Below are positions 1 through 64,000 of a DNA stretch of 64,000 bases, piece after piece. The position numbers and the translations under genes were made by a program. The stretch spans positions 374 to 64,373 of the forward strand of contig CAWJEL010000034.1 of assembly GCA_963841825.1 (NCBI GenBank), in the 5' to 3' direction. This stretch comes from an uncultured Chloroflexia bacterium. Its GTDB lineage: Bacteria > Chloroflexota > Anaerolineae > CG2-30-64-16. Numbering within the stretch: position 1 is the first letter of the stretch; every line of letters begins with the position of its first letter. The notes beneath the pieces are model-generated. The model was given only the letters and a program-made list of their open reading frames with translations, ran no database searches and was not told the DNA's origin.

Positions 1-25
1 GCCTATCTCGCCGCACGAGCGGCCA

Positions 26-250
26 TTACGGATTTTCTGTGTACCGCCCCGCTCGGGCCTCCCGGGCCGTGGTCTCGATTTTCGCCAGTTCGTCGCTGAC
101 GATGGCGATCTTGGCGAGCAGCAGCGGGTCCTGAGTGCGCTGCGCCCGGTCGAGAACGATGCGCCAGGCGGAGCGGGCGTTGACGCAGACGGCGATGATG
201 TCCTCCAGCGCCCACCCGGTCTTGTTAGCGAGCCGGGTCGGTGTGGGCAC
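26..250 (-). CDS. Hypothetical small protein (element-borne)
   Basis: 74-aa ORF on the same strand as the integrase, overlapping the upstream ORF. No recognisable motif. Confidence 0.35.
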   Translation of the reverse strand: MPTPTRLANKTGWALEDIIAVCVNARSAWRIVLDRAQRTQDPLLLAKIAIVSDELAKIETTAREARAGRYTENP

Positions 251-524
251 GGGCGGCCTCCAGTTGTTCCCGGTGATCCTGCCATTCGTTCGCCAGCGAG
301 CGGCCGATGATGCCGACGGATGAGGCGCCGACGATGGCGCAGACCTGGAGCCAGACGGTGACGGGCAGGATCGCCAGCAGGATGAGCAGGTCGACGCCGA
401 AGCCGATGACGACGGCGAGCCAGGTGCGGCGGACGGCGATGAAGCGGCCCCAGGCGGTGTGTTGAAGGATGACCGCCCAAATTGCTCCCCAAACCGCCGC
501 CAAAATGCACGCCATGATGATCAT
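225..524 (-). CDS. Hypothetical membrane protein, about 3 TM segments
   Basis: 99-aa ORF with hydrophobic stretches (ACILAAVWGAIWAVIL, LAVVIGFGVDLLILLAILPV, VCAIVGASSVGIIG) and a charged C-terminal tail. Confidence 0.45.
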   Translation of the reverse strand: MIIMACILAAVWGAIWAVILQHTAWGRFIAVRRTWLAVVIGFGVDLLILLAILPVTVWLQVCAIVGASSVGIIGRSLANEWQDHREQLEAARAHTDPAR

Positions 525-638
525 CGGTGTAGGCTCCGTGTGTAGGGATAAGCAGTTGTTATCGTTAGATCCTTCGACTTCGCACTGCGGGCTGCGGGCG
601 GGGCGCCCGCGCCTCGGTCAGGATGACAGGGCGGGATG

Positions 639-1844
639 TCAGATGCCCATGGCCAACTGGAGGGCCTGGGAGTAGTCGTCTACCGGGGCTTCGAGGGAGT
701 CCAGGTAGAGTTGGGTGACGGCGATAGATGAGTGGTGCATCAGTTTCGAGATTTTCAGCACGTCGAAGCCGGCCTTGCGCATGCTGTGGGCGAAGGTGTG
801 GCGCAGGCTGTGGACGTGGTAGGTTTGGGCGCGTGCGGCGGCTTCCTCCCGGGTGAGGCCGGTTTTGGCGCAGGGCGCGGCGCAGGTGTTTGCGCAGGAT
901 GTTGTTGGCCTGGGTGGCGCTGATGTGACGCTCCCTCGACCGCCTGCCCCTCTCCCGTTCGACGGGCGAGGGGTGACGTTGGGGAAGTTCTGCGTGCCGT
1001 GGTCGCGCAAAGGCTGCCAGATGTGGTCGGCGGGCTGGATGTGGGCGGGGTGGCCGGGCAGCCAGCGGCCGGCGCGTTTGAGGTAGGCGACGATGGCATG
1101 GTAGCAGGGCGCGGGAAAGGCGTCGTCCTGCGACTTCGAGCCTTTGCCCTGCCAGGCGAAGATGAACTCGCCGTCCCGGTCGTCGTTGGGGCGGATGTCG
1201 CCCCAGGTCATGGTGAGGACTTCGGTTGAACGCCAGCCGGTGAGCAGGAAGCATTTGAGCAGGGCGTAGTCGCGGGCGCCGTCCAGGGTCTTGACGGCGA
1301 TGTCGTTCATCATGAGGACGACGACGGCCTTGGAGAGCGGCCGACTTTTGCCTTTGCGGTTGACGGCGATGCGTTCGAGGTTGCCGACTTTGAACGGGTT
1401 GGCACGGGTGCGGCCCTGGGCGTCGAAGAAGAGGCAGCGCTCGATGCCGTCGGCGCCGAGGCGCTGCTCGCGCAGGACGTAGGAGTAGAAGGACGAGACG
1501 GCGCTGAGCCGCTGGTTGATGGTGGCGCGGCTGAGGTCCAGGCTCTCCATGTGTTCCTGCCAGGCGCGCACGTGGTCGGAGGTGACGAGCCACCAGTCGA
1601 GGCCGGTGAAGGCGGCGAACTGGTTGGTGGCGGCTTCGTAGACGCGGCGGGTGAGCGGCGAGCTGGGCCGGCCGCGGCGGTTGGCGCTCAGCCAGCGGTC
1701 GCGCAGGTTGGACCAGGCCAGGCGGAGCTGGTGGAGGGCCTGGTTGGTGTAGGCGGCCTCGAAGATCGATTGGCCGGGCGGGAGTAGCTGAAGTCCGACG
1801 GCTTCCGGTTCAGGGGGTAGGACTTCTACGGTGTGGTAGTTCAT
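639..1844 (-). CDS. Tyrosine-type site-specific integrase
   Basis: 401-aa ORF. The C-terminal region HSLRHTFAHSMRKAG...MHHSSIAVTQLYLD fits the R-HxxR-H-Y tyrosine recombinase pattern. Confidence 0.9.
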   Translation of the reverse strand: MNYHTVEVLPPEPEAVGLQLLPPGQSIFEAAYTNQALHQLRLAWSNLRDRWLSANRRGRPSSPLTRRVYEAATNQFAAFTGLDWWLVTSDHVRAWQEHMESLDLSRATINQRLSAVSSFYSYVLREQRLGADGIERCLFFDAQGRTRANPFKVGNLERIAVNRKGKSRPLSKAVVVLMMNDIAVKTLDGARDYALLKCFLLTGWRSTEVLTMTWGDIRPNDDRDGEFIFAWQGKGSKSQDDAFPAPCYHAIVAYLKRAGRWLPGHPAHIQPADHIWQPLRDHGTQNFPNVTPRPSNGRGAGGRGSVTSAPPRPTTSCANTCAAPCAKTGLTREEAAARAQTYHVHSLRHTFAHSMRKAGFDVLKISKLMHHSSIAVTQLYLDSLEAPVDDYSQALQLAMGI

Positions 1845-2061
1845 GGCTGGCGGCCTCGATAACGATTAGGTTGACAAGTGCGGGTCAAGGACACGTTGTA
1901 AACGGCTTCCCTCGCCGGAGTGGGCTGTCCAGACCCACTCCGGCACACCCAAGGAGGAAGAACCGAACCGGTGATCACCAATCCCCCGGTCCGAGCCCGG
2001 GCTGATTACCTGCGTGAGCATTTCGCCCTTGTTTCCTCATTGCACATCATCGTATCAGGAA

Positions 2062-2409
2062 TCAGTCCGGCCTCGCGCCGGGCGACTGTCGCCTCAGTCC
2101 GGGATCTCGCGCCAGTTGAATGTCAGCCGCGCACCAGTGGAGCGGGCGTTGGGTTTTCGGATGCGTTGATTTCCAGGAACGGCGCACCATGTCATCGATC
2201 CCGTTTGGCACCCCGAATGCCTCGGCCCAAGCCTGCGCCTCGGCTATGGTTGGATAGACGGACTCACGCTGCAGCACGAGGTAGAGGGTGCCGGCCTTGT
2301 GCGAGAGCTGGAGGTGTAGCGCCGGCTCAGGCTCTGCCGTGACGTAATCATCGGCGCTATGCTCCAATGCGAAGCGCAGGGCGGTGGCGATCGATGCGCG
2401 ATCACTCAT
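2062..2409 (-). CDS. Hypothetical protein
   Basis: 115-aa ORF whose start overlaps the stop of the HNH gene by 8 nt (coupled pair). No recognisable motif. Confidence 0.45.
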   Translation of the reverse strand: MSDRASIATALRFALEHSADDYVTAEPEPALHLQLSHKAGTLYLVLQRESVYPTIAEAQAWAEAFGVPNGIDDMVRRSWKSTHPKTQRPLHWCAADIQLARDPGLRRQSPGARPD

Positions 2410-2875
2410 GGTGCGCCCCGTAGAGATCGAGCGAGGGTTGCGTTCGCGATCGCCGCAAGAATGCCTTGTAGAGGTAGCGCACGCGTGATGCGTTGATGCC
2501 GAAACGCCTGGCGAGCACGGGGGAGGTGTAGCCCTGGCTGCGCAGATCGCCGCCCTGTGCGATCTGCGCGGTTGTCAGTAGGGAATGTCCCTTGTGATGG
2601 CCGGCGGCGACGCGATCGGCGGCATCGTCGGCGCGTGTGCCGGGCGCCAGATGCTGCGGGTTGCAGCAGCACGGGTTATTGCAGAGATGGCGGCCGACCT
2701 GACCCTGTTCACACGGGCGGCCGTCGAGCTCGAGGGCGACGCGGTGGGCGCGGCTGCGGGCGCCATGCCAGCGCAGCCACCCGTAGCCGTTGGCGTCGCG
2801 GGCCCGGGTCCAGGGCCAACAGGCAGCCGGGCCGGCAGAGCGATCGACATAGGACCAGAAGGTTGCGGGGTTCAT
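2402..2875 (-). CDS. HNH homing-type endonuclease (phage HNH_3-like) with C-terminal HTH-like tail
   Basis: 157 aa. Shows GYGWLRWHG...AHRVALE...VGRHLCNNPCCCNPQHL, the phage HNH pattern. Confidence 0.8.
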   Translation of the reverse strand: MNPATFWSYVDRSAGPAACWPWTRARDANGYGWLRWHGARSRAHRVALELDGRPCEQGQVGRHLCNNPCCCNPQHLAPGTRADDAADRVAAGHHKGHSLLTTAQIAQGGDLRSQGYTSPVLARRFGINASRVRYLYKAFLRRSRTQPSLDLYGAHHE

Positions 2876-2898
2876 GTGTGCGATCCTTGGGCGTGAGA

Positions 2899-3207
2899 CT
2901 ATTTGCTGATGCGGATGGGCGCGTACAGCTCGCTGCCGCTGCCTTCGCAGCCATTGACGCGGACAGGCTGATCCAGGCGGAACGTGCGCTTTGTAGACAC
3001 CCGGCTGAACCAGTAGCCGAAGTCGCAGGTGCCGCTCACAAAGCCGACGCCAGCGTCGGTCACAGTGCAGGAGATGCCGTAGCGCATGTTGCGATTGTTG
3101 TAGCCACAGCCTCCCTTATTCCCCGGTGCCGGCGCTGCCAGACCGGAGATTTTACCGGCGCGGCACCGGGACCGGGCCGCACAGGGTGGCCCGGTGCCAG
3201 GTGACAC
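2899..3207 (-). CDS. Hypothetical Cys-rich protein, N-terminus uncertain
   Basis: 102-aa ORF whose C-terminal half looks protein-like (GISCTVTDAGVGFVSGTCDFGYWF). A signal/TM-like segment (HYLIVALTFCALAVALLIIAATAYA) is encoded just upstream (about 3300-3380) in another frame. Confidence 0.3.
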   Translation of the reverse strand: MSPGTGPPCAARSRCRAGKISGLAAPAPGNKGGCGYNNRNMRYGISCTVTDAGVGFVSGTCDFGYWFSRVSTKRTFRLDQPVRVNGCEGSGSELYAPIRISK

Positions 3208-3470
3208 CTACACGCTCAAATACAATGCGGCAGGCGCAGGGCTGGCCGGACGAAAGGCTGCACGTCATCCAGTCCACGGCCTGCGCCGTGGCTGCGTACG
3301 CCGTGGCTGCGATGATCAGCAGCGCCACGGCGAGGGCGCAGAAGGTCAGGGCGACGATGAGGTAGTGTTGACGGCGGATGGAGCATGGCAGACTCCTCTC
3401 TCAGTGGGGCAGGGGGGATGTGTTCGGCGGTCATGCCGGCGTCTCCACTGGGGATAAGACATTCTTATCA

Positions 3471-3707
3471 TCAGGAACGGCGGAGATCCTCGATCATTCC
3501 ACCGACACCGAATACCGACTCCATCGCCGCCAGGCCGAACGCCTGGAAAAAGCGGAAGCGCAGCTTATCGTTGATCTCCGCTGCCCCGCAGAACAGTTTG
3601 TTCATGTAGGTGGGGGTGTAGTTGAGCAGCCGGGCCAGGTCGGCCTGGCTCATTTTCCGCTCGGCCAGAAAGGTGCGCAGGTGGGTGATCTCGGGGGCTT
3701 CAGTCAT
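3471..3707 (-). CDS. XRE (Cro/C1-type) helix-turn-helix regulator
   Basis: 78 aa. MSQADLARLLNYTPTYMNKL is a typical HTH_3 segment. Confidence 0.75.
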   Translation of the reverse strand: MTEAPEITHLRTFLAERKMSQADLARLLNYTPTYMNKLFCGAAEINDKLRFRFFQAFGLAAMESVFGVGGMIEDLRRS

Positions 3708-3940
3708 TGGCGGCTCCTGCGGCGGTGATCGTCGCCAGGTACTTCATGATCGTCGCGGTGGGGTCGGTGTGAAAGGCGGTGCGCAGCTCCTGCTGCTCCT
3801 CCTGGGCCATCACCGCCGCGGTATAAGGCGGTGATGGCCGGGTTGGCATAGTGGAAGATGCGCCGTGGCTTGGCGATTCGTTGGGTTCGCTTGGCTGCCG
3901 TGTCCATGATGTCCTCCGCTTCGTTCATTCTAAGTCTCAA
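3700..3940 (-). CDS. Hypothetical small protein, probable frame break near 3815
   Basis: The N-terminal frame (MNEAEDIMDTAAKRTQRIAKPRRIFHYANPAITALY) runs into a second frame (MAQEEQQELRTAFHTDPTATIMKYLATITAAGAAND). That second frame's stop overlaps the downstream HTH start (ATGACTGA). Confidence 0.3.
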
Positions 3941-4084
3941 TCTATGCGATATTGTATCAAAAAGAGAATAGTAACGAATATGATCTTAATCATATTCGGA
4001 GCACCAATTATTCTTTTTTCTATATAGTCGTATTCACAGAGGGGGTATAGATTTCTCTATAGCAAAAAGGATATACTAAGGAAC
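3941..4084. promoter_or_regulatory. AT-rich divergent promoter/operator region with perfect palindrome at 3975-3998
   Basis: This is the only strongly AT-rich stretch in the window. CGAATATGAT-CTTA-ATCATATTCG (10-bp arms) lies between the two divergent regulator-side operons. Confidence 0.5.
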
Positions 4085-4384
4085 ATGAAACGAGTGTTGA
4101 GGGAACGGGTAGACTTCCTACTGGATGAACGTGGAATCAAAACGCAGAGCGAATTGCATCTGCGTATCCAGGAGTTTCATCCTGGCTTTGCTTGGCGAAC
4201 GCTATCTCAGGTCATCAACGGCAAGCACTCGCCGACTCTCGATACCATAGAATCTATCGCCCAGGGACTTGGTACCACCATCGCATACCTGATCGGTGAG
4301 GTGGACGATCCGGCGCCGGAGTTGGGCGCGAGCGATCCGCTGCCCGAAGTGCGCGCGTGGAGCGCAGTCGGCTCAGGGCGATGA
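4085..4384 (+). CDS. XRE-type helix-turn-helix regulator (repressor-like)
   Basis: 99 aa with IKTQSELHLRIQ...LSQVINGKHSPTLDTIESIAQGLGTTIAYLIG. Third-codon GC is lower than in the surrounding genes. Confidence 0.8.
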   Translation: MKRVLRERVDFLLDERGIKTQSELHLRIQEFHPGFAWRTLSQVINGKHSPTLDTIESIAQGLGTTIAYLIGEVDDPAPELGASDPLPEVRAWSAVGSGR

Positions 4385-4792
4385 CGGCAGATCAGCGGGC
4401 GCGCACAGCTCGCACTTTGAGGGGGTTCTTGCGGTGGCGGAGGGGGGGCGTTAAGCGCGACCTTCACCAGTTGGCGCAAGGCGCGCCAGATCGACCGGCG
4501 CTGGGTGGGCGGGAGCTGCTTCAGCTTACGGAACGTGGACGGATAGCGGCGTTTCGTCGTCATGGCGTTTTCAAAACAGAACGGGTGTTCGTACATTCTA
4601 GCGACCATATCGCAGACCGTCAAGGGGTGGTATCCCCAAGTTTATCGCAATTTTGGCTTTCAATAATGCATAGTGCCGCTCGGGCTGAAATTTTACAGTT
4701 GATCGGCAGCCTCGGCCGGACCCCCACCGGCTGAGGGTATTGGGGGTGCGTCGTTCTCCCAGGCGCACCCCGGTTCTGACCAGGAGGAACAG

Positions 4793-5533
4793 GTGCCTGC
4801 AATGGTGCTGGTGCTCGTCATAGCCTTACTCGGCGGCGGATGGAGTCAGTACTTGCCGCTGGTGCTGCAGGGTGGCGTCGCGATGCCGACGGTTGCGCCG
4901 AAGGTGACGGTCACACGGACGAGCACGGCGACAGCTTCGTCAACTCCCACGGTGACTCCGACCACGACGCCGACGGCCACGGCAACGCCGACGAGAACGC
5001 CGACCAACACGCCCAGCGTCACGCCTGCGGCGACGGCTACGCCGACAGCCTCACGGACGAGCACGGTCACGCCGACACCCTCACGGACGGCCACACGGAC
5101 GAGCACGGCAACGGTCACGCCTACAGAGACGGCGACGGCCACACCAACCGCCGCGGTCACACCGACAAGGACGCCGACGGCGACACAGACGAGTACACGG
5201 ACGGTTACACCGACGCCTTCGCGAACACTGACACCGAGCGTGACGCCTACCTGGACGCCCACGCGCACACCGACGGCGACAGCGACATCAACGGCGATCC
5301 CGACGATGACGCTCACCTCGACAAGGACACCGACGGCCACGCGCACGAGCACGCCGCCGACCAGGACATCGACGCCACAGGTAAATTGCAGTCCGGCTTA
5401 TCCGACGGTGTGCATTCCGCCACCGCCGCCGGATCTGGACTGTGGAGATATTCAGTATCGGAATTTTGTTGTTCTGCCGCCCGATCCACATCGGTTTGAC
5501 ACGGATCATGATGGGGTCGGGTGTGAGAGTTGA
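4793..5533 (+). CDS. Secreted Thr/Pro-repeat protein with C-terminal Excalibur calcium-binding domain
   Basis: GTG start 6 nt after AGGAGG. It has an N-terminal hydrophobic signal ([13 protein letters not shown]), about 160 aa of TPT/TAT repeats, and the C-terminus [31 protein letters not shown] (DxDxDGxxCE). Confidence 0.75.
4898..5384 (+). repeat. Low-complexity coding repeat (T-P-T / T-A-T)n
   Basis: Degenerate ACG/CCG/ACN periodic sequence. Both alternative frames and the antisense strand also stay open (shadow ORFs 4840-5499 and 4846-5352). Confidence 0.8.
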
Positions 5534-5928
5534 CCTGGCCAGGATCGGCATGGGGAAGGCTTCCGCCATCCTGGCATCGTATCTCTATGAGCGGGAGGAC
5601 ATCCTTTTGCAGATCCCTGGTGACGTACCGCTGGATGTAGCCCGGCAGTATGAGGCAGCATTGATGGCGGCGAAGTAAGGGCTGTTCCTGAGGATAATAA
5701 AAGGTTATCCCCAGGATTCTGGAAACGGGCGGGTCGGACACCCGAGGTTTGTTGAGGGATCGCTCACATGGAGGGCGGTTCTAGCGTTTTCAAGTTACTC
5801 CCAATTATGCAGGGGTTTTGAGTGTTATCGTCAGGAAGACGGGGTGTGGGTGATGAGTTGGGGACCAGGATCGTTCACATGGCGGGCGGGAGGAGGGTTC
5901 ACACGGTAGGCAGATTTGGACGAACATG

Positions 5929-6003
<75 letters not shown>

Positions 6004-6008
6004 TCTGA

Positions 6009-6050
6009 CCACACAGGTAGCGATTTAGACTGCCCGTGTGGTTTTTGTTT
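6009..6050 (+). terminator. Rho-independent terminator downstream of the tRNA fragment
   Basis: CCACACAGG-N15-CCCGTGTGG stem followed by TTTTTGTTT. Confidence 0.65.
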
Positions 6051-6172
6051 GGCAGGTCGCGCAAGCCGGGTCCCTCTGCCGGAAGTGGCGCTGCTTCCCC
6101 ATACCTCGCTCGGCAGTCGCGGCTGATCTTGCAGCAAACCGATCGCTAAACGACACATCTACAGATTTAGTC

Positions 6173-7573
6173 TTAGATCCTGTCGAAGTCTACCCCGAGC
6201 AGGGTCGCGATCTTCTCCACTGTACCAGCCCAATGGCCGTAGGCCAGGGCCTGGTGATGCGAGCCGCCGGCCAGGCTGTAGCGCGTCAGGAAGTCAGCGA
6301 GCGGCGCGGTGGGCGCGAACTTGTAGTGCGGGCGGCCCATGTCGAGGACGTATGGGAAATCCACCACCTGACCCTCAGTCACCACCAATTTCAGCCTGCC
6401 TCCTGGCCCCGTGACCAGGCTGACCAGGGTGACGTCCCCCGGTTGCAGGCTGAAGGCCAGCAGCAATGGCGCGACACGCAGATCCACCAGGCCCAGGGTG
6501 CTCCGCAGCGCCCAGACCGGCTCGTCCTTGCGGGCCATCGTCCAGTTCCCCTCACCCATATGCATCATCAGGACCGCGTTGTGGGCGAAATCCATGGTGA
6601 ACATCTCGGTGAAGTTGGCTGAGCCGGCCAACTCCCGCATCATGGCCACCGCAGCAGAGCTCGTCGCATCGCCTTCGCCGCCGAAACCGTAGCCCTCGCC
6701 CATCAGCTTGGCGGCGGCCAGGAAGGGCAGCGTGTCCAGCCAGCTCTCCTCGCCGACGGCCACAAAGTGAAAGGTGAAGCCCTGCAGTTGCCGCTCCTGC
6801 AGGATTTTGCGCAGGCCCCATTCCAGCCGGGAGCTGGCCGCGTGCTCTTCTTCGGTGATGCCATCCTGGAAACGGAAGTTCTGCCGGTCGAACGCCATCT
6901 GGGCGGCGACTTCTTCCTGGGGCGCGGCTTTGGCGCGTTCGGCCAGGCTGCGCATGGCGATCCGCCGCACTTCCACGCCCATCTGGCTGAGGAACGCGGT
7001 GTCGTCCAGGCCAAAATCGCCCATCCCCTCCATGGGATAGCCGATCAGCCCGATCTGCATCTGGCGCAGGAAGCGGATCGTGCGCGCGGCGTCGCACCAC
7101 GCTTTGACCTCGGCCTGGGTCGCCGCGTCCTGGTAATGGCCGGTGACGATTTGAAATGCGCGGCCGGCGCGCAGGAGCACGTTGGCCAGGTCCTGCACGC
7201 CGTGCATGCCGTGGTTAAAGGTGGTATCGTCCGATGACGTATCGGCTGTGACCCCCTCCAAGCGCTGGGTGTTGTAGAGCAGGATAGGCAGACGCGTGCG
7301 GACCAGCCCAGGCAGTGCGATGTGGCTGGGCGCATAGGTCAGCAGCACCACGATGATCAGGTCTTTCCCATCGCGCTCGAATCCGGCGATGGCTTCATCC
7401 ACTGCCGCGCGGGTGTTACAGACGCCGGGGAAATCGACCTCGGCAAACGGCGCCAATGTCGTTGCCAGCTCCGAGGCGAAGCCGGCCATCTGCGGCTTCA
7501 GCTCAGGCCAACGATCGTAGAGTTCCAGCATCAGGCCCAACAGGCCGATCCGGGCCTTGGTTGTCTCAGCCAT
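6173..7573 (-). CDS. L-arabinose isomerase family protein
   Basis: 466 aa. The blocks VTGHYQD, GYGFGGEGD and AGGSHHQALAYG match conserved AraA blocks as I recall them. Confidence 0.8.
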   Translation of the reverse strand: MAETTKARIGLLGLMLELYDRWPELKPQMAGFASELATTLAPFAEVDFPGVCNTRAAVDEAIAGFERDGKDLIIVVLLTYAPSHIALPGLVRTRLPILLYNTQRLEGVTADTSSDDTTFNHGMHGVQDLANVLLRAGRAFQIVTGHYQDAATQAEVKAWCDAARTIRFLRQMQIGLIGYPMEGMGDFGLDDTAFLSQMGVEVRRIAMRSLAERAKAAPQEEVAAQMAFDRQNFRFQDGITEEEHAASSRLEWGLRKILQERQLQGFTFHFVAVGEESWLDTLPFLAAAKLMGEGYGFGGEGDATSSAAVAMMRELAGSANFTEMFTMDFAHNAVLMMHMGEGNWTMARKDEPVWALRSTLGLVDLRVAPLLLAFSLQPGDVTLVSLVTGPGGRLKLVVTEGQVVDFPYVLDMGRPHYKFAPTAPLADFLTRYSLAGGSHHQALAYGHWAGTVEKIATLLGVDFDRI

Positions 7574-9123
7574 TTTGGCTATCCTCCTGAACAGGGTTTG
7601 GGGATTGGGGACCGGTGACTGGTCTGGCCGTCCGGTCGATCAACGCATGACTCAGTTCCCGGTAGGTTGTGAACAGGTCGTCGTAGAGCCGTCGCACCGC
7701 AGGGTCGGGCGTCAGGCTTGTCTCGGCGCCCTGGAAGGCGGCGAAACCGGCCTGCGGGTCGCCGAAGATTCCCGACGGCCGTCCCAGCCAGGATCGCGGC
7801 CCCGCGGCTGGCGGCCTGGCTCATGGCGGGGAGCACCACCGGGATGCGCGGTCACGTCGGCCACGATCTGCGGCCAGACGTTGCTCCGGGCCGCGCCGCC
7901 GACCATCCGCAGCTCGGCCACGTCGATGCCTGCCTGGCGCATTTCGCTGATGGCCCAGCGGAGCTCGAAGGCGATGCCCTCCATCACGGCCCGGGCCATC
8001 TCGTCCCGGGTGTGGGGCAACGACAGGCCGATGAAACCGCCGCGCGCCGGTCCGAAGCCGGCAGCATGTCCGCCGGCCAACGGATAGCATAGCAGCCCGC
8101 CGGCGCCCGGCGCCGCGCGCGCCACCCCGGCGTTGATGGCCGCGTAAAGATCGGCGCGGTCTTCGCCGGCCGCGCGCTCGCGCCAGACGTTGTCGATCAG
8201 CCATTCCAGGGACGAGCCAACCGCCCCGATGGAGCGCATGGCGCCCCAGATTCCGTCCAGCACGTGCCGGCCGATCGCGGTCCCGCTGCGCAGGCCCACC
8301 TCGAGGTCATCGACCACGGCCAACACCACCCAGGCCGTGCCGCACGAGAGCATCACCTTGCCGGGCTGCATGACGCCCGTGCCGACCGCTGCGCAATATT
8401 GATCGTGCGCGCCGTTGGCGACGGGCAACCCCACAGGCAGGCCGGTCGCAGCGGCAGCCTCGGCGTTCAACGTGCCCACCAGGTGGCCCGCCGGGTGCAT
8501 GGGGGACAACTGGTCGCGCCGGACGCCCACCAGCGCCAACAGGCGTTCGTCCCAGTCGCCGGTGGCGATGCTGAAGAGTTGGGTGATGCCGGCGTCCGTT
8601 GGATTCATACACAGCCTGCCGGTCAGGCGCAGGCCGATGAAATCGTTGACGAACAGGTAGTGGCGCGCGGCCGCGTAGAGTTGGGGGGCGATTGTCTCTG
8701 AGCCAGCCGATGTGTTGGAGCGGCAGCGCATCCTGCAAGGGCCAGCCGGTCGTCGTGCGGATGAACTCGGCCCCGACCTGCGCTCGCACCGACCGCAGCC
8801 TGCGTGGCGCCCCGCGTATCCATCCAACTAATGGCGTTGTAAAGGGGGGTCCCGGCGGCATCGACCGGAATCGTCGTGCCCCCCTGCGATGACTGCGCCA
8901 GGCCCAGCACCCGGTCGTCCGGGTCAAGCTGGCCGGCAACGGCGCGCAGCACCTCCACGACGGCGCGCCACAACGCCTCAGGGTCTTGCTCCACCCAACC
9001 ATACCCCGGCGTGATCAGGCCGTAGCCTGAGCTGGCCTCTGCGAGCGCAACGCCAGTCAGATCGAATGCCACGGCCTTGGTGGCCGTTGTGCCTACGTCG
9101 AGCCCGATCAGGATATCTGTCAT
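7566..9123 (-). pseudogene. FGGY-family carbohydrate kinase (xylulokinase-like), 4 frame breaks
   Basis: The N-terminus ILIGLDVGTTATKAVAFD, a middle block (AQVGAEFIRTTTGWPLQDALPLQHIGWLRDNRP), then CGTAWVV...MVGGAARSNVWPQIVADV and the C-terminus VLPAMSQAASRGAAILAG...LYDDLFTTYRELSHAL lie in successive frames. Breaks are near 8810, 8700, 7846 and 7769. The stop overlaps the araA-like start (ATGGCTGA). Confidence 0.8.
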
Positions 9124-10215
9124 AATAGCACGTTTTGCTTGTCAGGGTGCGGCAGAGGCAGGGCGCCGTGCCGTAAGAGCGCCTGCGAGATCGTGGAGAG
9201 GCTGCCGCGCCAGGCATTCTCAGGCATATCCTCTGTGATGCCGATCAGAAACCGGTCGCCGGGTGCTGCCTCGCTCAGAATACGGAGCGTCTCGGCCCGG
9301 ACTATCTCTTCCGATTCCAGGTGGACCGACGAGGGGAAATTGATCCAGAGCACCTTGTCCGCCCAAGCGGCCCGCGCCTGGGCGATCGTCACGTCGCAGG
9401 TTGGCACAGGCGTGAACGCTTCGACAACGTCCAGCCGGCAGCGGCCGACAGCCTCGACCAGCGTGCTCATGTTGGCGTCCAGATGGCAGGCCGCCAGCTT
9501 GCCGCTCTCGTGGACCGCGTCAGCAAACGCATTCAAACAGGGCACGTAGTACTGCTCAAAGCGCTTCAGTCCGACCACGTCCTGGTGGATATTGCCGCCG
9601 TAGATCAGCAGTTCGGCCGGGGAGGCCGCGGCCACCCGGTACATCTCGCGCTGGCTCGCGACCAGCAGCTCGTAGAGCCCAAGCAGGCGGTCGGGCTGAC
9701 GCCGTAGGTCCAGGCTGAAACGCTCGATGCCCAGCCACTCGATGAGCAGTTTGTTCATGGAGGTATACCCGGTGTTGCCGATCACGTAACCGTCCTCGCC
9801 CAAGCCGCTCTTCGGCGAGGCGAAAGGCCTCATAATTGGGCACGTACCGGGTGTCGCGCACCATGAACTCCAGCACGCGGTAGTCGTCCGGTTCCTTGAG
9901 GTAGAACTCCTTGGTGAACCAACTGGTGCCGTAACTGGGATCGAGCGCTTTGACCGCGTGTACCTCGCCGACGGGGGTCCGCACCGTCTCGGCCAGCATG
10001 CGCATGCCCGCGCAGTAGTATTCCCGGGTGACGACCTCCACGTTCGGCATCTCGACCCGGTAGACCGGGACGCGTTCGACGACGGCCACGCCTTCGTTGC
10101 GCAGGCGGCGCTCCACGTCGCCGCGCGGGAACATGAGCCAGTAGACGCTGAACGGCACCCGGTCGGCCCACTCCCCGTGCAGGGCCGCGCGAATCCTGGC
10201 TCGCGGCGTCAGCAT
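9120..10215 (-). CDS. URO-D (uroporphyrinogen decarboxylase / MtaA-CmuA) family protein, one frame break at 9799-9801
   Basis: The N-part MLTPRARIRAALHGEWADRVPF...AFRLAEERLG joins GEDGYVIGNTGY...VVEAFTPVPTCD...FLIGITEDMPENAW after a G3/C3 run. Confidence 0.75.
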
Positions 10216-10217
10216 GG

Positions 10218-10940
10218 TCAAGAGGCTCCGTGCGGCAGCATGTTGGCCAGCGGCGTCCGCCGCGAGGCCAGGCAAGGGCGAAAGACCTCGGCGTACGCCA
10301 CGCCGGCGCGCGCGCCCACCTCGCGGCAGTGATTTCGATGTTCCTCGGCCCAGTCCCCGCCGAAATGGCGCATGATGGCCATCTGGCTCTCGTGAAGGTT
10401 GATCACGCGCACCTTTTCGTCGACGATCGCCTCGCTCAACTCGACGAAGTGCGTGCCCTCGAAACCGAAGCCGGCGCCGGGGTCACAATGGAAAATCTTG
10501 GGCGTCACGGGCAGTGCCGGGTGCTCGGTCTTGATCGATGCAATCATCGTCAACATCGCGCACTGCAGGACAAGCTGGGCCGTGATGGTGTGATCGGCGT
10601 TGTATTCGTCGATCCAATCCGTGAAAATCAGGTCGGCCTTGCAGGCGCGCAGGGCGTCGATCAGCTTGAGGCGCACAGCCTTGGAGTCGAACAGGTACTC
10701 ATCCGGCTCGCCCAGGCAAATGTAGCCGGCGTCCAGGCTGGCAGCCACGGCACGCATCTCGCGTTCTCGCACCGCGGCAACCACTTCGTAGGGCGTCTCG
10801 GTGTCGAACGTGAAGCCTTTGTCGCCGTTCGTGGTACAGATGAAGGTGATGCTGTGACCGCCTTCGCGGCGGTACCTGAGCAGGGTCCCGAGCGCGCGGG
10901 CCTCGTCATCCTGATGTGCGCCGACGTGGACGATGTTCAC
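10218..10940 (-). CDS. PIG-L / LmbE family deacetylase
   Basis: 240 aa with the N-terminal motif VHVGAHQDDE (AHPDDE-type). Confidence 0.8.
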   Translation of the reverse strand: MNIVHVGAHQDDEARALGTLLRYRREGGHSITFICTTNGDKGFTFDTETPYEVVAAVREREMRAVAASLDAGYICLGEPDEYLFDSKAVRLKLIDALRACKADLIFTDWIDEYNADHTITAQLVLQCAMLTMIASIKTEHPALPVTPKIFHCDPGAGFGFEGTHFVELSEAIVDEKVRVINLHESQMAIMRHFGGDWAEEHRNHCREVGARAGVAYAEVFRPCLASRRTPLANMLPHGAS

Positions 10941-10942
10941 GG

Positions 10943-12107
10943 CTACTTCTCCATCAGATAGATCGCTTCGTGGAGCTTTTCGGCCATCTCCCTGGCTTGC
11001 GGCACTTCGAGGAAGATGAGGCCGGCGGTCACCAACCGCGGCATGAGATCCTCTGTGACCGGCGTCAGCCCTTGAACATAGCGGTAGTCACTCTTATGAA
11101 CATAATATGGACAGCGGGTCGGGCAGTCGGGGTGCTTGTAGACGGTGGGAGCCCGGAAGAACTCGAACTCGTAGGGAGGGGTCTGGTTGAAGCCAAAACG
11201 CAGCCCGATTTTCAGCTCGTCGTTCAGCTTTCTGGAATCGTTCATAGCTCAGCCCATGCTTGTCGCCCTCCCAAGTGGAGGCCCACCAGTAGCCGGACAC
11301 CTGCGAGCCGGGCAGCACGGCGCGTGTTTTGAGCCACGCGCAGTCCTTGATCGCCTCGTTTAGGATGCCGAGCGTGACGTTGTAGACATTGTCCAGGTAC
11401 CCCTGGACGCGCTGAAGCTGGGCCAGGCCGATGGCCGCGGTGACTTCGTTCATGCGCCAGTTGAGGGTCATGAAGGCCGGGGATTCGCCGCTGAACCGCC
11501 AGACGTTGCGGATCTTCTCGGCGAGCGCTTCGTCGTTCGTGATGCTCATCCCGCCATCGCCGGTCGTGAGCTGCTTGTACTCCTGGAAGCTGAAGACGCC
11601 CATGTCGCCGAAAGTGCCGACGTGTTTGCCCTGGTAGTAGCAGCCCACGGCGTGGGCGCAGTCCTCGATCAGGAACAGGCCGTGCTCATCGCAGATTCGC
11701 CGGATCTCGTCGATCCGCGCCGGGTAGCCCCAGTGATGGGTGACAATGACGGCCCGCGAGAGATCGGTGATGTTGGCGCGCAACGACTCAGGATCCATGT
11801 TGTACGTGTCGTATTCGACATCCACGAAGCGCGGCACCGCGTTGAACCACACCGCAGCCAGCGCCCCGAAGTGGACGATGGGGTCGCACAAGACCTCGGT
11901 CGCGGTGCCGGCGCCGCTTACCGAGATTGCTTCGGCCAGGCCGTTCATGGCATTATTGCGCGACATAGCCACCTTGGCGCCGACGAATTCGGCGAATGCC
12001 TTCTCGAACTGCTCCTGCATGCCCCCAGGCGTGATCCAGCCGAGCTGCCCGCGCTGCAGGACCTCCCTGACGTAGCCCAGCTCCAGGTCGTCGTAGGTAC
12101 GAATCAT
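10943..12107 (-). CDS. DegT/DnrJ/EryC1/StrS-type PLP aminotransferase, one frame break at 11229-11231
   Basis: FLIEDCAHAVG, FSFQEYKQLTTGDGGM (PLP-Lys region). The C-terminal 100 aa continue in the frame of ORF 10943-11245 after an A3/T3 run. Confidence 0.8.
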
Positions 12108-12147
12108 GGTGTTGCTCCTCCAGTATCCGGGTAAATGGGGCGCATTA

Positions 12148-13194
12148 TCACAGCGGAAGCGTCACAACGCACTTCTCGCGGGCGGCCAGGGTGGCAGCGA
12201 AGCAGGCTTCGCTGGTCCGATAGGCGCTATCCACATCGTTGAGCGTGGGCATATCGTTGGCCACTGCCTCGATGAAGTGGTCCAGGCACTTGTTCCAGGG
12301 CTCGCCGATGCCGCCCTGCACGTTATCCGGGATCCAACTCTCGGGCAGCTTGACGTAATCTTTTTCGTGCCCCGGCTCAGAGAACTCGGGGGCCGAATCG
12401 AGCCAGACCCGGTTGTTGATCATGCTGCCCTTCGTGCCGTAGAGGGCGAAGTTGAATGTGAATGGCAGGATCGGGCCGGCGCAGAACATCACCTTGCCCA
12501 TCATGCCGTTTCTAAAGCGGAACGTGGCGATAGCGGTGTCCTCGGTTTCGATTTGCGTCGTGCGGGGCAGACAGATGTCCTTGAAGCAGGAGACTTCTGC
12601 GATGTCGCCGCCGAAGAAGCGGATCAGGTCCACGTTGTGCCCGGAGCCGGCGTGGAAGAGCGAGCCGGCGATCGCCTCGTTGCCGAGCCAGCTCCAGATG
12701 TCCCAGTCACCGGGGATGTGGTGCAGGTAATCGGACTCGACGAAAAAGACGTTGCCGAAGTAGCCCTGGGCAATCAGTTTACGGGCATGTTGGTAAAGGG
12801 GATTGAAGCGCCGGTGATAGCCGATCAGGAACTTGACACCGGCCTCATGAACCGCGGTCTGGATCCGCTTGCAATCTGCCAGCGTGAGCGCCATCGGCTT
12901 TTCCAGGTAGATGTGCTTGCCCGCCTGGGCCGCCGCGACGGCCTGCTCGGCGTGGGCGCCGTTCGGGGACGCGATGATGACGGCGTCGATGTCATCCTGC
13001 CGCAGCAGTTCTTCGGGATCGCAGTAGCAGCGTGGCGAGACTTGCTCCTGCGCCATAAACCGCTCGACTTTTTCCCGGTCGCAGTCGGGGTTAGCCAGCG
13101 CCACAAGTTCGGCCTGGGGGTTCTTGATGACATTGTGCCCGTGGTGGCTGCCGATCCAGCCCACACCGATGAGACCGATCCTCACTTTATCCAT
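12148..13194 (-). CDS. Gfo/Idh/MocA family NAD(P)-dependent oxidoreductase
   Basis: 348 aa with the IGLIGVGWIGSHH Rossmann start and the KHIYLEKPMA motif. Confidence 0.85.
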   Translation of the reverse strand: MDKVRIGLIGVGWIGSHHGHNVIKNPQAELVALANPDCDREKVERFMAQEQVSPRCYCDPEELLRQDDIDAVIIASPNGAHAEQAVAAAQAGKHIYLEKPMALTLADCKRIQTAVHEAGVKFLIGYHRRFNPLYQHARKLIAQGYFGNVFFVESDYLHHIPGDWDIWSWLGNEAIAGSLFHAGSGHNVDLIRFFGGDIAEVSCFKDICLPRTTQIETEDTAIATFRFRNGMMGKVMFCAGPILPFTFNFALYGTKGSMINNRVWLDSAPEFSEPGHEKDYVKLPESWIPDNVQGGIGEPWNKCLDHFIEAVANDMPTLNDVDSAYRTSEACFAATLAAREKCVVTLPL

Positions 13195-13285
13195 TGTGAA
13201 CTTACCTCCTTGACGATGCCCGGGTAGGAGGCAGGCGCTGACTTAACCGCAATACCGCAAAAGTCACACCAAGTGCTTCGACCGA

Positions 13286-13423
13286 TTGTCACGGCTTTGC
13301 CGTGAGCGTGGTCCCTTCTCGTTACGGTGTGACGCCAGCGAAGAATCTCCTTGCCGCAACGAGACCCTTCGCTGGATTGCCGCGGCAACGCACTTCACGG
13401 GACCAACCCGCTCAGGGTGACAA
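13286..13423. repeat. MITE-like inverted-repeat element, family 1 (copy A, divergent termini)
   Basis: TTGTCAC...TGAGCG terminus and CGCTCAGGGTGACAA terminus. The internal hairpin is CCAGCGAAGAATCTC...GAGACCCTTCGCTGG. Related copies lie at 32796, 46886 and 59506. Confidence 0.7.
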
Positions 13424-13446
13424 TAGCGAGTTTCGCCCTATGGCTT

Positions 13447-14352
13447 TCAATCCACTTTCATGCGCGGATCGAGTGCTGTGCGCAAGCCATCACCGATCAG
13501 GTTGAACCCTATGACGGTTATCAGAATGGCCATGCCGGGAAAAATCGTGACCCAGGGGGCCATGCGCATGAATCCCTTGGTTTCATAAAGCATCAAGCCC
13601 CACTCGGGGGTGGGTGGTTGGGCGCCCATTCCCAAAAAGCTCAGTGCGGCCGTATTGCGGATTGCCACACCGACACAGAGCGTGAGCACGACGATGACAG
13701 GAGCAACCACATTGGGCAGGATGTGCCGCCACATGATGCGTTCGTCGCGTACGCCGATCAGCCTGGCGGCTTCGATGTAGGGCAGCTCTCGCGCGGAGAG
13801 CACGGAGCCGCGAATCAGGCGGGCGTACATGGGGATCCACACGATGGCGATGGCGATCATCACCCAGGTCAGGCTCCGTTGGCCGATCAGGCCAATAATG
13901 GAGAGTGCCAGCAGCGTCGCGGGGAACGCGAAGATCATGTCCATAAAGCGCATGATGATGCTATCGAACGCGCCGCCGTAATACCCCGCAGCCAGGCCGA
14001 TGATCATGCCGAGGATAACCGAAAAGAGATTGGCGAGGATGCCGACCTGCAGGGAGATGCGTGAGCCGTAGATGACGCGGCTGAAAATATCGCGGCCGTA
14101 GTGATCTGTGCCCATCCAATACTGCGCGCTGGGAGGAGCAAGCGATCCTTAGGGTGCATCTCAATGGGACTGTAAGGCGCCAGCAGGGGTGCAAGAATGG
14201 CTACGAGCACGACAAGCAGCACAAGCACAGCGCCGATCGTGGCCCCTCGGTTTCTTAGGAACTGCCGGAGGACGATCTGCCGCCAACTCGTCGGTTTACG
14301 TGTCGAGGACTACCGAATTGTTGAGGGTTTGACTGGTGGAAATGGATGTCAT
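13447..14352 (-). CDS. ABC transporter permease (DppC/OppC-like), two frame breaks (about 14300 and 14131-14133)
   Basis: [31 protein letters not shown]..., then [27 protein letters not shown] and a C-terminal EAA-loop region. Confidence 0.8.
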
Positions 14353-14394
14353 GGCGGTTCAATAGTCTCCTGGTTTCGTCCAGGGCCCCTGATA

Positions 14395-15327
14395 TCAGCT
14401 ACCGGAGGAAATTCGAATACGCGGATCCATCACGGCGTAGAGCACATCGACAAACAGATTGACCAAGATAAAGACCAGCGACCCGAGCAGCACCACGCCT
14501 TGAACAACCGGCATATCGGCGGTTAGCACGCTATCCACCACCAACCGGCCGATGCCTTCTCGGGCGAAGACGATTTCGACCACAACCACGCCGCCCAGCA
14601 CAGCGCCCAGATTGATGCCGATAATGGTGACGGTGGGGATCAAGGCGTTGCGCATGGCGTGACGGGCGATGATCGTCCGCTCCCGGAGACCTTTGGCCCG
14701 GGCGGTGCGGATATAGTCTTCGTGAATCACCTCCAGCAAACTCGATCGCACCGTACGAGCGATGACACCGGCCTCGGTCAGGCCGACGACGATCGTCGGC
14801 ATGATCAGGTGTTTGAGATCGCCCTGGCCGAGGATCGGCAGCCAGTGCAGTTCGAGAGCGAAAAGATAGATCATAATCAGGGCCAGCCAGAAATCGGGCA
14901 TGGCACTGCCCAGCAGCGCCAGGATCATTGCCCCAGTGTCCCAGATGGAGTTTTCCTTGAGCGCTGCCATAATGCCCGTAACGAGGCCGATGATGATTGC
15001 GACCAGCATGCCGGCCAATGCGAGTTCCAGGGTTGTTCCCAGCCGCGCCCCGATCATACTAAGCACAGGTAGCCGCTGGACATAGGATGAACCCAGGTCG
15101 CCAACGGCCAGGTGCGCGAACCAGTTGCCCAACTGCACAAAGAAAGGCTGATCCAGTCCCATCTCCAGGCGCAAATTTTGGATCTGCTCGGCGTTGAGAT
15201 GATACATGTTGCCCATATTTTCGGCAGGGTCGTAGGGCGAAAAATACATGAGGCAGAATACGATCACTGCCACCCCAAAGGCCGTGGGGATCGCGGATAG
15301 CAGGCGTTGTCCGATGTAGCGGGTCAT
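14395..15327 (-). CDS. ABC transporter permease (DppB/OppB-like)
   Basis: 310 aa, with an MTRYIGQRLL start and DYIRTARAKGL (EAA loop). Confidence 0.9.
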   Translation of the reverse strand: MTRYIGQRLLSAIPTAFGVAVIVFCLMYFSPYDPAENMGNMYHLNAEQIQNLRLEMGLDQPFFVQLGNWFAHLAVGDLGSSYVQRLPVLSMIGARLGTTLELALAGMLVAIIIGLVTGIMAALKENSIWDTGAMILALLGSAMPDFWLALIMIYLFALELHWLPILGQGDLKHLIMPTIVVGLTEAGVIARTVRSSLLEVIHEDYIRTARAKGLRERTIIARHAMRNALIPTVTIIGINLGAVLGGVVVVEIVFAREGIGRLVVDSVLTADMPVVQGVVLLGSLVFILVNLFVDVLYAVMDPRIRISSGS

Positions 15328-15404
15328 GGCGTCTCCTCTGCCGCGGAAGCGCTGCAGGGTAGGGAGGACGGACGGTGTGTCGCCGGCCCCCCTGATTGAA
15401 TCAC

Positions 15405-15442
15405 CAGTCAGACCTTCGAGGAGGATCTCGAAGGTCTGACTG
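15405..15442 (-). promoter_or_regulatory. Perfect 16-bp-stem intercistronic hairpin after the binding-protein gene
   Basis: CAGTCAGACCTTCGAG-gaggat-CTCGAAGGTCTGACTG with no U-tract. A second 7-bp stem lies at 15449-15474. Confidence 0.6.
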
Positions 15443-15485
15443 CGAGCTCTCGCCCTGGGATCAGTCTGGGCGAGTGGTCAGGCGT

Positions 15486-17228
15486 CTACCGCTGCCAGTT
15501 GGCGTCGTAGAAGTAGTAGTAGAAGCCGCTGCCGTCGGTCTTGATGTCCTTCAGCGAGCTGAGACTGCCTGCGTGCCAGTACAGCTCGTAGATAGGCGCC
15601 TCGAGCGCGTTCTCCATAATGTACTTCTGAAGCTTGCCCAGGGCGGCCTTGCGTTCGTCCATCGTCTGGGCTTGGGCGGCCTCTTCGAGTGCCGCATCGA
15701 TCGGCGGCTGGAGGTCGGTGTCACAGGTGCAACCGAAGTTCATGGCGCCACCCGTGCATTGATCCTTGTTCCAGTCGCGGGTCATGCCCACCAGGGAATC
15801 GATAAACACGTCGCCGTTGGCGGGCAACTGGTTGACGCAGCCGCTCCAATCATCGCCGCTGGAGCTGGCCATCATGATGATGCTTGTCTTGAAGCCGACC
15901 GCGCTCAGTTGCTTCTGCCAGACCTCGCTGTACTGCTGCCAGGAGCGGCCGCGGACGATGCGAGCCTCAAGCAGCGTGCCGTCCTCTACGCCCTTGACAC
16001 CGTGGGCTTCGGCGATGCCATCGCCGTTCTCGTCCCACCAGCCCGCCTCTTTCAGGAGCGCCTTGGCCTTCTCCTGGTCAAAGGGATACATCTCCTCGAC
16101 CTCGGCATTATACTCAACGTTGGCTTTGGAGAGGGGGCCGTAGGCCGGTTCGGCGGTGTCGAAGTAAACGAGCGAATTGATCTCATCCTTGTTCGTTGCA
16201 TGGAGGATTGCCTGGCGCACCCGCAGATCATCCGTCGGCGGGATGGTAACGTTGATGTAGTTCATCTGCGGCATGCCGGGCACCAGCTTGGAGACGATGT
16301 TGAAATTGGAATCTTGCTTCAGCCGGGCCACGTGCGCATCGGGCACCAGGGTGATGAAGTGGCTCTCACCCGTTTCCAGGCTGGCCAGCCGGGCGTCGGT
16401 GTCGGCCGCGTTGCGGATGCGCAATTCCTTGATCTTGGATGGCCCGGTGTTCTTGAAGTAAGAAGATGGCCAGTTGTAATCCTGATTGGCTTCCAGCATC
16501 AGGTCGCGTTGGCCCAGCCATTCCTTGATTTTGAACGGGCCGGTGCCGGCGATTTGGCGCAGCCGGTCGGCGTCCGGCAGGTCGATAGTTTTGGGGGAGT
16601 AGATCAGGCCGGCCGGGCTCTCGGCCAGGTTGCTCAGGAAGAAGGGGCGGGGGCCCTTCAAGACGAACCGGATAGTGTTCTCGTCGACGACCTCGACCTT
16701 GTCCACCGCCTCGCGCAGGGTGGCCGCGACCGGGCTCGGTGGATCGCTGAGGAAGAAGTCGAAGTGCTTCTTAACAGCCTCGGCGTTGAGTGGGTCGCCG
16801 TCCTGGAACTTGACCCCTTGCTTCAGGGTGAAGGTGTAGGCCGAGCTATCGGCGTTGGCTTCCCATTTCTCGGCCAACGCATCACGGATCTCCAGCTTGT
16901 CATCGAGGAGGATGAGGGGCTCCAGGATCTGGAGCTGAACGAAGTAGGCGGATGCATCAGGGTAGCCCTGGCGCAGGTCCAGCTTGTCAAAGCCGTCCTG
17001 GTTATGGGCTACCACCACGACATCATCGGCAGGGGTGAACGGGTTCGTGGCCGCCGCCTCAGCGGGCGCTTCGGCCGTCACGATCACCTCGACGGGCACT
17101 TCTTTCTCGACGACGACCGTCACCTGTTTTTCGACAACTTGCGCCGCCGGAGCGGCACAGGCAGCCAGGAGCGTGGTTAGCACCATCACTAAGGCCACTA
17201 CGACCAACATCGGTGTTCGAGTCTTCAC
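15486..17228 (-). CDS. ABC transporter substrate-binding lipoprotein, family 5 (peptide/oligosaccharide type)
   Basis: 580 aa. The signal peptide has a lipobox (LTTLLAAC), and size and composition fit SBP_bac_5. Confidence 0.85.
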   Translation of the reverse strand: MKTRTPMLVVVALVMVLTTLLAACAAPAAQVVEKQVTVVVEKEVPVEVIVTAEAPAEAAATNPFTPADDVVVVAHNQDGFDKLDLRQGYPDASAYFVQLQILEPLILLDDKLEIRDALAEKWEANADSSAYTFTLKQGVKFQDGDPLNAEAVKKHFDFFLSDPPSPVAATLREAVDKVEVVDENTIRFVLKGPRPFFLSNLAESPAGLIYSPKTIDLPDADRLRQIAGTGPFKIKEWLGQRDLMLEANQDYNWPSSYFKNTGPSKIKELRIRNAADTDARLASLETGESHFITLVPDAHVARLKQDSNFNIVSKLVPGMPQMNYINVTIPPTDDLRVRQAILHATNKDEINSLVYFDTAEPAYGPLSKANVEYNAEVEEMYPFDQEKAKALLKEAGWWDENGDGIAEAHGVKGVEDGTLLEARIVRGRSWQQYSEVWQKQLSAVGFKTSIIMMASSSGDDWSGCVNQLPANGDVFIDSLVGMTRDWNKDQCTGGAMNFGCTCDTDLQPPIDAALEEAAQAQTMDERKAALGKLQKYIMENALEAPIYELYWHAGSLSSLKDIKTDGSGFYYYFYDANWQR

Positions 17229-17475
17229 GTTCGTCCTCCTTTTTGGGATTGCTAGTTGTCTGGCGTTTTGATTCGGCCGCGATAGCTGTTACCTTGCTTT
17301 CGCAATACATTGGATGGCAGGTCACCTCCCTTCATAGTACAGGAAGAAGGATAGCTTTTCGCCTTCCTCAGGCGTGACTTCTCGCATATGCGAGTCGTCC
17401 CTGACATCCCCGTAAGGCCCAGGGGTGTCAGCGTTGATCAACGGCTTTGGCTTCGAAATAGCACGACGCTTTTCT

Positions 17476-18255
17476 CTAAACCAGGATAACATCGATCCCC
17501 ATTTGGCGCAGGCGCGCGACGAAATCGGCCGGCGCGTCCGTATCCGTGATCAGCTTGTGGATGCCGTTCAGTGGCATGATCGTGGCGAGGCCAATGCCCC
17601 CTATCTTGCTCGAATCGGCCACCACGATCACCTCCGTTGCCGCCCGGACCATCGCCCGGTCAACCTCAGCCTCCAGGACATTGGCTGTGGTGATGCCCTG
17701 CGAAAAGGTTAGCCCGTCGGTGCCCAGGAATATTTTGTCGGCGTGCAGGCCCTTCAAGGCTTCAATCGTTTGGGGACCGACCATGAGTTCATAATCCGGG
17801 ACGTAGATGCCGCCCAACACGATCAGATGGAAGCCCTTGCGGGCGCCGAGCTGGCGCACGATAGGTAGGGAAGCGGTGATGACCGTCAGATGGCCGGTGG
17901 CAAGAGGATGGGTGGGGAGATGCGCAGCCACCTGCAGCGTGGTCGTGCCTGAATCGAGGATCAGCCGATCACCCGGCGCGACCAGCGCTGCGGCAGCCCG
18001 GCCGATGCGTTGTTTTTGTTCGGACCGGGGGTCCCTGGCAGCCGTGGCCGGCCCGGCAGCGCGGCCGTTGGCAACGGCGATGGCGCCGCCATGAACGCGC
18101 TCCAGCGCCCCAAGCTCCTCCAGATGCCGCATATCACGGCGGATGGAGACCTCAGAGACGCCAAAGCACTTGCTGAGCTCCGCCACCTTGACCACCTCGT
18201 GGCGCTGGAGTTCCTCAACAATCGACGCGCGTCGCTTCTCAGTGATTGAATCCAT
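17476..18255 (-). CDS. DeoR/GlpR family transcriptional regulator
   Basis: 259 aa with VSEVSIRRDMRHLEELGALERVHGGA (HTH_DeoR) and a C-terminal sugar-phosphate sensor domain (DSGTT, VVADSSKIG). Confidence 0.9.
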   Translation of the reverse strand: MDSITEKRRASIVEELQRHEVVKVAELSKCFGVSEVSIRRDMRHLEELGALERVHGGAIAVANGRAAGPATAARDPRSEQKQRIGRAAAALVAPGDRLILDSGTTTLQVAAHLPTHPLATGHLTVITASLPIVRQLGARKGFHLIVLGGIYVPDYELMVGPQTIEALKGLHADKIFLGTDGLTFSQGITTANVLEAEVDRAMVRAATEVIVVADSSKIGGIGLATIMPLNGIHKLITDTDAPADFVARLRQMGIDVILV

Positions 18256-18423
18256 GCTGCCCCCTGCGGCCGGTTGGACTCAAATGTATCCTGGAGAATG
18301 ATCAGTGCTTTCGATTAGACGTTCACTATGTTTCGGATTGAGCGTAACCAAAAGTCTATCACCTCTTCCGTGGCCTGTCAAAGGTTTCAGATTCGTGGAA
18401 CAACCGGCAGAAGCGCTGTTTTG

Positions 18424-19989
18424 TCAGGATCGGGCTTCGCTCAGACTCTCGCCCATCCGGGCCACGAACTGATCGACCATGCGATACGATGAGATGATCG
18501 GGATCTTGGTCAGGAGGGTGGGCGGGCAGTTGGCTTTATAGGTCTGCGCGCTCACGTCGTAGCCGGCCGCGTTCATATGTTTCATGAGCGCGACCGCGTT
18601 GTCGGCCTGGTAGAAGCGGATAGCGCTGAGATGGCGTTGGCCTTCGATAGACTCGATAGCCTCCGGGAACTCGGTCGCAAGCTCGCACAGTTTATCGTTG
18701 TAGTAGTCGCCCAACCCGGCCACGTAGGCGCTGTTAGCTTCGACGAAGGCCATCGTGATGAGATAGGCGAGCGACGCAAGCTCTTCCTGGCCGTTCGTCA
18801 CCAGCGCGCCGAACTGATGCAAGAGGTCATACTCAGCCGTTGTCAGGATGCGCGACGCGGGGTACTGCCCGCCGGGGAATCCCTTGCCGACCGAGACAAA
18901 GTCAGGGTTGAGGCCGTACTCCCGGAAGATGAAGAGATCGGGCGACCAGATGCAGGATTGGATTTCGTCAACCAGGATCGGCACATCGCGGCCGCGGCAG
19001 AGGGCGTAAGCTGCGTGCAGGAATTCGGGGTGCAGCCGGATCGCGCCGTAGTTCATGAGCACGATTTCGTGGAAGAAGCCTGCGACCTTGTAAGGCGCCA
19101 CGTCCCATTGTGCCAGCGTGGCCTCAAAATCGGCGATATCATTGATTTTAACTGGCCGCACGACGTATGCGCCGTGCTCTGCCAGCTTGGCGCCGAGCTC
19201 GGGCCACATATCGCGCATCATTTGGGTAAGCATCGTGGTGCCGTGGTAGTTGGCCTTTCTGCCGCCCTCCTGGTCGGCGATGACCAGGAAGACCGGAGTA
19301 CGACCGGCATACTGGGGGTGCGGCAGGTTGTCCTCGAGACGGTAAAAGCGCGCCATCATGCACTTCAGGGCCGCTTCGACGGCCAGGCTGCCCGTTTCCA
19401 GGTTGAGCACGCGGTTGATTACATGCGGCTCGGCGGAGGCGCAGATGCGATCGAGGGCTGCCACATCGCCCCTGGAGACGCCGTTCGCCACGCGCACCAG
19501 CTCGCGTTCGAGCAGACGGGTGATGTGGCCCCGCGTATTGTTGTGCGTAGCATTGCAGATGCCGAGCCGCTCGGCATTGAGCAGCAAGCGGTAGCCTGGG
19601 AAGTCGTGGCCCAGCGCGGCGTGGTAGTGCTCCGATTTGGTGATGAGGTACAGCCGGCCATCCTCGCCGATGCGATAGAAGCCCATGCCGCCGAGTGGGG
19701 CCATGTCCTGATTGGTGGCCTTGCTCATCGGGATCGTGGTTGCGCCGGGCGAGGACGCGGCGAACCCTGGCGTGACGCGCTGGCCGACGGCTGTCAGCAG
19801 GCCGTCGAGACGTGCCGCGTAGGCCTCCGGGAAAAAGTCGATCTTCTCTTCCGCCAGCGCTCGGTAGGTGGCGATGTCCCCGCCATCGAGAAACGCTCTC
19901 GCCTCGCACAGCGCGTCGGTGTACTCGGCGCCTACCAGATCGGCGAGCGATAGACTGATGTTTTTAAGTTCACTGCGCTTAGCTGCCAC
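18424..19989 (-). CDS. Class-III (fold type I) PLP aminotransferase-like protein
   Basis: 521 aa with ILVDEIQS and FVSVGKGF (PLP-lysine context). Confidence 0.7.
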   Translation of the reverse strand: MAAKRSELKNISLSLADLVGAEYTDALCEARAFLDGGDIATYRALAEEKIDFFPEAYAARLDGLLTAVGQRVTPGFAASSPGATTIPMSKATNQDMAPLGGMGFYRIGEDGRLYLITKSEHYHAALGHDFPGYRLLLNAERLGICNATHNNTRGHITRLLERELVRVANGVSRGDVAALDRICASAEPHVINRVLNLETGSLAVEAALKCMMARFYRLEDNLPHPQYAGRTPVFLVIADQEGGRKANYHGTTMLTQMMRDMWPELGAKLAEHGAYVVRPVKINDIADFEATLAQWDVAPYKVAGFFHEIVLMNYGAIRLHPEFLHAAYALCRGRDVPILVDEIQSCIWSPDLFIFREYGLNPDFVSVGKGFPGGQYPASRILTTAEYDLLHQFGALVTNGQEELASLAYLITMAFVEANSAYVAGLGDYYNDKLCELATEFPEAIESIEGQRHLSAIRFYQADNAVALMKHMNAAGYDVSAQTYKANCPPTLLTKIPIISSYRMVDQFVARMGESLSEARS

Positions 19990-20067
19990 TTTGGCTCCTT
20001 GCCTGCCGGGTGACAGGCGACTTAGTGAGGTTTCGAATCGTCAATCAGTAACGTTTCGGTTTGAACT

Positions 20068-20096
20068 ACTTTACCGCATTCTTCGAAGCGTGTCAA
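20068..20096 (-). promoter_or_regulatory. Sigma-70-type promoter TTGACA-N17-TAAAGT with embedded TTCGAA operator-like motif
   Basis: Read on the minus strand it is TATTGACAcgcttcgaagaatgcggTAAAGT, about 80 nt upstream of the aminotransferase start at 19989. Confidence 0.55.
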
Positions 20097-20174
20097 TACT
20101 TCAGCGCGATTTCTGTGAAAACTTGGTCATCAAAAGGAACGCTCGAAACCGGTGTGAGGCGGCGTGGAACCGAT

Positions 20175-20978
20175 TTACTTTGTGTCGAGGCCCAGCAGGA
20201 ACTCGCAATAGATGCGGCCGGTCAGCTCGAGATCATTGAACCGGCTGTTGAGCTGCGGTAGGATCACCAATTGGGCAGAAGGCAGCAGTGCGGCCATCCG
20301 GCGGGCCAAAGCGATGGGATGAACCGGGTCGTTCTCCCAGGCGATGATTTGGACGGGACAGTGCAGGGTCGAGAACGGCGCGAGATCCAGGATCCAGTCG
20401 GCGACCGCGTCGCAGGCTACGGCAATGCTTTCGTCCTGGTGCGAATGCAGCATCGCCGCTAAGGTTGTTTTGGCGTCTTCACTGAGGCCCATCTCTGGCC
20501 ATTCGTTGGCGGCCGCCTCGACGATGATGCCCCCCGCGCCACGATCAGCAAACGCCTGCCCCAGCGCCTTAAGCCGATCCCGTCCCGGATTCGGGGTGTC
20601 ACCCAGGGCCGGGCCGGTAAGCAGGAGGCTCTCCACCCGCTCCGGCCAGCCGAACGCAAAGAGGAGGGCGGTCGCTGCGCCCATCGATTCCCCGCCGATG
20701 ACCGCCCGTTCGATCTCGAAAGCATCCAGGATGCGCGCCATGTCACCGGCCATGCGCTCCGGGGTGTAGAGGGCGGGGTCGGTGACGGGGGTGGAATCGC
20801 CGTGACCCCGCTGGTCGTACGTAACGATGCGATAGCGGTCGGCGAGCGGCAGCAGTTGTCTGCGGATGTAGCCCCGGTTATCGGTCAGGCCCGGCGCGAA
20901 GACCAGCGGCCTGCCTTCGCCGAAGGTCTCGGCTGCCAGCAACAGCCCATCGGACGCGACAAGGTGTGGTCGTTCCAT
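20175..20978 (-). CDS. Alpha/beta-fold hydrolase
   Basis: 267 aa with QRGHGDS and the nucleophile elbow GGESMGA. Confidence 0.8.
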   Translation of the reverse strand: MERPHLVASDGLLLAAETFGEGRPLVFAPGLTDNRGYIRRQLLPLADRYRIVTYDQRGHGDSTPVTDPALYTPERMAGDMARILDAFEIERAVIGGESMGAATALLFAFGWPERVESLLLTGPALGDTPNPGRDRLKALGQAFADRGAGGIIVEAAANEWPEMGLSEDAKTTLAAMLHSHQDESIAVACDAVADWILDLAPFSTLHCPVQIIAWENDPVHPIALARRMAALLPSAQLVILPQLNSRFNDLELTGRIYCEFLLGLDTK

Positions 20979-21036
20979 GATGGTTTTCCTTACAGCCTGG
21001 TGATGGACGCCAGGATTGGCGTTTGTCCAGCGCCGT

Positions 21037-22311
21037 TCAGGCGTAGTCGCGGTAACGCTCGACGCGCACCTGGGCGGTGAGCGCGTGGGCCAGCATACGC
21101 TCGACCTGGCACTGGCGGTCGGTCACCTCGCCGATGAGCCGGCTGGCCGCCGGGGTCATGCGCTGGTAGGTCACCGTCTTGAGAAACTTGCCGACCCACA
21201 GGCCGCCCGTGTAGCGCGCCGAGCGACTGGTGGGCAGGATGTGATTGGTGCCTATCGTCTTGTCGCCATACGCCACCGTGGTTTCCTCGCCGATGAACAG
21301 CGAGCCGTAGTTGCGCAGCCGGTCCAAATATCCGTCGGGTTCCTGGACATGGAGTTCCAGGTGCTCGGGCGCCCAGTCGTCGCTGATCGTGATGGCCTCG
21401 GCGCGATCCCGGGCGATGTAGATCCGGCCGTTATCGCGCCACGATAGGGCAGCGGTTTCGCGCGTGGGGAGCACCGCCAGTTGGCGCTCAAGCGCCGCGT
21501 GCGCGGCTTGGGCAAATGCCTCGCTGAAGCACACCAACGCGATCCCGCTGTTCGGGTCATGTTCGGCCTGGCCGAGGAGGTCGCAGGCTACCAGCATGGG
21601 ATCGGCCAGATCGTCGGCGATCACCAGGATTTCCGTGGGCCCGGCCAGAAGATCGATGCCGCAGCGTCCGTAGAGCTGGCGTTTGGCCTCCGCCACGTAT
21701 TTATTGCCCGCGCCGCAGATGATATCGACCGGCTCGAAGACGCCCATGCCGAAGGCCATCATCGCCAGCGCCGGCACGCCGCCCAGGACGAAGATGCGAT
21801 CGGCGCCGGCCCGATGCATGGCATTAATGGTGGCGCCGTAGTAGCCCTCGCCCCTGATCGGCGGCGTGAACGCGTAGATGTTGTCGACGCCGGCGACCCG
21901 CGCCGGGATGATGCTCATTTGGGCCGAACCAAACATCGGGTAGCGCCCGCCCGGGATGTAGCTTCCCACCGACTGCACAGGGATGTGCTTGTGGCCGAGG
22001 ATCACGCCCGGTTGGGACTCGATCTCCAGCGGCAGCATGGTCCCAAGCTGGGCTTGTGCGAACCGGCGGACGTTTGCCTGGCAGAACGCCGTATCGGCGA
22101 TCAGTTGCGGATCGAGCCGGGCGATGGCTGCGTCGATCTGGCCGGGGCTGAGCTCGAATTCGGGCGGATTCCAGTCATCGAATTGCGCGCTGTACCTGCG
22201 TACGGCGTCCAGGCCGTGCGCCTCCAGGTCAAGGAGCATCTCCGACACGATGCGCGCCGTTTCAGGATCTTTTTCGAAGAGCCGGTGGCCGCCCTGTTTG
22301 TATAGATGCAT
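21037..22311 (-). CDS. Histidinol dehydrogenase (HisD) family dehydrogenase
   Basis: 424 aa with GPTEILVIADD, GQAEHDPNS and GTNHILPT. The context argues for a non-histidine role. Confidence 0.8.
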   Translation of the reverse strand: MHLYKQGGHRLFEKDPETARIVSEMLLDLEAHGLDAVRRYSAQFDDWNPPEFELSPGQIDAAIARLDPQLIADTAFCQANVRRFAQAQLGTMLPLEIESQPGVILGHKHIPVQSVGSYIPGGRYPMFGSAQMSIIPARVAGVDNIYAFTPPIRGEGYYGATINAMHRAGADRIFVLGGVPALAMMAFGMGVFEPVDIICGAGNKYVAEAKRQLYGRCGIDLLAGPTEILVIADDLADPMLVACDLLGQAEHDPNSGIALVCFSEAFAQAAHAALERQLAVLPTRETAALSWRDNGRIYIARDRAEAITISDDWAPEHLELHVQEPDGYLDRLRNYGSLFIGEETTVAYGDKTIGTNHILPTSRSARYTGGLWVGKFLKTVTYQRMTPAASRLIGEVTDRQCQVERMLAHALTAQVRVERYRDYA

Positions 22312-22328
22312 ACGATGATTTCCCCTTC

Positions 22329-23936
22329 CTATTGGTCCATCAGCGCCATTCGCCCGGGCCGGAAGATACGATCGTCCATCAGCGCAAGCTGGCTGCTAAT
22401 GAGCGGCCGGAACGCCATCCTGGCCAGAACGTCGCGCTGGAGGTCGATGCCCGGCGCGATCTCGATCAGTTCCAAGCCAGCGCGTGTCAACCGGAACACG
22501 CAGCGCTCGGTCACGTACAGGACGGGCTGGCCGGCCTGCGCGGCCATCGTGCCGCTGAACGTGACATGATCGACGTGATCGACGAACTTGGGCGCCCCAG
22601 TATCCTGTTCGATCATCAGCTTGCCGTCTGCAACCCAGATCTGAGAGTCGCCCACCATGAACGTACCCACGAACACGACCCGCTTGGCGTTTTGGCTGAT
22701 GTTGATGAAGCCGCCCGCGCCGGCCAGCCGCGGCCCAAACTTGCTCACGTTCAGGTTCCCGTGCCGGTCGGCCTGGGCCAGGCCCAGCACGGCCAGGTCC
22801 AGCCCGCCGCCGTCGTAGAAGTCGAACTGGGCTGGCTGGTCGATCAACGCGTCCATATTCGTAGATGCGCCGAAGTTCAGCCCACCAGCCGGGATGCCGC
22901 CGATCGTGCCCGGCTCGGTGGTGAGCGTCACGGCATCCAGGATGCCCTCTTCATTGGCGATGCCGGCCACCAACTCGGGCACGCCGATGCCCAGGTTTAC
23001 GACCATGCCCGGCCGTAGCTCCAGCGCCGCGCGGCGGGCGATGATCGTGCGCATCTCCAGCGGCAGCGGGGCCAGGCTGGCCGCCGGCACCCTGATCTCG
23101 CAACTGAAGGCCGGGTCATAGTCGGTCGCAAAGGTTTGGCAGTGATTCTCCGGCCGGGCGACGACGACGCAATCGACCAGGATGCCGGGGATCTTTACCT
23201 GGCGAGGGGGCAGCGTGCCGGGTTCTGCTAAGCGTTCCACCTGGACGATGGTGCGGCCGCCGGAATTTCTTGCGGCCATGGCCAGCGCCAGCACCTCCAG
23301 CGTCAGCGCCTCCCGCTCCATGGTGATGTTGCCGCGAGGATCCGCAGTCGTGCCGCGCAACAGAGCGATGTCGATCGTCAAGGGCTTGTAGGCCAGGTAC
23401 TCGCGGCCGTCGAATGCGATCAGCTCGACGATATCCTCGGTCGTGCTCGCGTTGAGCTTGCCGCCGCCGTTGCGCGGGTCCACGAACGTGCCCAGCCCCA
23501 CGTGCGTGATGGTGCGCGGCTTGCCCGCAGCCGCGTCCCGGAACATGTGTGTGATCACGCCCTGGGGTAGGTTGTAGGCCAGGATCTTATTTGCCAGGGC
23601 CAGCCTCTGCAGTTCGGGAACCAGCCCCCAGTGGCCGCCGATCACCCGCCGCACCAGCCCTTCGTGCGCCAAGTGGTTCAATCCGCGGCCCTTGCCGTCC
23701 CCCTGGCCGGCCGCGTAGATCAGCGTCAGATCGCGCGGGGTTCCGGTCGCCAGGAAACGCTCCTCCAGCCTGATGGCAAGCTCTTCGGCGAAGCCGATGC
23801 CGACGAACCCGCCCGTGGCGACCGTGTCGCGGTCACGGATCAGGCCCACGGCCTCCTCGGCCGAGACAACCTTGCCGCGGCCACGCGGGGCTGCCCGGGC
23901 GACAGCCCCGGTGGGTTCGCTCATCGCGTCAGTCAT
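22329..23936 (-). CDS. Fused family-I CoA-transferase (YdiF / acyl-CoA:acetate-3-ketoacid type)
   Basis: The start MTDAMSE overlaps the upstream stop (ATGACTGA). Shows [15 protein letters not shown] and [22 protein letters not shown]. Confidence 0.8.
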
Positions 23937-25044
23937 GGATGGTTGCCTCCCCAATCTGCGTTCCTCCGCGTTGGTCCGTGTCCCCTCTCCTGTTTGCGGG
24001 CCGCACAAAGCGGTGCTGGTGAACCGCATCCCGCATGGCGTAGAAGTTCTCCACCGGGATCAGTTGGTGCAGATCGTGGCTGGAGGCGCAAATATAGCCT
24101 CCGCCACCTGCCAGCCGGTCGATATGATCCTGGACCTCGCGGGTAATCTCTTCCCGCGAGCCGTGCAGCAGAACGCCGTCCACATCGATATTCCCGCACA
24201 GGGCGATACGATCCCCGTACTTCTCCTTGATTTCGTAAATGTCCTGTAACCCGGCGCACGGTTCGAGGGGATTAAGGACGTTGATACCCATCCGAATGAA
24301 GTCCGGGATCATACGGGTGATGTTGCCGTCGACATGATGGAACACCAGTCTCCCGTGCGCTTTGGCCATTTGGACTTGCTGGCGCAGGTAACGTGTTTCC
24401 AGCCGCTCCAGCATCGCCGGGCTGCACATCGGTCCGGTTTTGGTCACAAACGCCGATCCTATCTTGATGACCTCCACCGGAAAGTGCAGGAAGGTTTCCA
24501 GTTCCCGCAGACACCAGTCCTGGATGATATGGATAAACTCCTCGACGAACTCGGGACGCCACTTGGCGTTTAGCCAGAAATCTTCATATCCCATCGCCGT
24601 GGCCGTCACGAAAGGAGCCGACTGGGTATTGCACACGACGCCTATTCCCGTGCCCTGCAGCCGATTCAGCAGTTCCTCCAGGCGGCGCTGCTGCAAGTCC
24701 AGGTCGGGAAACCAGATATCCTTCAGATCATCCGGCGTCTTAATCATCCCGTCGATATAGTGGAGACGCCCCTCAGCGTCCACCCGCTGCTTTCGGCCCA
24801 GCCGCCAGATGTGGGAAAAAAAGATCATATCGTTGCCCATGCGCCGGTTGAGCTCGATGTAGTCGGGGATGGGTAACTCAAAAACCAGCCGATCCATGGG
24901 GAGAGCTATGCCCAGGATCTGCCGTGCCAGGGCCATATCGGGCCCGATCTCAAACAGGGGAATCTCCTGCGTTTCGATGTGCCGGGCGGCATCCAGAAAC
25001 CGCCTTTTGTCCGGATTTCTCATGCGCGGCTTCCCTTCATACAT
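23929..25044 (-). CDS. URO-D family protein
   Basis: 371 aa with [36 protein letters not shown] and [10 protein letters not shown]. Confidence 0.8.
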
Positions 25045-25069
25045 CTCCGCCTTGAGCCCGCGCTCATGA

Positions 25070-26119
25070 TCAGGCAGGTTTTCCCGCGCCCGCGCCGGCG
25101 ATCAGCCGCGCCGCGTTGTTGTACATCACATCCGCGATGTCCTCGGCGCTCAGCCCGACCAGTTCCGCGGCCTGGCGAAAGGCCAACAGCTCCTCGTACA
25201 TGAAGAATGAGAGCTGGGAACCTTCCTCCTCGCTCACCTCGCGCATGTGTGTGTCGTCGCTGACGTCACCGTAGAGGCCGGGCGGCACTAAATTGACATA
25301 ACTTCCACTTTCACAGATACGGCGCATCCGCATCCGCACGATCGGCAGGTCGCTGCCGAAGACCACGCGCTTGGGCCCGACCGCCCGCAGAAGCTGCTCC
25401 ATCGCATAGGCGCTCGTGTTGGCGCAGAAGTCAAAGTGCATCCGCCGCGCATCCTTGAGGATGTCGAACGCGTCCCCCACGTCCTCCGGGCAGTAGGCGC
25501 GGCCGATATGCGCGATCACTAACCGGACGTTGGGGTAACGGTGCTCGATCTCCAGCATCATCTCCAGGTTGAGCGGATCGCGCAGCCGGCCGCGCCGCGG
25601 GATGTGCAGCATCACGATCCAACCGTGCGCATCCGCCACTTCGAGGTGGTAGCGGGGCAGGAAGTCGAAGATCGAGATGTCATCCGACGGGATGTGTGGC
25701 GGCGCCCATTCCAGGTAAGGTTTCAGCCCCAGGAAGCCGCCTTCGACCACGCGTGCCTCCAGTTCCTGGGCCGTCCACGCAGGGGTCGTCACCAGGAAGC
25801 TCGATAACCCCTGCTGCGCGGCTGCCTGGCTTACGTACTGGTTGCTGCGGTCCAGGTCATACTCCTGGGTAGCGGGGCCGAAGATGACCGGGGTGACTGT
25901 CTGCCGAGGGAACATCCGACGGTAAGTCTCCAGCAAGTCCGCGATCGGGTTTTCGGCCGCGACGCGGCCCGGCCATGTTGGGCCGCGCCTGGCGACCGTA
26001 GAGATTTGACGGTGGGCGCCAAGCCAAATGTGGGTGTGGATATCAATGATCCTGGGGGGCAAGTAGTCCAGATGTTTCTCGTAAAATAACCTGTCTACAG
26101 GTTTGATCTCTAGTTCCAT
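25070..26119 (-). CDS. Amidohydrolase_2-type metal-dependent TIM-barrel hydrolase/decarboxylase
   Basis: 349 aa with IIDIHTHIW (HxH) and VVFGSDLP. Confidence 0.8.
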   Translation of the reverse strand: MELEIKPVDRLFYEKHLDYLPPRIIDIHTHIWLGAHRQISTVARRGPTWPGRVAAENPIADLLETYRRMFPRQTVTPVIFGPATQEYDLDRSNQYVSQAAAQQGLSSFLVTTPAWTAQELEARVVEGGFLGLKPYLEWAPPHIPSDDISIFDFLPRYHLEVADAHGWIVMLHIPRRGRLRDPLNLEMMLEIEHRYPNVRLVIAHIGRAYCPEDVGDAFDILKDARRMHFDFCANTSAYAMEQLLRAVGPKRVVFGSDLPIVRMRMRRICESGSYVNLVPPGLYGDVSDDTHMREVSEEEGSQLSFFMYEELLAFRQAAELVGLSAEDIADVMYNNAARLIAGAGAGKPA

Positions 26120-26141
26120 GGGATGATACCTCCTGGGATTC

Positions 26142-26285
26142 CACTACAGCCGCACTTGTCCTCAGGCGCGGGCGCTGCGGCCTCATATCTGAGCTAGGTC
26201 GAAGCGCCGCGCTCACTCTTGCGCATCCCCGCCTTTCGATCGCGAAGCACTCAAGGTGCGTTGGGGGGAAGTGCGGTTGTAGTAC
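26142..26285. repeat. MITE-like inverted-repeat element, family 2 (copy 1)
   Basis: Termini are CACTACAGCCGCAC and GTGCGGTTGTAGTAC, with internal CGCCTTTCGA...ACTCAAGG. The second copy lies at 55432-55554. Confidence 0.7.
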
Positions 26286-27070
26286 TAACCAGCCTCGCCG
26301 TCCAGCACGCCGTCCAGCTCTTCGCTGCACCGTTTGAGCACGTTCATCAGCGCGAAATCGCCGCCCCAGGGCACGATCTGCGCGCCCAGCTTACGGTAGC
26401 GGGCCAGGTCCTCTATGCTGCCGGCCGTGATGCCCCACGCGATCCCATTTCGCTGCGCGACTGCGGCAACGCGTGAAACCACGTCCGGGATGGACAGCGG
26501 GCTGCTGCTGGTGCGCAGACGTAGCCCCAGATCCCCTGGGCCGATGAAGATACAGTCGATGCCCGGCACGGCCGCGATTGCCTCAAGATTCTCGACGGCT
26601 TCGGGAGTCTCGATCTGGGCGACGATGAACGTCTCGCGGTTTGCGTCCTCGAAGTAGGTCGTGTTCGGTACCCATACTTCGATGCCATAGTCGCCGTCCA
26701 GACCGGCGCCATCTACCCCGCGGTTGCCCAGGGGTGGGAACTTGACCGCCTCGACTACCCAGCGAGCGATCTCCGGCGTCGAGACAAACGGAACCATGAA
26801 ACCGGCCGCGCCTTCTTCCAGGTAGTGATAGAGATGCGATCGCCCGGTGGTCTGCGGCCGCACCATGCAGTCGATGTCGTTGTGGTAGCAGGCCGCGATG
26901 ATCGCCTGGACCTCGCGATCGTTCATGGTGCGGTGTTCCAGGTCGAGCCAGATGCCGTCATAGCCGAAGTGGGCGGCATGGCGGATGAAGAAGGGCAGAT
27001 AGTGCCCGGTCCCGCAGATGCGGGCAAACTGCCCGCTGCGGAGTTTGGCCAGGACCTTGCTTTTTCTCAC
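26285..27070 (-). CDS. HpcH/HpaI family aldolase (2-keto-3-deoxy-sugar-acid aldolase type)
   Basis: GTG start 6 nt after AAGGAG, overlapping the upstream stop (GTGA). Shows IWLDLEH and FIVAQIETPEAVENLEAIAAVPGIDCIFIGPGDL. Confidence 0.85.
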   Translation of the reverse strand: MRKSKVLAKLRSGQFARICGTGHYLPFFIRHAAHFGYDGIWLDLEHRTMNDREVQAIIAACYHNDIDCMVRPQTTGRSHLYHYLEEGAAGFMVPFVSTPEIARWVVEAVKFPPLGNRGVDGAGLDGDYGIEVWVPNTTYFEDANRETFIVAQIETPEAVENLEAIAAVPGIDCIFIGPGDLGLRLRTSSSPLSIPDVVSRVAAVAQRNGIAWGITAGSIEDLARYRKLGAQIVPWGGDFALMNVLKRCSEELDGVLDGEAG

Positions 27071-28303
27071 GGATGACTCCTTGAAGTGGGTTGATTGAAA
27101 TGTCGTGCAGACTGCACGAACCACGTTACCTTGCCCGGCGGGGTGTCGAGTGTAAACGGGCTGCCCTGGCACAGGACGAACCCTTTAGCACGCTGTCCCA
27201 GCGTGAGCTGTCGGTGAACTTCGGCCTGAATCGTTTCCCTGGCTCCGTCGAGCATTACCTGGACCGCATCGACGTTGCCAAACACGCAGCAGGCGCCGTC
27301 TACCCCTGCGATCACATCGGCGATGTCCACCGAGAAGCCCTTCTTGCTCTCCTCGACGGCCAGCGCGTCCATGCCGAGCCGTCTAAGCCAGGGCAGCCGC
27401 GGGATCACATCACCGCAGTAGTAGAGAATGACCGTCAGGCCGAGTCGCTTTGCCTCCGCAATGTACGGGCCAGCCGTCGCGTAGGCGAAACGTTCGTAGT
27501 CCCGGGGCGAGATCAGGTCGGCGGATGAGAGACACTCTTCCAGCCACAGGTAGCGAACGCCTGCCGCGGCCTGGCCGGCCAACAATGCCATGCGCTGGCG
27601 GCCGCGACGCTCCATGAGATAGGTGAAGAGCTCGGGCTTTTCGCGCATCATCACCATCATTCCCTGGAACCCCACCAGCCCATACGTTGACCAGAATGGG
27701 GTGGGCGCGATGCAGGACAGCGGCACCCGGTCGCCGATGCGTTCGGCCAGGATCTTCGTTACCTCGAAGACACCTTGCGCGGCCAATTCGTCGGTGGATC
27801 GGATAGGCACGAGCGCGTCAACATCGGCGCGGGTGTCCAGCCCGGCCGACTCATCCCAAACATCGGCGGTTGCGGTTCGGGCAGGGTAAGCGTAGCGGGT
27901 TGCGGTGGGCAACATCAGCCGGCCGGGCTCGTCCATGTCCAGGGTTTCGCCGCTCTCCTTGTCCACGTAGAGCCAGCGGCCCTCGGTGAAGCGCATCTCC
28001 CCGCGCTCGGCCCACTCGCGCGTCTCGGCCGGGTGGGTGTGGATCCAGTCGGGCTGCTCCTCGAGGCTTTCATAGGCGCCGAGAATGGCCTCGGCGCGCA
28101 AGCGTGCGTCCTCAGCGTAGTCGATGCTCACAGCCCCGCACTCCGGGGCGGCGAACTGCGCGGAGAGCTTGCGTTCGTAGGCCAGCGCGATAGAGGCGCT
28201 GGGTCTGCGCATCCAGGTAGAGGCTGAGGTAGGCGGGCGCGACTGCGGGCACATCGGTGGGTTGGCCCGCGATGGCTTTTTGTAGACGTTCCCTGGCATT
28301 CAT
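27067..28303 (-). CDS. URO-D family protein, one frame break near 28195
   Basis: The N-terminus MNARERLQKAIAGQPTDVPAVAPAYLSLYLDAQTQ continues in the frame of ORF 27067-28299 (LAYERKL...YYCGDVIPRLPWLRRLGMDALAVEE...). Confidence 0.75.
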
Positions 28304-28319
28304 CCGCAACGATTCCTCT

Positions 28320-29333
28320 TTATTCGCCGAACAGAAACGCCAGCGCGTTGGCGTTGTTCTGCGTCCGTTGTGCCGGCGAGAGCGCGTCCAGCGCGGCCTT
28401 CTCCTGCTCGTAGGTTCCCTTGAGTCGGAACTCGGCGTAGATCCCCTCGCCCTGCAAGCGCCGCGTGATGTAGCTGTGGTACGGCGAGTCGGTCCCCCAG
28501 ATAATCGTCCTGGGGAAGCGTTCGACCAGGGCCCGCATGACCTCGACGTGGTTCGAAAAGTCGCCTGCGATGCGGTCCGGCGGCAGCGCCATGAGTGGGC
28601 TGTCCTGGTAGGCGAGCTCGACCTGGATCTTGAGGGCAGAGGTGTCCACCCAGACGTTGGGCAGCGCGTCGGCCCGTTCCAGGAGCTCCCCATGAAAGCC
28701 GATGCAGTGGGCCAGACAGTAGCGCAGCTCCGGGTGGCGCTCGATGATGTCCAGGGTGTCGGCCGCCTGGGAATACTCCTCGCCCCGACTGACGGCCACG
28801 TGGAACAGGATCGGCCAGTTCCGCTCAGCGAAGAAATTGAAGAACGCTTCACCCGGGTCGAGCAGCTCCGTGACCTTGGTTTGGGTCGAAACCGGCGCGA
28901 TTTTGACACCGTAGATCGGGAACTCCGCCTCCAGCCCGCGCAGGATCGCGATCTGCTCGGCGACCAGCCGGCCCGGATCCACCGAGATGAAGGGCAGGAA
29001 GCGGCCGCTATGTTCGGGACAGAAGTGGAAGACGTCGGTGAGCAGGAGAAGGTTCTCGCGCTCGTAGGGTGCTCGCGAGATGGGGCTGGCTGCGGGCTCT
29101 TTGCGGCCTGTCTCGATGAGGAGTTGCAGGTCGAAGAACAGATCCGGCCCGGTGGGGAAGACGACCGATACGTCCACGCCGTTGGCCCGCTGGCGATAGG
29201 CCAGGTCCTCGACGCTTGAGCAGTAAGGGAAGCTGATTTGTGCGGCCTCCCGGATCTGGATGCCGGCGTGGGAGTGGATGTCGATAGTTTTTCCGATTAG
29301 GTCTGCGCGACAGATGTGTTTTTCAATCATCAC
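28320..29333 (-). CDS. Amidohydrolase_2-type protein (tandem paralogue A1)
   Basis: 337 aa with TIDIHSHAG and IIWGTDSPYHSY. Confidence 0.8.
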   Translation of the reverse strand: MMIEKHICRADLIGKTIDIHSHAGIQIREAAQISFPYCSSVEDLAYRQRANGVDVSVVFPTGPDLFFDLQLLIETGRKEPAASPISRAPYERENLLLLTDVFHFCPEHSGRFLPFISVDPGRLVAEQIAILRGLEAEFPIYGVKIAPVSTQTKVTELLDPGEAFFNFFAERNWPILFHVAVSRGEEYSQAADTLDIIERHPELRYCLAHCIGFHGELLERADALPNVWVDTSALKIQVELAYQDSPLMALPPDRIAGDFSNHVEVMRALVERFPRTIIWGTDSPYHSYITRRLQGEGIYAEFRLKGTYEQEKAALDALSPAQRTQNNANALAFLFGE

Positions 29334-29342
29334 CCCTCTCCG

Positions 29343-30425
29343 CTACCGCCACTTGGCCACGTGGTCGAAGATCGTCAAGATATTCTCCCAGGGCGCGTCC
29401 CCGTGAATATAATGACTGGGCGCCAGGATGAAGCCGCCGCCCTGGCCCAGCGTCTCCACCAGTTCGTCAAGGTGCCGGCGAACATCCTCCGTCGTACCAT
29501 GCACGAGGACGTCCTGCACGTCGATCCCGCCATGGAAACACAGATCCTTTCCGTACTCCCGCTTGAGCCGCCGCGGATCCATGCCGGCCGCGGTGGTCTG
29601 GATGGGATCCAGGATGTCCACGCCAATATCGATGAAGTCCGGGATGAAGTTGAACACCGCGCCGCAGGAATGCTGCATCACGCGTGCGCCGTGCCGTTTG
29701 GCCACCTCAAAAATCCGCCGATGATACGGCTTGTAGAACCGGCGATACATCTCCAGGCTGATCAGGTTACCGCGCTGCGTGCCGAAATCGTCCTGCACGC
29801 AGATGATGTCGATGCGACCCCCGGCGGCCTGGAGCGTCCGGTCGGTCAGCTCCGCAAAGAACGCTCCGATCGCCCCGTGGCAGTACTCCACCAGCTCCGG
29901 ATGAAGCGCCATCTCCGTGAGAACCCGCTCGAAGCCCAGCAGGTTGGCGACCTGGCCGAGGCCGCCGGCCAGGAAGAGAATGGCGTAATCGTCCGCGTCA
30001 GCGCATTGCCGGGCGACGGTGGCGTAGTCGAACGCGTCGGCCTTGGGCCAGTTGTATCTTTGAAGATCAGCCAGCGACTCGGCATGCGCCAGCGGGTGAT
30101 CGATGACCTCGTCGTTGTGCCCCCCGGCGCACGCCACCCAGCGCCGTCGATAACCATAGATGGTGTCCCACGTGCCATCGGGGCGGATGGCGGGATAGAG
30201 CACGCGCGTCGCGTCGCCGCGATACACGGGATAGACCCCGTGCAGGCAGTTGTTGAAAATGCCGTAGGTATCCACCGGCAAGGCGCGGACCAATGCTTGC
30301 ACGTCGGCCGCGCCGAAATGGGTCTGCAGCCGGCGCAGCACATCGTCCGATGCCTTGAAGCCCACCGGCAGGATGTCGCTGGGCCGCCGTTCAACTGCGG
30401 CCAGAACGCGCTCCCTGTGATTCAT
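29343..30425 (-). CDS. URO-D family protein
   Basis: 360 aa with MNHRERVLAAVERR, ICVQDDFGTQRG, FIPDFIDIGVDILDPIQ and GGGFILAPSH. Confidence 0.85.
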   Translation of the reverse strand: MNHRERVLAAVERRPSDILPVGFKASDDVLRRLQTHFGAADVQALVRALPVDTYGIFNNCLHGVYPVYRGDATRVLYPAIRPDGTWDTIYGYRRRWVACAGGHNDEVIDHPLAHAESLADLQRYNWPKADAFDYATVARQCADADDYAILFLAGGLGQVANLLGFERVLTEMALHPELVEYCHGAIGAFFAELTDRTLQAAGGRIDIICVQDDFGTQRGNLISLEMYRRFYKPYHRRIFEVAKRHGARVMQHSCGAVFNFIPDFIDIGVDILDPIQTTAAGMDPRRLKREYGKDLCFHGGIDVQDVLVHGTTEDVRRHLDELVETLGQGGGFILAPSHYIHGDAPWENILTIFDHVAKWR

Positions 30426-30462
30426 TCACTTCCTCGGAACCGGCGTCGCTCACGCCATCCGT

Positions 30463-31499
30463 TCATGCCTCGCCGAACAAGAAACGGATAGTGTTCGTAT
30501 TGACTTGCGCGCGTTGCCCGGGCGACAGCCGGTCCAGCGCGGCCTTCTCCTCTTCGTAGGTGCCCTTCAGCCGGAACTCACGATATACCCCTTCCCCCTG
30601 GAGGCGGCGCGTGATGTAGCTGTGATACGGCGAATCGCTGGCCCACAGCATGGTGGTGGGGTATCGCTCGACCAGTTGCTGAAACAAGCGCGTGTGATCA
30701 TCGTAGTCCAGGTCCAGCATCTGGGCCGACCAGTCGTCCCGCGCGCCTTATCCTCCCGAAAGATCTCTACCTGGATCTTGAGCGCCGCGGTATCGACATA
30801 CATGTTCGGCAATTCGGCCGCGCGCTCGAAAGAAGGGCGATGACAGCCGATGCAGTGCGCCATGCAGAAACGCATCTCGGGATGGCGTTCGGCGACCTGA
30901 AGGATGTCGGCGACCTGTGAGAAAGGATCGGTCGGATCGAGCGTGGCGTGGAACAGGACTGGCCAGTCCCGCTCGGCGAAGAACGCCAGCAGCGGCGCGC
31001 CTACGTCCAGCAACGCCAGCGCCTTCGACTGCGCCATCAGCGGGTGGATTTTGACGCCGTAGATGGGAAACTCCTGCTCGAGATCCTCCAGGCTCGCGAT
31101 TTGCTCAGGAATCAGCCGGCCCGGGTCCACCGAGATGAACGGCAGGAAGCGTCCGCTGTGCTCCGGGCAGAACCGGTAGACGTCGGTTAGCAGCAGCCGG
31201 TTCTCGCGCTCGTAGGGCACATGCGAGATCGGCCGGGCCGCGGGCCGCAGCTCCCCGGTTTCGATCAGGGTCGGCAGGTCGTAGTGCAGCGCCGGCGAAA
31301 TGGGGAAGACCACACCGAAATCCACCCCATTGGCCTTCTGCCGGTAGGCCAGGTCCTCGGCGCTGGAGCAGTAGGGGAAGTTGATCTGCGCGGCCTCGCG
31401 CAGCGCGATTCCAATATGAGAATGCGCGTCGATCACCTTTCCGGCCAGATCTTCGCGGCGCAGGTGGCGTTCGATTCCGTGGTGATGCATCTCTGTCAT
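30463..31499 (-). CDS. Amidohydrolase_2-type protein (tandem paralogue A2), one frame break at 30738-30740
   Basis: VIDAHSHIG. It is colinear with 28320-29333 through shared blocks (PYERENxLLLTDV, FCPEHSGRFLPFISVDPGRL, SPYHSYITRRLQGEG). The C-terminal 85 aa lie in the frame of ORF 30463-30720. Confidence 0.8.
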
Positions 31500-31558
31500 T
31501 TTATCCCCTTCGGCTGCGCGTATGACGAGCCGTGCATTCTTAGTCTGGACTGGTGCTG

Positions 31559-32713
31559 TCAAAGCCCAATCCGCACCCAGTGAATCCCCATCGCCGTCTC
31601 GTCCCCGGCGTAGTACGCGACCATGACATCGCCGCCCGGAAGCAGCAGCGGCTCAGGATGGCCGAACGTCCAGATGCTCATATCGGCCCAGTAGTCGGTG
31701 AAGTCGCGCGAGACACCCATGCCCGATTCATCACCTCGCGCTTTGTCGTAGAACACTAACTCCTCGGCCGCGGTCCAGGTCCGGCCGAAATCATCGCTCA
31801 GGATCGCGCGCAGGCTCGGCGGATGATGCCGATGCACGTAGGCCGCGAAAACCCAACCACCACCCAGCGCCAGTGGCGCGCAGATTTGCCCCGCGATGCC
31901 GGTGCTTGCCGGCGCGGTCCACTGCCGGACGTCCGCGGCGCCCCATGTGATATGGATGTCGAGGTCCCGCCCGGCGCGCTGATCGTGGGTCCACAACATC
32001 GCGATCAACTCCCCTGTGTCGGGCGCGACGGTCAGGCGCTGGTCCCAGTACAGGACCTCCCCCTCGGGGTCATGCGCGACGATGGCCAGCTCCGGCCACT
32101 GGCCCGGCCATGCCGCTGGATCCTCCGAGGTGCGCAGGCCTCCCGGGCCGGTGAGGCGCAGCGCGGCGTGATGCCGGCCGGGAGATGTGTCCCCCCACGC
32201 CTTCCACGCCTCGTAGGGCAGCGCCATCCGGCCGTCCCGGAGGGGCAGGATCGCGCCGGTGATGGCGTTGCCCGTGTGGGGCGCCAGCGGCGCCTCGCCG
32301 AGCACCGCCCAGCCCTCGCCCGCGTCTTCCGATGCAGCCAGGAGCGTGCGTGTCGGCAGGATCCCCTCGGTTTGCGGGTCGAAGAGCGGCAGCGCCGGGT
32401 CGCTGCGGTCAACGCACGTCAGGCACGCCACCAGGCGGTCCCCGCCGATGGGGGCCAGCCCCGCGGCGCGGATGCGGCCCCGGCCTGGCGGCAGGTCTCC
32501 GAAGCCCCGGCAGACCAGGCGCCAGGTCGCGGCGTTGTCATCACTGACCAGCACGAGGGTATCCTCGTCGGCCGCATCCTTCGAGCTGCCCACGCGCAAG
32601 GCCGCGACGAGCCGGCCGTTCTCCAGCCGCACCAGGCTGGGAACCGTGCAGAAGCGCCTCTCAGGCGGCGCGGCGGTGGCGTCGAAGATCGTTCCTCGGT
32701 CAAGGATGCGCAC
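31559..32713 (-). CDS. BNR/Asp-box repeat beta-propeller (sialidase-like), no signal peptide
   Basis: 384 aa with Asp-boxes SDDNAATW, SEDAGEGW and SDDFGRTW. The N-terminus is MRILDRGTIFDA. Confidence 0.8.
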   Translation of the reverse strand: MRILDRGTIFDATAAPPERRFCTVPSLVRLENGRLVAALRVGSSKDAADEDTLVLVSDDNAATWRLVCRGFGDLPPGRGRIRAAGLAPIGGDRLVACLTCVDRSDPALPLFDPQTEGILPTRTLLAASEDAGEGWAVLGEAPLAPHTGNAITGAILPLRDGRMALPYEAWKAWGDTSPGRHHAALRLTGPGGLRTSEDPAAWPGQWPELAIVAHDPEGEVLYWDQRLTVAPDTGELIAMLWTHDQRAGRDLDIHITWGAADVRQWTAPASTGIAGQICAPLALGGGWVFAAYVHRHHPPSLRAILSDDFGRTWTAAEELVFYDKARGDESGMGVSRDFTDYWADMSIWTFGHPEPLLLPGGDVMVAYYAGDETAMGIHWVRIGL

Positions 32714-32795
32714 GTTTCACCTCACAGTCTCGGGCGGTTGGCTCGGTCGGCCCCACAGGGGCGCTTCGGGTTCGCAAAAGAATAAGTTCCACCGC

Positions 32796-33071
32796 TGTCA
32801 TTCTGAGCGACTCTGTCCCGAATCGCTCGCGACGGCGTATCCCCAGCGAAGAATCTCTCGCACATGGCACACGAGACCCTTCGCTGGGGACGCGCTGCGG
32901 CGGGTTGTGTCTGACGGACCGCTGCTCATGAAGTACCAGGCCGAGATTCTTCACTGGTGTCTCGCCGCAACACAAATTGAGTCGTTAACCCGTTCACGGC
33001 GAAGCCGTGACAAACGGGAACCTCATTGGACTACCCGCAAGCCGCGCGGCTTGGCAGCACTCAGGGTGACA
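32796..33071. repeat. MITE-like element family 1 (copy B, composite/longer)
   Basis: TGTCATTCTGAGCG...CCAGCGAAGAATCTC...GAGACCCTTCGCTGG...GTTAACCCGTTCACGGCGAAGCCGTGACA...CTCAGGGTGACA. Confidence 0.7.
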
Positions 33072-33156
33072 TGTCCGGGAAGATATACTTTTACGAGCCC
33101 TGAGCGAAGACCGGCCAAAGCGGGGGCACTCCACCAGACACCCATCGGTCTATGCG

Positions 33157-34140
33157 TTACCTACCCGGATCGTAGTCCAGCAGCTTGATGTCGGTGTGCC
33201 ACGCAAGATCCGTGACCACGCTCGGCTTGATGTCGGCAGCCAGGCTCTCGCTGATGAATAGCTCGCTCGGTCCCATCTGCAACATCGTCGACGGCACCAG
33301 CGGCGTCGGTTTGGCTGTGATCGCCAGGCGCATGGTGAAGCGCTGCCACGACACCTGCGAGGCGCCGCACATGAATCCGTTCCACGAGCTGCGCAGCCGT
33401 GCATCCATGTAGTCTTTCGGGCCTATCGTGGCGCCCTTAGGGGGCATAGACGACCAGTCGCCGCTGATCCCCGTGTCCCCGAGAAGGCAGTTCTGCAAGA
33501 TGGTGAACGGGGTCAGCGTCACAATGCGCGGCCCGATCTTGAGCCACTCCTCCATCGGCAGGGGCGGAAACGCGTCAGAGCCCGGCTCGATGTAGGCTAC
33601 GTGACCGGACCAGCCGATGCCGCCGTAGCATATGTCGGCCCCACCCAGGTCCTCGATCATCTTGCCGTAATGCGCGAAGTTGGCATTGGTGGGACCCACG
33701 ACCTGGCTCTCAGGCGGCCGCAGATCGGGGTCCAGTTTGGCGTAGAAGTTGCGTTTTATGTTGAACAGGAAGGAGTTTTCCCACGTTTCGGGCGCGATGT
33801 TGCCGTCCTGGTCGGCACATTCGTCCATGTTAAAGGTGTACAGATGGCGGCAGTTCACCCGGAACTTGTTGCACAGGAACGCCACCGAGGCGTAAAGCGG
33901 CTCCGGGTTCGGCAGGATAATCACGTGGCGCCGCCCCTCGTCCGCCGCCTGCTTGATCCGCCCAAAGATCGCCATCACCTGCTGAAAGGCGAACTCTTCG
34001 TCCTTCAGGATCGTGATCTTCAGGTTGGGATGCTGGAAACTCGCGAGATCGGCGTGCGTGACCGACCGCGCCTTCTCGCATGCTGCTTGATCCTGGAATG
34101 GAATCCAGGATGCCATCTTGAAATCGAGACCCTTGAACAT
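33157..34140 (-). CDS. Glucosamine-6-phosphate deaminase / 6-phosphogluconolactonase (NagB-Pgl) family protein
   Basis: The start MFKGLDF follows AAAGGGAGG. GGIGWSGHVAYIEPG resembles the NagB GxGxDGHxAFNEPG block. Confidence 0.7.
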   Translation of the reverse strand: MFKGLDFKMASWIPFQDQAACEKARSVTHADLASFQHPNLKITILKDEEFAFQQVMAIFGRIKQAADEGRRHVIILPNPEPLYASVAFLCNKFRVNCRHLYTFNMDECADQDGNIAPETWENSFLFNIKRNFYAKLDPDLRPPESQVVGPTNANFAHYGKMIEDLGGADICYGGIGWSGHVAYIEPGSDAFPPLPMEEWLKIGPRIVTLTPFTILQNCLLGDTGISGDWSSMPPKGATIGPKDYMDARLRSSWNGFMCGASQVSWQRFTMRLAITAKPTPLVPSTMLQMGPSELFISESLAADIKPSVVTDLAWHTDIKLLDYDPGR

Positions 34141-34206
34141 GTTGCCTCCCTTTGAGTCGCTCGTGTGTGGTTCTGCCCTAACTCGGACGAGCCAGAACCA
34201 CGCCTT

Positions 34207-34284
34207 CACCACAAAGGCTCAAAGGCACGAAGTCCACAAAGGTAGAATTCTGAGTGATCTTGGTGTCTTGGCGTCTTTGTGGTG
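34207..34284. repeat. Small inverted-repeat element (CACCACAAAG ... CTTTGTGGTG)
   Basis: Perfect 10-bp terminal inverted repeat with 58-bp interior. An adjacent 9-bp stem GTGGTTCTG/CAGAACCAC lies at about 34167-34202. Confidence 0.55.
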
Positions 34285-34381
34285 AGATTCTTGTTTTGTA
34301 TGCCGGAATCCGATTGGTAAGGGCCTAAAGGATCCTGCGCGATGCCGGTGGTGGAAATCCAGATTTATCTTTGCCCCCTGC

Positions 34382-35510
34382 CTAGTACCTGCCGTGCTTC
34401 TCCACCAGATCGCGCATGATCTCGATCCGTTCTTCGACCGCGTGCGGCGGGACCTGGTCGCCGGCGTTGGCGATGAGGCGTGGGCCGTGTTTCATCAGCG
34501 CCAGCCAGTCCAGGACCGACTGTTTGAAGACCTCGACAGGGACCTCCGGCAGCCACAGGTTGGGTGGCACGCCGCCGGAGAGAATGAAGTTGGGCCCGCC
34601 CTCTGCGCGACACTGGGCTGGGGTCAGATCCCCCATGGGCGTGGGGGTGATCGCGTCGCCGCAGTCCGCGCCCGTGTCGCGGATCATACCGATGGCCCCG
34701 CGCAGCCTGCCGTCGATATGCACGGCGACGTACTTCTTCGGCCGCGTGTAACCGACGGATCGCCTCGACGTAGTAGGGCCGCGACCATCTCCCGAAAATG
34801 TGGGGCGGCTGGAGATCACTGGAGAAGTTGTCGCCCAGGATGATGATCTCGGCGGGCGACGCCGCCAGCAGGTCGATCAGCTTGAGGTTGTTGTCGTTGA
34901 TCTGATCGACGACCTCGCGCAGGGTTACAGGCCAGTCCGCGGCTGCGTAGGCCGTGCCGCTAACGCCGAGCCAATAGTTGAGCAGGTGCCCCATCGCGCT
35001 GTAGCCTGCTGACAGGTAGACCACGCCCATGTTGCCGACCTCGTCAACCCAGGCCCGGTAGCGATCCCACAACGGCGCGTAGGCGCGCGAGCCCAGCGCA
35101 TAGCCCAGCACGCGCAGGTCTTGTTCGGTCTGCACCCCCCACCGGGTGATCGCCCACGAGTAGGACACCTCCTCCCACATGCGCCGGCGCTCGATGCTGC
35201 CAAACGGGGTGGTCAACCGCCAAGCAATCTCGGGCACGCCATCGTGGTCCACCTTCGAGACGTCCGACTGCACGTCATTGCCGTAGGCCGCACTGTAGAA
35301 CGAGCCAAGGTTGGGCATGTAGAAGCCAGCGCCGGCCCGTTTGTGATATGCGATCAGGTCGTACTCCGGCTGGTCGTAGGCGGCGCTCAGATCCCACGGC
35401 ATCCGGTTCTTGTGGTAGAACCAGTGCGAGAGATCCAGCATGTACGGCGCCACGTCCGGCGCCTCGCCACGGTAGACCGTGAGGATGCGCTCGCGCATTG
35501 TCATTGTCAT
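34382..35510 (-). CDS. URO-D family protein, one frame break near 34741
   Basis: The N-part MTMTMRERILTVYRGEAPDV...IILGDNFSSDLQPPHIFGRWSRPYYVEAIRRLHAA joins KKYVAVHIDGRLRGAIGMIRDTGADCGDAITPTPMGD. Confidence 0.75.
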
Positions 35511-35610
35511 GGATTTAATTCCTCAAGTTCGTCATGCATCCTCGGACGCCCCATATTTGCGGCCACGGCAACCTTGGTGATCCGCCAGCATGGATACTCG
35601 CCCTTTTGCA

Positions 35611-36891
35611 TCAGGTCCTGAGTTCAGCTTCTCGCCCCCCAGGCACGCGCACCTGCACCAGCACCAGCGCCGCCAACAGCGACAACACGGTTCCCAGGAC
35701 AAAGATCGCCGTCTGGCTCACCCCCAGATTCATCAGACCGACACCGATGAACGGCCCGACAACCCCCCGCGCGCCGATCAGTGCGGCTTGGGCTGCAGCG
35801 TACTCTGACACACGGCCGAACGGCGCCAATTGAATGATCGCCGTGATAAAGCCGAGATCGATGGCGGAACTGGCGATCCCCATCGCGATGAAGGAAGGCA
35901 GCAAGATCCAGCCGCCAGCCTGTCCTGCGCCCTGGGTCGTGGCGATGGCGTAGGGGGCGAGCACCAGCATATTGATGGCGAAGGCCGCCTGCATACAGCG
36001 CACGCCGCCCCAGCGATCGGTCATCCGGCCCCAGAAGACGTAGCTGACTGTGCGGCTCACCGCCATACTCAGGTTCAGCCAACCGATAGCTGAGTACGAG
36101 AGATGCAGCCGGTCCACCTGTACGATCGGCACGATCGCCACCGGGATGAGGCTGCCGAGGCCGAACAGCAGCACGCCCAGTAGATACAGGGCGAAGCGGT
36201 GGTCCTGGGCAAACAGACGCCGCAGGCCGGTCGGGGCGCCTGAGACGCGCACCTGCAGGGCGGTCTCGTCAACATGCAGGCGAGAGAAGATCAGGGCGCC
36301 CAACACGCCCACCAGACCGGCCAGCGGAAAGAGCACCCGGTAGCCCGCAGAATCCAGCAGCCAGCCGGCCACGGGGCCCAGCGCAAGCATCGGCAGGGCC
36401 ATCGCGACGCGCGTGACAGACATGACCCTGCCGCGGTCTGCGATCGGATAGACGCGCTGCACAATCGCAGTGTAGGCCGGCGTTGGCAGCCCTTCGAGCA
36501 ACCAGAACACGGCCACCAGCAGGAGCAGCCCGGGATAGCCGGAGACCAGCGCCACCAAGATCAACAGGCCCCGACCGATCGCCCACACGGCGGTCATACG
36601 GCGCTTCACCTGGCCCGGACGAAAGAGCGCCAGTCCCGCCCACGAGGCCACGTTACCAAAATAGGTGGATGAGGTGTAAAACGCCAACCACCCCGCGGGC
36701 GCGCCGAGCTGCCGCAACACCACCGGCACGAACGCGAGCGCGGTGGCAAATACTCCGTACGCCGCCGCCCAACCGATCTCAACGCGGATGTTGTGGCGCG
36801 CGTCCGGGTGCAGGGGGCCCACCAACCAGCTTTCCAGACTAAGCAGGACCCGCTCAAACACCGTCACGAAATGCCCAACGAAGTGGGGCAT
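35611..36891 (-). CDS. MFS transporter
   Basis: About 426 aa from the MPHFVGHF start, with roughly 12 hydrophobic segments. Confidence 0.8.
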   Translation of the reverse strand: MPHFVGHFVTVFERVLLSLESWLVGPLHPDARHNIRVEIGWAAAYGVFATALAFVPVVLRQLGAPAGWLAFYTSSTYFGNVASWAGLALFRPGQVKRRMTAVWAIGRGLLILVALVSGYPGLLLLVAVFWLLEGLPTPAYTAIVQRVYPIADRGRVMSVTRVAMALPMLALGPVAGWLLDSAGYRVLFPLAGLVGVLGALIFSRLHVDETALQVRVSGAPTGLRRLFAQDHRFALYLLGVLLFGLGSLIPVAIVPIVQVDRLHLSYSAIGWLNLSMAVSRTVSYVFWGRMTDRWGGVRCMQAAFAINMLVLAPYAIATTQGAGQAGGWILLPSFIAMGIASSAIDLGFITAIIQLAPFGRVSEYAAAQAALIGARGVVGPFIGVGLMNLGVSQTAIFVLGTVLSLLAALVLVQVRVPGGREAELRT

Positions 36892-36925
36892 GGTTTTATT
36901 GCTATTCCGTTTCGGGAGATTTGGG

Positions 36926-38122
36926 CTAGTTCCCGAAGTAAGAGATCGTCCGCACCAGGACATCGGCCTGACGCTCGGCGGCGGACACGTCCCAGTAGTT
37001 GGTTTTGAACTGGAGCAGCTTGGGCTGCAACGACTCGGCTACGGGGCAGAGGCCCGGACCGTATGTCTGGACATCGGCCAGCCCTCCAGAACTCGGCGCG
37101 TGGAAGTGCTTGCCCCGAAAAGCGGGCTCCAGGTAAGTGAGCTGCCAGGCGGCATAGATGCCGTCGCCGCCCAGTTCGCGATACTTGGCCCGGAAGTCGT
37201 GCCAGGTGAAAGCGCCCTCATTCTCCAGCTTCAGGACGTACGTCCAGTAGGCGTGGCCGTAGCCATCAGGCACCGCCTGCGGCGCAAGCCATGCGCAGCC
37301 GTGGGCCACCTCGGCGTACAGGCGCGCGGCCCGAATGCGCGCCGCGACCAGTTCCTGCAACCGCTCGGTCTGCGCCAACGCGACGGCAGCGCACAGCTCC
37401 GGCAGCCGGTAGTTCCAACCCACGGACGCGTGCCGCTCGTAAGCCGGATCCTGGATCGTCTCCCGGGTGATCTTGCCTTTGCCGGCCGCCGCACCCACGG
37501 CCGCGTACCCCAGGCTGTTGAAGCGGCGGATCCGCTCGGCCAGCCCAGCGTCGTTGGTCGTGACCATCCCACCCTCGCCGCTGGTCATATGTTTGGAGCT
37601 CTGGAAGCTGAAACTGGCCGCGTGGCCAATACTTCCGACGATGCGGCCCTGGTAGGTCCCCAGAAAGCATTGGGCGTCATCTTCCAGCACGAAGAGGTCA
37701 TAGCGGGCGGCCAGCGCCATCAGAGGATCCATGTCCGGCGACAGCCCGTAGATCGCAACGGGGATGATGCCGCGTGTGCGCGGCGTGATCGCAGCGGCGA
37801 CTGACGCCGGGGCAAGAGTCCATGTGTCCGGGGCGACGTCGGCGAACACTGGGGCCGCGCCGGCGTGCAGCACGGCGAAGGCGGTGCTGGCCATCGTCAG
37901 CGGCGGCACGATCACCTCATCGCCTGGACCGATGCCGGCCGCAGCCAGCGCCGCATGCATCGTCGCTGTGCCGTTAATGAACGAGATCGCGTAACGGCAG
38001 CCGAAGATGGCGGCGAACCGTTCCTCCAGCCGGCGGGTCATCGAGCTCCCGGCAGAGGTGCGGAACTGGCCGTCCAGCACCTCCAGCACATATTGGCGCT
38101 CCAGATCAGTGATGCGTTCCAT
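36926..38122 (-). CDS. DegT/DnrJ/EryC1/StrS-type PLP aminotransferase
   Basis: Start MERITDLERQYVLEVL, with LEDDAQCFLG and FSFQSSKHMTSGEGGM. Confidence 0.85.
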   Translation of the reverse strand: MERITDLERQYVLEVLDGQFRTSAGSSMTRRLEERFAAIFGCRYAISFINGTATMHAALAAAGIGPGDEVIVPPLTMASTAFAVLHAGAAPVFADVAPDTWTLAPASVAAAITPRTRGIIPVAIYGLSPDMDPLMALAARYDLFVLEDDAQCFLGTYQGRIVGSIGHAASFSFQSSKHMTSGEGGMVTTNDAGLAERIRRFNSLGYAAVGAAAGKGKITRETIQDPAYERHASVGWNYRLPELCAAVALAQTERLQELVAARIRAARLYAEVAHGCAWLAPQAVPDGYGHAYWTYVLKLENEGAFTWHDFRAKYRELGGDGIYAAWQLTYLEPAFRGKHFHAPSSGGLADVQTYGPGLCPVAESLQPKLLQFKTNYWDVSAAERQADVLVRTISYFGN

Positions 38123-38201
38123 CGCTTCCGCTCTTTGAAATCGGGTAAATAGTCGCAAGCTGTCCGCAATTCTACACCCAGGCCGACAGCCTGTCAACAC
38201 A

Positions 38202-38262
38202 CAAACGTTCAATGCAACGCAGAAAAGTTACGTTTGACATTCTAAAAGAAACACGATATATT
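38202..38262 (+). promoter_or_regulatory. Near-consensus promoter TTGACA-N17-TATATT (38234-38262) overlapped by inverted repeat CAAACGT-N21-ACGTTTG (38202-38236)
   Basis: Read directly from the sequence. It lies in the divergent spacer between degT-like (38122) and deoR-like (38342). Confidence 0.6.
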
Positions 38263-38341
38263 TCTAATGAAATCTCTTCTCGCGTGTTTGCCCGATCGGG
38301 CAGGACATATTTTTGGCCCAAGTTCAAGAACGGCTGATACT

Positions 38342-39163
38342 ATGCCTCGAACCCCCGCTGCTGACTCCAGAAAAGACCGGGATGCACAGATTCTGCAGGA
38401 GGTCCTGCGCAGGACCTTTGTTAGCACGACAGATCTGGCGCGGCAGTTTGGCGTGTCCACGGTAGCGATCCGTCGCAACCTCGCCGATCTTGAGCAAGCG
38501 GGTCTGGTCAAGCGCGTCCACGGCGGCGCGCAAGCCTCAACACGCCCCGGCCAGGTTGCGCAGTACAATGCTCGACTCTTTGAAAGCGTCGCGACTAAGC
38601 GCGTCATCGGCCAGGCCGCGGCTCGCCTGATTCGATCCGGCGACACCTTGCTTCTTGATTCCGGCACGACGGTGCTCGAAGTGGCAAGGGCCATCCCTGC
38701 CTCGCTCCTGGAGAACGGCAATCTGACGGTGGTTACGCGCTCCCTGGTCATTGCCGCTGAGTTGCGCCACCAACGGCAGGTGCGCTTGATGGTACTGGGG
38801 GGCATCTACGTACACGATCTCGATGATTTCGTCGGCGCTCAAGTCGAATTCGGGCTGCAAGGTCTGCACGTGAACACGTGCTTTATTGGCACCGACGGCT
38901 TCTCAGTCGAACGCGGCATTACGACCGACAACGTGCTCGAGGCTCAGCTCTATCGCCTGATCGCGCGCGTCGCTGATCAGGTTGTGGTCGTCGCGGATTC
39001 CAGCAAGATCGGCAATCAGAAGCTGCAGACCATCCTCCCCTTCGCAGAGATCCACACGTTGGTCACAGATACGTGCGCCCCAACGGATTTTGTCCAATCG
39101 CTTCGCGACAAGGGCGTCAATATCATCCTGGCCCCCGCGCCGGCCCCGGAATCGTGCTCGTGA
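38342..39163 (+). CDS. DeoR family transcriptional regulator
   Basis: STTDLARQFGVSTVAIRRNLADLEQAGLVKRVHGGA, DSGTT and VVADSSKIG. The start was chosen downstream of the predicted promoter. Confidence 0.85.
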   Translation: MPRTPAADSRKDRDAQILQEVLRRTFVSTTDLARQFGVSTVAIRRNLADLEQAGLVKRVHGGAQASTRPGQVAQYNARLFESVATKRVIGQAAARLIRSGDTLLLDSGTTVLEVARAIPASLLENGNLTVVTRSLVIAAELRHQRQVRLMVLGGIYVHDLDDFVGAQVEFGLQGLHVNTCFIGTDGFSVERGITTDNVLEAQLYRLIARVADQVVVVADSSKIGNQKLQTILPFAEIHTLVTDTCAPTDFVQSLRDKGVNIILAPAPAPESCS

Positions 39164-39243
39164 GCAGGTCTTCGTTCTCTGTGTTTCAGCCACGCATGTG
39201 CATTACTTGGCCGCACTCTCTTCCGACAGGAGGTCGCAATTAG

Positions 39244-40716
39244 ATGGGCAAATTGCTCGGCACGCTGGACCCCTGGAAGCCTGAGGATCTGGAGAAGATT
39301 CACCAGGCCAGCCTGGACATCCTTGAGAGTGTCGGCGTAAGGGTCGACAGCGACGATGTGCTAAATATTCTCGAGGGTTCGGATGCTCGGATCGACAGAG
39401 ATCGCAGGATCGTCAAGTTTCCCGCGGCGATGGTGCAGGAGAGGATGCGGAATGCACCTGGTTGCTGGGACAGGGTAGCCGGGAGTCCGACCGAGTTCTC
39501 GGTGAGCGTTGACTGCGGCGCGTACAACGTCTGGGATTATGCAACTCGCCGCGCCAGGCCAACGTCGATCCGGGATTACATCGACGTGCCTCGGCTGGTG
39601 CAATCGCTCGAACACATAGACGCCGCAGGCAACCTCATCTACTCTGCCGATGTTCCTTCTGCCGTGGGTGACATGATCGCATATCGGCACATGTGGACCC
39701 ACACGCAGAAAAAGGGCGGGGGAGGTTTGGGCCGATCTCCCAGTTGTTGCCACGCACTCCTTCCGAAGTCGTTCGATTATCTTTGCCGGATGCTGGAGAT
39801 CAAGATCGGCAAAGAGAAAATGCAGACCGATCCCGAGTTCAGCTTTTTCATGGGGTCAGCCAGTCCGCTACGCTTCGGACGGGATGTCCTTGAGATGGCG
39901 ATGCATGCCATCAGACGGGGACAGATAGTCGGCATCGGAGGCAACTGCAATTGTGGCGTGCAGTCGCCGATCACCGCTGCGTCCAACATCGCCATTGATC
40001 ATGCCGAGCGGCTTGCGGGCATGTGCATCGTCACCTCGATTCACCCGGACGCGAAGTTCTATTTCTGTAATCACACCTATTTTCTCGACATGCGGAGTGC
40101 TGATATCGCGAGCGGCTCACCGGAGCAGACGCTTCTGGCGCTTCTTGGCAAGAAGGTGCTCGAACATTGTGGCTTCCAGTTGGTGGTCAATCATCCGATC
40201 ATGGATGTCGGGGCGCATTCGCCGGATGGGCAGGCTGCCGCGGAGAAGATGATGTATGCGCTGTTGACGGCCCTGGGCGGCACGCAAGGGATCGGCGGCG
40301 CGGGTCAACTCAAGGAAGATTTCTGCTACGAACAACTGGTCATCGACAACGAGATAGCGGGATACGTAAAACACCTGGTCAAGGGCGCTGAGATTAGCGA
40401 TGAAACCATTGCGCTGGACACCATCAAGGAGCACGGCATCGGAGCTCATTTCCTGGACTGCGAGACCACGCTGCTTCACCTGCGAGAATCGTATTATGCG
40501 CCGACGCTCTTCTACAGGAAGCGAAAGTCGGAGTGGCTCGGAGAGGGGGCCGAAGAATCTGCTCGTACCAGCGCGCACGAAAAAGTCGAAGAATTGCTGT
40601 CTCGTGACACGCCGGTCTTCCTCACGGATGCCCAATTGGCTTTGATGGATGAGATTATCGTGGAAGCCTGTGCGGAGCTGACCGATGGTTGGGATCCGAG
40701 GCCTTATCTGTGCTGA
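39244..40716 (+). CDS. MttB (trimethylamine methyltransferase) superfamily protein, non-pyrrolysine
   Basis: 490 aa as one uninterrupted ORF. It shows KIHQASLDILESVGVRV, PLRFGRDVLEMAMHAIRRGQIVGIG and VIDNEIAGYVKHL, typical of the MTTB family. Confidence 0.8.
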   Translation: MGKLLGTLDPWKPEDLEKIHQASLDILESVGVRVDSDDVLNILEGSDARIDRDRRIVKFPAAMVQERMRNAPGCWDRVAGSPTEFSVSVDCGAYNVWDYATRRARPTSIRDYIDVPRLVQSLEHIDAAGNLIYSADVPSAVGDMIAYRHMWTHTQKKGGGGLGRSPSCCHALLPKSFDYLCRMLEIKIGKEKMQTDPEFSFFMGSASPLRFGRDVLEMAMHAIRRGQIVGIGGNCNCGVQSPITAASNIAIDHAERLAGMCIVTSIHPDAKFYFCNHTYFLDMRSADIASGSPEQTLLALLGKKVLEHCGFQLVVNHPIMDVGAHSPDGQAAAEKMMYALLTALGGTQGIGGAGQLKEDFCYEQLVIDNEIAGYVKHLVKGAEISDETIALDTIKEHGIGAHFLDCETTLLHLRESYYAPTLFYRKRKSEWLGEGAEESARTSAHEKVEELLSRDTPVFLTDAQLALMDEIIVEACAELTDGWDPRPYLC

Positions 40717-40757
40717 AGAGCACCACGGGGACCTGGTTGACTGACGAAACGCGATTA

Positions 40758-40827
40758 GCCGCGGATCGACGCGGATTTTCACGGATCAATCGCGATAAAT
40801 CTGTGCAAATCCGCGTAAATCCGCGGC
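40758..40827. repeat. 70-bp hairpin element (GCCGCGGATCGACGCGGATTT ... AAATCCGCGTAAATCCGCGGC)
   Basis: Near-perfect 21-bp inverted arms starting 42 nt after the mttB-like stop. Confidence 0.6.
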
Positions 40828-40993
40828 ATTTTTCAACTCGGAGCGTTAGTTTTCACCGGCGTCCACGTTCTGTGAGTCATTCAGCCATGGGGACACAGAG
40901 AGCACGGAGATTTCGGAAGATGCTCAGTGCGCTTCGTGCCTCCGTGGTTCGTCTGCCGCGGCGCCGCCCGCTGCATATCCATCTGTCCTGAAT

Positions 40994-42034
40994 GTGAGGG
41001 AAGGCGTGCTACTTATCGAGCCATTCGATCCCGGCGCAGCCACATTCGCCGCCAGACGCGGCACCATCCACGATCTGATCGTCCAGCCGGCCGCGCCTGG
41101 TTCTCGGATGTCGAGCGGCGGCACCTGGAGGGCGCACTCAGCGGGGAGTTCGCAGGCGCGCCGGCGTGCGACCGCTTCTGGATCGCCCGAATCGGCGCGG
41201 AGCCGGTCGCCAACGCTTACTTCGGCAGCGCGGCCGGTGCTCCCGAGATCGGTCTGCTTGGCTTCGCGATCACCGCCCCGGCATATCGCGGCCGCGGATC
41301 GCGGGATCGCTGCTCCGCGAGGCGCTGGCCGATTTCGTGGCCAGGGGCGGCGCCTGTATGCATCTTGCCACCGACGACCCGGCAGCCCACCGCGTCTATG
41401 AGCGCTGCGGCTTCCGGGATTATCAGGGACACGTTATGCGCTTCCTGGCGGCGGCGACTGCGGAAGATTTCGATCGCCGCTATTTTGCGAACGTCGGGCC
41501 TGCCCAAAGCCGGCAGGCGCATTGGGGCGATCTCGCCGGGTCACTATGCTATACGTGGCGCCGCATCGCTGGTTCGTGCGCGACTACGCCGAGCGGTTGT
41601 ACAACCACCCGGCCATCATGCAGACCCGCTGCGCATCCATTTTGCCCGCTCTGATGATAAGTACAACCGAGCGTCCGGCCCGCGCAAACCTTGCTGTCGG
41701 AGGGTTGTGGGTGCTGGAGAACCCGGCCCGGCGCCTGGTGGGGGCGGTGACGGTGACGCCGCCGGACCTCAGCGCCCAGGTGCATGCGCCCATTATGGAT
41801 TTCCTGGTCGCGCCTGCCTACCTGGGTCAGGCGGCGGACTTGTTGGGGGTCGCGCTGGACGCCAGCCGGTCGGGAGAGGCGGAGGGCGTGCGCTGCTGCG
41901 TGGCGGCCTGCGATCATGAGAAGATCGAGATCCTGCGGCAGGTCGGGTTTCGCCGCGAGGCGACGTTGTCCGGGCAGCTCAAAGCTGGCCACGATCGGTT
42001 TGACTTGCACGTGTACGGTTATTCACTGTCCTGA
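40994..42034 (+). pseudogene. Two-domain GNAT-type acetyltransferase, 3 frame breaks (about 41090, about 41297, 41538-41540)
   Basis: The segments LLIEPFDPG..., AWFSDVERRHLEG...IGLLGFAITAPAYRGRG, IAGSLLREALADFVARGGACMHLATDDPAAHRVYERCGFRDY and VTMLYVAPHRW...ILRQVGFRREATLSG lie in successive frames. Confidence 0.65.
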
Positions 42035-42104
42035 GAAGTACAACAAGGAACATGGGGGTCGATCGATGGCAACCCGCGTCGATGACCGAAAGGAGGTCAG
42101 CCAG

Positions 42105-42530
42105 ATGTCTGCGGGCGATTTCTATTATGCCATCAATGCCACTTTCCGCCACATCCACGACACCTACGGCAAGGATATCCTGATCGATTACTGGACAGCG
42201 ATGGCGCACGAATACCACGCCGATGTCGCTGCGCGTTTCCGCGAAGGCGGCCTCGATGAGGTGCAGCGTTACTGGGCCGACTATTTTGACCACGAGCCGG
42301 GCGGCGATGTGCAGGTTTGCCTGGTCGGTGCGGAGGTTGTGATCGATGTTCGCGATTGCCCTGCCATCCGATGGCTCAAAGAGGGCGGCCGCGCGATCGT
42401 CCCCTACTACTGCGAACACTGCCATCACGTCTCCACGGCGATCGCTGAGCAGGCGGATATGCGGTTTGTCCTGACGGGCGGGGGCGGAACATGCAACCAG
42501 GTCTTCAGCTTGGAAGGAGGGCCGACATGA
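42105..42530 (+). CDS. Small Cys-motif protein (DCP...YCEHC), possibly ATC-hydrolase-like fold
   Basis: 141 aa from the ATG 8 nt after AAAGGAGG, with VRDCPAIRWLKEGGRAIVPYYCEHCHH. It is a paralogue of the next gene. Confidence 0.65.
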   Translation: MSAGDFYYAINATFRHIHDTYGKDILIDYWTAMAHEYHADVAARFREGGLDEVQRYWADYFDHEPGGDVQVCLVGAEVVIDVRDCPAIRWLKEGGRAIVPYYCEHCHHVSTAIAEQADMRFVLTGGGGTCNQVFSLEGGPT

Positions 42531-43077
42531 TCGGTGTGCAGGATTTCATCGGCTACTATGACTGGACCTTCGAGTACCTGCGGCGTAACTTCGGCGAGCA
42601 GGCCGTGCGTGACTATTGGGTGCGCGCCATCTCACAGGATTCGCAGATCCACGCCAGGGAACTGATCGTCGGTAAGGGCTTCGACGGTATGCACGAGTAC
42701 TGGGCGCACACCCTCGAGATGGAGGAGGCCGGGTACACCTTCGACCGGGGCGACGACTACTTCCGCATCGACATGGTCGACTGCCCGTCCAAGGGCCATC
42801 TGATCAACGCGGGTTGGCTGCCTATCATGATTATTGCGAGCACTGCATGGGCTGGATCAAACCGCTGATGGACGACGCCGGCTTCGTCATCGACCATGAA
42901 CACAATCATGCCGGGAAGTGCTGGTGGGAGATGCGCCGGGCGGCGGAACGCCTGACGGCGCCTCCCCCGAATCGCGGCCCCGACGATGTGCGGAACCTGT
43001 CAAGCTGGCAGCAAGCGCAGCATGATCTCTTTCTGAACAGCGAGCGCCAGGAAGACGATGCCGGCGATGTGATTTAG
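42527..43077 (+). CDS. Small Cys-motif protein, paralogue of 42105-42530, one frame break near 42815
   Basis: The start overlaps the upstream stop (ATGA). MVDCPSKGHLINAG then AAYHDYCEHCMGW follows in the next frame. Confidence 0.6.
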
Positions 43078-43133
43078 CCCGTGCGGGACGAGGGAGATGG
43101 ACAGGTCAAGTTGAGCCATCCAGGAGGCTGAGC

Positions 43134-44130
43134 ATGAGGTTTCTTCAAATTGGGCTGGGTTCGATGGGCAAGCGTCGCGTGCGCTGCATCCACACGCTGC
43201 CGCGCGGGCGAGACGATCGGTTTCGACCTGCGCGCCGACCGGCGGGCGGAGGCGGAAGGCCTGTACGGCATCCGCACGGTAGCCAGCTTTGAAGATGGAA
43301 TGGACAGCGATCCGGATGCGATCCTCATCTCGACACCGCCCGACCAACACGTAGCATACTGCCTGGCTGCGATCGCGGCCGGGAAGCCCTTCTTCGCCGA
43401 AGAGACGGTGATGCTGGACCCGGAGGGGGTAACGCCGGTGCTGGCCGCGCTCAAACAGCGGCCGGTGCTGGCCGCGTCAAGCTGCACGATGCGCTTTCAC
43501 CCTGCCATACAGCAGATACGAGCGGTGCTGCAAAGCGGCGAAATCGGCCGGCCGCTGGCCTTCACCGCGTTGAGCTTGAGCTACTTGCCCGACTGGCACC
43601 CGTGGGAGCAGGTGCAGGATTTCTATGTCGCCAGCCGGGTCAGTGGTGGCGGCCGCGAGATGGCGATCTTCGATCTGGATTGGATCGAGTGGCTTTTCGG
43701 CAACATGACCACGGTGATGGCAGAGGTGAGCAAGGTCTCGCAGATTCCGGCTGATATCGACGACGTGTTCCACCTGTTGGGGCGTTTCGGCGGCGGGCTG
43801 CCGGGGTCTTTCACCTCCAGCGTCGCTTTTCCCGTGTCGGGCCGCACCCTTGAGGTGGCTTGTGAGAACGGCCAGATCATCTGGGATAGCCGCGCGCACC
43901 GGGTCATGGTTTACAGCGCGGCCGATGGTAAATGGCAGCACTACATGGAGACCGCGTCCCGCGAGCACTCCTATGATCGTATGTACATCGACGAGATCGA
44001 GCATTTTCTACAGGCCATGCGGGGCGAGGTGACCTACATGCGTGATTTCCATGACGTGAAGCGTATGCTCGAGGTGCTCTGCGCAATTGAGCGGAGCGCG
44101 ATCGATGGCCAGCGCATCGGGCTGGCATGA
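43134..44130 (+). CDS. Gfo/Idh/MocA family oxidoreductase, one frame break near 43200
   Basis: The start MRFLQIGLGSMGKRRVRCIH follows GGAGG. The body (ILISTPPDQHVAYCLAAIAAGKPFFAEE...) lies in the frame of ORF 43150-44130. Confidence 0.75.
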
Positions 44131-44186
44131 ACGGCGGGAGGTGAAGGGATAGCGGAAACAAATCCCGGTTCTGAACGCCGATCCTC

Positions 44187-45311
44187 TCAACCAGATCCAT
44201 CCCGCCATAAACTTTGGATCGCTACATCCACCAGGGCCTGCAGGTTCGCCAGGGGCGTGTCGGGCGGCACCATATCGCCGGCGGCCAGGATGTAGCCGTG
44301 CGGCCCACCCTCGCGACATTTGCGGATGGCCTCAACTTGCACCTCTTCCGGCGTGCCGTTGGCGAGGGTGAGCGTGTTGACTCCGCCCATCAGTGCAACC
44401 CGCCCACCGATGCGGCGCTTCGCGTCGGCCACGTGGACACCGCCCAGCGGATCTAACGGCTCGACGACGTTTGCGCCGGTGTCCGCCAGCATCTCCAGGA
44501 TCGGCCTCGAATTGCCACAAATGTGAATGTAGATCAAGGTGTCACGGTCCCGGAAATGAGCGCAGAACTTCTGGTACGCGGGCAGGCAGAACCGCTCGAA
44601 GTGCTTGGGGCTGATTAGGCTGGCGCTGGCGGCCGGGTCTCCGATGTACAGACAATCGATCCCAGTTGCCAGCAGCCGCTCGGCCCGCTCGATCATGACG
44701 TCGGCTTGCATGTCCATGGCCGCCTGGACGAAGTCGGGCCGTTCGTAGAAGTCGATCATCGCCTGTTCGCGGCCACGGAACGCGGTGTAGGTGTTCATCG
44801 TGATGCCGCCCGGCGACGAGGCCACGAACAGGCCCGGGACCCGTGCCCGTGCGGATCGCAGCAGGTCCATCTTCTCGTCACTGAACTCGCGCCGCATCGC
44901 ATCGAGCCTGACCCGATACTCGGCCAACGTCTCACTCACGGCCGGCTTGCGATCGGGGACCAGCGCGCCGCCGCCGTACGTGTCGATGCGGCCGATGCGG
45001 TCCCCCGTCTCCCGAGCCAGCACGATCAGCTCGTCATCCTGGCGCACCACGCGCATCGGCTCGGGTTTGACGAAGAGCCGCAGGCCGTCGCAGCCGACTT
45101 GCTGGACGATCCGGATGACCAGGTCGTAAATGACGGCCGGGTCTTCGATGCACCGCTGCATACCGTCGAGCCAGTCCCCGCCGGGCGCCGGAAACGCCCC
45201 CGCGTAAATGCGCACGGGCAGATCGTGGCAGATCTGCGGCATCGTAGGTATGCGCCCGTCGGGGGTCGGCTCACGACGCATGGCCGCGATCATCAGTTCG
45301 CGCGAGTTCAT
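44187..45311 (-). CDS. URO-D family protein
   Basis: 374 aa with MNSRELMIAAMRRE, LYIGDPAASASLISPKHFERFCLPAYQKF and HGYILAAGDMVPPDTP. Confidence 0.85.
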   Translation of the reverse strand: MNSRELMIAAMRREPTPDGRIPTMPQICHDLPVRIYAGAFPAPGGDWLDGMQRCIEDPAVIYDLVIRIVQQVGCDGLRLFVKPEPMRVVRQDDELIVLARETGDRIGRIDTYGGGALVPDRKPAVSETLAEYRVRLDAMRREFSDEKMDLLRSARARVPGLFVASSPGGITMNTYTAFRGREQAMIDFYERPDFVQAAMDMQADVMIERAERLLATGIDCLYIGDPAASASLISPKHFERFCLPAYQKFCAHFRDRDTLIYIHICGNSRPILEMLADTGANVVEPLDPLGGVHVADAKRRIGGRVALMGGVNTLTLANGTPEEVQVEAIRKCREGGPHGYILAAGDMVPPDTPLANLQALVDVAIQSLWRDGSG

Positions 45312-45359
45312 GTGGGCTGCTCCATCGCTAATTCATAAGGGTGCATTCAAAATCAGTTG

Positions 45360-45457
45360 TAGGGGCGGGTTTCTCCACACCAATGGCGAGCTGATCTTCA
45401 CAACATTGCTGGCGTAGACGGCCAGCCCGTGTTGACGACGCAAAACCCGCCCCTACG
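45360..45457. repeat. Inverted-repeat element GTAGGGGCGGGTTT ... AAACCCGCCCCTAC
   Basis: Perfect 14-bp arms 70 bp apart. AATTCATAA occurs on both outer flanks. Confidence 0.6.
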
Positions 45458-45494
45458 CCGCAACCACATTTGAACACACCCAATTCATAACCTC

Positions 45495-46811
<1,317 letters not shown>

Positions 46812-46885
46812 GTTCGTGTTCTCCTCCTGCGCTGGTTGCTGGAAGGCAGGGGGGCGTTCGGTTTGACTTCGGCCATTGATGAAAA

Positions 46886-47020
46886 TGTCATGCTGAGCGG
46901 GTTAACGAGTCAACCTTGGTCACGGCGAGACCCCAGCGAAGCATCTCGTACCGCCAATGAGACCCTTGACTGGCGATTCGTCGCACCGTGCTTCGTGTTG
47001 TTAACCCGTTCAGGGTGACA
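46886..47020. repeat. MITE-like element family 1 (copy C, best-preserved termini)
   Basis: TGTCATGCTGAGCGGGTTAAC ... GTTAACCCGTTCAGGGTGACA (18 of 21 complementary), with internal CCAGCGAAGCATCTC...GAGACCCTTGACTGG. Confidence 0.75.
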
Positions 47021-47075
47021 GAAATGGCCCATCTCGCGCCCAACGACCCACTGGTTACTGATCACTGATTACTCG

Positions 47076-48146
47076 TCACTCGCGCCACCGATAATCCCGC
47101 GCCGCCTGACACATAGCCACTACGTTCTCCGGCGGGGTGTCACCCTGCACGTTGTGCGCGGCGGCCACCACATAGCCGCCGTTACGGCCCAAGATGTCGA
47201 TGATGCGCGTCGTCTCCCGATAGACCTGTTCCGGCGTCCCGTGGGGCAGCAGCTCCTGCTCGTCGATGCCGCCGTGAAATGAGAGCCGATCACCGAACGC
47301 CTCGAAAAGGGCTTCCGGGTTCATGCCGGCCGCCTGGGGCTGGATCGGGTCCAGTAGATCCAGCCCGACCTCGATCAGGTCGGGGATGACGGGCACGAGC
47401 GAGCCGCATGAATGATAAAAAGTCTTGAACCCGAGCGACTTAAAGGTGCCGATAAGCCGCCCGGTGTAGGGCTTGATGTGCCGGCGCCAGAGGGTGGGGT
47501 TGAGCATCATGCCGCGCTGGGTGCCGATGTCCCCGCCGGTACCGATGATGTCGATACGGTCGCCCGCCACATCCAGCACGCGCAGCGCGCGCAGCCGATA
47601 GTATTCTTCGACGTGCCGGCAGATGGCTTCGGCGATCTCCGGCTGCTGGCGCAGGTCGATGAGGAACTGTTCCAACCCCCGCAGGTACCACGGCGTTTCG
47701 AAGGCGCCCCCGGCGAAGAACATGATCGCCCGGCGGCCGGCCGCGTGCTCCTTCTCGATCAGCCGCGGCATGGCCGAGTAATCCCACCACTCCAGGCTCG
47801 GCCAATCGTACGCCTCGATATCCGCCACCGTCTTGCAGTCGGCCAGCGGATGGCCGTCCCACTCGTAGTAGGTGTTGAACTCGGTCTCCACTTTGCGGAT
47901 GCGGCAGCCCCAGAAGTCGACCCCTTCGCTGCCCAAGGGAGCCGCTGACCGCCCGGCCGGGCCGATGAACGGCAGGCCGACCCGGCGCATATCGACATCC
48001 AGCAAGTCCAGCACGGCGCTGTCGGAGGTCGCGCCGAGGTAGGCCCGCAGCGCGGCCATTGCTTCCGGGGTGCATGTCAGATCGAGCGCCGGACGGTCGG
48101 GCCGTCGCCGCTCCGTCGCGGCGAGAACTCGTTCACGACTATTCAT
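47076..48146 (-). CDS. URO-D family protein
   Basis: 356 aa with MNSRERVLAATERR, IIGTGGDIGTQRG, VIPDLIEVGLDLLDPIQ and GGYVVAAAHN. Confidence 0.85.
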   Translation of the reverse strand: MNSRERVLAATERRRPDRPALDLTCTPEAMAALRAYLGATSDSAVLDLLDVDMRRVGLPFIGPAGRSAAPLGSEGVDFWGCRIRKVETEFNTYYEWDGHPLADCKTVADIEAYDWPSLEWWDYSAMPRLIEKEHAAGRRAIMFFAGGAFETPWYLRGLEQFLIDLRQQPEIAEAICRHVEEYYRLRALRVLDVAGDRIDIIGTGGDIGTQRGMMLNPTLWRRHIKPYTGRLIGTFKSLGFKTFYHSCGSLVPVIPDLIEVGLDLLDPIQPQAAGMNPEALFEAFGDRLSFHGGIDEQELLPHGTPEQVYRETTRIIDILGRNGGYVVAAAHNVQGDTPPENVVAMCQAARDYRWRE

Positions 48147-48188
48147 GGATGGCCTCCTCCCTTCGGGAAGCTTGAAGTTGGAAGCTGC

Positions 48189-49337
48189 TCAAAGCTGGAT
48201 GCGAACCCAGCGAACGCTCAGAGATTGTGAGTCGCCGGCATAGAACGCGGCAAAGACCGTGCCATCCGGGAGCAGGCCCGGCTCGACGTGCCCGAAGTTC
48301 CAGAGTCCCATGTCGGCGTAGTAATCAGTGAAGCCGCGCTTGCCGTCCACGCCGGCCTGAGTCCCTGCCGCGTGCTCGTAAAAGACCAACTCGTCCGCCA
48401 CATCCCAGCTCTTCCCGAAATCGAGGCTGAGCACAGCCCGCAGAGAAGGCGGCCAGTGCCGGTGGACGTAGACACACAGGACACGATCACCAGGAAGGAT
48501 GAGCGGCCGCGGGATCTGCCCGGCAAAACCGGCGTCGGTCGGATACGTCCACATCTTGCCGTCCGGTGTCCCCCAGGCGATGTGCGCGTTCACGTCCTGC
48601 TGCGCCGCGCGATCGTGCGTCCAGAACATGCCGACCAGCCGGCCGCTACCCGGGTCGACGGCCAGGCGTTCGTCCCAGAATAACAGCCGGTTCGCGGGGT
48701 CATGGGCTACGACAATGGATGGCTCGAAGGTATGGCCGCCATCGTGCGAGATGGAGAGGATGGCGGAGTGCTCACCCACGCTCGTGTCGTCGTAGCTCTT
48801 CCAGGCCTCGCTCACCACGGCGATCGTATGCTCCGCTTTTCCGGGCATACTGCCGTCAGCCAAGAGCAGGGGCGCGCCCATCAGCGCGACGGACGGGAAC
48901 GGCCGCGTGTCCACCTCCCGCCGGTTGGCCCACGTGCGGCCATCGTCGAACGAGTCCATCAGGAAGATGCGGTTCGGCAGCGTGCCCGTCGTTTCGGGGT
49001 TGATCATGGGCTTGCCCGCTGAACGGTCGAGCCACCAGAACGCGCCGAGCAGATGCCCCGGCGCCAGCTCCGTCACACGGCCGTGGTGCCACGATCCCAG
49101 CTTGCCATCGATCGTCAATGGCTCCAACCCGTCGAGGATGGTTTTCCAGGTGCGGCCGCTGTCCGCACTGAGGCGCATAAGCACGTTCTCGTCCGGAGCC
49201 TCCTTGGCGCTGCCCGCGTGGAACGCCACCAGGATGCGGCCGTCAGACAGAACCGTCGTGTTCGTGAAAGCGCAGAACCGCCGATAGGGCGGCGCCGATG
49301 CCGCATCGTAGATGATGCCCTGATCCAGGATCCTCAC
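48189..49337 (-). CDS. BNR/Asp-box beta-propeller (sialidase-like), no signal peptide
   Basis: The GTG start ([12 protein letters not shown]) follows GGAGG. It is colinear with 31559-32713 and carries [24 protein letters not shown] and SLDFGKSW. Confidence 0.8.
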
Positions 49338-49350
49338 AGCTCTCCCCTCC

Positions 49351-49462
49351 TCACGCATCACGTATCACGTATCACGTATCACGCATCACGTATCACGCAT
49401 CACGTATCACGCATCACGTATCACGTTTCACGCATCACGTATCACGTATCACGCATCACGTA
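49351..49462. repeat. Heptamer tandem array (TCACGYA)x16
   Basis: Sixteen contiguous 7-bp units counted base by base. The array abuts the SD of the BNR gene and encodes the last 4 codons plus the stop of the upstream small gene. Confidence 0.95.
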
Positions 49463-49772
49463 TCACCCTCTCCAGCAGAAAGACGACCGGTCGATAGCCA
49501 TCCGTGCAGCAGGTGACGAACATCTCCTGCCCGCCTCTGGCGATGCCGTACACCAGCTTTTGGATGTCGGCCCACGCCCAGCCGCAGAAGCCCTCCGGCA
49601 TGGCCCACGGCGCGTCGCCTGACACCTCGAATCGCTGGCCGATCTCGAAATGCTTGCACTCCGTCCAGATGTCAGGGTTAGCCGCGTATTTGGCGACGAA
49701 CTCCTGGTGGAAGTGTTTCTTGAGCACGGTGATGCGCACGGGATGTTTCTCGACGGTGAAGTTTTCGCTCAT
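49449..49772 (-). CDS. Small Cys-containing protein, TIGR04076-like
   Basis: 107 aa with [23 protein letters not shown] and [18 protein letters not shown], which resemble the TIGR04076 family as I recall it. Confidence 0.65.
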
Positions 49773-49804
49773 GACCGCTGCCTTTTCTGGAATTCAAATG
49801 GCCG

Positions 49805-51226
49805 CTACGCGCCCAACTTCCGGTACTCGCCGGCAAAATAACGCCGGATTCGCTCCTGAACCGCCTCGCTGTGCGGCGACCGGGCGCTTGCCGCGATCTG
49901 CTCGGCGCGCTGGTGGGCGCGCGTCAGGAGCGAGGGCGGATTCGCCTCGCTGCCGCCGGTGTAGTCAAGCAGCTCGTGCGCGAAGAACTCGTCCGACCGC
50001 AGGAAGCGCAGGGTCAGGTCGTCTATCAGGAAGTTGCCGCCGGGGCCGGCGCGCTCGATGTTCTCCACGCCCAGCCGCAGCTCATCCATGCGGATCCCGC
50101 GCTGCAGATATTGTGCCGACGCCAGCCAGGCGGTGTGGATCAGCATCATCTCGGCCGACATGCCGATGGCGTTGTAGGTCGAGCCGATGCCGGCCAGCAG
50201 GTGGGCGCCGGAATTGAGCGCGCTCAGCATGAAAAGCATCCCCTCAGCCCCGTTCTGCTGATCGTAGCGGTGGGTCATGGTGCCGCCGCATTCGGCGGCC
50301 ACCGGCATGCGGTACGCCTTGCCGAGCTGGACCGCGGCGGTCTTCCACAGCACCTTGTCCAACGTGTAATACATGTCGTGGGTGGATCGCATGTGCCCCA
50401 CCGAGAGGCCCGACGCATATAGGTAGGGATTGCCGCGCCGCGCCGCCTGCGTCAACGCAGCCATGCCGATGACCTCCACATTGCTCTGGAGCAATGTGCC
50501 AGCCATACTGTACGGGCTGGTCATGCCTGCGATCGGGCAGACCGTGGGGACGACGGGGAAGCCGCGGCTGCACGCGTCCAGCAGGAAGGCGACATTCAAA
50601 TCGGAGCAGGCCAGCGGGCTGAGCGATCCCACGGCGACCGTCATCGACGCGCCGCCGGGATCGCGGCCGTCGAACATGATTTCGGCGAGCGCCAGGTAGT
50701 GGCGATAGCGGATCATGTCGGTGGCCATGTTGTAGAAGTGCTTGGCGTGTCCCAGCGCCCACGCCTCCATGGCCCGCAGGCTGGAGATGGGCTCCGGCAC
50801 ATCGGTCAGCGGAAAGTCCATCAGGCTGCTGGCGACCACCATGGGCAGCGCCTGGACGATCGTGGTGTGCCGGCGCAGATCATCGAGGCATGGCCGGCGC
50901 GGCTCGCCGGTTTCGTAATCGATGATCCACGGATCGGTGACGATGGCCAGGCAACCGGGCGGCGCGGCGTTGTCGCCCACCACATGCCGCAGGCCGCCGG
51001 CGCCCGCGATGGTGTAGGTCGCGGGCACCGCCGCCAGCAACTCCCGCAGCACGGGCCGCGGGAAGCGGACGCGGCCCTCGGCCTCGTCCACCCGAGCGCC
51101 GGCCGCGCGACAGCGCGCCAGGAGTTCCGGGTGCGTCACGCCCAGGCCGGTCCGTTCGAGGATCTCCTCGGTCTTCTCCATGATCAGGGCAACCTGGCCT
51201 TCGGTAAGCGCTTCGGACAGAATCAT
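49805..51226 (-). CDS. MttB superfamily protein, non-pyrrolysine
   Basis: 473 aa from MILSEALTEGQ (after AAGGAG) as one uninterrupted ORF. It shows IMEKTEEILERTGLGV, GFPVVPTVCPIAGMTSPYSMAGTLLQ and ERAGPGGNFL. Confidence 0.8.
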   Translation of the reverse strand: MILSEALTEGQVALIMEKTEEILERTGLGVTHPELLARCRAAGARVDEAEGRVRFPRPVLRELLAAVPATYTIAGAGGLRHVVGDNAAPPGCLAIVTDPWIIDYETGEPRRPCLDDLRRHTTIVQALPMVVASSLMDFPLTDVPEPISSLRAMEAWALGHAKHFYNMATDMIRYRHYLALAEIMFDGRDPGGASMTVAVGSLSPLACSDLNVAFLLDACSRGFPVVPTVCPIAGMTSPYSMAGTLLQSNVEVIGMAALTQAARRGNPYLYASGLSVGHMRSTHDMYYTLDKVLWKTAAVQLGKAYRMPVAAECGGTMTHRYDQQNGAEGMLFMLSALNSGAHLLAGIGSTYNAIGMSAEMMLIHTAWLASAQYLQRGIRMDELRLGVENIERAGPGGNFLIDDLTLRFLRSDEFFAHELLDYTGGSEANPPSLLTRAHQRAEQIAASARSPHSEAVQERIRRYFAGEYRKLGA

Positions 51227-51246
51227 GCGTGTGTCTCCTTTGGGTG

Positions 51247-51377
51247 TTGGTAGATTGGTAGATTGGTAGGTTGGTAGGTTGGTAGGTTGGTGCATCGGAA
51301 ACCGAGTCTACCCGTTTACCAATCCACCAGTTTACCAATCCACCAGTTTACCAATCTACCAGTTTACCAATCACCAG
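51247..51377. repeat. Octamer array (TTGGTAGR)x5 plus 4 copies of 16-mer CAGTTTACCAATCYAC in opposed polarity
   Basis: The 8-mers lie at 51247-51286 and the 16-mers at 51312-51374. The TACCAA core of the 16-mer is the complement of the 8-mer core TTGGTA. Confidence 0.9.
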
Positions 51378-51404
51378 ATACCGCGAGAAAGCCGGGCCTA
51401 CACT

Positions 51405-52421
51405 TCAACGATCCGTCATCCCCAGCAACCGCCGAATGTTGTGGCAGAAGATGTCCTCCACCTGGCTGTCGGTGAGCCGGCAGTGCCAGGCGGCCTGCTT
51501 GAGCACGCGCAGCGACTCCAGACCGACGAAGACCGGCTGCAACGGCTGAAACGAGGCGGTCTTCCAGTCCAACGTATCGTCGTAGAGCCAGATGAACCCG
51601 TCGCCGATCGCCACGCAGCGGCCGCGCAGGTGGCTCACCGGGAAATCGGTGCCGTAGAGCAGCTTGTCGTGCCCCAGGATTTCGATGATCGCCTCGCACG
51701 CGCCGATGTCGGCCACGGCGGACATGTCACACCAGAGGTTTGGCAGTCCGCCCAGGGCAGTCAAACCTTTGATGGTGTGATACGGATTGAACCCGCGCGC
51801 CGCGTGGGCCAGGATGAGTTGCATGTCCGGGTAGGTCTCGCAGTAGTGGCGGATCCAATGCTGGTTGGAGGGATCCGCAACCGCCCGTGCCTTGACCATG
51901 TGCAGGGTGATGCAGAGCCCCTCCTCGTGCGCTACTTTAACCTGTGCTTCCGGCAGATAATCAGGAATGTCGGCCTCCCACGATGGCATCCTGCTGCTCT
52001 GCACGTGATAACACTTCAGCCCCGCCAGGCCGAGACGGCGAACCTCGCCGCGCACGTATTCGGGGTCCATAGCGGGCGAGATCAGCATGGCGCCGCGCCA
52101 GCCGGGGTTGGCGGCGGCCTCGGCCGCGGTGAACGCGTTCTGGGCCTCGACCTGCTCACCGAGCGCGCCGACCGCGCCGGGCAGGATCAGGCCGCCAGCG
52201 ACGCGACGACCGGGCAACAGCTCGGCCACGCGCTGCTGGTAGGCTGACAGGTCGATGACATCTTCCTCCAACTGCTGGAACGCGTCGTAGCCTGTCGGGG
52301 GCAGGTGCGACTTCGCCCAGAGGTGCATGTGGGCGTCACAGATAGTGTCGGGAACGAAGCTGTCCAGCTCGCGCCGGAAAAGCTCGAGATCGGCCTCAGT
52401 GGCGTGTGAAACGATAGGCAT
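51405..52421 (-). CDS. Amidohydrolase_2-type protein
   Basis: 338 aa from MPIVSHATEADLELF (after GGAGG), with ICDAHMHLW and LLYGTDFPV. Confidence 0.8.
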   Translation of the reverse strand: MPIVSHATEADLELFRRELDSFVPDTICDAHMHLWAKSHLPPTGYDAFQQLEEDVIDLSAYQQRVAELLPGRRVAGGLILPGAVGALGEQVEAQNAFTAAEAAANPGWRGAMLISPAMDPEYVRGEVRRLGLAGLKCYHVQSSRMPSWEADIPDYLPEAQVKVAHEEGLCITLHMVKARAVADPSNQHWIRHYCETYPDMQLILAHAARGFNPYHTIKGLTALGGLPNLWCDMSAVADIGACEAIIEILGHDKLLYGTDFPVSHLRGRCVAIGDGFIWLYDDTLDWKTASFQPLQPVFVGLESLRVLKQAAWHCRLTDSQVEDIFCHNIRRLLGMTDR

Positions 52422-52434
52422 GATTCCTCCAGAG

Positions 52435-52507
52435 GACGATGGACGATGGACCATTGACGATGGACCATTGACCATGGACCATCGTCGGTCGTCCATCGTC
52501 CATCGTC
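52435..52507. repeat. Perfect 17-bp inverted repeat built from GACGATGGAC-type units
   Basis: GACGATGGACGATGGAC (52435-52451) pairs with GTCCATCGTCCATCGTC (52491-52507). The interior is also self-complementary. The repeat starts 4 nt upstream of the SD. Confidence 0.9.
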
Positions 52508-52520
52508 AGTCGTCAACACC

Positions 52521-53487
52521 CTACTTCGTCGGCCCCTGCCACTCCCCCATGTCCGCCGGCCACGTACCGGGGTTGAGCTGATTGTGGTCGCTCACCGTGA
52601 CCTGCCGGATGGCCGTGATCAGCGCCGGCGTCAATGGTCCGCCATTGGCGAAAGCCAGGGCGGCTTCCAATTCCTCGCTGCGGGCCGTGCCAACCAACGC
52701 GGTCGTCACGGCGGGATGCGTCAGGACGAAACGGTAGGCCATTTCGGGCAGGCTGCACCCTTCCCCATCCGCCAGGCGGCTCAGTTGTGCGATCGCCGAC
52801 CGCAGCTCGGCCAACTGCTCCGGGAGGAGGGCGAAGCGATGTGTCAACACCCCCCGCAGCAACACAGAGCGCACGATGACGCCCACGTCCTGCTGCTGTG
52901 CCCGCGGCAGCACAAGTTCCTCCAGTGACCTGTCGGCCAGGTTGTACGCGATCTGGAGGGTATCGTAGCCGCCGTCCTCCAGAGCAGCGAGCGGCGCCGT
53001 CTTCGCCGTAAGTTGACGCGCCGATGAACCGCACCTGGCCGGCCCGTTGGACCTCCCGGGCCGCCGCCAGCACCCGGCCGCTTGTGATCACATCGGCCGG
53101 CGCCCAGTGAAGCTGAAGCAGGTCAATGACATCCGTTTGCAGCATCCGCAGGCTCTCGGCAATGGAAGCCTTAACTTGTTCGCGCAGCTCCCCATCCGAC
53201 TGGCCCTCTTCGCGGATCGGTGCGAGCTTGCTGGCCAGGATATACGCATTCCGTCTGCCCTTGAGCGCCCGGCCGATAACCTCTTCGCTGGCGCCGTACG
53301 CGCGGGCGGTGTCGATGAAATTGACGCCGAGGTCGAGCGCCCGGTTGAGCAGCCGCGCAGCGTGCTCTTCCGGTGGCCGTAGGTGCTCGCCGGCGACCGG
53401 CACCCCATAGTCCAGGCCGATCTCCACCGTGCCGAGCGAGATTTCTGAGACTTCCAGTTCCGTGCGACCCAAACGACGATAATTCAT
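52521..53487 (-). CDS. Aldo/keto reductase, one frame break near 52990
   Basis: MNYRRLGRTELEVSEISLGT and NFIDTARAYG. The C-terminal half (LAALEDGGYDTLQIAYNL...VIVRSVLLRGVL) lies in the frame of ORF 52521-52913. Confidence 0.8.
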
Positions 53488-53490
53488 ATG

Positions 53491-54558
53491 TTAGGCCTTC
53501 TCTTGGGCGCTGGCAAACGCGCAAAGGGCTAACCCTCGCGGGTCAAGGGCGGCGAGGAACTCCGCCAGTTCGGTGTCGTCCAGCTCCCCGGTGATGACCA
53601 GGCTCTTCCCCTGGAGCTGGACCCGGTGACAACAGGCGAGCACGCCCGCTTTGTCCCATACACCGGTCTCCCGGTCCAGGTTGATCTGGATTGCCCGCGT
53701 CTCGGGCAGGGCCAGCAGGGCATCTAACTGGTGCAGGCCGGTCGCGTGCAGATGTGTGACCGAGTAGGGGAACGTGCTCAGCACCCGCCGATCATAAGCC
53801 AGGAAATGCTCTCGGTACATGCGCGGGGAGAACAGGTTCGATGCATCGATCTGGTAGTCAAGCAACGGACCGGCCGCGTAAACGCGCCAGGTGGAGACAT
53901 AGCCTCCGTGCCACAATCTGCGCCGTGCCAAGTCCCGACGTGCAATCGCGATGTAGAGCTCGGTGAACCGATCTGCCAGCGCGGCGAGTTCATCCGGATA
54001 ATCGTGGACTGCCAGGCACAGCCGGGCCTCGCCCAGGTACGCGGCGAGCATGTCGATCACCCCGCGCAAATGCAACTGCTGCACGGGGTGCGCGTCGCCC
54101 GCGGCCGCCACGGCCCGGTCCAGAACCGCGTCCATCACGCTGAGCCAGGGGGAGCCGAGTGCCGCCTGAACCGAAAAGGCCGCCGCGGCCTCAGGCATAA
54201 CCATGCTGACCGGCCTGGCGACGACGCTGGTGTCTGAGGCCAGGATGGGACAACCCAGCAGGCTCTCCATCCAGGCCTGCGGATAGACACAGCCGGCGGA
54301 TAAAAGGAGGTCGCCCACGGTCAGCTCGGGCGGCGGTCTGTCCAATCCCAGCAGCCGCTCGATATCCACATCCGCCGGTGTGAGTGGGGACGGGCCTACC
54401 ACGTTCTCACCGGAGCTGATGGGGTAGGGTTTCCTGGCCCACTGGTGGGGCGGCAGACGAGCCAGCAGCGGCCGGTCGGCCGGCCCTCGTTCCCAGAAGT
54501 GGCTGTGCCGGTCGAGCAGGGCATCCAGACCCGGATCGGATTCCCCTGCATGTAACAC
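53491..54558 (-). CDS. Hypothetical protein, possibly a very divergent URO-D-like fold
   Basis: 355-aa ORF. Its length and blocks such as LFSPRMYREHFLAYDRRVL are reminiscent of the URO-D-like paralogues, but the similarity is weak. Confidence 0.5.
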   Translation of the reverse strand: MLHAGESDPGLDALLDRHSHFWERGPADRPLLARLPPHQWARKPYPISSGENVVGPSPLTPADVDIERLLGLDRPPPELTVGDLLLSAGCVYPQAWMESLLGCPILASDTSVVARPVSMVMPEAAAAFSVQAALGSPWLSVMDAVLDRAVAAAGDAHPVQQLHLRGVIDMLAAYLGEARLCLAVHDYPDELAALADRFTELYIAIARRDLARRRLWHGGYVSTWRVYAAGPLLDYQIDASNLFSPRMYREHFLAYDRRVLSTFPYSVTHLHATGLHQLDALLALPETRAIQINLDRETGVWDKAGVLACCHRVQLQGKSLVITGELDDTELAEFLAALDPRGLALCAFASAQEKA

Positions 54559-54610
54559 TTGTTTCGTGATGATTCCTTTGTGGATGATTTGCGGGCATAC
54601 CGGGCGTGGT

Positions 54611-55396
54611 CTAGGCCAGGATGACCTGGATGCCCAGGCGGCGCATTTGCTCCAGGAAGCCCTCAGGGGCTCCCGGGTCAGTTACGAGCACATGGACCTT
54701 ATCGAGCGGGATGATGGTCGTGAGGCCCGCGCAACCGATCTTGCTCGAATCGGCAACGACAATGATTTTGGCGGCCGCCCTGACCATCGCTCGATCCACT
54801 TCGGCCTCCAGCACATTGGCGGTCGTCAACCCGTGGTCGAACGTCAAGCCATCGGTGCCGAGGAACATCTTGTCGGCATGCAGGCCGCGCAGATTCTCGA
54901 CAGCCTGCGGACCCACGACGACGCGATATTCGGGAAGATAGATGCCGCCGAGCAGTAGCAGGTGTGCCCAGGGGCGATGACCGAGTTCCTGGACAATCGG
55001 GAGGGAAGATGTGATCGCGGTCAGGTTGATTGTGTCAGCCTGGTCACCGTTGAGGGCGCGAGCGACCTCAAGCACCGTCGTCCCGGAGTCAAAAATCACA
55101 CGCTCGCCGGGGCGCACAAGCGCCGCGGCGACGCGCCCGATGCGGCGCTTGTCGTCCACGTGAGCGGTTGTGGTCGACGCCAGCTCCCCGGCGCTGCTGC
55201 CGACGGCAACCGCCACTGCGCCGCCATGTACCCTCTGGAGCAACCCCTCGCGCTCCAAGCGTTCCAGGTCACGGCGGATGGAGACCTCGGAGATGCCGAA
55301 TTGCCGGCTGAGTTCGACAACATGCACGACGTTTTCTCGTGCAAGCTGCTGCGTAATGCTTTCGCGTCGTTTGTCAGCATTCGAGAGAACAGTCAT
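54611..55396 (-). CDS. DeoR/GlpR family transcriptional regulator (paralogue of 17476-18255)
   Basis: 261 aa with ISEVSIRRDLERLEREGLLQRVHGGA. It shares the blocks LHADKMFLGTDGLTF, TTANVLEAEVDRAMVRAA and VVADSSKIG. Confidence 0.9.
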   Translation of the reverse strand: MTVLSNADKRRESITQQLARENVVHVVELSRQFGISEVSIRRDLERLEREGLLQRVHGGAVAVAVGSSAGELASTTTAHVDDKRRIGRVAAALVRPGERVIFDSGTTVLEVARALNGDQADTINLTAITSSLPIVQELGHRPWAHLLLLGGIYLPEYRVVVGPQAVENLRGLHADKMFLGTDGLTFDHGLTTANVLEAEVDRAMVRAAAKIIVVADSSKIGCAGLTTIIPLDKVHVLVTDPGAPEGFLEQMRRLGIQVILA

Positions 55397-55431
55397 TGCA
55401 CACGCTCCGTGATTTGAGCTTCAGCGACCTT

Positions 55432-55554
55432 GTACTACAACCGCACTTCATACTTGCACGGGCGCTGAGCGTGTCGAAGCACAAGCGCTGACCTTGCTGG
55501 CGACCGCCTTTCGACGGACTCAAGGCTCGTTTGTAGGAAATGCGGTTGTGGTAC
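55432..55554. repeat. MITE-like element family 2 (copy 2)
   Basis: GTACTACAACCGCAC ... TGCGGTTGTGGTAC with internal CGCCTTTCGA...ACTCAAGG. Confidence 0.7.
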
Positions 55555-56306
55555 TAGCCGAGCCGCAGCAAGCGGCGTGCATTATCGCCGATGATCTGGC
55601 GTTTGGCCGCGTCTGAAATCGCGGCCGTGATAATCTTGCCCAGTTGTGCGCGTGGATCCATCAGCGGGATATCCGAGCCAAAGATGACCCGATCCGCACC
55701 TGCCTCCTTCACCAGTTGTTCGATCACGCCCGGGGTGCGAAAGGTGGAGGCGGTTTCCAGGTAGACGTTGGGATGGGCCTGCGCCGCGGCAATCGCCTGG
55801 CCGTGCTCGACGGGGGTGTTGCCGGCGTGCCCCATCACGAAATGGGCGCGCGGGTAGTGAGGCGCAATCTCGCCGATCAGCTTGGGTAATGACTGGGGTT
55901 CAGCACCCGTGTGGAAGATTACGGCCAGGCCGCGCGCGTCGGCAAAGCGATAGATCGGTTCCCAGGGCAGCTCGTTCAGCGGCCAGGGTGTATAGGGTGG
56001 ATAAAGTTTGATCGCAGCGAAGCCCAGTACGTCAAATGCCCGGCTCAGTTCGGGCAGCATGCGCTCCGGCATCAACGGCGAGACATAGGCGAAGCCGATG
56101 AAACGCTGCGGGTGTTGCGCCACGAAGCGGGCCGTCAAGTCGTTTCCGGTCGTTCCATCAGGGTGAAAGATGTTGAAAACGCAGGCCCGATCGATGCCGG
56201 CCGCGTCCATGGCGTGCAGCATGCGCGCCGGTTCATCGAGCATGCCGTAGCGGTCCCACCGGCCGACATGGCCGTGAAAGTCGATGACTTGAACGCCATC
56301 GATCAT
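55554..56306 (-). CDS. Amidohydrolase_2-type protein
   Basis: 250 aa with VIDFHGHVG and VIFGSDIP. Confidence 0.85.
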   Translation of the reverse strand: MIDGVQVIDFHGHVGRWDRYGMLDEPARMLHAMDAAGIDRACVFNIFHPDGTTGNDLTARFVAQHPQRFIGFAYVSPLMPERMLPELSRAFDVLGFAAIKLYPPYTPWPLNELPWEPIYRFADARGLAVIFHTGAEPQSLPKLIGEIAPHYPRAHFVMGHAGNTPVEHGQAIAAAQAHPNVYLETASTFRTPGVIEQLVKEAGADRVIFGSDIPLMDPRAQLGKIITAAISDAAKRQIIGDNARRLLRLG

Positions 56307-56318
56307 GCCATCACCTTC

Positions 56319-56408
56319 CCTTCGATCCTTCGATCCTTCGACCCCGCTCAGGACAGGCTTCGCTCAGGACAGGCTCCGCGCTGGAGAGGCTTCGCTCAGG
56401 GCAGGCGC
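56319..56408. repeat. Short tandem repeats: (CCTTCGAY)x3 then 4 degenerate 16-mers CGCTCAGGACAGGCTY
   Basis: The 8-mers lie at 56319-56342 and the 16-mers at 56345-56408. The last copies encode the C-terminus and stop of gene 56364-57165. Confidence 0.8.
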
Positions 56409-57165
56409 CAGGATCCGCTCCAGATTGCCCGCGCAGACCAACGCCAGCTCAGCTTCGTTCAGATCAGTATGGTGCAGGTAAAACAACACCGGTCCCATGG
56501 CGTACTGCGAGTACCACGAGCCATAAATCAGCCGGCTGGCGCCGAATTCGTCACGCAATGCCTCGATCTCACCGATCGGCTCGTAACGACTCAATTCCAG
56601 GTGGGCGTTGGGCAAGCGGGCCAACAGCGGGCGCACCTGGAGATGATGGACATAATGTGCACCGACCAACACCGTCACCAGATCAGGATGGCCCTGCAAG
56701 GTCGTCACCAACTCATCGGCGTCCGCACTGGGCAGCGGGATCCAGACCGGGATGTGTTGCGCGTCCAGCCAGGCCAGGAGCGGGTCGTAGGCCCAGGGGC
56801 GGAAGGGCAAGCCCGCCATGCGCGTATCGTGCAAGCGCACGGATGTCACGCGGCCCTGCCGATGCAGTGCTTGCAGTTGCGCCAGCGAGGCCGCCGTGGG
56901 CAGGACCGACCATTGCGGAACCAGGCGGGCATCGCATGCCCCGTTTTTTAGGGCATCCATCTCCAACCAGGATTCCAACAGGACGTTACCTTCGACCGGG
57001 CTGACCTCTTCTGTGAGGGCGTGGTAGATGACCGCCCGCTCGACGCCGTGCCGGTCCATTTCGGACAGCAATGCTGCCCGATCGTGGCAGGGCGCTGGTT
57101 GCTCGGGCAGGTCGCCGACGCGGACGTTGGCATCAAAGACCGGGACGCGCTGGCTGGAAGGTCAT
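56364..57165 (-). CDS. Degenerate amidohydrolase_2-like protein lacking the HxH motif, one frame break near 57140-57160
   Basis: The N-terminus reads VFDANVRVG where paralogues have IDxHxH, and GSWYSQY where paralogues have GSDxP. The ATG at 57165 is in a different frame from the body. Confidence 0.6.
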
Positions 57166-57170
57166 CGATC

Positions 57171-58110
57171 TCATGACATATCCCGAAGTTCAGGGTACGC
57201 CAGCCACTCCGGGAAGCGTTCATGCAGGATGCGTTTGCAGGCCTGGTATTGTTCCTCTCTGAAGCATTGATAGGGAGAAAGCAGGCGCAGCGGCATTTCC
57301 TCCAGGCCGCTCAGGCGGACCAACATCTTGTCATACGCGCCATCGATCCGTTCTTCCGCGAGGACGGGACCAAACACGCCATACAGCATGTCATGAAATT
57401 CTTTCTGCAGGGTGAACAAAGCGTCCATGTCGCCCTTGCGCCCGGCATCGAACAGCGCCTTGGTCTTGTGGGGAGACATCGCCCCGAAGGATGCGAGCAG
57501 TGAGCACTCGCCGTACAGACACCCGTGTGGGAAGTTCGCCTCGCCGAAGAAGTGCTGCAATTCCGGCGCCTGGGTCATGAGCGAGGCGGCCCTGTCCATG
57601 CCGCCGCCGGTGTTCTTTGTGGCGACCAGGTTTGGCACGGCATCGATCAGTCGGCGATAATCCGGGCCCATCAACACGCGCTTGGCGCGCGGCAGGTTGT
57701 AGTGGAGGAATTGCGCATCGGGAAATGCCCCGCAGACATCGCTGAAGAAGGTCATGACCTCTCTGTCATTGAGAGCGCCCCAGGAGGGCAGGGTGACCTG
57801 GAACACGCGAAAACCCACCCGGTGCGCGGTACGCGACACGCTCGACGATATTGGCGGTCGAGAGCCCGATCACGCCGACCATGGGATGGATGTTTGCCCC
57901 TCGCGTTTCCTCGTAAAAGATGCGCACGATCTGTTGGAAACGCGCCGTGTCCACCGCATAGCCTTCACCCGCCGTGCCGAACACGTAGATATGGTCGAAG
58001 TGTTGGCGCGCGCCACGCACCTCGCAGCGGAACACATCCTCCAGCAGTTGTTCGTCGTCATCCCAGGGAATTTCACAGGAAACCAGGATTGCTTGTGGAT
58101 AGCGAGCCAT
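57171..58110 (-). CDS. DHDPS / N-acetylneuraminate lyase (class I aldolase) family protein, one frame break near 57845
   Basis: VFGTAGEGYAV (GTxGE), LHYNLPRAK (YNxP) and NLVATKNTGG (Schiff-base Lys context). Confidence 0.75.
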
Positions 58111-58145
58111 CGCGACCTCTTCTGTGGACGGGTTGATGCACCGTC

Positions 58146-58174
58146 AATGTAGCATGAGTTTCGATTCGTGTCAA
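58146..58174 (-). promoter_or_regulatory. Sigma-70-type promoter TTGACA-N17-TACATT with embedded ATCGAAAC operator-like motif
   Basis: Read on the minus strand it is TATTGACAcgaatcgaaactcatgcTACATT, about 36 nt upstream of the ATG at 58110. Confidence 0.6.
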
Positions 58175-58217
58175 TAGGGTATTAGTAAGACGCACATCCT
58201 GTGGCTGGAAGTGATCG

Positions 58218-59321
58218 CTATCGAAACATCAGTCTCGCGTATCGAATCCCCTGCCCTGCCGGCTGCACGCACCAGAGGACCATAAGCAGAGTATTGTCGG
58301 GTAACAACACCACGGCTGGCTCGCCGAACGAAAAGTCCGTCCACGCGGTGTGTTCGCCCGAGCTTCCGCCCTGTGTGCGCGTCTGCGCGCGCCAGGCGAT
58401 CTCGTTTGACTCGACACCGAAATCGCGCTCTGTGGGTCTCACCACCGCGACCCACACGCCTGGCTCATCATGCTTGCGCTGGTTGTAGATGAACAAGGCG
58501 CGGCCGTCGGGCAGCGCGGTGAGGCTCGTCGATTGCCCCATGATGCCGGTCGAACGGGTTGGCTGCCACGTGTCGCCACTGTCGAGCGAAATGGCGTAGG
58601 CGTTCGGGTGGTCCGATCCATCCTGCTGGTTGAGATGCCATGTCGTGCCGAGCAAGCGGCCGTCAGCGAGTTCGATCACCCACGCTTCGGCGCCGGTCGA
58701 GTGTTCGCTATCGAAGCGGATCATGGCGTTGTACTGCCAGGTTTTGCCCTGGTCATCGCTGCGCAGAGCGACGATCTGGTTGCGATCGACGACGAGCTGC
58801 GGGTCGAATGTGTTATACGGCGCGTAACAGCAGATCATACGACCTGAGCGCATGGCTGTCAGCGCGCCGGGGGCTTCGGCGGCGCCCGGGATCGGCATCG
58901 GGATAACCTCCGGCTCGACCCACGTCCTGCCGCTGTCGGTGGAACGGGACCAAATCAGTTCGTTGGCCTTCAACCCTTGCGTCGCATCCGACCAGAACGT
59001 CTCGCCCGGCGTTTCGATGGGGTAGCGCGATCCGAAGTAGAACAGGCCCCCATCGGGCGCACGGCTGATGGAACCGAAGATCGAGTAGCGGTCCTGGAGG
59101 TGCGGCCAGAGCAACTGCCCCTCTGACCAGGTCTGGCCGCCATCCCTCGAGCGCGCAAGCATCGGCTTGAAATCGTTGATGCCGAGCTTCGACTGCACCA
59201 TGAAGGAGCAGACGACGTCACCCTCGTTCGTAACCGCGCACCGTGGCCCGGCCGCGATAGCGGTAGGTGTCCCCGGCTGACGCTGTGTAACCCAACCTTC
59301 GGAGATCGTTTCAAACGTCAT
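58218..59321 (-). CDS. BNR/Asp-box beta-propeller (sialidase-like), no signal peptide
   Basis: The start MTFETISEG lies 7 nt after GGAGG. Asp-boxes are SRDGGQTW, STDSGRTW, SDDQGKTW and SLDSGDTW. Confidence 0.8.
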   Translation of the reverse strand: MTFETISEGWVTQRQPGTPTAIAAGPRCAVTNEGDVVCSFMVQSKLGINDFKPMLARSRDGGQTWSEGQLLWPHLQDRYSIFGSISRAPDGGLFYFGSRYPIETPGETFWSDATQGLKANELIWSRSTDSGRTWVEPEVIPMPIPGAAEAPGALTAMRSGRMICCYAPYNTFDPQLVVDRNQIVALRSDDQGKTWQYNAMIRFDSEHSTGAEAWVIELADGRLLGTTWHLNQQDGSDHPNAYAISLDSGDTWQPTRSTGIMGQSTSLTALPDGRALFIYNQRKHDEPGVWVAVVRPTERDFGVESNEIAWRAQTRTQGGSSGEHTAWTDFSFGEPAVVLLPDNTLLMVLWCVQPAGQGIRYARLMFR

Positions 59322-59505
59322 GATTTTGCCTCCATCAAGCATCACCGCTTCACGCCCAGGGTCATTCAATTCTCCACTATAGTCATGCTGAGTGCTGCCA
59401 AGCCGCACGGCAGCATGCGGGTAGTCAAAAGAAGTGCCGCTTGTCATGTTGAGTATAGCCATGGCATCCGCTTGGCGTCATGCGGGTAGGCCAAGAAGCA
59501 CAGCT

Positions 59506-59712
59506 TGTCATTCTGAGCGGGTTAACCACCCAACACTCGTTACGGTCAGACATCAGCGAAGAATCTCGTGCTGGTACTTCATGAGCAGCGAGTTTGCGAC
59601 GCAATCCGCGTTGCAGCAAAACGCCAGCGAAGCATCTCGCGCACCGGAACGAGACCCTTCGCTATTTATTTGGCGTATCAACGTCTCTTCGTTGAACTCG
59701 CTCAGGGTGACA
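59506..59712. repeat. MITE-like element family 1 (copy D, internal duplication)
   Basis: TGTCATTCTGAGCGGGTTAAC ... CTCAGGGTGACA, with two CAGCGAAGMATCTCG cores. Confidence 0.75.
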
Positions 59713-59738
59713 ATCTCTGAGAATTGAATGACCCTGCT

Positions 59739-60452
59739 TCACGCCAATTCAATACCCGGAAAACCGGGGTATACTATCCGCACTTCGTCCAGATACACGT
59801 ATCCTTCGGGAAGGCGCGAGCGCCAGACCGGATAGTCCTTCTCCGGTCGCAGGCGGTGGGGATCGCCCTCAAGCGGGCCCATCGGCGCGACGTCGAGCGG
59901 ATGCAGCACCAGCAGAATGTCGGTGTTCACGTCGCGCAGCACGTCCACCAGCGGGATCTCCCCGTAGAAGTCCGTCCGGTCGTGCCGCGATCCCAGGCAG
60001 GTCCACTGCGCCGGATCGGGGACGGCGGTGACGGTCTGCTCGCTCCAGTCGGGCGTCACGCGAAACGGCTGGCCGGTGAGCAACCAGCCGGAGCAGAGTC
60101 CGCCCTGCACAGCCTGACACAAAAGTAGAAGTTGCGCGTCCCTGGCCTCCACTTCGCCCCGAAGGCGCAGCGTGATGCGAGCATCGATGAAGTCGGTGGG
60201 GAAGCCGCCCCGGACGAAACGGTTCTCCCCTTCCACCTCGCGCTGATGCTCGCCGGGCTTGCCGCGGGTATTCAGCATGTACAGCAGATGCAGATACCCC
60301 GCGCCGGGCGGGGCGTGGTTGTAGTCGATCCACCACGGGCTGCGGCTGAGCGCGCAGCCGTCCCGGATCTCCAGCGGTTTGGGGCCGGCTGAATTGCTGA
60401 GCCAGCCATACCAGCCGCCCGGTCCGTCATCGAAGGTTTCAACGTATCGCAT
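59739..60452 (-). CDS. Hypothetical protein (no motif recognised)
   Basis: 237-aa ORF with high third-codon GC, wedged between two BNR propeller genes. The N-terminus is MRYVETFDDGPGGWYGW. Confidence 0.6.
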   Translation of the reverse strand: MRYVETFDDGPGGWYGWLSNSAGPKPLEIRDGCALSRSPWWIDYNHAPPGAGYLHLLYMLNTRGKPGEHQREVEGENRFVRGGFPTDFIDARITLRLRGEVEARDAQLLLLCQAVQGGLCSGWLLTGQPFRVTPDWSEQTVTAVPDPAQWTCLGSRHDRTDFYGEIPLVDVLRDVNTDILLVLHPLDVAPMGPLEGDPHRLRPEKDYPVWRSRLPEGYVYLDEVRIVYPGFPGIELA

Positions 60453-60504
60453 AGCGCAACTCCTCTGGAAACTGTGTGTCCTGGCGCCGAGGCCGCGCGT
60501 CCCC

Positions 60505-61620
60505 TCAACCGACCGACAGCTTGTACCACCGGATGACGGATACGCAGTCCTCGTAGCACCAGAAGGCTACGAAGATCGTGCCGTCGGTAAGACGAACCAC
60601 GCAGGGCGCGCCGAAACGCAGCACCTGGAAGTTCTGCACCATGTTGCTGGAATCGCCGGTCAAGCCTTGGGCTGCCGCGCCCCAGATCGGTGTCTCGTCA
60701 TCGTTGACCCACCGATCCCCCTCCAGGTGCGACAGGTTGGCCCATAACCCTGGCCGATCGATGCGGCGGTAGATAAGGAGCACGCGACCATCGTCCAGGA
60801 CATAGGGAGTCGGCGTCTGTCCTCGCAGGCCGGTGGACTGCGGGGCCGACCAGCTATTGCCACCATCCGCGCTGAGCGCGTAGTGGTTCGGCAGATCAGA
60901 CCCGGCAACCTGGTCGTAGACCCATGCCACCGCCAACAGCCGTCCGTCGGGCAGCTCGCAGATCTTGGATTCCCAATAGATGATCTTTTGCTCCGAGTCC
61001 CACATTACATCTCGATACTCGGGCCAACTTTGCCCACCATCTCGCGAGATGAAGGCCACCATCTTTGTGCCGTTAGGACAATCGCCATCCCAACTCCGCC
61101 AGGTGGAGGTGGGCAGGAACCAACGGCCATCGCGCAGCGGGAGGATCGGGCAGCACAGCTCAAAGGATGGGCCCACCAGCGGTGGGGCCAGTGGCTCGGG
61201 TGATCCCCACGTGTGACCCGCATCCGCCGACCAGAGGAGCAGGGTTTCGGTGGGCACGAAGCCCATGTTTTCCGGGTTGGCCAGGCCCTCGTCGGGGTGG
61301 GCGGTGCGGTCGGAGCGCACCATGAACGCCACGACGCCGCCGTCGGGCAGCGCCGTGAGACGGGCCGCGTCCGAGGTGAGCCGATCCGTCGTGCCGGGGT
61401 AAATCGGCCCCTGGAGATGCCACGACTGCCCGAGGTCCGTGGAACGGGCCAGGTAAGTATGGCAGTTGGCCGACTCGAACGCCTCGCCCAGCACCAGCGA
61501 GCAGAGCAGTTCGCCGTTTGCAAGCTGCACAACTGAGGGGAAGTAGGCATGGATGGCGTGGACATGCGGTTTCGGGTTTCGGTAGATCAAACCCGTTCCA
61601 AGAACAGCAATCTCAGACAT
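60505..61620 (-). CDS. BNR/Asp-box beta-propeller (sialidase-like), no signal peptide
   Basis: 371 aa with Asp-boxes STDLGQSW, SADAGHTW, SRDGGQSW and SADGGNSW. Confidence 0.85.
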   Translation of the reverse strand: MSEIAVLGTGLIYRNPKPHVHAIHAYFPSVVQLANGELLCSLVLGEAFESANCHTYLARSTDLGQSWHLQGPIYPGTTDRLTSDAARLTALPDGGVVAFMVRSDRTAHPDEGLANPENMGFVPTETLLLWSADAGHTWGSPEPLAPPLVGPSFELCCPILPLRDGRWFLPTSTWRSWDGDCPNGTKMVAFISRDGGQSWPEYRDVMWDSEQKIIYWESKICELPDGRLLAVAWVYDQVAGSDLPNHYALSADGGNSWSAPQSTGLRGQTPTPYVLDDGRVLLIYRRIDRPGLWANLSHLEGDRWVNDDETPIWGAAAQGLTGDSSNMVQNFQVLRFGAPCVVRLTDGTIFVAFWCYEDCVSVIRWYKLSVG

Positions 61621-61631
61621 GGGAGCTCCTT

Positions 61632-64000
61632 CTATGCGTAGGACACACTGACCTTATGCACCCGCGGCGTGCGAGCCGCGTTGATGGCCCCGAGGGCCAG
61701 CCGATATTGAATCCAGGGACCGCTGAACCGGTCTGTAGACGTGCGATCACCGTTCTCGAACCAGCTCCCGGCAACCAGCGCGCCCTGCCACGGCGCCGCG
61801 GCAAGGGCGTCCTCGCTCGCGGCCGAGCGTAACTGCGCCCGCACCCAGGTTTTGGCTGGCACGTCGGCCAGCCAAGCGATCCGCGTGACCCGGCTGCCTT
61901 CCGGCAGCACGTGGGGGGGCGATAAGTAGTATTCAGCGTCGCCGCCGTCAGAGGTGTTGCGCGGTTCTACCGAGATCATCCCGTGCGGTCCGAACGTGGG
62001 GAGTCTGGTCACCCGCCTCTCGTCAAACCCGTCGGGTCCGTTCCACCACACGGTCGAGTAGCCCACATGGTCACCCCAAACCTTGTGATACGCGATCGCC
62101 AGATCCACCCAACCATCTTCGTTGAAGTCCGCGGCCACAACGCCCGAAGCCGAATGGGTTAAGAGGCAGGTGCGGTCCGTCGCCGAGAACCCGCGACCGG
62201 CCCGGTTCCAGTAGATGTATGAAGCGATGTCGCGCTCCTTGGTCCCGTGGTAAGAACCTACAAAGAGATCGAGCTGGCCGTCGTTGTCAAAGTCGGCCAA
62301 CGTCATGGCGTTGACGGCATTGGCCGGCAGCAGCGCGCGATTGTCTTCGCGCAAGCCGTCGGGCCCGTTCCAATAGATGTACACGAAGGAGTCGTGCGGG
62401 CCGTCCAGCGAAGGCTGATGGCCGCCGATCAGAAGATCGAGATAGCCATTCCCAGTGAGATCGGCCGTGCGAGCACAACAGGCATGCCGCACCGAAAGGA
62501 GCTGGCATCGGTCCAGGCTGAAACCATCAGGTCCGCCCCACAGGATCAGGCTCCGATCCGAGACGATGTCCGGGATAAACAGGTCCAGCCAGCCGTTGTT
62601 GTTCAGGTCGGCCACGTGCAGCGTGCGCGGCTCCGAAAGCAAATGCCCATCCCGAAGGTCCAGGCGAATGCGGACTGGAGCGACGGCCGCGAGTCCGTCA
62701 GGGCCGCCGTAGAAAATCAACAGTTCTGGGTTCATGAAACCACAGAAGACCAGGTCCAGGTAGCCGTCCTGGTCGAGGTCCGCACAGGCCACGCTCATGG
62801 ACCTCGCCGTCGGCAGGATCCAGTCCGGCTTGTCCCGCAATCCGCGCTGGCCCGTTGAGATAGATGTACGAGCCCGGATCGCGCCAGACCGAGTTCTCAG
62901 AGGCGTTGGCCACGACGAGATCAGCGTATCCGTTGTCGTTGAGATCGCAATAGAGCGCATCGACTGCCCCCCAGGCCGGCGGGCTCCAGCAGCGCTCTGG
63001 GGTGAAGCCGTCGGGACCGCCGAGGTAGATGGTTACGGGCAGGTTGCCCAGGCGGACACGGCTGGCCGCGTTGACGAAGACGATGTGGGGCTGTTTGCCC
63101 GGGCCCGGACGCACCACCAATATCCGGCGCGCGTCGTGCGTGACAGGCCGCGCCGCCTCCGTGATATACCTTCCCGGCGGCACGCGACACACCAGCGAGT
63201 GGGTGGTGTACGACTCGGCGTCGTGGTGCTGGCACAGGAGGATCTTCATCCCGGCCATTGCCATCGAGGTCGACAAGGGCGACATCGCACGCGCGCTGGC
63301 TGGGGAGCCGCGTGCGGCTTGCCTCGCTGAACCCATCCGGGCCGCCCCAGTAAACCCAAGAGCACTCGCCGTCGTATGCCCCGCCGTTCTTCTGGGCATC
63401 GCCCTCCGGCTGCCGGCAGGCCAGGACGAGATCCGGATACCCGTCCCCGTCGGCGTCGCCGGCCGCGGCCGAGAGCGGGCGATGGACGGCGAAGATGATG
63501 GGTGAGTCGAAGGCCCGGCTGCGAAGCACCGGCACCAGGCAGGCCGCCTCGCTGCGGGCCACGAACAGATGCGGTGTTCTGCCGAGCTGCAGCACCTTCA
63601 CGAGCGGCCGTGCGTCCTCCATCGGCTCCTCAAAGGTGAGGTACGAGGTCTCGGACGTGGTTTTTGGCCCCGACGGGGACTCCTCCGCCGCGATGGGAAC
63701 CACCGATGCCGTGCCCGGCGTGATACCCGCCGGCCCACCCCAGTAAACGATCACTTGCCCGTCCGGCTGCCGCACCACCAGGTCGGCATAGCCGTCACCG
63801 TCCAGGTCGTGCGCCGCCAAATCCTCGCCCGCGATCTCCAGGTCGATGAATCCCTTGGGCTCAAAGGCCGGGAGGGTCTGATAGAAGACAGCGGCACCTT
63901 GCCGGCGCACAGGAACGCCAGGTCGGGCCGTCCATCGCCATCAAAATCGCCGGCTGCGACCGCACTACACTGGGGGGCGGGCAGGAGCTGTCGCCGCGTC
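61632..64000 (-). pseudogene. FG-GAP/VCBS repeat protein, 5' end outside window, at least 3 frame breaks (about 62830, about 63250, 63897-63898)
   Basis: Repeated DxDxDG motifs (DFDGDGRPDLAF, DLDGDGYADLVV, DADGDGYPDLVL, DLNDNGYADLVV, DLDQDGYLDLVF, DFDNDGQLDLFV, DFNEDGWVDLAI) are spread over three frames. Confidence 0.75.

Follow-up and report, generated by a model that had tools for sequence, protein, structure and literature searches.

What does a bacterium break down with a 58-kb gene block in which a handful of enzyme families returns again and again, and does this block encode one pathway or several? The block belongs to an uncultured Chloroflexota-like bacterium of soil or sediment and extends from 6.1 kb to the end of the window, i.e., the whole analysed stretch of 64,000 nucleotides. 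It comprises eight members of the URO-D superfamily, six amidohydrolase_2 (AH2) genes, four cytoplasmic BNR propellers, two MttB homologues and three DeoR regulators. A sequence-only reading had described a paralogue-saturated array of few families whose enzyme mix could not be mapped to a described pathway, and had assigned it to the import and cytoplasmic degradation of a single amino- or acidic-sugar oligomer. The profile-HMM annotation which it had proposed recovered the named families (Pfam, NCBIfam), and the repeated co-occurrence of these families in independent assemblies further supports the first part of this description; likewise, no characterised pathway matching the gene set was found. 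Since genomes usually contain one hemE, eight URO-D-superfamily members among about 52 genes represent a density far beyond the usual. The features are listed below in window coordinates, with L numbers denoting related loci.

6173-7573, minus strand: AraA-like sugar isomerase (Pfam AraA_N, central and C domains; NCBIfam L-arabinose isomerase 140 bits, cut-off 622)
7712-9124, minus strand: FGGY sugar kinase with at least two frameshifts (Pfam FGGY_N, FGGY_C; tblastn matches to the L001 FGGY gene fall into three pieces that lie in different frames)
9120-10275, minus strand: URO-D-like, frameshifted, two overlapping ORFs, motif C-H-L-D (tblastn to an L001 PF01208 protein, E 5e-16)
10218-10940, minus strand: PIG-L/LmbE-type deacetylase (PF02585, 71.6 bits; nearest NCBIfam BshB1, 46 bits, cut-off 182)
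11094-12107, minus strand: DegT-type aminotransferase, C-terminal end frameshifted (PF01041, 227 bits, profile positions 7-271 of 360)
12148-13194, minus strand: GFO/IDH/MocA oxidoreductase (Pfam; nearest NCBIfam IolG, 161 bits, cut-off 355)
13447-17228, minus strand: Opp-type importer; permeases 13447-14115 and 14395-15327 (PF00528), family-5 binding protein 15486-17228 (PF00496)
17476-18255, minus strand: DeoR regulator 1 (HTH_DeoR and DeoRC; 63% identical to the DeoR beside the minimal trio in L165)
18424-24029, minus strand: accessory module of divergent class-III aminotransferase, alpha/beta hydrolase, HisD-family dehydrogenase and fused CoA-transferase (Pfam)
23929-25044, minus strand: URO-D-like, motif H-V-D...S-H (PF01208, 83 bits)
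25070-32713, minus strand: conserved core module BNR-AH2-UROD-AH2-UROD-HpcH-AH2 (Pfam; gene order of relatives); BNR 31559-32713, AH2 30463-31562 (frameshifted), UROD 29343-30425, AH2 28320-29333, UROD 27067-28303 (frameshifted), HpcH/HpaI aldolase 26285-27070, AH2 25070-26119
33157-34212, minus strand: NagB-like protein, sugar-phosphate isomerase/deaminase fold (NCBIfam nagB, E 1.3e-10, 41 bits, cut-off 237; 64% identical to an L090 gene)
34383-35510, minus strand: URO-D-like, frameshift near 34.75 kb, motif H-I-D (PF01208 via L001 orthologue; 77% identical to the minimal-trio UROD of L165)
35611-36963, minus strand: MFS transporter (PF07690)
36926-38212, minus strand: DegT-type aminotransferase (PF01041, 272 bits; nearest LegC 197 and PseC 191 bits, cut-offs about 420)
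38267-44130, plus strand: module found as the same block in L090 and L096 (Pfam); DeoR regulator 2 38267-39163, MttB 39244-40716, double GNAT about 40930-42034 (frameshifted), Cys-rich paralogues 42105-42527 and 42527-43074 (second frameshifted; no Pfam family), GFO/IDH/MocA 43150-44130
44187-45311, minus strand: URO-D-like, most MtaA-like of the set, motif H-I-C (PF01208, 130 bits; MtaA/CmuA 108-117 bits, cut-offs about 240)
45495-53487, minus strand: conserved MttB module AKR-AH2-MttB-TIGR04076-BNR-UROD-class-III aminotransferase (Pfam, NCBIfam; relatives); AKR 52513-53487 (frameshifted), AH2 51405-52496, MttB 49805-51295, TIGR04076 49449-49793, BNR 48189-49361, UROD 47076-48146 (motif H-S-C...H), class-III aminotransferase 45495-46811
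53491-54558, minus strand: very divergent URO-D-superfamily protein, motif H-L-H (profile-profile comparison)
54611-55396, minus strand: DeoR regulator 3 (Pfam)
55554-61620, minus strand: third propeller/AH2 group (Pfam); AH2 55554-56306, weak AH2 56364-57071, DHDPS-type lyase 57171 to about 58110 (frameshifted), BNR 58218-59462, 237-aa protein without assigned family 59739-60452, BNR 60505-61620
61632-63910, minus strand: frameshifted FG-GAP/VCBS repeat proteins (PF13517, PF01839), which may extend beyond the window end

The island consists of several anciently diverged copies of one unit, in which a cytoplasmic propeller of sialidase fold is combined with an MtaA-like URO-D-fold enzyme and an AH2 protein. 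The accessory genes differ from copy to copy (HpcH aldolase and FGGY kinase; MttB, TIGR04076, class-III aminotransferase and AKR; DHDPS lyase), and the Opp-type importer module and the DeoR regulators are interspersed among the copies. The age of the paralogues is reflected in identities of 20-65%, mostly 20-35%. The core module may form an operon, since its genes adjoin or overlap one another.

At least 12 island genes are frameshifted, which raises the possibility of a degraded or misassembled region, with the frameshifts marking pseudogenes or the paralogue density arising as an assembly artefact. This explanation is highly improbable, as the reading frames before and after each shift retain 60-86% identity to orthologues and the same modules occur in independent assemblies. 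Moreover, paralogues sharing just 20-65% identity are not collapsed or duplicated repeats. The frameshifts are probably long-read errors; the related records bear names in long-read style (contig_N), so that single-base indel errors would be the simpler explanation. If they were real mutations, parts of the island would be decaying.

Regarding the URO-D superfamily, the seven members and one divergent relative (53491) noted previously all hold up. Five exceed the PF01208 gathering threshold of 23.9 bits (23929-25044, 27067-28303, 29343-30425, 44187-45311 and 47076-48146, at 73-130 bits). The gene at 34383-35510 scores 15.5 bits as read and is 83% identical to an L001 PF01208 protein after bridging of its frameshift; the same protein is matched by 9120-10275, which is split over two frames. 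The protein at 53491-54558 has no Pfam match and was placed only by profile-profile comparison, its family profile matching that of URO-D with 95% probability (E 4e-8, 225 columns) and nine of its 23 family members matching PF01208. An identity as HemE of the haem pathway was rejected, with the two members tested reaching 22 and 41 bits for TIGR01464 against an equivalog cut-off of 303. The URO-D-like proteins score higher for MtaA/CmuA (TIGR01463, NF004889), the best-scoring named family at about 51-117 bits, far below its cut-off of 235-244. Foldseek likewise returned MtaA (4ay7) as best PDB match with a TM of 0.66-0.70. The URO-D-like H-S-C-G aligns on H-I-C-G of MtaA and A-P-S-H on its A-P-G-C, positions which we take to be the MtaA zinc ligands, and across 16 aligned URO-D-like sequences H252 and C254 do not vary and H338 hardly varies. 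At the level of sequence, His-x-Cys occurs in 29343, 47076 and 44187, with His (29343, 47076) or Asp (44187) in third position, compared to His-x-Cys...Cys in MtaA/CmuA. Other paralogues of the window feature H-x-D, Y-Y-C or H-L-H.

Both MttB homologues that had been proposed (39244 and 49805) clearly exceed the PF06253 gathering threshold of 25 bits, with 194 and 165 bits, and in the PDB they are related to chains of the MttB and MtgB type. They are non-pyrrolysine members: the pyrrolysine-type trimethylamine methyltransferase was rejected on the basis of TIGR02369 scores of 252 and 172 bits against 525, with no in-frame amber codon and both ORFs uninterrupted. MttB-superfamily enzymes and URO-D-fold methyltransferases are parts of three-component corrinoid methyltransferase systems (PMC13222342), and the related locus L091 carries a B12-binding corrinoid protein inside the orthologous module. 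The view that these enzymes perform steps without any described equivalent was thus too strong, although the window itself has no corrinoid protein.

The island might then serve mainly for corrinoid-dependent methyl harvesting, in which MttB as first and MtaA-like URO-D proteins as second methyltransferases would demethylate quaternary or N-methyl amines and the remaining enzymes process the carbon skeletons. The two MttB homologues, the MtaA-like fold and ligand motif, the L091 gene and the architecture of the known systems (PMC13222342) are consistent with this explanation, as are the corrinoid (B12-binding) protein genes adjoining URO-D-like homologues, which were found in only four of 80 diverse loci. 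It is nevertheless quite improbable. No B12-binding domain occurs in any frame of the 64-kb window, which likewise contains no activase or pterin-binding methyltransferase, and the corrinoid gene is missing from 31 of the approximately 32 related module loci. Furthermore, most of the eight URO-D-like genes are without His-x-Cys, and the core module is conserved on its own without MttB. His-x-Cys homologues are present in Acidobacteriota, Armatimonadota and Planctomycetota, which are typically aerobic; together with the scarcity of adjoining corrinoid genes, this argues for a corrinoid-independent role of most His-x-Cys members.

The third component of the unit, AH2, had been reported six times, and five of these genes exceed the PF04909 gathering threshold of 26.4 bits (25070, 28320, the frameshifted 30463-31562, 51405 and 55554, at 64-133 bits), whereas 56364 stays below it with 21.6 bits. 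An N-terminal His-x-His is seen in the translations of 25070, 28320, 30567, 51405 and 55554. Among solved structures, 55554 comes closest to decarboxylases and to hydrolases that are uncharacterised, with E 1e-9 or weaker.

The four BNR genes (31559, 48189, 58218, 60505) are mutual homologues with visible Asp-box motifs and, in translations inspected by eye without a predictor, show no N-terminal hydrophobic leader, in agreement with the proposal of propellers lacking a signal peptide. Structure prediction and Foldseek searches, also suggested beforehand, were run for a propeller and a URO-D-like protein; the AlphaFold model of the propeller (pLDDT 89) predicts a six-bladed sialidase-type fold which GH33 structures match at a TM of about 0.65. 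The GH33 catalytic set (Arg triad, Tyr/Glu nucleophile pair, acid/base Asp) was compared by alignment, without residue-level structural superposition, and across 13 family members a single position is always Arg and none is always Tyr or Glu. Hence, the suggested sialidase-like function was not supported, and to call the propellers glycosidases is itself an assumption. The best match in sequence and structure is Dfer_1899 of Dyadobacter fermentans (PDB 5hx0; profile E 1e-21, TM 0.69-0.73), a structural-genomics propeller only 22% identical to those of the window; as it has no assigned function itself, no function can be transferred from it.

The comparison of gene neighbourhoods, equally proposed in advance, revealed that the island families co-occur in independent assemblies of uncultured Chloroflexota-like contigs, so the paralogues are not scattered. 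Around URO-D homologues of 33-40% identity in more than 15 phyla, this co-occurrence is gone. MttB orthologues were also located in 28 metagenome loci of 7 kb or more; of these, 14 contain UROD, 13 class-III aminotransferase, 10 BNR, nine AH2 and eight AKR. L008, L090 and L091 share the order of the MttB module, and in L008 this module is joined to the core module in a segment of about 16 kb; the core order itself is partly kept in L008 and L101. L001 keeps BNR-AH2-UROD-AH2-UROD-HpcH-AH2-FGGY, with the 9.1-25 kb part of the window missing between the same neighbours. In L165/L166, a minimal BNR-UROD-AH2 operon lies beside a DeoR gene, with binding protein, OppB, OppC, class-III aminotransferase, GFO and DeoC on the opposite strand. 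In gene order and composition, the 58-kb region is thus a mosaic catabolic island whose modules are shuffled among relatives, and the lower GC (0.59-0.61) across the importer module at 12-20 kb is counted as support for mosaic composition. The concept of one island for one oligomer does not agree with these reordered modules, the part absent from L001, the many intergenic gaps and the three regulators.

Still, much of the proposed amino-sugar inventory is present, including PIG-L, two DegT-type and two class-III aminotransferases, two GFO/IDH/MocA oxidoreductases, the MFS transporter and the family-5 binding protein, which is accompanied by two permeases. Three DeoR regulators were confirmed (17476, 38267, 54611). 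The DHDPS-type lyase and the NagB-like gene also exist, the former frameshifted and at 32 bits, the latter a weak match. No island enzyme reaches a curated NCBIfam equivalog cut-off except the HisD domain of the accessory module (412 bits against 244), whose CoA-transferase is nearest to FadX; the others remain far below.

A single pathway for one amino- or acidic-sugar oligomer (e.g., sialic, legionaminic or pseudaminic acid), imported and degraded in the cytoplasm by propellers as sialidases and a NanA-type lyase, would draw on the sialidase-type fold, the DHDPS, NagB-like, PIG-L and GFO proteins and the DegT protein at 36926 with LegC and PseC as nearest families. L090 adds a second DHDPS gene and DUF386, presumably the YhcH/NanQ family. 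Amino-sugar or nonulosonic-acid chemistry is therefore compatible with the parts, but neither the sialidase function nor the single oligomer found support. Of NanA, NanK and NanE, only the DHDPS-family gene is present, and no ROK-kinase or epimerase Pfam family (NanK and NanE types) was found among the scanned ORFs. Considering also the propeller residues, the functionally unassigned 5hx0 and the separate modules, and that eight URO-D-like, six AH2 and two MttB genes would be left without a role, this single pathway is unlikely.

The combination of DegT, GSA-aminomutase-like aminotransferase, PIG-L and IolG-like oxidoreductase also resembles aminoglycoside biosynthetic parts, and a cluster producing an aminocyclitol, an aminoglycoside-like compound or an unusual glycan might be considered. 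Such biosynthesis is very unlikely, because no glycosyltransferase, nucleotidyltransferase, cyclase or exporter families were found among the scanned island ORFs (Pfam), and the gene content speaks for catabolism, with a binding-protein importer, DeoR regulators, a kinase, an isomerase and three aldolase-type genes. The catabolic assignment made earlier is likewise backed by the MFS transporter, the cytoplasmic propellers and the lipobox-like N-terminus of the binding protein (15486-17228), which marks it as a lipoprotein; an ATPase gene for the Opp-type importer is not present in the window.

The best reading, tentative and at somewhat less than even probability, is that several paralogous pathways act in the cytoplasm on imported compounds which are sugar-like and carry amino or methyl decorations. 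These compounds or small glycosides would enter through the family-5 binding-protein importer and the MFS transporter, and the propellers could cut a glycosidic or ketosidic bond intracellularly. PIG-L and AH2 enzymes may strip acyl groups or open lactones, the DegT-type and class-III aminotransferases would take off amino groups, and GFO/IDH/MocA, AKR and HisD-family enzymes might tune the oxidation state. Isomerase, kinase and aldolases would then yield pyruvate along with sugar phosphates or small aldehydes, and the DeoR proteins may sense these products. By analogy to three-component corrinoid systems, the MttB homologues and His-x-Cys URO-D-like proteins would most plausibly act as N- or O-demethylases, with a corrinoid protein presumably supplied by a gene in another part of the genome. 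Where the URO-D-like motif is His-x-Asp or another, the chemistry is probably different; this variation of the metal-site motif among the window paralogues is counted against the best reading. The same holds for the scores far below the equivalog cut-offs, the lack of a B12-binding domain and of a cobalamin riboswitch in the window, the rarity of corrinoid genes at related loci and beside distant His-x-Cys homologues, the variable propeller residues, the importer without ATPase and the frameshifts. The paralogy would reflect parallel pathways for related substrates and not one long pathway.

Known three-component corrinoid systems (MtgB, MtcB, MtpB, MtyB, CdmBCA, MtaABC) combine an MttB-superfamily or URO-D-fold first methyltransferase with a corrinoid protein and a second methyltransferase (PMC13222342). 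The island resembles them in that its MttB genes lie within few genes of MtaA-like URO-D-fold genes, that its His-x-Cys aligns on the MtaA motif and that a relative carries a corrinoid protein in the module. It differs in the window lacking a corrinoid protein, an activase and a riboswitch (an Rfam scan of the window gave neither a cobalamin riboswitch nor any other match), in having His or Asp instead of Cys as third ligand, and in embedding these genes with propellers, AH2 and aminotransferases, a combination for which no description was found.

With sialic-acid (nan/nag) clusters containing GH33, the island shares a six-bladed Asp-box propeller, DHDPS lyase, NagB-like protein, deacetylase, GFO, importer and regulator. 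In contrast to those clusters, its propellers are cytoplasmic and without family-wide catalytic residues, a Nan-type kinase or epimerase is missing, and all matches are far under the equivalog cut-offs; nan clusters are not known to contain URO-D-like, AH2 or MttB genes. Finally, the island is similar to the paralogue-rich, polysaccharide-utilisation-type loci of uncultured heterotrophs, in which variants of a repeated unit come with their own regulator or transporter and the order varies between relatives. Unlike these loci, the island gave no match to a CAZyme-type glycoside hydrolase family, and the repeated BNR-UROD-AH2 unit is built from families without an assigned role in carbohydrate breakdown. 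With a repeated unit whose chemistry is so far undescribed, the island is a good target for enzyme discovery, although as a genetic system it is not of a novel type.

The most plausible reading of the island, which extends from 6.1 kb to the end of the window, is that of several catabolic modules, parallel and paralogous, based on one trio, a cytoplasmic sialidase-fold propeller (BNR), a member of the URO-D superfamily (PF01208) and an amidohydrolase_2 enzyme (AH2), rather than that of a single long pathway. The sequence-only reading had counted seven URO-D-like genes plus a divergent relative, six AH2 genes, four propellers, two homologues of the MttB methyltransferases and three DeoR regulators, and these counts were borne out by Pfam, NCBIfam and local profile searches. 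Five URO-D genes exceeded the Pfam threshold; the two at 9120-10275 and 34383-35510, both frameshifted, were identified via a relative's PF01208 protein (83% identical or clearly homologous). The gene at 53491 has no Pfam match on its own, and its kinship to URO-D was established by a profile-profile match of its family (22 of 629 library relatives) to the URO-D profile, with 95% probability over 225 columns; PF01208 is matched by 9 of the 23 members of this family. One of the six AH2 genes lies under the threshold, the four propellers are homologous to one another, and both MttB homologues and all three DeoR regulators were confirmed. Identity among paralogues is mostly 20-35%, with three closer pairs at 44-65%; the diversification is old and reflects neither recent duplication nor assembly collapse.

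The G+C content of the window is about 63%, and tRNA and Rfam scans of it gave no match. The coding strand is minus from 6.1 to 38.2 kb, plus from 38.3 to 44.1 kb and minus once more for the rest of the window, beginning at 44.2 kb. In the left flank (639-5533), the G+C content falls to 0.60 and the following genes are found:
639-1844, phage-type integrase with a garbled middle
2402-2875, HNH endonuclease
4793-5533, Thr/Pro-rich protein, its C-terminus weakly Excalibur-like
As these three occupy the first 6 kb, the left edge of the island adjoins mobile-element remains. At least 12 genes of the window switch frame while their identity to orthologues remains at 60-86% before and after the shift, e.g., near 7840, 8740, 9800, 28185, 30740, 34750, 41000-42000, 42800, 53000, 57850 and 63000-63400. 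No nonsense codons occur at the frameshift sites inspected. Since the contig names of related records are in the style of long-read assemblies, the frameshifts are probably long-read indel errors.

The nearest relatives are uncultured Chloroflexi bins with 89% identity. The arrangement of two modules of the window and their counterparts in related uncultured Chloroflexota-like loci (L numbers; AT3, class-III aminotransferase; GFO, GFO/IDH/MocA oxidoreductase) is as follows:
Window 25070-32713, minus strand, core module: BNR-AH2-UROD-AH2-UROD-HpcH-AH2
Window 45495-53487, minus strand, MttB module: AKR-AH2-MttB-TIGR04076-BNR-UROD-AT3
L001: core module retained, with FGGY next
L008: MttB module joined straight to the core module, about 16 kb in all
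L090 and L091: MttB module retained; in L091 with an inserted importer and a B12-binding corrinoid protein immediately after the aminotransferase
L165/L166: minimal BNR-UROD-AH2 operon with DeoR at the flank, and a divergent importer-AT3-GFO-DeoC operon
Because the core order of L001 runs straight to FGGY, the window region from 9.1 to 25 kb is either an insertion or has been lost from L001. The URO-D and AH2 proteins of L165/L166 are 77% and 81% identical to proteins of the window, and independent Chloroflexota-like assemblies of soil and sediment origin contain the trio repeatedly. Some 6 kb away from its minimal operon, L165 encodes an ECF-type transporter (CbiQ and a double ABC ATPase) and a protein with a pterin-binding domain (16771-20224), which could be related to folate or corrinoid methyl transfer. 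A search of the window for the enolase-type dehydratase, DUF386 protein and 2-hydroxyacid dehydrogenase known from L090 showed that all three are missing. Between a GFO gene and a permease gene lies an intergenic sequence of about 100 bases (window 13301-13430) with 75-92% identity to three intergenic spots of L001 (9823-9923, 14358-14466, 15765-15813); the window holds a single full copy and a 17-base match at 32871-32887, and the sequence looks like a lineage-specific intergenic repeat.

In a metagenome sample of 28 loci of at least 7 kb around MttB orthologues, the neighbours included URO-D (14/28), AT3 (13/28), BNR (10/28), AH2 (9/28) and AKR (8/28), and a B12 protein in none of the 28. 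The contrast set comprised 80 listed loci from more than 15 phyla around URO-D-like genes of 33-40% identity, close relatives not being among them. These listed loci featured essentially no module partners, neighbour clustering gave no recurrent partner family, and a corrinoid protein was adjacent in 4 of the 80. The co-occurrence is therefore real, but limited to those related Chloroflexota-like contigs that were sampled.

The URO-D-like enzymes score higher with the models of MtaA, the URO-D-fold methyltransferase of corrinoid systems, and CmuA than with HemE, yet far under the cut-offs. Likewise, the AlphaFold model of the 29343 protein (pLDDT 93) is nearest to Methanosarcina MtaA (4ay7), followed by HemE and MetE. 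In the profile alignment, the invariant H-S-C-G of the family falls on H-I-C-G of MtaA and its A-P-S-H on A-P-G-C, the zinc-ligand positions of MtaA. The motifs in the window comprise H-x-C...H, H-x-C...D, H-x-D, Y-Y-C and H-L-H types, and one reaction common to all paralogues appears unlikely. Among the matches listed, relatives of the His-x-Cys subfamily spanned more than 15 phyla, and one belongs to a cultured gut Christensenella. The literature searched offered no assigned role for URO-D-fold proteins beyond haem synthesis and methanogen/acetogen methyl transfer.

The propellers were modeled with a sialidase-like fold (TM about 0.65), the best match being 5hx0, a protein of unknown function. 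Their family alignment features one invariant Arg and no invariant Tyr or Glu; the alignment of their profile to sialidase chains is blade-shifted and unusable for placing catalytic residues. For two core AH2 genes, a sequence search of the PDB gave no informative relative. Except for the HisD domain, the remaining enzymes lie far under curated equivalog cut-offs, the nearest named families being LegC/PseC for one DegT gene, IolG for one GFO gene and GSA-aminomutase-like or GntE for one aminotransferase. The HisD-family dehydrogenase (21037-22311) reaches 412 bits against an NCBIfam hisD domain cut-off of 244, and is accompanied by catabolic genes (CoA-transferase, hydrolase, aminotransferase), not by his genes. 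The Opp-type importer (13447-17228) consists of a binding protein and two permeases without ATPase genes, as in L091 and L165. Downstream of the plus-strand MttB gene lies a pair of Cys-rich paralogues (42105-42527 and 42527-43074) with a common D-C-P ... Y-C-E-H-C motif and without a Pfam family, which is kept in L090 and L096. The small Cys-rich TIGR04076 protein (49449-49793) is encoded directly upstream of a propeller gene, as in L090 and L091, and a 237-aa protein without Pfam match (59739-60452), with a homologue in L096, is flanked by two propeller genes.

The catabolic role assumed from the sequence is supported by the importer, regulators, isomerase, kinase and aldolases, whereas the single pathway envisaged gives way to the parallel, paralogous modules. 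Amino- and/or methyl-decorated sugar-like compounds would be the substrate class, as suggested by the aminotransferases, deacetylase, NagB-like gene, IolG-like oxidoreductases and MttB homologues. The literature contained nothing relevant on the family combination, URO-D-like proteins in sugar contexts, MttB in Chloroflexi or TIGR04076, and no characterised pathway explaining the gene set was found. It is a rather improbable proposal that the trio would form a new three-enzyme catabolic unit, in which an MtaA-like zinc enzyme without corrinoid partner acts on an alkyl, methyl or thiol group attached to a sugar, complemented in some modules by a corrinoid-free MttB homologue. If true, this would represent a new glycoside or amino-sugar processing chemistry, widespread among uncultured soil and sediment bacteria. 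Moreover, if MttB and MtaA-like pairs work in organisms without corrinoid partners, the known scope of both methyltransferase families would widen; if not, the island still maps the diversification of catabolic modules in uncultured Chloroflexota. The trio provides a concrete operon through which the function of three large, role-less families can be tested.

A corrinoid role is uncertain because the respective gene is absent from the window and nearly all relatives, and because the URO-D-like family extends to typically aerobic lineages. The L091 protein (13736-14371, 211 aa, B12-binding_2 plus B12-binding), located within the orthologous MttB/BNR/UROD/AT3 module, was searched for in the window and is absent, as it is from the other related loci. 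Its presence in L091 supports a link to the corrinoid methyltransferase systems, in which the pairing of MttB with an MtaA-like protein has a described equivalent (PMC13222342). The earlier notion of steps without described equivalent is accordingly too strong for this pair. The window shares the MttB/MtaA-like pair with those systems and differs from them in lacking the corrinoid gene. Paralogue-rich catabolic islands are already known as a kind, whereas the conserved BNR-UROD-AH2 trio is undescribed and worth biochemical follow-up.

Follow-up and report, generated by a model that had tools for sequence, protein, structure and literature searches.

Gene content of the locus

Genes of the Amidohydro_2 and URO-D families alternate on the minus strand across positions 23929-31499 of the window (the whole 64 kb stretch of DNA analysed here), as assigned by Pfam (Table 1). 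The gene order proposed for this strand in a first-pass annotation was borne out by Pfam, and its short spacers hold on re-measurement: 37 nt between A2 and U1, 9 nt between U1 and A1 when counted to a GTG start (12 nt to the ATG), 16 nt between A1 and U2 (counted to the ATG at 28303) and 25 nt between A3 and U3. Besides, the GTG start of the HpcH gene (27070) overlaps the stop codon of U2 (GTGA), and such tight spacing and start/stop overlap indicate co-translation. The operon had been described as 12 genes on one strand, which is too few, as the same-strand run is far longer (roughly 6173-38212).

Table 1. Genes of the island discussed in the text
Gene or product	Position	Strand	Basis or remark
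DeoR regulator	17476-18255	-	recurs in related loci
Class-III aminotransferase	18424-19989	-	recurs in related loci
PcaD-like alpha/beta hydrolase	20175-20978	-	Pfam; distal operon gene
HisD-like dehydrogenase	21037-22311	-	Pfam; distal operon gene
Fused CoA-transferase	22329-23936	-	Pfam; distal operon gene
U3, URO-D	23929-25044	-	Pfam
A3, Amidohydro_2	25070-26119	-	Pfam
HpcH/HpaI-family aldolase	26285-27070	-	Pfam
U2, URO-D	27067-28303	-	Pfam
A1, Amidohydro_2	28320-29333	-	Pfam
U1, URO-D	29343-30425	-	Pfam
A2, Amidohydro_2	30463-31499	-	Pfam
BNR_2-like beta-propeller	31559-32713	-	Pfam BNR_2 match below cut-off
X33, distant NagB-like (glucosamine-6-phosphate deaminase/isomerase-like)	33157-34140	-	family profile
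U4, URO-D-like	34365-35510	-	faint Pfam match; tblastn with intact orthologues
DeoR regulator	38267-39163		beside MTTB gene 39244-40716
Second non-Pyl MTTB-family gene	39244-40716	+	adjoins DeoR regulator gene
U5, second cluster	44187-45311	-	
Aminotran_3, second cluster	45495-46811	-	
U6, second cluster	47076-48146	-	
BNR_2, second cluster	48189-49361	-	
Non-Pyl MTTB, second cluster	49805-51295	-	
A4, Amidohydro_2, second cluster	51405-52496	-	
AKR, second cluster	52513-53487	-	

The interval forms part of an island that exceeds 50 kb. This island contains about 7 URO-D-like, 7 Amidohydro_2, 2 non-Pyl MttB, 4 BNR_2, 4 aminotransferase and 3 DeoR genes, and on which no literature was found. 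A second minus-strand cluster (44187-53487) consists of the same families as the main block, and its counterpart in loci L006 and L020 is fused with a U4-A1-HpcH-A3 block into one operon. The BNR_2-like protein of the main block lacks an obvious signal peptide; its three paralogues (20-44% identical) are encoded at other places in the window.

Several genes are interrupted. Compared with intact orthologues, A2 carries one frameshift in a G-run near 30741-30750, with its SPYHSYITRRLQGEG block in another frame than its N-terminal part, and U2 carries one near 28182-28187, its true N-terminus (MNARERLQK) starting at 28303 and the long ORF at 28299 in the other frame. U4 likewise has one frameshift, near 34740-34834; by tblastn, intact orthologues cover residues 1-378 in two frames. 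A2 and U2 are uninterrupted in the close relatives L009 and L133. At least five genes are frameshifted (A2, U2, U4, FGGY and U7), further ORFs in the window are truncated, an integrase gene lies at 639-1844, and gene order varies between close relatives. Because several genes are frameshifted, part of the island could be decaying, and the whole arrangement might even have no specific meaning, as a dumping ground for expanded, partly pseudogenised paralogues in a mobile or decaying island. We consider this last explanation improbable: every frameshifted gene has an intact orthologue and both of its frames remain well conserved, the A2 shift fits the one-base loss in a G-run typical of assembly error, the gene spacing points to co-translation, and the families of the block are also found with one another in Chloroflexota, Acidobacteriota, Spirochaetota, the PVC group, Omnitrophota and others. 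The frameshifts in A2, U2 and U4 are probably assembly indels.

Related loci and the growth of the block

A1 and A2 are 65-67% identical, and the sequence blocks quoted earlier as shared are present in both. They had been described as clear tandem duplicates; here they are not strictly tandem, since U1 lies between them. L133 and L135 have no U1 between the A copies, and the A1-type copies of L135 are directly adjacent (BNR-A-A-U2-HpcH-A3), which indicates that the present lineage gained U1 by insertion between A2 and A1. L133 has a single A copy and no U1, in the order U4-BNR-A-U2-HpcH-A3-U3-CoAT-HisD-abH-AT3-DeoR, with A3, U3 and the CoA-transferase gene arranged as here. The order A-U2-HpcH-A3 is retained in relatives down to 56% U2 identity, and more distant U2 relatives lie in clusters with URO-D, SBP_bac_5 ABC transporter, MTTB and Amidohydro_1 genes. 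More distant Chloroflexota show U4-(BNR)-A1-HpcH-A3; in this phylum U4 is the URO-D-like gene most often conserved beside BNR and A1, and A3 is kept downstream of A1/HpcH. From these gene orders, the block appears to have grown stepwise, with A-U2-HpcH-A3-U3 first and the extra A copy and the inserted U1 later.

Recurrent neighbours are of the sugar type (DeoC aldolase, AKR, SDR, GFO_IDH_MocA, LarA-like and DeoR). LacI regulators, sugar-binding proteins, sugar kinases and glycosidases are over-represented in the flanks of U1-family genes elsewhere.

Pairing of amidohydrolase and URO-D genes

To describe the neighbourhoods, we used 44 species-level genome loci for the A1 family, and 67 metagenomic loci with 102 immediately flanking genes for the U1 family. 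A URO-D-like gene is found within 10 kb of the A1-family gene in 18 of 44 loci from several phyla (within 2.7 kb in 15 of the 18). The two superfamilies do share operons beyond this genome. In the immediate flanks of the U1 family, at most one of the 102 genes is Amidohydro_2. Direct adjacency of A1-family and URO-D genes was observed in 4 of 44 loci. When gene order was shuffled with the gene content of the operon given, 1.6-1.8 adjacencies between A and U genes were expected against 4 observed (P about 0.03-0.06). The interleaving is thus only marginally non-random, and it is the gene content that is unusual, not the order.

Across phyla, the gene that constantly accompanies the A1 family is NagB-like and not of the URO-D type. 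X33-type genes lie within 300 nt of the A1-family gene in 21 of 44 loci from about 10 phyla, and within 10 kb in 27 of 44. X33 itself has no Pfam match and is below the cut-off of the NCBIfam nagB model (E=1e-10); its family profile matches solved NagB structures (E=7e-16), it keeps the motifs TFNMDE and GGIGWSGHxAxxEPGS, and the IMG names of its cluster members concur with the assignment.

These counts bear on the idea, put forward in the first-pass annotation, that every Amidohydro_2 gene and its URO-D neighbour form a dedicated unit of two enzymes, which might bind each other as a complex and might both be non-oxidative decarboxylases with related substrates. The four A-U junctions with spacers of 9-37 nt, the marginal non-randomness, the A-U2 and A3-U3 adjacencies retained in close relatives and an A4-like gene adjoining a U5-type gene in L007 agree with it. 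Against this, the pairs are not duplicated cassettes, since the URO-D paralogues are mutually 20-35% identical and BLAST gives no match between A1 and A3. In more distant relatives the adjacency is lost and A1 abuts HpcH, A3 or X33. Together with the rare adjacency, the NagB-like partner and the protein features described below, this makes the repeated unit very unlikely. The A and U genes are real neighbours, but as unrelated paralogues collected into a probable sugar/amino-sugar breakdown island, not as a copied two-enzyme unit. The original observation is partly confirmed and its interpretation partly supported.

Metal-binding motifs of the two families

In the alignment of the A1 family, HxH, K144, H178, H209 and D282 are invariant, and all Amidohydro_2 paralogues retain this HxH-K-H-H-D ligand pattern, including A3, which belongs to another subfamily than A1. 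The pattern is typical of hydrolases. In the AF2 model of A1 (pLDDT 90.7), K144, H178 and H209 end predicted strands 4, 5 and 6; Foldseek gave distant matches only (TM about 0.5-0.58), with dihydroorotases at ranks 2-4. A1 had no match to PDB sequences even with a family profile, and the amidohydrolases showed no detectable sequence similarity to solved ACMSD, LigW or IDCase enzymes. The family is small and isolated, as 425 of 1.84 billion cluster representatives match it at E<=1e-3. It counts against a hydrolase function that most characterised PF04909 enzymes act as decarboxylases, lactonases or hydratases, not as amide hydrolases.

For the URO-D-like proteins, the loss of any conserved catalytic constellation had been named as an outcome that would speak against the pairing, and what we found is a conserved residue set. 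H252-x-C254 is invariant in the family alignment of U1 and falls on the zinc ligands of MtaA (4ay7) in a profile alignment, while Ser-His338 stands in place of the third MtaA cysteine. The AF2 model of U1 (pLDDT 92.9) has MtaA as its top Foldseek match. U5 and U6 share the H-x-C motif at the position of the MtaA zinc site. In U3 (HHVDGN...ASSHDL) and U4 (VHIDG[RK]...NAGDQV) the second ligand is Asp, giving H-x-D, and in the U2 subfamily ([LF]YYCGD...CQGSPF) a tyrosine takes the place of the MtaA histidine. The third zinc cysteine is replaced (His or Asp) in every subfamily. No HemE signature motif was found in the URO-D-like proteins, which score at most 43 bits on the hemE model against a cut-off of 303. 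By these motifs, they resemble MtaA (H-x-C/D), not HemE. The argument that both superfamilies share decarboxylase chemistry is not supported, with HemE signatures absent, MtaA metal ligands aligned and the amidohydrolases carrying a ligand pattern of the hydrolase type.

The likeness to MtaA raises the possibility of corrinoid-dependent methyl transfer, in which the URO-D-like proteins would be of the MT1/MT2 type (cf. MtaA, CdmB and O-demethylase MT1) and, jointly with the MttB-family proteins (two in the window), would remove methyl groups from methylated amines or from O-/N-methylated sugars through a shared corrinoid protein encoded elsewhere, leaving other steps to the amidohydrolases. 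U5 scores 108-117 bits on MtaA/CmuA models. In the window, the MTTB family is represented by two ORFs without interruption (Pfam E=1e-48 to 1e-57), and in L006/L020 by one; L134 and L136 have clusters of URO-D, ABC transporter and MTTB genes, L008 has a Pterin_bind gene close to the block, and a few U1-family relatives adjoin B12-binding proteins (2 of 102 flanking genes; about 4-5 of 80 loci). Several MttB-family enzymes of Eubacterium limosum use one common corrinoid protein encoded elsewhere. However, no B12-binding motif or domain was detected in the window of 64 kb, the 44 A1 loci gave no convincing one, no cobalamin riboswitch was found, all paralogues score far below the MtaA/CmuA cut-offs, and the ligand replacements described above also argue against it. 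We regard such corrinoid-dependent methyl transfer as possible but unlikely.

A proposed catabolic super-operon

With moderate confidence, we favour the explanation that a catabolic super-operon has grown stepwise inside the island of an uncultured Chloroflexota (Anaerolineae-like), with the interval as its core. The island most likely serves an imported carbohydrate-like compound with N-substituents (amino, N-acyl, possibly methyl). The catalytic roles are those we infer from superfamily membership. The substrate would be imported by an SBP_bac_5 ABC system or an MFS transporter under DeoR control. The amidohydrolases would act as metal-dependent hydrolases, e.g. in NagA-like N-acyl removal or in lactam/lactone opening, and the NagB-like protein could deaminate and isomerise the freed amino sugar (or its phosphate). 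The skeleton may then be remodelled by class-III and DegT aminotransferases, AKR and GFO oxidoreductases, HpcH (in other genomes DeoC or DHDPS) would cut the resulting keto-acid or sugar phosphate, and the HisD-like dehydrogenase, CoA-transferase and alpha/beta hydrolase would process the fragment. The URO-D-like proteins, as putative metal-dependent TIM barrels, might remove or transfer a small heteroatom substituent, methyl being the most plausible, possibly with the MttB-like proteins. On this view, amidohydrolase and URO-D genes would be adjacent as members of one pathway in which each strips off its own kind of decoration, and not as an obligate unit of two enzymes.

Several results count against this super-operon model, as does the possible decay noted above. 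X33 is missing at this position in L133, the BNR proteins have only weak similarity to PDB sialidases, and the A1 model is without a close structural neighbour. No NCBIfam cut-off is reached by the amidohydrolases, URO-D-like, MTTB, NagB-like and BNR proteins or aminotransferases; the HisD-like protein alone passes one (TIGR00069).

Comparison with known systems

MtgB, MtpB, MtcB and MtyB are quaternary-amine methyltransferases of the non-pyrrolysine MttB superfamily. The island shares with them its two uninterrupted ORFs of the MTTB family, but these ORFs do not reach the NCBIfam cut-off of 525 bits (252 and 172 bits), and neither a cognate corrinoid protein nor a pterin-binding methyltransferase was found in the window. 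CdmB (PDB 9rui, PMC13222342) is a URO-D-fold corrinoid methyltransferase, as are MtaA, MtbA and CmuA. The URO-D-like proteins share with this group the fold, with MtaA 4ay7 as the top Foldseek and profile match, and, in U1, U5 and U6, the H-x-C motif, and MttB-family genes occur in the same island; they differ in their low scores, altered ligands, carbohydrate-type gene context and lack of a corrinoid protein nearby. With HemE they share PF01208 membership and the overall TIM-barrel fold, but not the signature motifs, and their gene context is unrelated to tetrapyrrole synthesis.

The amidohydrolases have PF04909, the HxH...H...D ligands and, distantly, the fold (TM 0.5-0.58) in common with the ACMSD, LigW, IDCase and gamma-resorcylate decarboxylases and the LigI/LigJ branch, but show no sequence match to solved members. 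Unlike these, A1 adds an invariant strand-4 lysine and strand-6 histidine, which recalls the pattern of the binuclear hydrolases dihydroorotase and phosphotriesterase.

In NagA/NagB (AgaA/AgaI) modules, an N-acetyl-hexosamine-6-phosphate deacetylase and a deaminase/isomerase are followed by an aldolase. The present system differs in that NagA is Amidohydro_1 while the amidohydrolase here is a small isolated clade of PF04909 with a putative deacylase activity, and the NagB-like protein has diverged too far to be recognised by Pfam. Like those modules, it places an amidohydrolase-superfamily gene directly beside a NagB-family homologue, frequently with a stop/start codon overlap, and has aldolases (DeoC, HpcH) and DeoR or LacI regulators nearby.

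Anatomy and build-up of the operon

ORF listing and Pfam scans confirmed the minus-strand gene series of the first-pass annotation, and the junction sequences confirmed its short intergenic spacers and showed that the U2 stop codon overlaps the HpcH start codon (GTGA). The sequence blocks quoted as shared by A1 and A2 are present too, and these two Amidohydro_2 proteins are 65-67% identical. Within the operon, 4 adjacencies between Amidohydro_2 (A) and URO-D-like (U) genes were observed versus 1.6-1.8 expected from gene-order shuffling (P ~0.03-0.06); the interleaving is only marginally unusual, and the striking feature is the gene content. The operon is tightly packed except for two unusually long gaps: 165 nt separate HpcH from A3, and 443 nt separate the BNR_2-like gene from the NagB-like gene X33. 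Neither gap has an Rfam match or a clear promoter or terminator, and the promoter and terminator scan gave counts no higher than those in shuffled sequence.

Features of the operon and of the surrounding island (window positions)
Feature	Position	Strand	Basis or remark
Tyrosine-recombinase (phage integrase family)	639-1844	-	near one window end
FGGY kinase	~7829-9138		frameshifted
URO-D-like fragment	9120-9833		Pfam
Frameshifted stretch, URO-D fragment	~9165-9984		
DegT/DnrJ/EryC1 aminotransferase	11094-12107	-	
Alpha/beta hydrolase	20175-20978	-	ORF listing + Pfam
HisD-like dehydrogenase	21037-22311	-	ORF listing + Pfam
Fused CoA-transferase	22329-23936	-	ORF listing + Pfam
URO-D U3	23929-25044	-	ORF listing + Pfam
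Amidohydro_2 A3	25070-26119	-	ORF listing + Pfam
Intergenic gap HpcH/A3	26120-26284		
HpcH/HpaI aldolase	26285-27070	-	ORF listing + Pfam
URO-D U2	27067-28303	-	ORF listing + Pfam
Amidohydro_2 A1	28320-29333	-	ORF listing + Pfam
URO-D U1	29343-30425	-	ORF listing + Pfam
Amidohydro_2 A2	30463-31499	-	ORF listing + Pfam
BNR_2-like gene	31559-32713	-	ORF listing + Pfam
Intergenic gap X33/BNR	32714-33156		
X33, NagB-like	33157-34140	-	
URO-D-like U4	34365-35510	-	frameshifted
DegT/DnrJ/EryC1 aminotransferase	36926-38212	-	
MTTB, non-Pyl, uninterrupted	39244-40716	+	Pfam
URO-D-like U5	44187-45311	-	Pfam
URO-D-like U6	47076-48146	-	Pfam
MTTB, non-Pyl, uninterrupted	49805-51295	-	Pfam
Amidohydro_2	51405-52496		Pfam
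Amidohydro_2	55554-56306		Pfam
Amidohydro_2	56364-57071		Pfam
DHDPS	57171-57839		apparently truncated
Two FG-GAP repeat protein genes	61632-63910	-	opposite window end

Although the series is real, frame analysis revealed that two splits had been overlooked. A2 is divided between two frames at ~30741-30750, where the sequence is consistent with one G having been lost from a G-run. The second split, at ~28182-28187, affects U2: the true N-terminus, MNARERLQK..., with which such proteins usually start, is encoded from the ATG at 28303, and the long ORF runs from 28299 in another frame. Relative to intact orthologues, U4 is frameshifted at ~34740-34834, and the FGGY kinase gene and the neighbouring URO-D fragment carry one frameshift each. 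Such damage could suggest a meaningless or decaying gene arrangement, but this is the less likely reading: because intact orthologues of all frameshifted genes exist in close relatives (loci L009 and L133) and related contigs bear long-read-style names, the frameshifts are probably indel errors of long-read assembly rather than gene decay. Other ORFs also appear truncated, namely DHDPS and the Amidohydro_2 stretch at 55554-57071.

All-against-all BLAST shows that the iterated pairs are not duplicated cassettes. The URO-D paralogues are 20-35% identical to each other, A1 and A3 have no mutual match, and A1/A2 are the only recent paralogues. The gene order of L009 is that of the window, while L133 (84-93% nucleotide identity) reads U4-BNR-A-U2-HpcH-A3-U3-CoAT-HisD-abH-AT3-DeoR, with one A copy and without U1 and X33. 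In L135 (U2 56% identical), the order is BNR-A-A-U2-HpcH-A3, where both A copies are truly tandem, and more distant Chloroflexota have U4-(BNR)-A1-HpcH-A3 or U4-A1. The paralogue divergence and the gene orders of L133 and L135 rule out a recent tandem duplication of an A+U cassette; the relatives indicate that U1 was inserted between duplicated A genes and that U2 and U3 are limited to a narrow clade. One U2 homologue (P0463, 73% identical to that of the window) is labelled as a Nitrososphaerales archaeon MAG, which is probably mis-binning and possibly horizontal transfer.

Association of the gene families across genomes

Scanning 185,579 species genomes with the A1-family profile gave 44 loci, all in MAGs, from Chloroflexota, Acidobacteriota, Spirochaetota, Planctomycetota, Verrucomicrobiota, Kiritimatiellota, Lentisphaerota, TA06, Omnitrophota, Armatimonadota and Dependentiae. 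A URO-D-like gene lies within 10 kb of A1 in 18 of the 44 loci (within 2.7 kb in 15 of these) and is directly adjacent in 4. Other recurrent neighbours are a DeoC-family aldolase (8 loci), AKR, SDR, GFO_IDH_MocA, class-III aminotransferase and DeoR. In L006/L020, the counterparts of both window clusters are united in one operon, SDR-AKR-Amidohydro_2-MTTB-BNR-AT3-U5-...-U4-A1-HpcH-A3.

In the reverse direction, starting from URO-D, the U1-family profile found 80 loci in a metagenome scan, among which HMMs placed an Amidohydro_2 gene beside the U1-family gene only in two near-identical relatives. For 67 loci, Pfam was run on the 102 immediately flanking genes. It turned out that the commonest neighbour is another URO-D gene (6 of 102), followed by LacI and sugar-binding proteins (4), PfkB (2), IU_nuc_hydro (2) and B12-binding (2), with single matches to fucosidase, rhamnosidase and apiosidase-like families; Amidohydro_2 accounts for at most 1 of 102. 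U1-family genes often form tandem pairs or triplets of divergent paralogues on metagenomic contigs (L054, L058, L090, L095, L099, L100, L106, L122, L123). Gene contexts vary as well for U1 homologues at 51-60% identity, and together with the flank survey this means that the URO-D-like genes are not generally paired with Amidohydro_2. Distant relatives of U2 (38-40% identical; L134:6729-17242 and L136:3287-12292) lie in clusters of URO-D, SBP_bac_5, two permeases, MTTB and Amidohydro_1, with an ABC ATPase added in L134 and a formamidase-like (FmdA_AmdA) or M20 peptidase gene upstream; no corrinoid protein was found in either cluster.

The association of the A1 family with URO-D genes is real at the level of gene clusters, and in certain catabolic clusters the URO-D-like genes are repeatedly accompanied by genes of the amidohydrolase superfamily and of the MTTB family. 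The two families co-occur in this looser sense and not as conserved, enriched adjacency. A fixed two-enzyme unit is opposed by direct adjacency in only 4 of 44 A1 loci and at most 1 of 102 URO-D flanking genes, and it is a less likely account of the operon.

X33 is the neighbour that accompanies the A1 family most constantly: it lies within 300 nt in 21 of the 44 loci, and 27 have it within 10 kb. It is directly upstream of A1-family genes in about 10 phyla, and the stop and start codons of the two often overlap (L010-L051). The X33-A1 pairing is both closer and more widely distributed than that of amidohydrolase with URO-D. The X33 family profile matches solved glucosamine-6-phosphate deaminases (NagB) at E=7e-16, and against the NagB motifs xFNxDE and GG.G.DGHxAFNEPGS, its counterparts TFNMDE and GGIGWSGHxAxxEPGS vary little or not at all. 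On the NCBIfam nagB model TIGR00502, X33 scores 41 bits (E=1e-10), below the cut-off of 237 bits, and it has no Pfam match, which marks it as a divergent relative rather than a NagB orthologue. In L031, L032, L033 and L051, X33-A1 is followed by a LarA-like gene (nickel-pincer racemase family), a URO-D-like gene (YHSDGN...GSSNSI type) and GNAT, ~1-7 kb past the A1 homologue (the MAGs are of TA06, Omnitrophota or Dependentiae type); LarE-like and NadA-like genes are also nearby in L031, L033 and L051.

Predicted active sites

Membership of Amidohydro_2 was judged by the Pfam PF04909 cut-off (26.4 bits) and the ligand set HxH...H...D. The PF04909 scores are 66, 59, 85, 64 and 133 bits for A1 to A5, and the alignment keeps DxHxH, G-x-K, H, H and D in all five paralogues, including the HxH...D metal ligands anticipated in the first-pass annotation. 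In the A1 model (pLDDT 90.7), K144 falls in predicted strand 4, one residue short of its end, H178 closes strand 5 and H209 follows directly on strand 6. This pattern suggests that of the binuclear hydrolases of the amidohydrolase superfamily. No PDB chain matched A1 at E<=1, with either the single sequence or a 20-sequence profile. The A1 profile matches 425 of 1.84 billion cluster representatives at E<=1e-3, which indicates a small, isolated clade.

For the URO-D superfamily, the gathering cut-off of PF01208 (23.9 bits) is exceeded by U1 (80), U2 (110), U3 (83), U5 (130) and U6 (73 bits). U4 scores 15.5 bits because of its frameshift, and its intact orthologues are called URO-D. The HemE equivalog TIGR01464 (cut-off 303 bits) gave best scores of 43 (U2), 41 (U5) and 22 bits (U1), and a regular-expression search of U1-U7 found neither PxWxMRQAGR nor GFxGxP[FW]TLxxYxxEG. 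These N-terminal signature motifs of HemE bind the substrate carboxylate, and on their absence the reading as a HemE-type decarboxylase was rejected. On the MtaA/CmuA subfamily model TIGR01463 (cut-off 235 bits), U1, U2, U3, U5 and U6 remain at 40-108 bits.

The best structural match of the U1 AF2 model (pLDDT 92.9) is MtaA (E=2e-14, TM 0.63-0.67), followed by HemE and MetE, while the U1 sequence has a weak match to CdmB and nothing else in the PDB. H252 and C254 never vary within the U1 family, and in the profile alignment both coincide exactly with the zinc-binding His-x-Cys of MtaA (4ay7); Ser-His338 replaces the third MtaA cysteine, with His in 21 of 26 sequences. The H-x-C position is kept in U1 and U6 (both HSCG) and U5 (IH[IV]CGN), and becomes H-x-D in U3 (HHVDGN) and U4 (VHIDG[RK]) and Y-x-C in U2 ([LF]YYCGD). 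The distal Cys is replaced throughout, by His in U1 (PSH), U3 (ASSHDL) and U6 (AAH), by Asp in U4 (NAGDQV) and U5 (AAGDMV), and by nothing obvious in U2 (CQGSPF). Each subfamily has its own conserved version of the predicted metal site. A conserved residue constellation, one of the features looked for, is found as H-x-C/D at the MtaA zinc position; it is not of the HemE kind, and in U2 it lacks the His. The exchange of Cys for Asp or His at the MtaA zinc site suggests recruitment of the fold for different chemistry.

The main rival explanation is a corrinoid-dependent methyltransferase toolbox whose corrinoid protein is encoded elsewhere. The MtaA resemblance of the URO-D-like proteins and the MTTB genes of the island favor it. 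However, the zinc ligands are altered, and neither a B12-binding Pfam domain nor the motif DxHxxG...SxL...GG occurs in the 64-kb window, nor convincingly in the 44 A1 loci. The window also holds no pterin-binding methyltransferase to accompany its two MTTB genes. The gene order Amidohydro_2-MTTB-BNR_2 is conserved in L006/L020.

The wider island

Pfam scans show that the operon interval is a slice of a far larger island. Counting those already in the table, the window encodes four BNR_2, two class-III aminotransferases, two DegT (LegC/PseC-like) aminotransferases, three DeoR, GFO_IDH_MocA, AKR, DHDPS, AraA-like and FGGY proteins, an SBP_bac_5 ABC transporter and an MFS transporter. Both DegT/DnrJ/EryC1 genes are inside this apparently catabolic island. 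Among NCBIfam models, the protein encoded at 36926-38212 comes closest to LegC/PseC-type enzymes, whose normal role is the synthesis of nucleotide-linked diamino sugars. Sialidase activity of the BNR proteins is unsupported beyond Asp-box similarity. Among 20 island proteins, the HisD-like protein alone passes a curated NCBIfam cut-off (TIGR00069, 411.6 versus 243.8 bits), and no amidohydrolase, URO-D-like, MTTB, NagB-like, BNR or aminotransferase protein does, so these scans gave no hint of the substrate. No cobalamin riboswitch, other RNA element or island-border tRNA was found in the 64-kb window; the integrase and FG-GAP genes may mark the island borders.

Proposed function and comparison with known systems

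On the best-supported reading, the genes form a catabolic operon that was assembled by stepwise addition and that serves an imported compound akin to amino or N-acyl sugars. Its anatomy, conservation and residue patterns are observations, from which we infer all catalytic roles. The amidohydrolases would act as hydrolases analogous to NagA, and the NagB-like protein would deaminate and isomerise. Aminotransferases and oxidoreductases might remodel the skeleton, and HpcH, DeoC or DHDPS aldolases could cleave the product. The URO-D-like proteins would be MtaA-like metalloenzymes acting on a small substituent, possibly methyl, perhaps with the MttB-like proteins.

Three linked proposals extend this reading, at low probability. 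X33-A1 may be a hitherto unrecognised deaminase/hydrolase module for some amino sugar, a non-orthologous counterpart of NagB/NagA in about 10 mostly uncultured phyla. The URO-D-like proteins (H-x-C/D plus His or Asp) and the non-Pyl MttB-like proteins may be metal-dependent enzymes of one family, removing methyl groups or other small decorations from sugars or amines with no corrinoid protein dedicated to them. Combined with the several amidohydrolases, the BNR propellers, the LegC/PseC-like aminotransferases and the pyruvate aldolases, these could be a breakdown toolbox for heavily decorated bacterial glycans, e.g. N-acylated/methylated diamino sugars or nonulosonic acids. We know of no described catabolic route for such glycans.

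If true, this would give a context to several large protein groups known from annotation only, among them URO-D-family proteins that are neither HemE nor MtaA, non-pyrrolysine MttB homologues without corrinoid partners and an isolated Amidohydro_2 clade, and would link them to carbohydrate and amino-sugar turnover by uncultured Chloroflexota, Acidobacteriota, PVC-group and Spirochaetota of sediments, soils and sludge. Of the new leads, the NagB-like/A1 pair is the most concrete: it is kept across phyla and offers a compact two-gene target for enzymology. The whole finding is for now a lead and not a discovery. In literature searches on URO-D-like proteins with amidohydrolase, MttB, Chloroflexi or sugar clusters, no paper on this association was found, and the CdmB study alone was useful.

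Compared with known systems, the shared decarboxylase rationale for the pairs is unsupported on both sides: the URO-D-like proteins lack the HemE motifs, and A1 has no detectable sequence homology to characterised or solved decarboxylases of the ACMSD/LigW/IDCase type. In Foldseek, A1 has distant neighbours only (TM 0.5-0.58), including an uncharacterised Clostridium protein and LigJ, and IDCase and DHBA decarboxylase (TM ~0.5) are interleaved with dihydroorotases. The cluster is an undescribed variant of the carbohydrate catabolic operon, populated by superfamily members that lack an assigned function.

Follow-up and report, generated by a model that had tools for sequence, protein, structure and literature searches.

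The question that this locus raises is how an enzyme of the MttB methyltransferase superfamily may operate when no corrinoid partner is encoded in its surroundings. In the window (the whole stretch of DNA analysed, 64 kb long), the gene belongs to a plus-strand unit spanning positions 38234-44130, in the order deoR, mttB-like gene, GNAT gene, two genes for Cys-motif proteins and Gfo/Idh/MocA oxidoreductase gene. The first-pass annotation had described it as the only sizeable plus-strand unit of the island, and the GC3 frame plot, in which no other sizeable plus-strand coding block is visible in the 64-kb window, agrees with that description. The six-gene order is indeed present at 38.2-44.1 kb, although in the given sequence only half of the six genes have an uninterrupted reading frame, five frameshifts having been read through. 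The features concerned are the following:

38169-38197, minus strand: divergent promoter-like site, TTGACA-17-TAGAAT, 11 of 12 positions matching
38234-38262, plus strand: sigma-70-like promoter, TTGACA-17-TATATT, 11 of 12 positions matching
38287-38304, plus strand: leader palindrome or hairpin TTTGCCCGATCGGGCAGG, between the promoter and the deoR ATG
38342-39163, plus strand: DeoR-family regulator, 273 aa (HTH_DeoR 1.6e-15, DeoRC 4.3e-45)
39244-40716, plus strand: non-pyrrolysine MttB-superfamily protein, 490 aa, intact (PF06253 3.6e-57)
40717-40993, plus strand: intergenic insert with an imperfect palindrome (40758-40827) and a terminator-like hairpin followed by a T-run (40811-40836)
40994-42034, plus strand: GNAT-like protein, about 347 aa after correction, GTG start, collinear in three frames with an intact 333-aa homologue (L002:7234-8235)
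42105-42530, plus strand: Cys1, 141 aa, intact, conserved uncharacterised family with a Cys4+His motif and a Bet3/V4R-like predicted fold
42527-43077, plus strand: Cys2, about 183 aa after correction of a frameshift near 42808, distant Cys1 paralogue
43134-44130, plus strand: Gfo/Idh/MocA oxidoreductase, about 331 aa after correction of a frameshift near 43200, ATG at 43134
49449-49772, minus strand: TIGR04076-family protein, 107 aa (56 bits against a cut-off of 33)
49805-51226, minus strand: second MttB-superfamily paralogue of a different lineage (PF06253 2e-47), 18% identical to the first

The plus-strand promoter is near-consensus, as had been claimed, and in two relatives (L007 and L015) its -35 hexamer is invariant and its -10 region conserved; the minus-strand site faces the DegT aminotransferase gene (36926-38212). 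The leader palindrome, whose stem is preserved in L007 through a wobble change and shortened in L015, is possibly an operator or a leader structure. The first gene encodes a regulator with both the HTH_DeoR and the DeoRC sensor domain (Pfam), i.e., a DeoR-family member, which shares 91% amino-acid identity with its L007 orthologue at a dN/dS of 0.12. Further downstream, mttB and the GNAT gene are separated by 277 nt, an insert that is missing in L007 (275-nt alignment gap) and absent from the contig of P0191, where the two reading frames abut; given the palindrome and the terminator-like hairpin in this insert, transcription of the unit as one mRNA is not assured.

The MttB homologue matches PF06253 (MttB superfamily, COG5598) over residues 7-465 of 490 and profile positions 30-485 of 500, keeps 10 of the 10 superfamily-invariant columns plus most of the near-invariant ones, and retrieves solved structures of the family from the PDB by phmmer (7xcl, 2.8e-38; 2qne, 3.7e-31). 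It contains no internal stop, and its TIGR02369 score of 252 bits is far below the cut-off of 525, which separates it from the true MttB enzymes with a UAG/Pyl codon. As judged from sequence, it is a member of a tight uncharacterised clade, in which identities of 41-92% are followed by a drop to 30% or less against everything else, and which is monophyletic on a long stem in the neighbour-joining tree, away from MtgB and Pyl-MttB (24-26% identity to the window protein). Of the checks proposed in the first-pass annotation, the phylogeny placed the protein within no clade of known specificity, and the comparison of substrate-binding residues found none of the four MtgB residues kept: Y97, R312, H348 and F356 (taken from PMC13080624) correspond to C, V, gap and gap in the window protein, which is therefore not of the MtgB type, and to C/S/A/T/G, V/M/A/S/W/Y, gap and gap across the 23 clade members. 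R312 in particular is reported to be shared by every non-Pyl member characterised, and the substrates of these members are given as acidic quaternary amines (PMC13080624). The column of the Pyl residue is I/V in the clade, within a clade-specific HP[IV][ML] motif, and Ile in the window protein. The clade-invariant residues are R148, R164, R210, R256, H317, H325 and R427, with H277 nearly invariant; a conserved Cys cluster (NCNCG, SCCH) was also considered and rejected, Cys conservation being below 95%. Literature searches on this clade, or on MttB in Verrucomicrobiota/Planctomycetota glycan loci, found no relevant report.

Regarding the corrinoid partner, Pfam detected neither a B12-binding (PF02310) nor a RamA-type domain among the about 50 window ORFs of at least about 100 aa, a six-frame scan of the 64 kb for the DxHxxG..SxL..GG motif gave no match, and the pterin-binding MT2 family (PF00809) had no match among the window ORFs. 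The absence of a B12-binding protein and an activase noticed at first sight is confirmed by these searches, and none of the three components of a one-locus corrinoid system (PF02310 protein, MT2 and RamA-type activase) was found in the window. Rfam and tRNA scans found no cobalamin riboswitch, other RNA family or tRNA in the window. In the relatives, the six-frame motif scan found a corrinoid protein near none of the 22 clade loci (280 kb) and near 17 of the 69 loci of other MttB clades, a comparison in which the loci are partly redundant and many are short metagenome contigs; MT2 and activase genes were likewise not seen in these 280 kb. URO-D-like genes are as abundant in the window as had been stated (six with a Pfam match and one split candidate), and the matches of their products to the MtaA/CmuA models are confined to the C-terminal half of these models, with scores of 117, 108 and 98 bits where the cut-offs are 244, 235 and 400. 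The accompanying general rule, that a URO-D-fold methyltransferase unloads the corrinoid, proved to hold for methanogens only; in bacteria, unloading of the methyl-corrinoid falls not to an enzyme of the URO-D fold but to MtgA, a methyltransferase of the pterin-binding family PF00809 (PMC12478193, PMC13080624).

The aerobe Ruegeria pomeroyi has the genes for MtgC and MtgD at two different loci, neither of them that of the methionine-synthase module, and demethylation of glycine betaine needs both proteins (PMC12478193). Because an unlinked corrinoid partner is documented there, its absence from 64 kb is weak evidence for new chemistry, and the missing neighbouring gene for a B12 carrier is not unusual. 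The alternative set out in the first-pass annotation, a partner encoded elsewhere or a different chemistry, survives both the neighbourhood search and the phylogeny as far as these were run, but its second branch gains little from the 64 kb. All the characterised superfamily members methylate a corrinoid (PMC13080624, PMC12155760, PMC8604678), and the cobalamin dependence of the window homologue would be a prediction from family membership only; by analogy with R. pomeroyi, it is plausible that the carrier is encoded at a separate locus.

The best-scoring solved structure for the window protein is Methanosarcina barkeri MttB (PDB 7XCL; 135 bits, 26% identity), from which it differs in lacking a UAG/Pyl codon, in having Ile/Val at the Pyl334 column with a 2-residue insertion in the HP[IV][ML] motif, and in a Gly at the position of Tyr364, while Gly110 falls in a column with Cys/Ser/Ala in the clade (PMC9842639). 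The full-length PF06253 match and the lack of pyrrolysine are shared with MtpB, MtcB, MtyB, MthB and the MtgB of Desulfitobacterium hafniense (PDB 2QNE, 9YCE; 112 bits, E 4e-31, 24% identity), but the four MtgB residues are replaced or deleted clade-wide, and the window locus, unlike the MtgB type, has no adjacent corrinoid protein, MtgA or RamA, its conserved neighbour being the GNAT gene. The MtgB/MtgC/MtgD system of R. pomeroyi (aerobic split methionine synthase, glycine betaine demethylase) resembles the window in family and locus layout, i.e., an MttB-family enzyme without an adjoining corrinoid protein (PMC12478193), and the window host is likely aerobic as well; nevertheless, its substrate is glycine betaine and it has no GNAT partner. 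The enzyme of the cluster is an uncharacterised variant of the known MttB family, and the prediction of substrates from metagenomic data is hampered by how little is known of the active sites (PMC13080624).

The conserved partner of the clade, as indicated by gene adjacency, is a GNAT protein of about 340 aa, whose gene adjoins that of MttB both in the window and in L002/3/4/6/12, L007, L013-L017, L019 and L020. The uncorrected pieces had no Pfam match; the corrected 347-aa protein matches Acetyltransf_1 (PF00583, 3.2e-14, residues 54-141), which makes it a GNAT, and in the PDB generic GNATs such as SpeG, none of them specific. The two-domain architecture initially assigned to it is borne out for the N-terminal GNAT core after correction, but not for the C-terminal 180 aa or so, residues ~170-347 matching no Pfam family at E <= 0.1. 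P0191, a 601-aa frame with MttB and GNAT, was examined as a Rosetta-stone fusion and rejected, MttB residues 1-238 being joined to the GNAT via an out-of-frame MttB 3' end; this joined frame is a deletion or misassembly, and it still supplies an intact GNAT sequence.

The description of the next two genes as paralogues for Cys proteins of about 140-180 aa holds for the intact Cys1 and for its relationship with Cys2 (28% identity, E 5e-9), but not for an open Cys2 frame. The start of Cys2 overlaps the Cys1 stop (ATGA), its two frame segments have dN/dS values of 0.03 and 0.12, and it is intact, with 183 aa, in L007 (10423-10974). Cys1 has 147 homologues, and among the matches listed (120) identity ranges from 53 to 87% and none has a Pfam domain; C85, C103, H105, C106 and C130 are invariant (motif C-x17-C-x-H-C-x23-C). 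Neither protein has a sequence match in Pfam (V4R included), NCBIfam or the PDB, from which the Cys1 profile retrieved nothing specific. The AlphaFold2 model of Cys1 (pLDDT 94.7) retrieves in Foldseek Bet3 and the MopR/PoxR/DmpR sensor domains (TM 0.53-0.63, best E 8e-4), its three-helix plus four-strand fold being similar to that of the V4R/Bet3 (TRAPP) proteins and these phenol sensors. MopR-type sensors have a Cys-rich Zn site, and Bet3-family proteins form heterodimers (PDB titles 2c0j, 2j3r). Cys1/Cys2 is probably a Zn-binding heterodimer that binds a small molecule, differing from V4R/Bet3 in its own invariant Cys/His motif, its stand-alone two-gene arrangement and the lack of a sequence-level match. 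The pair is also found without any MttB in Hydrogenedentes and Armatimonadetes contigs and is a separate two-gene cassette; as an unconventional corrinoid carrier it was considered and rejected, on the grounds of this occurrence and of a predicted fold that is Bet3/V4R-like and not the flavodoxin-like one of B12-binding proteins. In the oxidoreductase, the NAD-binding domain (PF01408) covers profile positions 40-114 before and 2-114 after correction, and the C-terminal domain matches PF22725 (1.9e-17), i.e., the Rossmann and C-terminal alpha/beta domains of the Gfo/Idh/MocA family are both present. The synteny of deoR, the Cys pair and the oxidoreductase gene with the cluster is restricted to close relatives; the gene cluster is a mosaic, and MttB plus GNAT is its only conserved pair.

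The reading that we favour, tentatively and at somewhat less than an even chance, is that the cluster is a real and conserved catabolic unit of a large amino-sugar or glycan utilisation island, in which MttB demethylation proceeds with an unlinked corrinoid and the frameshifts are assembly errors. The window-wide genes include ABC and MFS transporters, three DeoR regulators, an AraA-like isomerase, an FGGY kinase, HpcH and DHDPS-type aldolases and BNR_2 proteins, and the neighbours in the window and the relatives comprise BNR_2, glycoside hydrolases, sulfatase, DegT, MFS and ABC transporters and DAO. The unit would probably be regulated by DeoR, and its functional core would be the non-pyrrolysine enzyme of the uncharacterised clade, whose gene abuts that of the GNAT in relatives. 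The substrate that this TIM-barrel enzyme may demethylate would be an N-methylated amine, probably a quaternary one; it would not be an acidic betaine of the glycine-betaine type and could be a methylated amino compound from glycan breakdown. The acceptor of the methyl group would be a corrinoid carrier whose gene lies at another locus of the genome, as in R. pomeroyi, and the GNAT might then acetylate the demethylated amine, a guess from adjacency; the Cys1/Cys2 pair and the dehydrogenase, also present without MttB, would be accessory modules.

Departure from corrinoid chemistry, with the clade catalysing a cobalamin-independent TIM-barrel reaction on a sugar-linked or other non-betaine substrate, directly with the GNAT, seems unlikely. 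It would account for the B12-binding motif being found in none of the 22 clade loci against 17 of 69 for other clades, the loss of all four MtgB substrate contacts, the Gly at the active-site Tyr364 position (alignment read against PMC9842639), the clade's own invariant Arg and His residues, a conserved GNAT partner unknown in characterised MttB systems and a neighbourhood with the oxygen-using DAO and glycan-degrading genes; nevertheless, methylation of a corrinoid is common to all the superfamily members characterised, no superfamily-invariant column is lost, unlinked corrinoid partners are documented in aerobes (PMC12478193), and absence in cis is negative evidence from short metagenome contigs. 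The related proposal, that this widespread, metagenome-only clade, always paired with the GNAT and never with a corrinoid protein, acts on a non-betaine N-methylated substrate from glycan breakdown, either without cobalamin or via a previously unrecognised carrier, is likewise improbable; if it is true, the MttB TIM barrel would support a reaction of a new type, and aerobic polysaccharide degraders would have a way to demethylate amino compounds. A DegT aminotransferase, a Gfo/Idh/MocA dehydrogenase and an acetyltransferase form the classic trio of diacetamido-sugar biosynthesis, and all three are present in the window, so that the cluster might instead build a modified amino sugar, with the MttB-like enzyme working in the methylating direction; this is highly improbable in an island crowded with uptake and breakdown genes (transporters, three DeoR, isomerase, kinase, aldolases, BNR_2), in which no glycosyltransferases or nucleotidyl-transferases were found, and whose relatives adjoin glycoside hydrolases and a sulfatase.

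The favoured reading of a functional unit also depends on how the broken genes are interpreted. As sequenced, three of the six are disrupted, with three frameshifts in GNAT (near 41096, 41296 and 41537 by comparison with L007, so that its coding sequence occupies three frames) and one each in Cys2 and the oxidoreductase, and the downstream half could be truly pseudogenised, the cluster being a decaying remnant. The density of five frameshifts within 2.2 kb, above the window average, and the terminator-like insert between mttB and GNAT would fit with decay, but this is very unlikely: at least seven other window genes are also split, at two of the five sites a run of C or G is shortened, frame segments flanking the shifts lack in-frame stop codons, and their dN/dS is 0.03-0.26, except for the first GNAT segment (33 codons, 0.51). 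Moreover, L007, from an assembly whose contig naming suggests long reads, is syntenic with the cluster at 87% DNA identity and has a different set of frameshifts, including one in mttB; intact single-frame GNAT copies occur in P0191, L014, L017 and L020, an intact Cys2 in L007, and intact orthologues in JGI contigs with short-read-style assembly names. Frame correction brings back the Pfam domains of GNAT and oxidoreductase. Since the L007 shifts differ, the short-read contigs are intact and most segments have dN/dS values of 0.03-0.26, the five frameshifts are almost certainly assembly or sequencing errors and not gene decay, and gene models read by eye in a window from such an indel-prone assembly need frame checks.

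To our knowledge, most of the MttB superfamily is uncharacterised, and this clade is a clean target within it, without the arginine common to the characterised non-Pyl members and with its own His/Arg invariants and a fixed GNAT partner. Identification of its substrate would widen the known MttB range beyond small betaines, and would also test whether aerobes as a rule encode their corrinoid carriers at separate loci, as was recently found for marine Roseobacters. The clade occurs in glycan-utilisation loci of Opitutaceae, Planctomycetaceae and related uncultured bacteria, and one relative carrying it is OW818698.1 (8.2 Mb). In the tree, the second MttB paralogue of the window, for which the PDB search gave MtgB at 114 bits, has a long branch of its own, and the TIGR04076-family gene sits just downstream of this paralogue.

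The window has a GC content of about 62% and is coded almost wholly on the minus strand, and a GC3 frame plot agrees with the first-pass annotation in showing a single sizeable plus-strand block, at about 38.3-44.1 kb. This block opens in a 130-bp divergent intergenic region with two promoter-like sites, each matched at 11 of 12 positions:

38197-38169, minus strand: promoter-like TTGACA-17-TAGAAT, facing the DegT aminotransferase gene
38234-38262, plus strand: promoter-like TTGACA-17-TATATT
38342-39163, plus strand: deoR, with HTH_DeoR and DeoRC domains
39244-40716, plus strand: intact mttB-family gene, 490 aa, PF06253 at 3.6e-57
After mttB, plus strand, in order: GNAT-like gene, two Cys-motif genes (Cys1, Cys2), Gfo/Idh/MocA oxidoreductase gene

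The near-consensus plus-strand promoter described earlier stands, and since two relatives keep its -35 hexamer, the greater part of the -10 region and a palindrome in the leader (38287-38304), the call is better than chance. The palindrome, TTTGCCCGATCGGGCA in the deoR leader, recurs at the same place in the related contigs L007 and L015, where its stem has undergone a wobble change or been shortened; it could serve as a DeoR operator or form a hairpin in the leader.

In the given sequence, the first-pass gene models read across five frameshifts (three in the GNAT gene, one in Cys2 and one in the oxidoreductase gene). The GNAT gene starts in frame 2 at GTG 40994 and continues in frame 1 from about 41096, in frame 0 from about 41296 and again in frame 2 from about 41537; Cys2 changes frame at about 42808, and the oxidoreductase gene, starting at ATG 43134 (MRFLQIGLGSMG...), at about 43200. 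None of the uncorrected GNAT pieces has a Pfam match; the frame-corrected product, of 347 aa, matches Acetyltransf_1 at 3e-14, and an intact 333-aa homologue (L002:7234-8235) aligns collinearly with the window GNAT across its three frames. With the frame corrected, the oxidoreductase also recovers the initial 40 positions of the Rossmann domain. Outside the operon, at least seven genes are likewise split between reading frames:

7712-9002: FGGY kinase
9120-10275: URO-D
10943-12107: DegT
30567-31562: Amidohydro_2
34365-35510: URO-D
52513-53487: aldo/keto reductase, its Pfam domain in two stretches over two frames
62698-63910: FG-GAP

At about one frameshift every 4 kb, the window as a whole has the appearance of an assembly prone to indels. 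The single-base indels of the closest relative found, the syntenic 241-kb ENA contig L007 (87% DNA identity to the window), differ from those of the window, mttB and DegT being split there and Cys2 an intact 183-aa ORF. Between the two, dN/dS is 0.03-0.26 on most frame segments flanking the shifts, indicating purifying selection, with the exception of the first GNAT segment (33 codons, 0.51). The GNAT gene is in a single frame in other metagenome contigs (L014, L017, L020 and the JGI contig of the 601-aa protein P0191), C or G runs are shortened at two of the five frameshift sites, and the frame segments showed no internal in-frame stop codons. Taken together with the split genes across the window, these sequence comparisons make the frameshifts of the cluster almost certainly assembly artefacts.

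A search of 5.8 billion database proteins placed the window MttB in a tight clade with identities of 41-90%, beyond which identity falls sharply to 30% or less; a metagenome contig, L017, reaches 92%. The clade members are almost all metagenomic, the named relatives being Opitutaceae and Planctomycetaceae MAGs. Against solved structures the window protein scores 135 bits with Pyl-MttB (7XCL) and 112 bits with MtgB (2QNE, 9YCE), at 24-26% identity to both, and it reaches 252 bits with the TIGR02369 equivalog model vs a cut-off of 525. The phylogenetic placement proposed in the first-pass annotation, carried out by neighbour-joining, sets the window MttB apart from MtgB and Pyl-MttB, in a clade with its own long stem, and leaves the second window paralogue (49805-51226) and the one in locus L001 on separate long branches.

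The substrate-binding residues were compared by adding MtgB and MttB to aligned sequences of 23 members of the clade and eight outgroups. MtgB binds glycine betaine through four residues verified by experiment, Y97, R312, H348 and F356 (PMC13080624); none of them is kept in the clade, where the aligned positions are C/S/A/T/G, V/M/A/S/W/Y, a gap and a gap, respectively. All characterised non-Pyl members reportedly share R312, and their substrates are described as acidic quaternary amines (PMC13080624); the lack of R312 in the clade points to a substrate of another kind. The pyrrolysine column is Ile or Val, within a clade-specific HP[IV][ML] motif with a two-residue insertion, and the MttB active-site residue Tyr364 (PMC9842639) is Gly in the window protein by pairwise alignment. 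The clade keeps all 10 superfamily-invariant columns, and its invariants include R148, R164, R210, N234, Q240, R256, N276, H317, P318, H325, Y362 and R427, with H277 nearly so.

Scanning about 50 ORFs that cover the window against Pfam identified at least seven Amidohydro_2 proteins, four or five BNR_2 proteins, three DeoR regulators, two each of DegT, Aminotran_3, Gfo/Idh/MocA and MttB, HpcH and DHDPS-type aldolases, an ABC and an MFS transporter, an AraA-like isomerase, an FGGY kinase, a CoA-transferase and a HisD-like dehydrogenase. B12-binding, pterin-binding (PF00809) and RamA-type domains were absent from these ORFs, a six-frame scan of the window for DxHxxG..SxL..GG returned one off-frame junk match and nothing else, and Rfam gave no cobalamin riboswitch in the window; the earlier statement that the 64 kb hold no B12-binding protein or activase is borne out by the Pfam and motif scans. 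The abundance of URO-D-like genes was also correctly recognised (six proteins by Pfam and one split candidate). These proteins fall far below the MtaA/CmuA thresholds, with the match confined to the C-terminal half of those models, and appear to form a separate URO-D-like family typical of such islands. By eye, three of them (44187-45311, 47076-48146 and 29343-30425) keep an H-x-C motif (IHICG, HSCG), but the second Cys of the zinc site of MtaA-type enzymes is missing.

Across the 22 clade loci assembled (280 kb in total, some redundant and many short), none carries the B12-binding motif, whereas among 69 loci (655 kb) from other MttB clades the same scan was positive in 17, with the textbook D[LI]H[DE][IL]GK...SALL...GG; these loci came from the same search and serve as positive control and contrast. 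The recurrent clade neighbour is the GNAT protein, of about 330-347 aa, present in the window and in L002, L003, L004, L006, L007, L012, L013-L017, L019 and L020. In L007 and the P0191 contig its gene follows directly on mttB, without any insert; the window instead has an insert of 277 nt (40717-40993) separating the mttB stop from the GNAT start. The insert contains an imperfect palindrome of 70 nt (40758-40827) and a terminator-like hairpin with a T-run, and may be a small repeat element uncoupling the two genes. P0191 itself was rejected as an MttB-GNAT domain fusion: it joins MttB residues 1-238 to a full GNAT via the out-of-frame mttB 3' end, and is a deletion variant or a misassembly. 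Other neighbours vary, and include a second MttB paralogue with an MFS transporter, a DAO-type FAD oxidoreductase, URO-D, glycoside hydrolases, a sulfatase and BNR_2. In Opitutaceae members the DAO-type enzyme (sarcosine-oxidase-like) lies between the MttB and GNAT genes (L002 8351-9514; L012 3108-4274), a placement that fits stepwise N-demethylation in an aerobic organism.

The cluster is real and conserved and its sequence defects are artefacts; the window MttB is an uncharacterised variant of a known family, and the GNAT is a new conserved partner. The missing neighbour corrinoid gene is not anomalous in itself. It is less surprising because unlinked partners are documented in the aerobic Ruegeria pomeroyi, where glycine betaine demethylation depends on MtgC and MtgD from separate loci (PMC12478193), and also because the scheme taken as established in the first-pass annotation, unloading of the methyl-corrinoid by a URO-D-fold enzyme, is only partly right: it holds for methanogens, whereas in bacteria this enzyme (MT2) is pterin-binding (PMC12478193, PMC13080624), and the URO-D-like proteins of the window are remote from MtaA/CmuA. 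From these data we infer, tentatively and with slightly less than even confidence, that the clade comprises corrinoid-dependent substrate:corrinoid methyltransferases (MT1), which would use a carrier encoded elsewhere in the genome and act on a non-betaine N-methyl amine, possibly arising in glycan or amino-sugar catabolism, with the GNAT acetylating the product. The main rival, that the clade has abandoned corrinoid use altogether, has the loci devoid of the motif in its favour and the documented unlinked partners and the fully retained superfamily columns against it, and is considered rather unlikely. The clade MttB is a good target for biochemistry.

The Cys1 family is strongly conserved (53-87% identity among the homologues listed), has no model in Pfam or NCBIfam, and its invariant residues include C85, P86, C103, H105, C106 and C130, a Cys4+His motif. 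The Cys1 stop and the Cys2 start codon overlap, and the two proteins are distant paralogues with 28% identity. The two-gene cassette also occurs without MttB in a Hydrogenedentes MAG, beside BNR_2, FG-GAP, AKR, SDR, Gfo/Idh/MocA, DegT and DHDPS genes, and in an Armatimonadetes-type JGI contig, so called from the NCBI name of its protein (L008 8001-8959; L009 8001-9007). The fold predicted for Cys1 by AlphaFold2 (pLDDT 94.7) is similar (TM 0.53-0.63) to that of Bet3/TRAPP subunits and of the V4R-type sensor domains in MopR, PoxR and DmpR, and the pair may form a small-molecule-binding heterodimer with a Cys4 metal site. A role as corrinoid carrier was rejected in view of this Bet3/V4R-like fold.

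Directly downstream of the second MttB paralogue lies the following gene, of a family for which we know of no function:

49449-49772, minus strand: TIGR04076-family protein, 107 aa

Short-period (7-16 nt) tandem repeats, such as TCACGTA x16.6, lie in or near several intergenic regions (49351-49466, 51246-51291, 51310-51377, 52434-52514 and 56345-56406), and some overlap extended ORF starts, adding spurious stretches to the N-terminus, for example 'PTNLPTYQSTNLPT' in the second MttB. Judged by eye, the left end has a tyrosine-recombinase-like and an HNH-like ORF on the minus strand (639-1844 and 2402-2875), and a low-complexity His/Asp/Gly-rich ORF with 30-nt repeats lies on the plus strand at 4840-5499; together, the three may mark a mobile-element border of the island.

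Follow-up and report, generated by a model that had tools for sequence, protein, structure and literature searches.

The window analysed here, a 64,000-nt stretch of the 4.83 Mb genome (63% G+C) of an uncultured Anaerolineae-type Chloroflexota bacterium whose closest relatives are Chloroflexota/Anaerolineae MAGs, carries a minus-strand gene string that reads, by Pfam and NCBIfam matches, Aldo_ket_red, Amidohydro_2, MTTB, TIGR04076 and BNR_2. These matches back the gene names proposed in the first-pass annotation (AKR, amidohydrolase, MttB, TIGR04076 and BNR), although the 'AKR' ORF is frameshifted. Short tandem arrays of 7- or 8-bp units lie in several spacers, and three of them are designated (a), (b) and (c) below.

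47049-47080, minus strand: TCAGTRA-type heptamers, G-rich on the sense strand (TRF; sequence)
48166-48187, minus strand: small array of three heptamers, AGCTTCC on the sense strand (TRF score 30; sequence)
48189-49337, minus strand: BNR-repeat gene (BNR_2 and BNR matches), with GGAGG at 49346-49350 and a GTG start at 49335-49337
49351-49466, minus strand: array (a), TCACGTA x16.6 with 88% matches (TRF); the sense (minus) unit in the sequence is the heptamer GTGATRC, G-rich on that strand
49449-49772, minus strand: small TIGR04076-family gene, 107 aa (NCBIfam TIGR04076, E 4e-15)
49805-51226, minus strand: mttB-like gene, MttB-superfamily methyltransferase (Pfam MTTB, E 6e-48), ATG at 51224-51226
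51246-51291, minus strand: array (b), 3' arm in the mRNA, GTTGGTAG x5.8 (TRF)
51310-51377, minus strand: array (b), 5' arm in the mRNA, 16-mer GATTGGTAAACTGGTG x4.3 (TRF)
51405-52421, minus strand: Amidohydro_2 gene (Pfam), ATG at 52419-52421, GGAGG at 52426-52430 (CCTCC as read)
52434-52516, minus strand: array (c), GACGATG/GACCATT-type heptamers forming a predicted hairpin (TRF)

Array (a) occupies the whole spacer between the TIGR04076-family and BNR genes. It directly adjoins CCTCC at 49346-49350 (GGAGG on the minus strand), and the GTG start of the BNR gene is consistent with its tblastn alignment to relatives. At the other end, the small ORF terminates on the minus strand in ...GAG AGG GTG ATA CGT GAT GCG TGA, so that array units encode its C-terminal VIRDA, five codons in all, together with its TGA stop; sequence and translation thus agree with the earlier observation that the array both abuts the Shine-Dalgarno and supplies the C-terminal codons and stop of the upstream gene. 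The array is predicted to pair with itself via UACGUG (-50.2 kcal/mol, z -3.4). In array (b), the 5' arm begins 27 nt after the amidohydrolase stop and consists of 16-mers made of TTGGTARA-type octamers, G-rich on the sense strand, while the C-rich 3' arm, CTACCAAY x5.8 on the sense strand, ends 5-6 nt from CTCCTT (AAGGAG) at 51235-51240. That these facing arms could fold into a long hairpin, as had been suggested, is borne out by the predicted fold of the sense RNA (-77.4 kcal/mol, z -5.7). Array (c) has a G-rich 5' arm (52491-52516 in the mRNA) and a C-rich 3' arm (52434-52451), with a predicted fold of -58.8 kcal/mol (z -6.0), and a string check confirmed that its outer 17-bp arms, 52435-52451 and 52491-52507, are the perfect inverted repeat previously described. 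Arrays (b) and (c) are long predicted hairpins that end just 5' of a ribosome-binding site. The mttB-like gene lies between (b) and (a), and its orthologues in three relatives (L001-L003) are 84-88% identical.

The three spacers, which the first-pass annotation called consecutive, are not strictly so: the 32-nt spacer between the mttB-like and small genes (49773-49804) contains no array, and two further spacers do carry small ones. The array at 48166-48187 sits between the BNR stop and GGAGGAGG of an MtaA/URO-D-like gene, and its unit belongs to the AAGCTGG family, which ranked first in an initial genome count and second when the criteria were stricter; the heptamers at 47049-47080 overlap or come after the stop of the MtaA/URO-D-like gene and are followed by a MITE-like element. 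A search of the whole window with Rfam 15 covariance models at gathering score returned 0 matches to curated RNA families.

The arrays are present as first described, by TRF and by string check, and far above chance: at thresholds under which the real genome gives 152 arrays per 1.5 Mb, 1.5 Mb of sequence simulated with a first-order Markov model yielded 0. Repeats might nonetheless be collapsed or invented by an assembler, and contigs from public metagenome runs indeed break inside the arrays, with no contig spanning an entire array and no read set crossing one, so that all copy numbers are as assembled. The junctions between flanks and arrays, however, recur in independent short contigs from several of these runs, independently assembled relatives carry homologous arrays in the same spacers, and of 41 other genomes, 8 and 13 contain these unit families (13 for the octamer family of array (b)), with reversed-pattern controls near zero. 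We conclude that the arrays are almost certainly not an assembly artefact.

Across the genome we detected 488 arrays of 7- or 8-bp units (339 heptamer, 149 octamer), a density of about 101 per Mb at the thresholds used here. Intergenic arrays account for 348 (71%), compared with about 20% of the genome being intergenic, although 82-95 arrays lie within strongly supported ORFs; gene boundaries were drawn by a simple custom gene caller, which counts against the explanation preferred below. The four top unit families, with main units GTGATRC, CCAGCTT, TTGGTAGR and GACGATG, comprise 47, 45, 30 and 23 arrays, and the units of (a), (b) and (c) represent three of them, with 47, 30 and 23 TRF arrays, respectively; the family of (a) also gives 44 exact runs of at least three units elsewhere in the genome. 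An opposed arm is detectable for only 20% of arrays. GGG or CCC occurs in just 26 of the 488 units and in none of those of (a), (b) and (c), so that the units here cannot form G-quadruplexes. Array flanks show no conserved motif or termini genome-wide, nor any fixed palindrome beyond the degenerate units. MITEs are defined by fixed-sequence terminal inverted repeats and a target-site duplication; the arrays are not MITEs because they lack conserved flanks and termini, and the insertion site of (a) bears no duplication.

The first-pass annotation had emphasized proximity to ribosome-binding sites. Positional bias does exist, but the stop codon dominates it. Among 263 arrays in co-directional spacers, 100 overlap the upstream stop or lie at most 8 nt from it (31.5 expected), whereas arrays adjoining a Shine-Dalgarno are only mildly enriched (70 vs 51 expected) and the 0-7 nt before the start are depleted (16 vs 31.5 expected). 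Divergent spacers are also depleted, holding 8.8% of arrays and 16.2% of intergenic bases. Thus, genome-wide, the arrays are associated mainly with the upstream stop codon and less with the Shine-Dalgarno. On the downstream side, arrays extend no further than the 5' border of a translation-initiation block, roughly 20-25 nt long and conserved (AYACCCrArGGAGACwCACrCATG), that the window, L001 and L002 have in common. Given that relatives keep this block without an array, abutting the Shine-Dalgarno looks like free space filled up to a constraint.

Array orientation follows a strict polarity rule: read 5' to 3', the G-rich strand leads from whichever gene boundary is nearest into the spacer, towards its middle. 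Unpaired arrays are G-rich on the sense strand near stops (69:7) and C-rich near starts (51:10), an orientation contrast with a Fisher p of 9e-20, and opposed pairs have the G-rich arm leading in 78:1 (81 hairpin loci), giving the order G-arm, loop, C-arm. Convergent spacers also obey the rule (25:6), divergent spacers do so more weakly (16:9), arrays within coding sequence are unbiased (50:45), and array-free spacers show no GC skew. Arrays have a sharp edge where they face the gene and a decayed one where they face inward, with no purity gradient within arrays. Such a strong tie between orientation and gene ends makes strand-specific constraints at the RNA level plausible.

Several known systems resemble this population. 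Mazel et al. reportedly described in 1990 the STRR heptamers of heterocystous cyanobacteria, said to form several families dispersed between genes, some as intercistronic hairpins, with function unsettled; their units include CCCCAGT, TTGGTCA and CAACAGT. The arrays here share with them tandem heptamers of several families at many intergenic sites, and differ in phylum, G+C content (63%), unit sequences and the inclusion of octamers. Since STRR are defined by their units and host group, the arrays are an analogue rather than a member, and the link drawn by the first-pass annotation stands for the kind of repeat but not for the host, a member of the Chloroflexota and not a cyanobacterium. The arrays are STRR-like satellites, a recognised type of bacterial DNA that has yet to be explained; to our knowledge, dispersed heptamer repeats have been on record since 1990 without a mechanism or function.

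The closest parallel in position is provided by the G-rich heptamers of Xanthomonas (GGGAATC) and Nostoc/Anabaena (GGGGA(C/T)T), which are dispersed and mostly intergenic, favour spacers between aligned ORFs, are depleted between divergent ORFs, and form 70-75 convergent pairs per genome; with the G-rich strand as sense they lie within 50 bp of a stop or overlap it, and with it as antisense they lie upstream of starts (Rehm et al. 2015, PMC4692102). Intergenic bias (71%), divergent depletion, stop/start polarity and convergent pairing are all reproduced here. The Rehm unit, however, holds a GGG or GGGG tract, which allows a G-quadruplex to form from four or more units, whereas only 26 of 488 units here hold GGG or CCC; moreover, here many unit families coexist, with 149 octamer arrays, in a Chloroflexota host, and arrays turn over between congeners, in contrast to the raised local genome stability found by Rehm et al. 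(PMC4692102). G-quadruplex formation therefore cannot explain the positional and polarity rules. The present genome, with about 100 arrays per Mb, is a dense case that reproduces the published rules with units unable, by their sequence, to form this structure, which removes the only structural explanation offered so far.

In Chloroflexus aurantiacus, the species-specific Fam_1_14_23 satellites (14 = 2x7 nt) are scattered genome-wide and were taken as a sign of an unknown satellite 'transposition' (Subirana & Messeguer 2019, PMC6749651). That survey counted 14.4 satellites per Mb, compared with ~101 arrays per Mb here, and did not analyse position or polarity (PMC6749651); our host belongs to the class Anaerolineae, and its arrays follow explicit orientation rules. 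The TAACTGA direct repeats of marine Beggiatoaceae are intergenic, place stops in all three frames in one orientation, overlap some upstream stop codons, and have been proposed to act in translation (MacGregor 2015, PMC4679880). Ours are likewise intergenic heptamer arrays with stops in all frames, some overlapping the upstream stop, but TAACTGA is a single unit in 2-6 copies, mostly toward starts and often at the expected Shine-Dalgarno site (PMC4679880). In the present genome, the strand that is rich in G and bears the stops is directed away from starts.

The REP/BIME elements of enterobacteria are hairpin repeats at gene 3' ends or between cistrons, many of them a few nt from the stop, and they affect mRNA decay and translation of the upstream gene; Liang, Rudd & Deutscher reportedly examined REPs near stop codons in 2015. 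REPs are fixed 20-40-nt imperfect palindromes mobilised by RAYT (a Y1 transposase). Hairpins at gene 3' ends and between cistrons are found here too, but their arms consist of tandem 7-8-nt units in variable number with no conserved ends, and membership can be dismissed for lack of a conserved flank or a fixed palindrome. By analogy, REP/BIME elements are the best model of the way in which the hairpins of (b) and (c) might act. Intrinsic (Rho-independent) terminators, which are G+C-rich hairpins followed by a U-run, do not fit: TTTT occurs within 12 nt of only 1 of 97 hairpin arm ends, and a Shine-Dalgarno follows the hairpins of (b) and (c).

Comparison among relatives revealed that individual arrays are gained, lost, resized and replaced, and that turnover is quick. 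Where the window has array (a), L001 and L002 lack a spacer altogether (GAGAGAGGAGGATGA): the stop adjoins the Shine-Dalgarno, the genes are directly coupled, and the TIGR04076 orthologues end LERGG*, free of any array. The insertion of (a) was clean, between two adjacent ancestral bases. Array (b) has homologous arms and loop in L002, with indels within the arms and differing copy numbers; the same spacer holds TCAGGTA/TACCTGA arms in L003 and an unrelated, roughly 200-nt palindromic, MITE-like element in L001, and the spacer of (c) carries a related array in L003. Among 92 orthologous spacers compared between this genome (G000) and one of the same genus (G001), 17 carry an array in each and 8 in both (3.1 expected, p 0.0025), mostly with different units, so that about half of the array-bearing spacers also bear one in the congener. 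The absence of (a) from two relatives, together with half of the spacers shared but units mostly different, argues against a locus-specific selected function.

The first-pass annotation had offered length-variable switching as an alternative, and contingency loci in which 7- or 8-bp slippage toggles expression or protein C-termini would be consistent with slippage-prone units, with the C-terminus and stop that (a) provides, and with the length differences between the window and L002 at (b). Phase-variable simple sequence repeats lie in 5' coding regions or between promoter elements and are polymorphic in length within populations, whereas (a)-(c) lie after stops and upstream of Shine-Dalgarno sequences, and hundreds of arrays of the same families sit beside housekeeping-type genes in all types of spacer. 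At (a) itself, GTGATRC places TGA in every frame within 21 nt, so slippage lengthens the protein by a few residues at most, and could swap the last few only if the first units were involved. Phase variation is thus unlikely, and we regard contingency loci as a very improbable account of the arrays as a whole.

A less remote but still rather unlikely reading is that the arrays are selected RNA-level devices. Their intercistronic hairpins would tune how strongly neighbouring cistrons are expressed relative to one another, whether by gating the downstream Shine-Dalgarno, by stopping 3'-to-5' decay before it reaches the upstream message, or by serving as marks for processing. The predicted hairpins are very stable (z -5.7, -6.0 and -3.4), their 3' arms end 0-6 nt from a Shine-Dalgarno, and orientation is defined relative to gene ends. 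Orthologous spacers share arrays more often than chance predicts, and at (b) both arms have changed jointly between the TTGGTAGA type of the window and L002 and the TCAGGTA type of L003, with pairing preserved. REP hairpins in E. coli stabilise upstream mRNA and lower translation when near a stop codon, which also speaks for such a role. Against it, (a) is absent from L001 and L002, an unrelated MITE-like element occupies the spacer of (b) in L001, the congener leaves about half of the array-bearing spacers array-free, convergent spacers follow the rule with no downstream cistron, four-fifths of arrays show no detectable opposed arm, and dozens lie inside strongly supported ORFs. The RNA-level role suggested initially is partly supported: array orientation relative to gene ends makes RNA-level constraints plausible, and array history at individual loci argues against a locus-specific function.

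The near-absolute polarity could also reflect a dedicated polar process acting where the spacer is broken, which would extend 3' ends with G-rich units of 7-8 nt that it copies from a putative template elsewhere; rejoining of two extended ends would give G-arm, junction, C-arm, and extension of one end a single array anchored at the gene boundary. This single principle would cover the 78:1 hairpins and, equally, the orientation of single arrays at both stops and starts. It would also suit a G-strand that begins sharply at 5' and becomes irregular in its 3' units, the loops that vary between identical arms in metagenome contigs, the recurrence of a small set of unit families at many loci whose flanks are not conserved, and the clean insertion of (a) with no target duplication. 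However, enzyme and template are both hypothetical, RVT_1 reverse transcriptases are absent from two nearly complete array-bearing genomes (G014 and G015), arrays at 56319-56406, apparently grown from a local MITE-derived segment, fit plain slippage, and the lack of a purity gradient runs counter to a dedicated process. The weaker rule in divergent spacers is, moreover, what RNA-level selection predicts and a purely geometric mechanism does not. We consider this process improbable, and give similarly little credence to the broader proposal that end-anchored addition, independent of G-quadruplexes, heals intergenic breaks in Chloroflexota, Xanthomonas and filamentous cyanobacteria alike.

We favour, with moderate confidence, the view that (a)-(c) are ordinary members of a genome-wide, fast-evolving population of 7-/8-bp satellites shaped by in-place slippage and transcript-level selection. 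Arrays would expand and contract in place via replication slippage, new sites would be seeded by a process that copies existing units, and selection on the transcript would filter those that survive. After a stop codon, only the G-rich orientation would be retained, being C-poor and, for most such units, containing a stop triplet; beside a ribosome-binding site, only the C-rich orientation, which offers few start codons or Shine-Dalgarno-like words. Self-folding insertions, whether opposed arms or the self-pairing array (a), might be tolerated because a hairpin holds both flanks close, and a terminating ribosome could still melt the base of the stem and free the next Shine-Dalgarno. RNA-level effects, if there are any, are probably incidental, with changes in mRNA stability or translational coupling likely by-products rather than the reason for a given array.

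This slippage-and-selection account fits the presence of a few unit families at dozens of loci and the confinement of arrays to the unconstrained part of the spacer, from stop to initiation block. Plain slippage fails, however, to account for one unit at 40-60 loci or across several genera, and 78:1 is very strong for weak selection on elements of quick turnover, for which one polar generating mechanism would be the simpler account; the 8 shared spacers against 3.1 could also mean that some arrays are retained for function.

In relatives, the same spacers are empty, carry other units, or hold MITE-like elements, and this lineage is therefore a natural comparison set for asking whether polarity arises from selection on transcripts or from a polar DNA process, and whether self-folding insertions preserve translational coupling. 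For annotation, arrays of this type account for unusual C-termini, for ORFs that are fused or extended, and for contigs that break off in Chloroflexota MAGs. Separately from the satellites, the genome contains a true MITE-like family and two matches to Y1_Tnp.

We recovered by TRF and in the sequence itself all three repeat arrays that the first-pass annotation had placed in one minus-strand gene string (aldo-keto reductase, amidohydrolase, MttB, small gene and BNR gene). The gene names proposed for that string were upheld, the small ORF belonging to the TIGR04076 family. The arrays are listed below with copy numbers as assembled; contigs from public runs break at the arrays, and none confirms the number.

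49351–49466, array (a), between the TIGR04076-family small gene and the BNR gene: TCACGTA, 16.6 copies (TRF)
51246–51291, array (b), arm near the mttB-like gene: GTTGGTAG, 5.8 copies, 5–6 nt from AAGGAG (TRF)
51310–51377, array (b), opposite arm: a 16-mer, 4.3 copies (TRF)
52435–52451 and 52491–52507, array (c), upstream of the amidohydrolase gene: perfect inverted arms of 17 bp, 4 nt from GGAGG (52434–52516 by TRF)

Array (a) adjoins CCTCC (49346–49350; GGAGG on the minus strand) without a gap, and its units supply the tail and stop of the TIGR04076-family ORF, which ends on the minus strand in ...GAG AGG GTG ATA CGT GAT GCG TGA. Predicted sense RNA folds reach -77.4 kcal/mol (z -5.7) for array (b), -58.8 kcal/mol (z -6.0) for array (c) and -50.2 kcal/mol (z -3.4) for array (a), the last with self-pairing via UACGUG; a search of Rfam returned no match, and 1.5 Mb of Markov-simulated sequence contained no comparable array. 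The spacers are not strictly consecutive, contrary to the earlier description, given that the one from mttB to the small gene carries no array, and two more spacers of the string hold small arrays (48166–48187 and 47049–47080).

Rather than being a special feature of this operon, arrays (a)–(c) are ordinary members of a genome-wide population, as follows from the many arrays and few dominant units in the genome to which the window belongs (G000; 4.83 Mb in 38 contigs, 62.8% G+C), whose closest relatives are Chloroflexota/Anaerolineae MAGs. With a threshold of at least 3.5 unit copies, TRF detected 488 arrays (~101 per Mb), 339 with 7-bp and 149 with 8-bp units, among them the families ACGCATC (47 arrays, including array (a)), AAGCTGG (45), AATCTACC (30, including array (b)) and ACGATGG (23, including array (c)). 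Using gene boundaries from a purpose-made caller based on codon usage and Shine-Dalgarno sequences, we found 348 of the 488 to be intergenic, while intergenic DNA makes up only ~20% of the genome. The genome's arrays share no conserved flank motif beyond degenerate units, which rules out that they are themselves MITEs.

The orientation of the arrays follows a single rule. Near stop codons, the sense strand of unpaired arrays is G-rich (69:7, and 27:2 in the subset free of ORF overlap), whereas near starts it is C-rich (51:10; Fisher p 9e-20 for stop versus start), which makes constraints on a particular strand, at the RNA level, plausible. At the 81 loci with opposed arms, the G-rich arm is the 5' arm (78:1). 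One geometric statement covers all three results: read 5' to 3', the G-rich strand leads away from the closest gene boundary and into the spacer. None of arrays (a)–(c) departs from this rule. Convergent spacers show it as well (25:6), divergent ones less strongly (16:9), and it has no counterpart inside genes, where arrays show no strand bias (50:45). Since the opposite biases at stops and starts cancel, no unit family has an overall strand bias relative to transcription. Array edges are sharp on the gene side, with decayed units trailing on the inner side, and purity shows no gradient along the arrays (0.71 vs 0.74 mismatches per unit). Spacers that lack arrays have no GC skew, on which ground local composition was rejected as an explanation of the orientation.

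We compared the placement of the 263 arrays in co-directional spacers with uniform expectation. Arrays that overlap the upstream stop or lie within 8 nt were strongly overrepresented (100 vs 31.5 expected), those 0–7 nt before the start were depleted (16 vs 31.5), and those 8–24 nt before it, that is, next to the Shine-Dalgarno, were mildly enriched (70 vs 51); divergent (promoter) spacers were array-depleted. Arrays (a)–(c) do abut the Shine-Dalgarno, at 0–6 nt, but genome-wide stop codons are tracked more than ribosome-binding sites. At locus (b), the block AYACCCrArGGAGACwCACrCATG is common to the window and the orthologous loci of two relatives, L001 and L002 (HGW-Chloroflexi-1), and arrays, or any other spacer filler, halt at its 5' edge, so that the abutment is best read as free space filled up to a constrained block.

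The arrays are an already-known sort of repeat, and their STRR-like nature, recognized from the outset, is borne out by the dispersed heptamer and octamer families of this genome. For the GGGAATC repeats of Xanthomonas and the GGGGAYT repeats of Nostoc, Rehm et al. (PMC4692102) described opposite strand preferences at stops and starts, convergent pairs and a scarcity of arrays between divergent ORFs, rules that they linked to G-quadruplexes. The same strand rule, pairing and divergent depletion are seen in G000, but the Xanthomonas and Nostoc units are of the G-tract type, whereas GGG or CCC occurs in only 26 of the 488 units here, which excludes a G-quadruplex reading and argues that the positional and polarity rules are independent of quadruplex formation. 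It is chiefly this polarity without G-quadruplex potential that makes the arrays of interest. The hairpins do not read as terminators either, a T-run following only 1 of 97 arm ends.

Gene order is common to the orthologous loci of three relatives (L001, L002 and L003), with MttB 84–88% identical; the arrays themselves are not conserved. In L001 and L002, array (a) is absent and the small gene/BNR junction, GAGAGAGGAGGATGAgcc(t)GTG, has the stop beside the Shine-Dalgarno and no spacer, a classical coupled junction, whereas in the window the 116-bp array lies exactly between GAGAGG and GGAGG, and the TIGR04076-family C-terminus is LERVIRDA* instead of LERGG*. At locus (b), L002 carries homologues of the window's arms and loop, with a lower number of units, L003 has TCAGGTA/TACCTGA arms with the polarity seen in the window, and L001 has a palindromic MITE-like element of ~200 nt in place of the array; at locus (c), L003 carries a related array. 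Across 92 orthologous spacers of G000 and the same-genus genome G001 (40 arrays per Mb, of other unit families, in a 400-kb sample), arrays were present in 17 for G000 and in 17 for G001; the two sets overlapped in 8 spacers (p 0.0025), mostly with different units. Among 41 related genomes, (TCACGYA)x4 occurs in 8, one of which belongs to a different family within the class, and (TTGGTAGR)x3 in 13, all of the same taxonomic family and with up to 304 matching positions per genome; reversed-pattern controls gave ~0. Unit families persist at the family level, and single arrays turn over fast. Phase variation at (a)–(c), by which changes in array length would act as a switch, is unlikely. The initial interpretation is partly right, the arrays being STRR-like and under strand-specific constraints. 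At L002:5554–5871, the amidohydrolase gene is cut to its last ~51 codons (residues 285–335), and the opposed octamer arrays downstream of the shortened gene are still there.

Four wastewater runs (X1–X4) contain the locus, as short contigs only, which break at the arrays; metagenome scans and a look-up of the exact protein gave no further match. Assembler word depth in these runs is 7,000–9,800 over 49351–49466 and 51246–51291 compared with ~5–40 on the flanks, and hundreds of contigs join TTGGTAGR and YCTACCAA arms through differing loops; the wastewater community as a whole is thus very rich in the unit families of both arrays and in hairpins of this design. Many contigs of the short-read relative G014 start or end inside TTGGTAGR arrays (C214, C248, C257 and C269 start in them, at base 1–8), which shows that arrays of this kind break assemblies and makes the numbers counted in fragmented MAGs minimum values.

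We also observed a MITE-like palindromic element of ~130–300 nt, GTCACCCTGARCGGGT ... ACCCGCTCAG..TGACA, and a further pair of arrays:

~46880–47010, in the spacer 46812–47075: MITE-like element
near 13406 and near 59696: termini of the MITE-like element
L001:4530–4680, L001:5770–5940 and L003:4630–4930: MITE-like element in relatives
56319–56406, upstream of a start codon: TCGAAGGA x3 and the 16-mer AGCCTGTCCTGAGCGA x3.9

The terminus occurs 53 times in G000 (reversed control, 0), and in the relatives the element sits in the very spacers where the window has tandem arrays. Both arrays at 56319–56406 resemble an internal segment of the element (CCTGCCCTGAGCG.AGTCGAAGGGG), and MITE-derived sequence at the site may have given rise to them. 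The octamer there has a G-rich sense strand beside the start, an exception to the polarity rule.

The best-supported mechanism is that the arrays are satellites that would grow in place by slippage, with new sites seeded by a copying process and transcript-level selection then filtering the products. Right after a stop, units rich in G and poor in C, the majority with a stop triplet, would be tolerated; next to a ribosome-binding site, tolerance would favor C-rich units, with few start codons and Shine-Dalgarno-like words. Self-folding insertions may be tolerated because the hairpin keeps the flanks adjacent, which could also explain the MITE-like palindromes in the same spacers of relatives. 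A polar end-addition process would account for the polarity by a single principle, but we consider it improbable, as no reverse transcriptase tracks the arrays and the pair at 56319–56406 seemingly arose from a local MITE-derived segment; RVT_1 is absent in the array-bearing genomes G014 and G015, and reverse transcriptase was rejected as the unit-adding enzyme. By analogy with REP elements, the arrays may plausibly influence how stable the mRNA is or how neighboring genes are coupled in translation.

Loss of mismatch repair was rejected as a general cause. The best MutS_V match is 129 bits (MutS2-like) in G000, which is only 78% complete, so that the absence of a MutS1-type match there could be a gap, and 136 bits in G003; the other 39 relatives give ~270–300 bits (MutS1-type), including ~290 bits in the array-rich G012 and G014.

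Deep in long ORFs of G000 with strong coding scores lie 82–95 heptamer or octamer arrays (for example, C1:207307–207393, C24:43716–43792 and C10:440782–440840), some of which may be in-frame loop insertions, while others may be stop-free arrays that have joined two genes into one; copy numbers of coding arrays showed no significant period of three units (p 0.10). The aldo-keto reductase gene of the window (52513–53487, minus strand) has a frameshift near 52990–53000, with Pfam positions 2–145 in the frame of a 324-aa ORF and 159–289 in the frame ending at TAG 52521–52523. The gene is in a single frame in all three relatives; in the window, the shift marks a pseudogene or else reflects an indel of the assembly.
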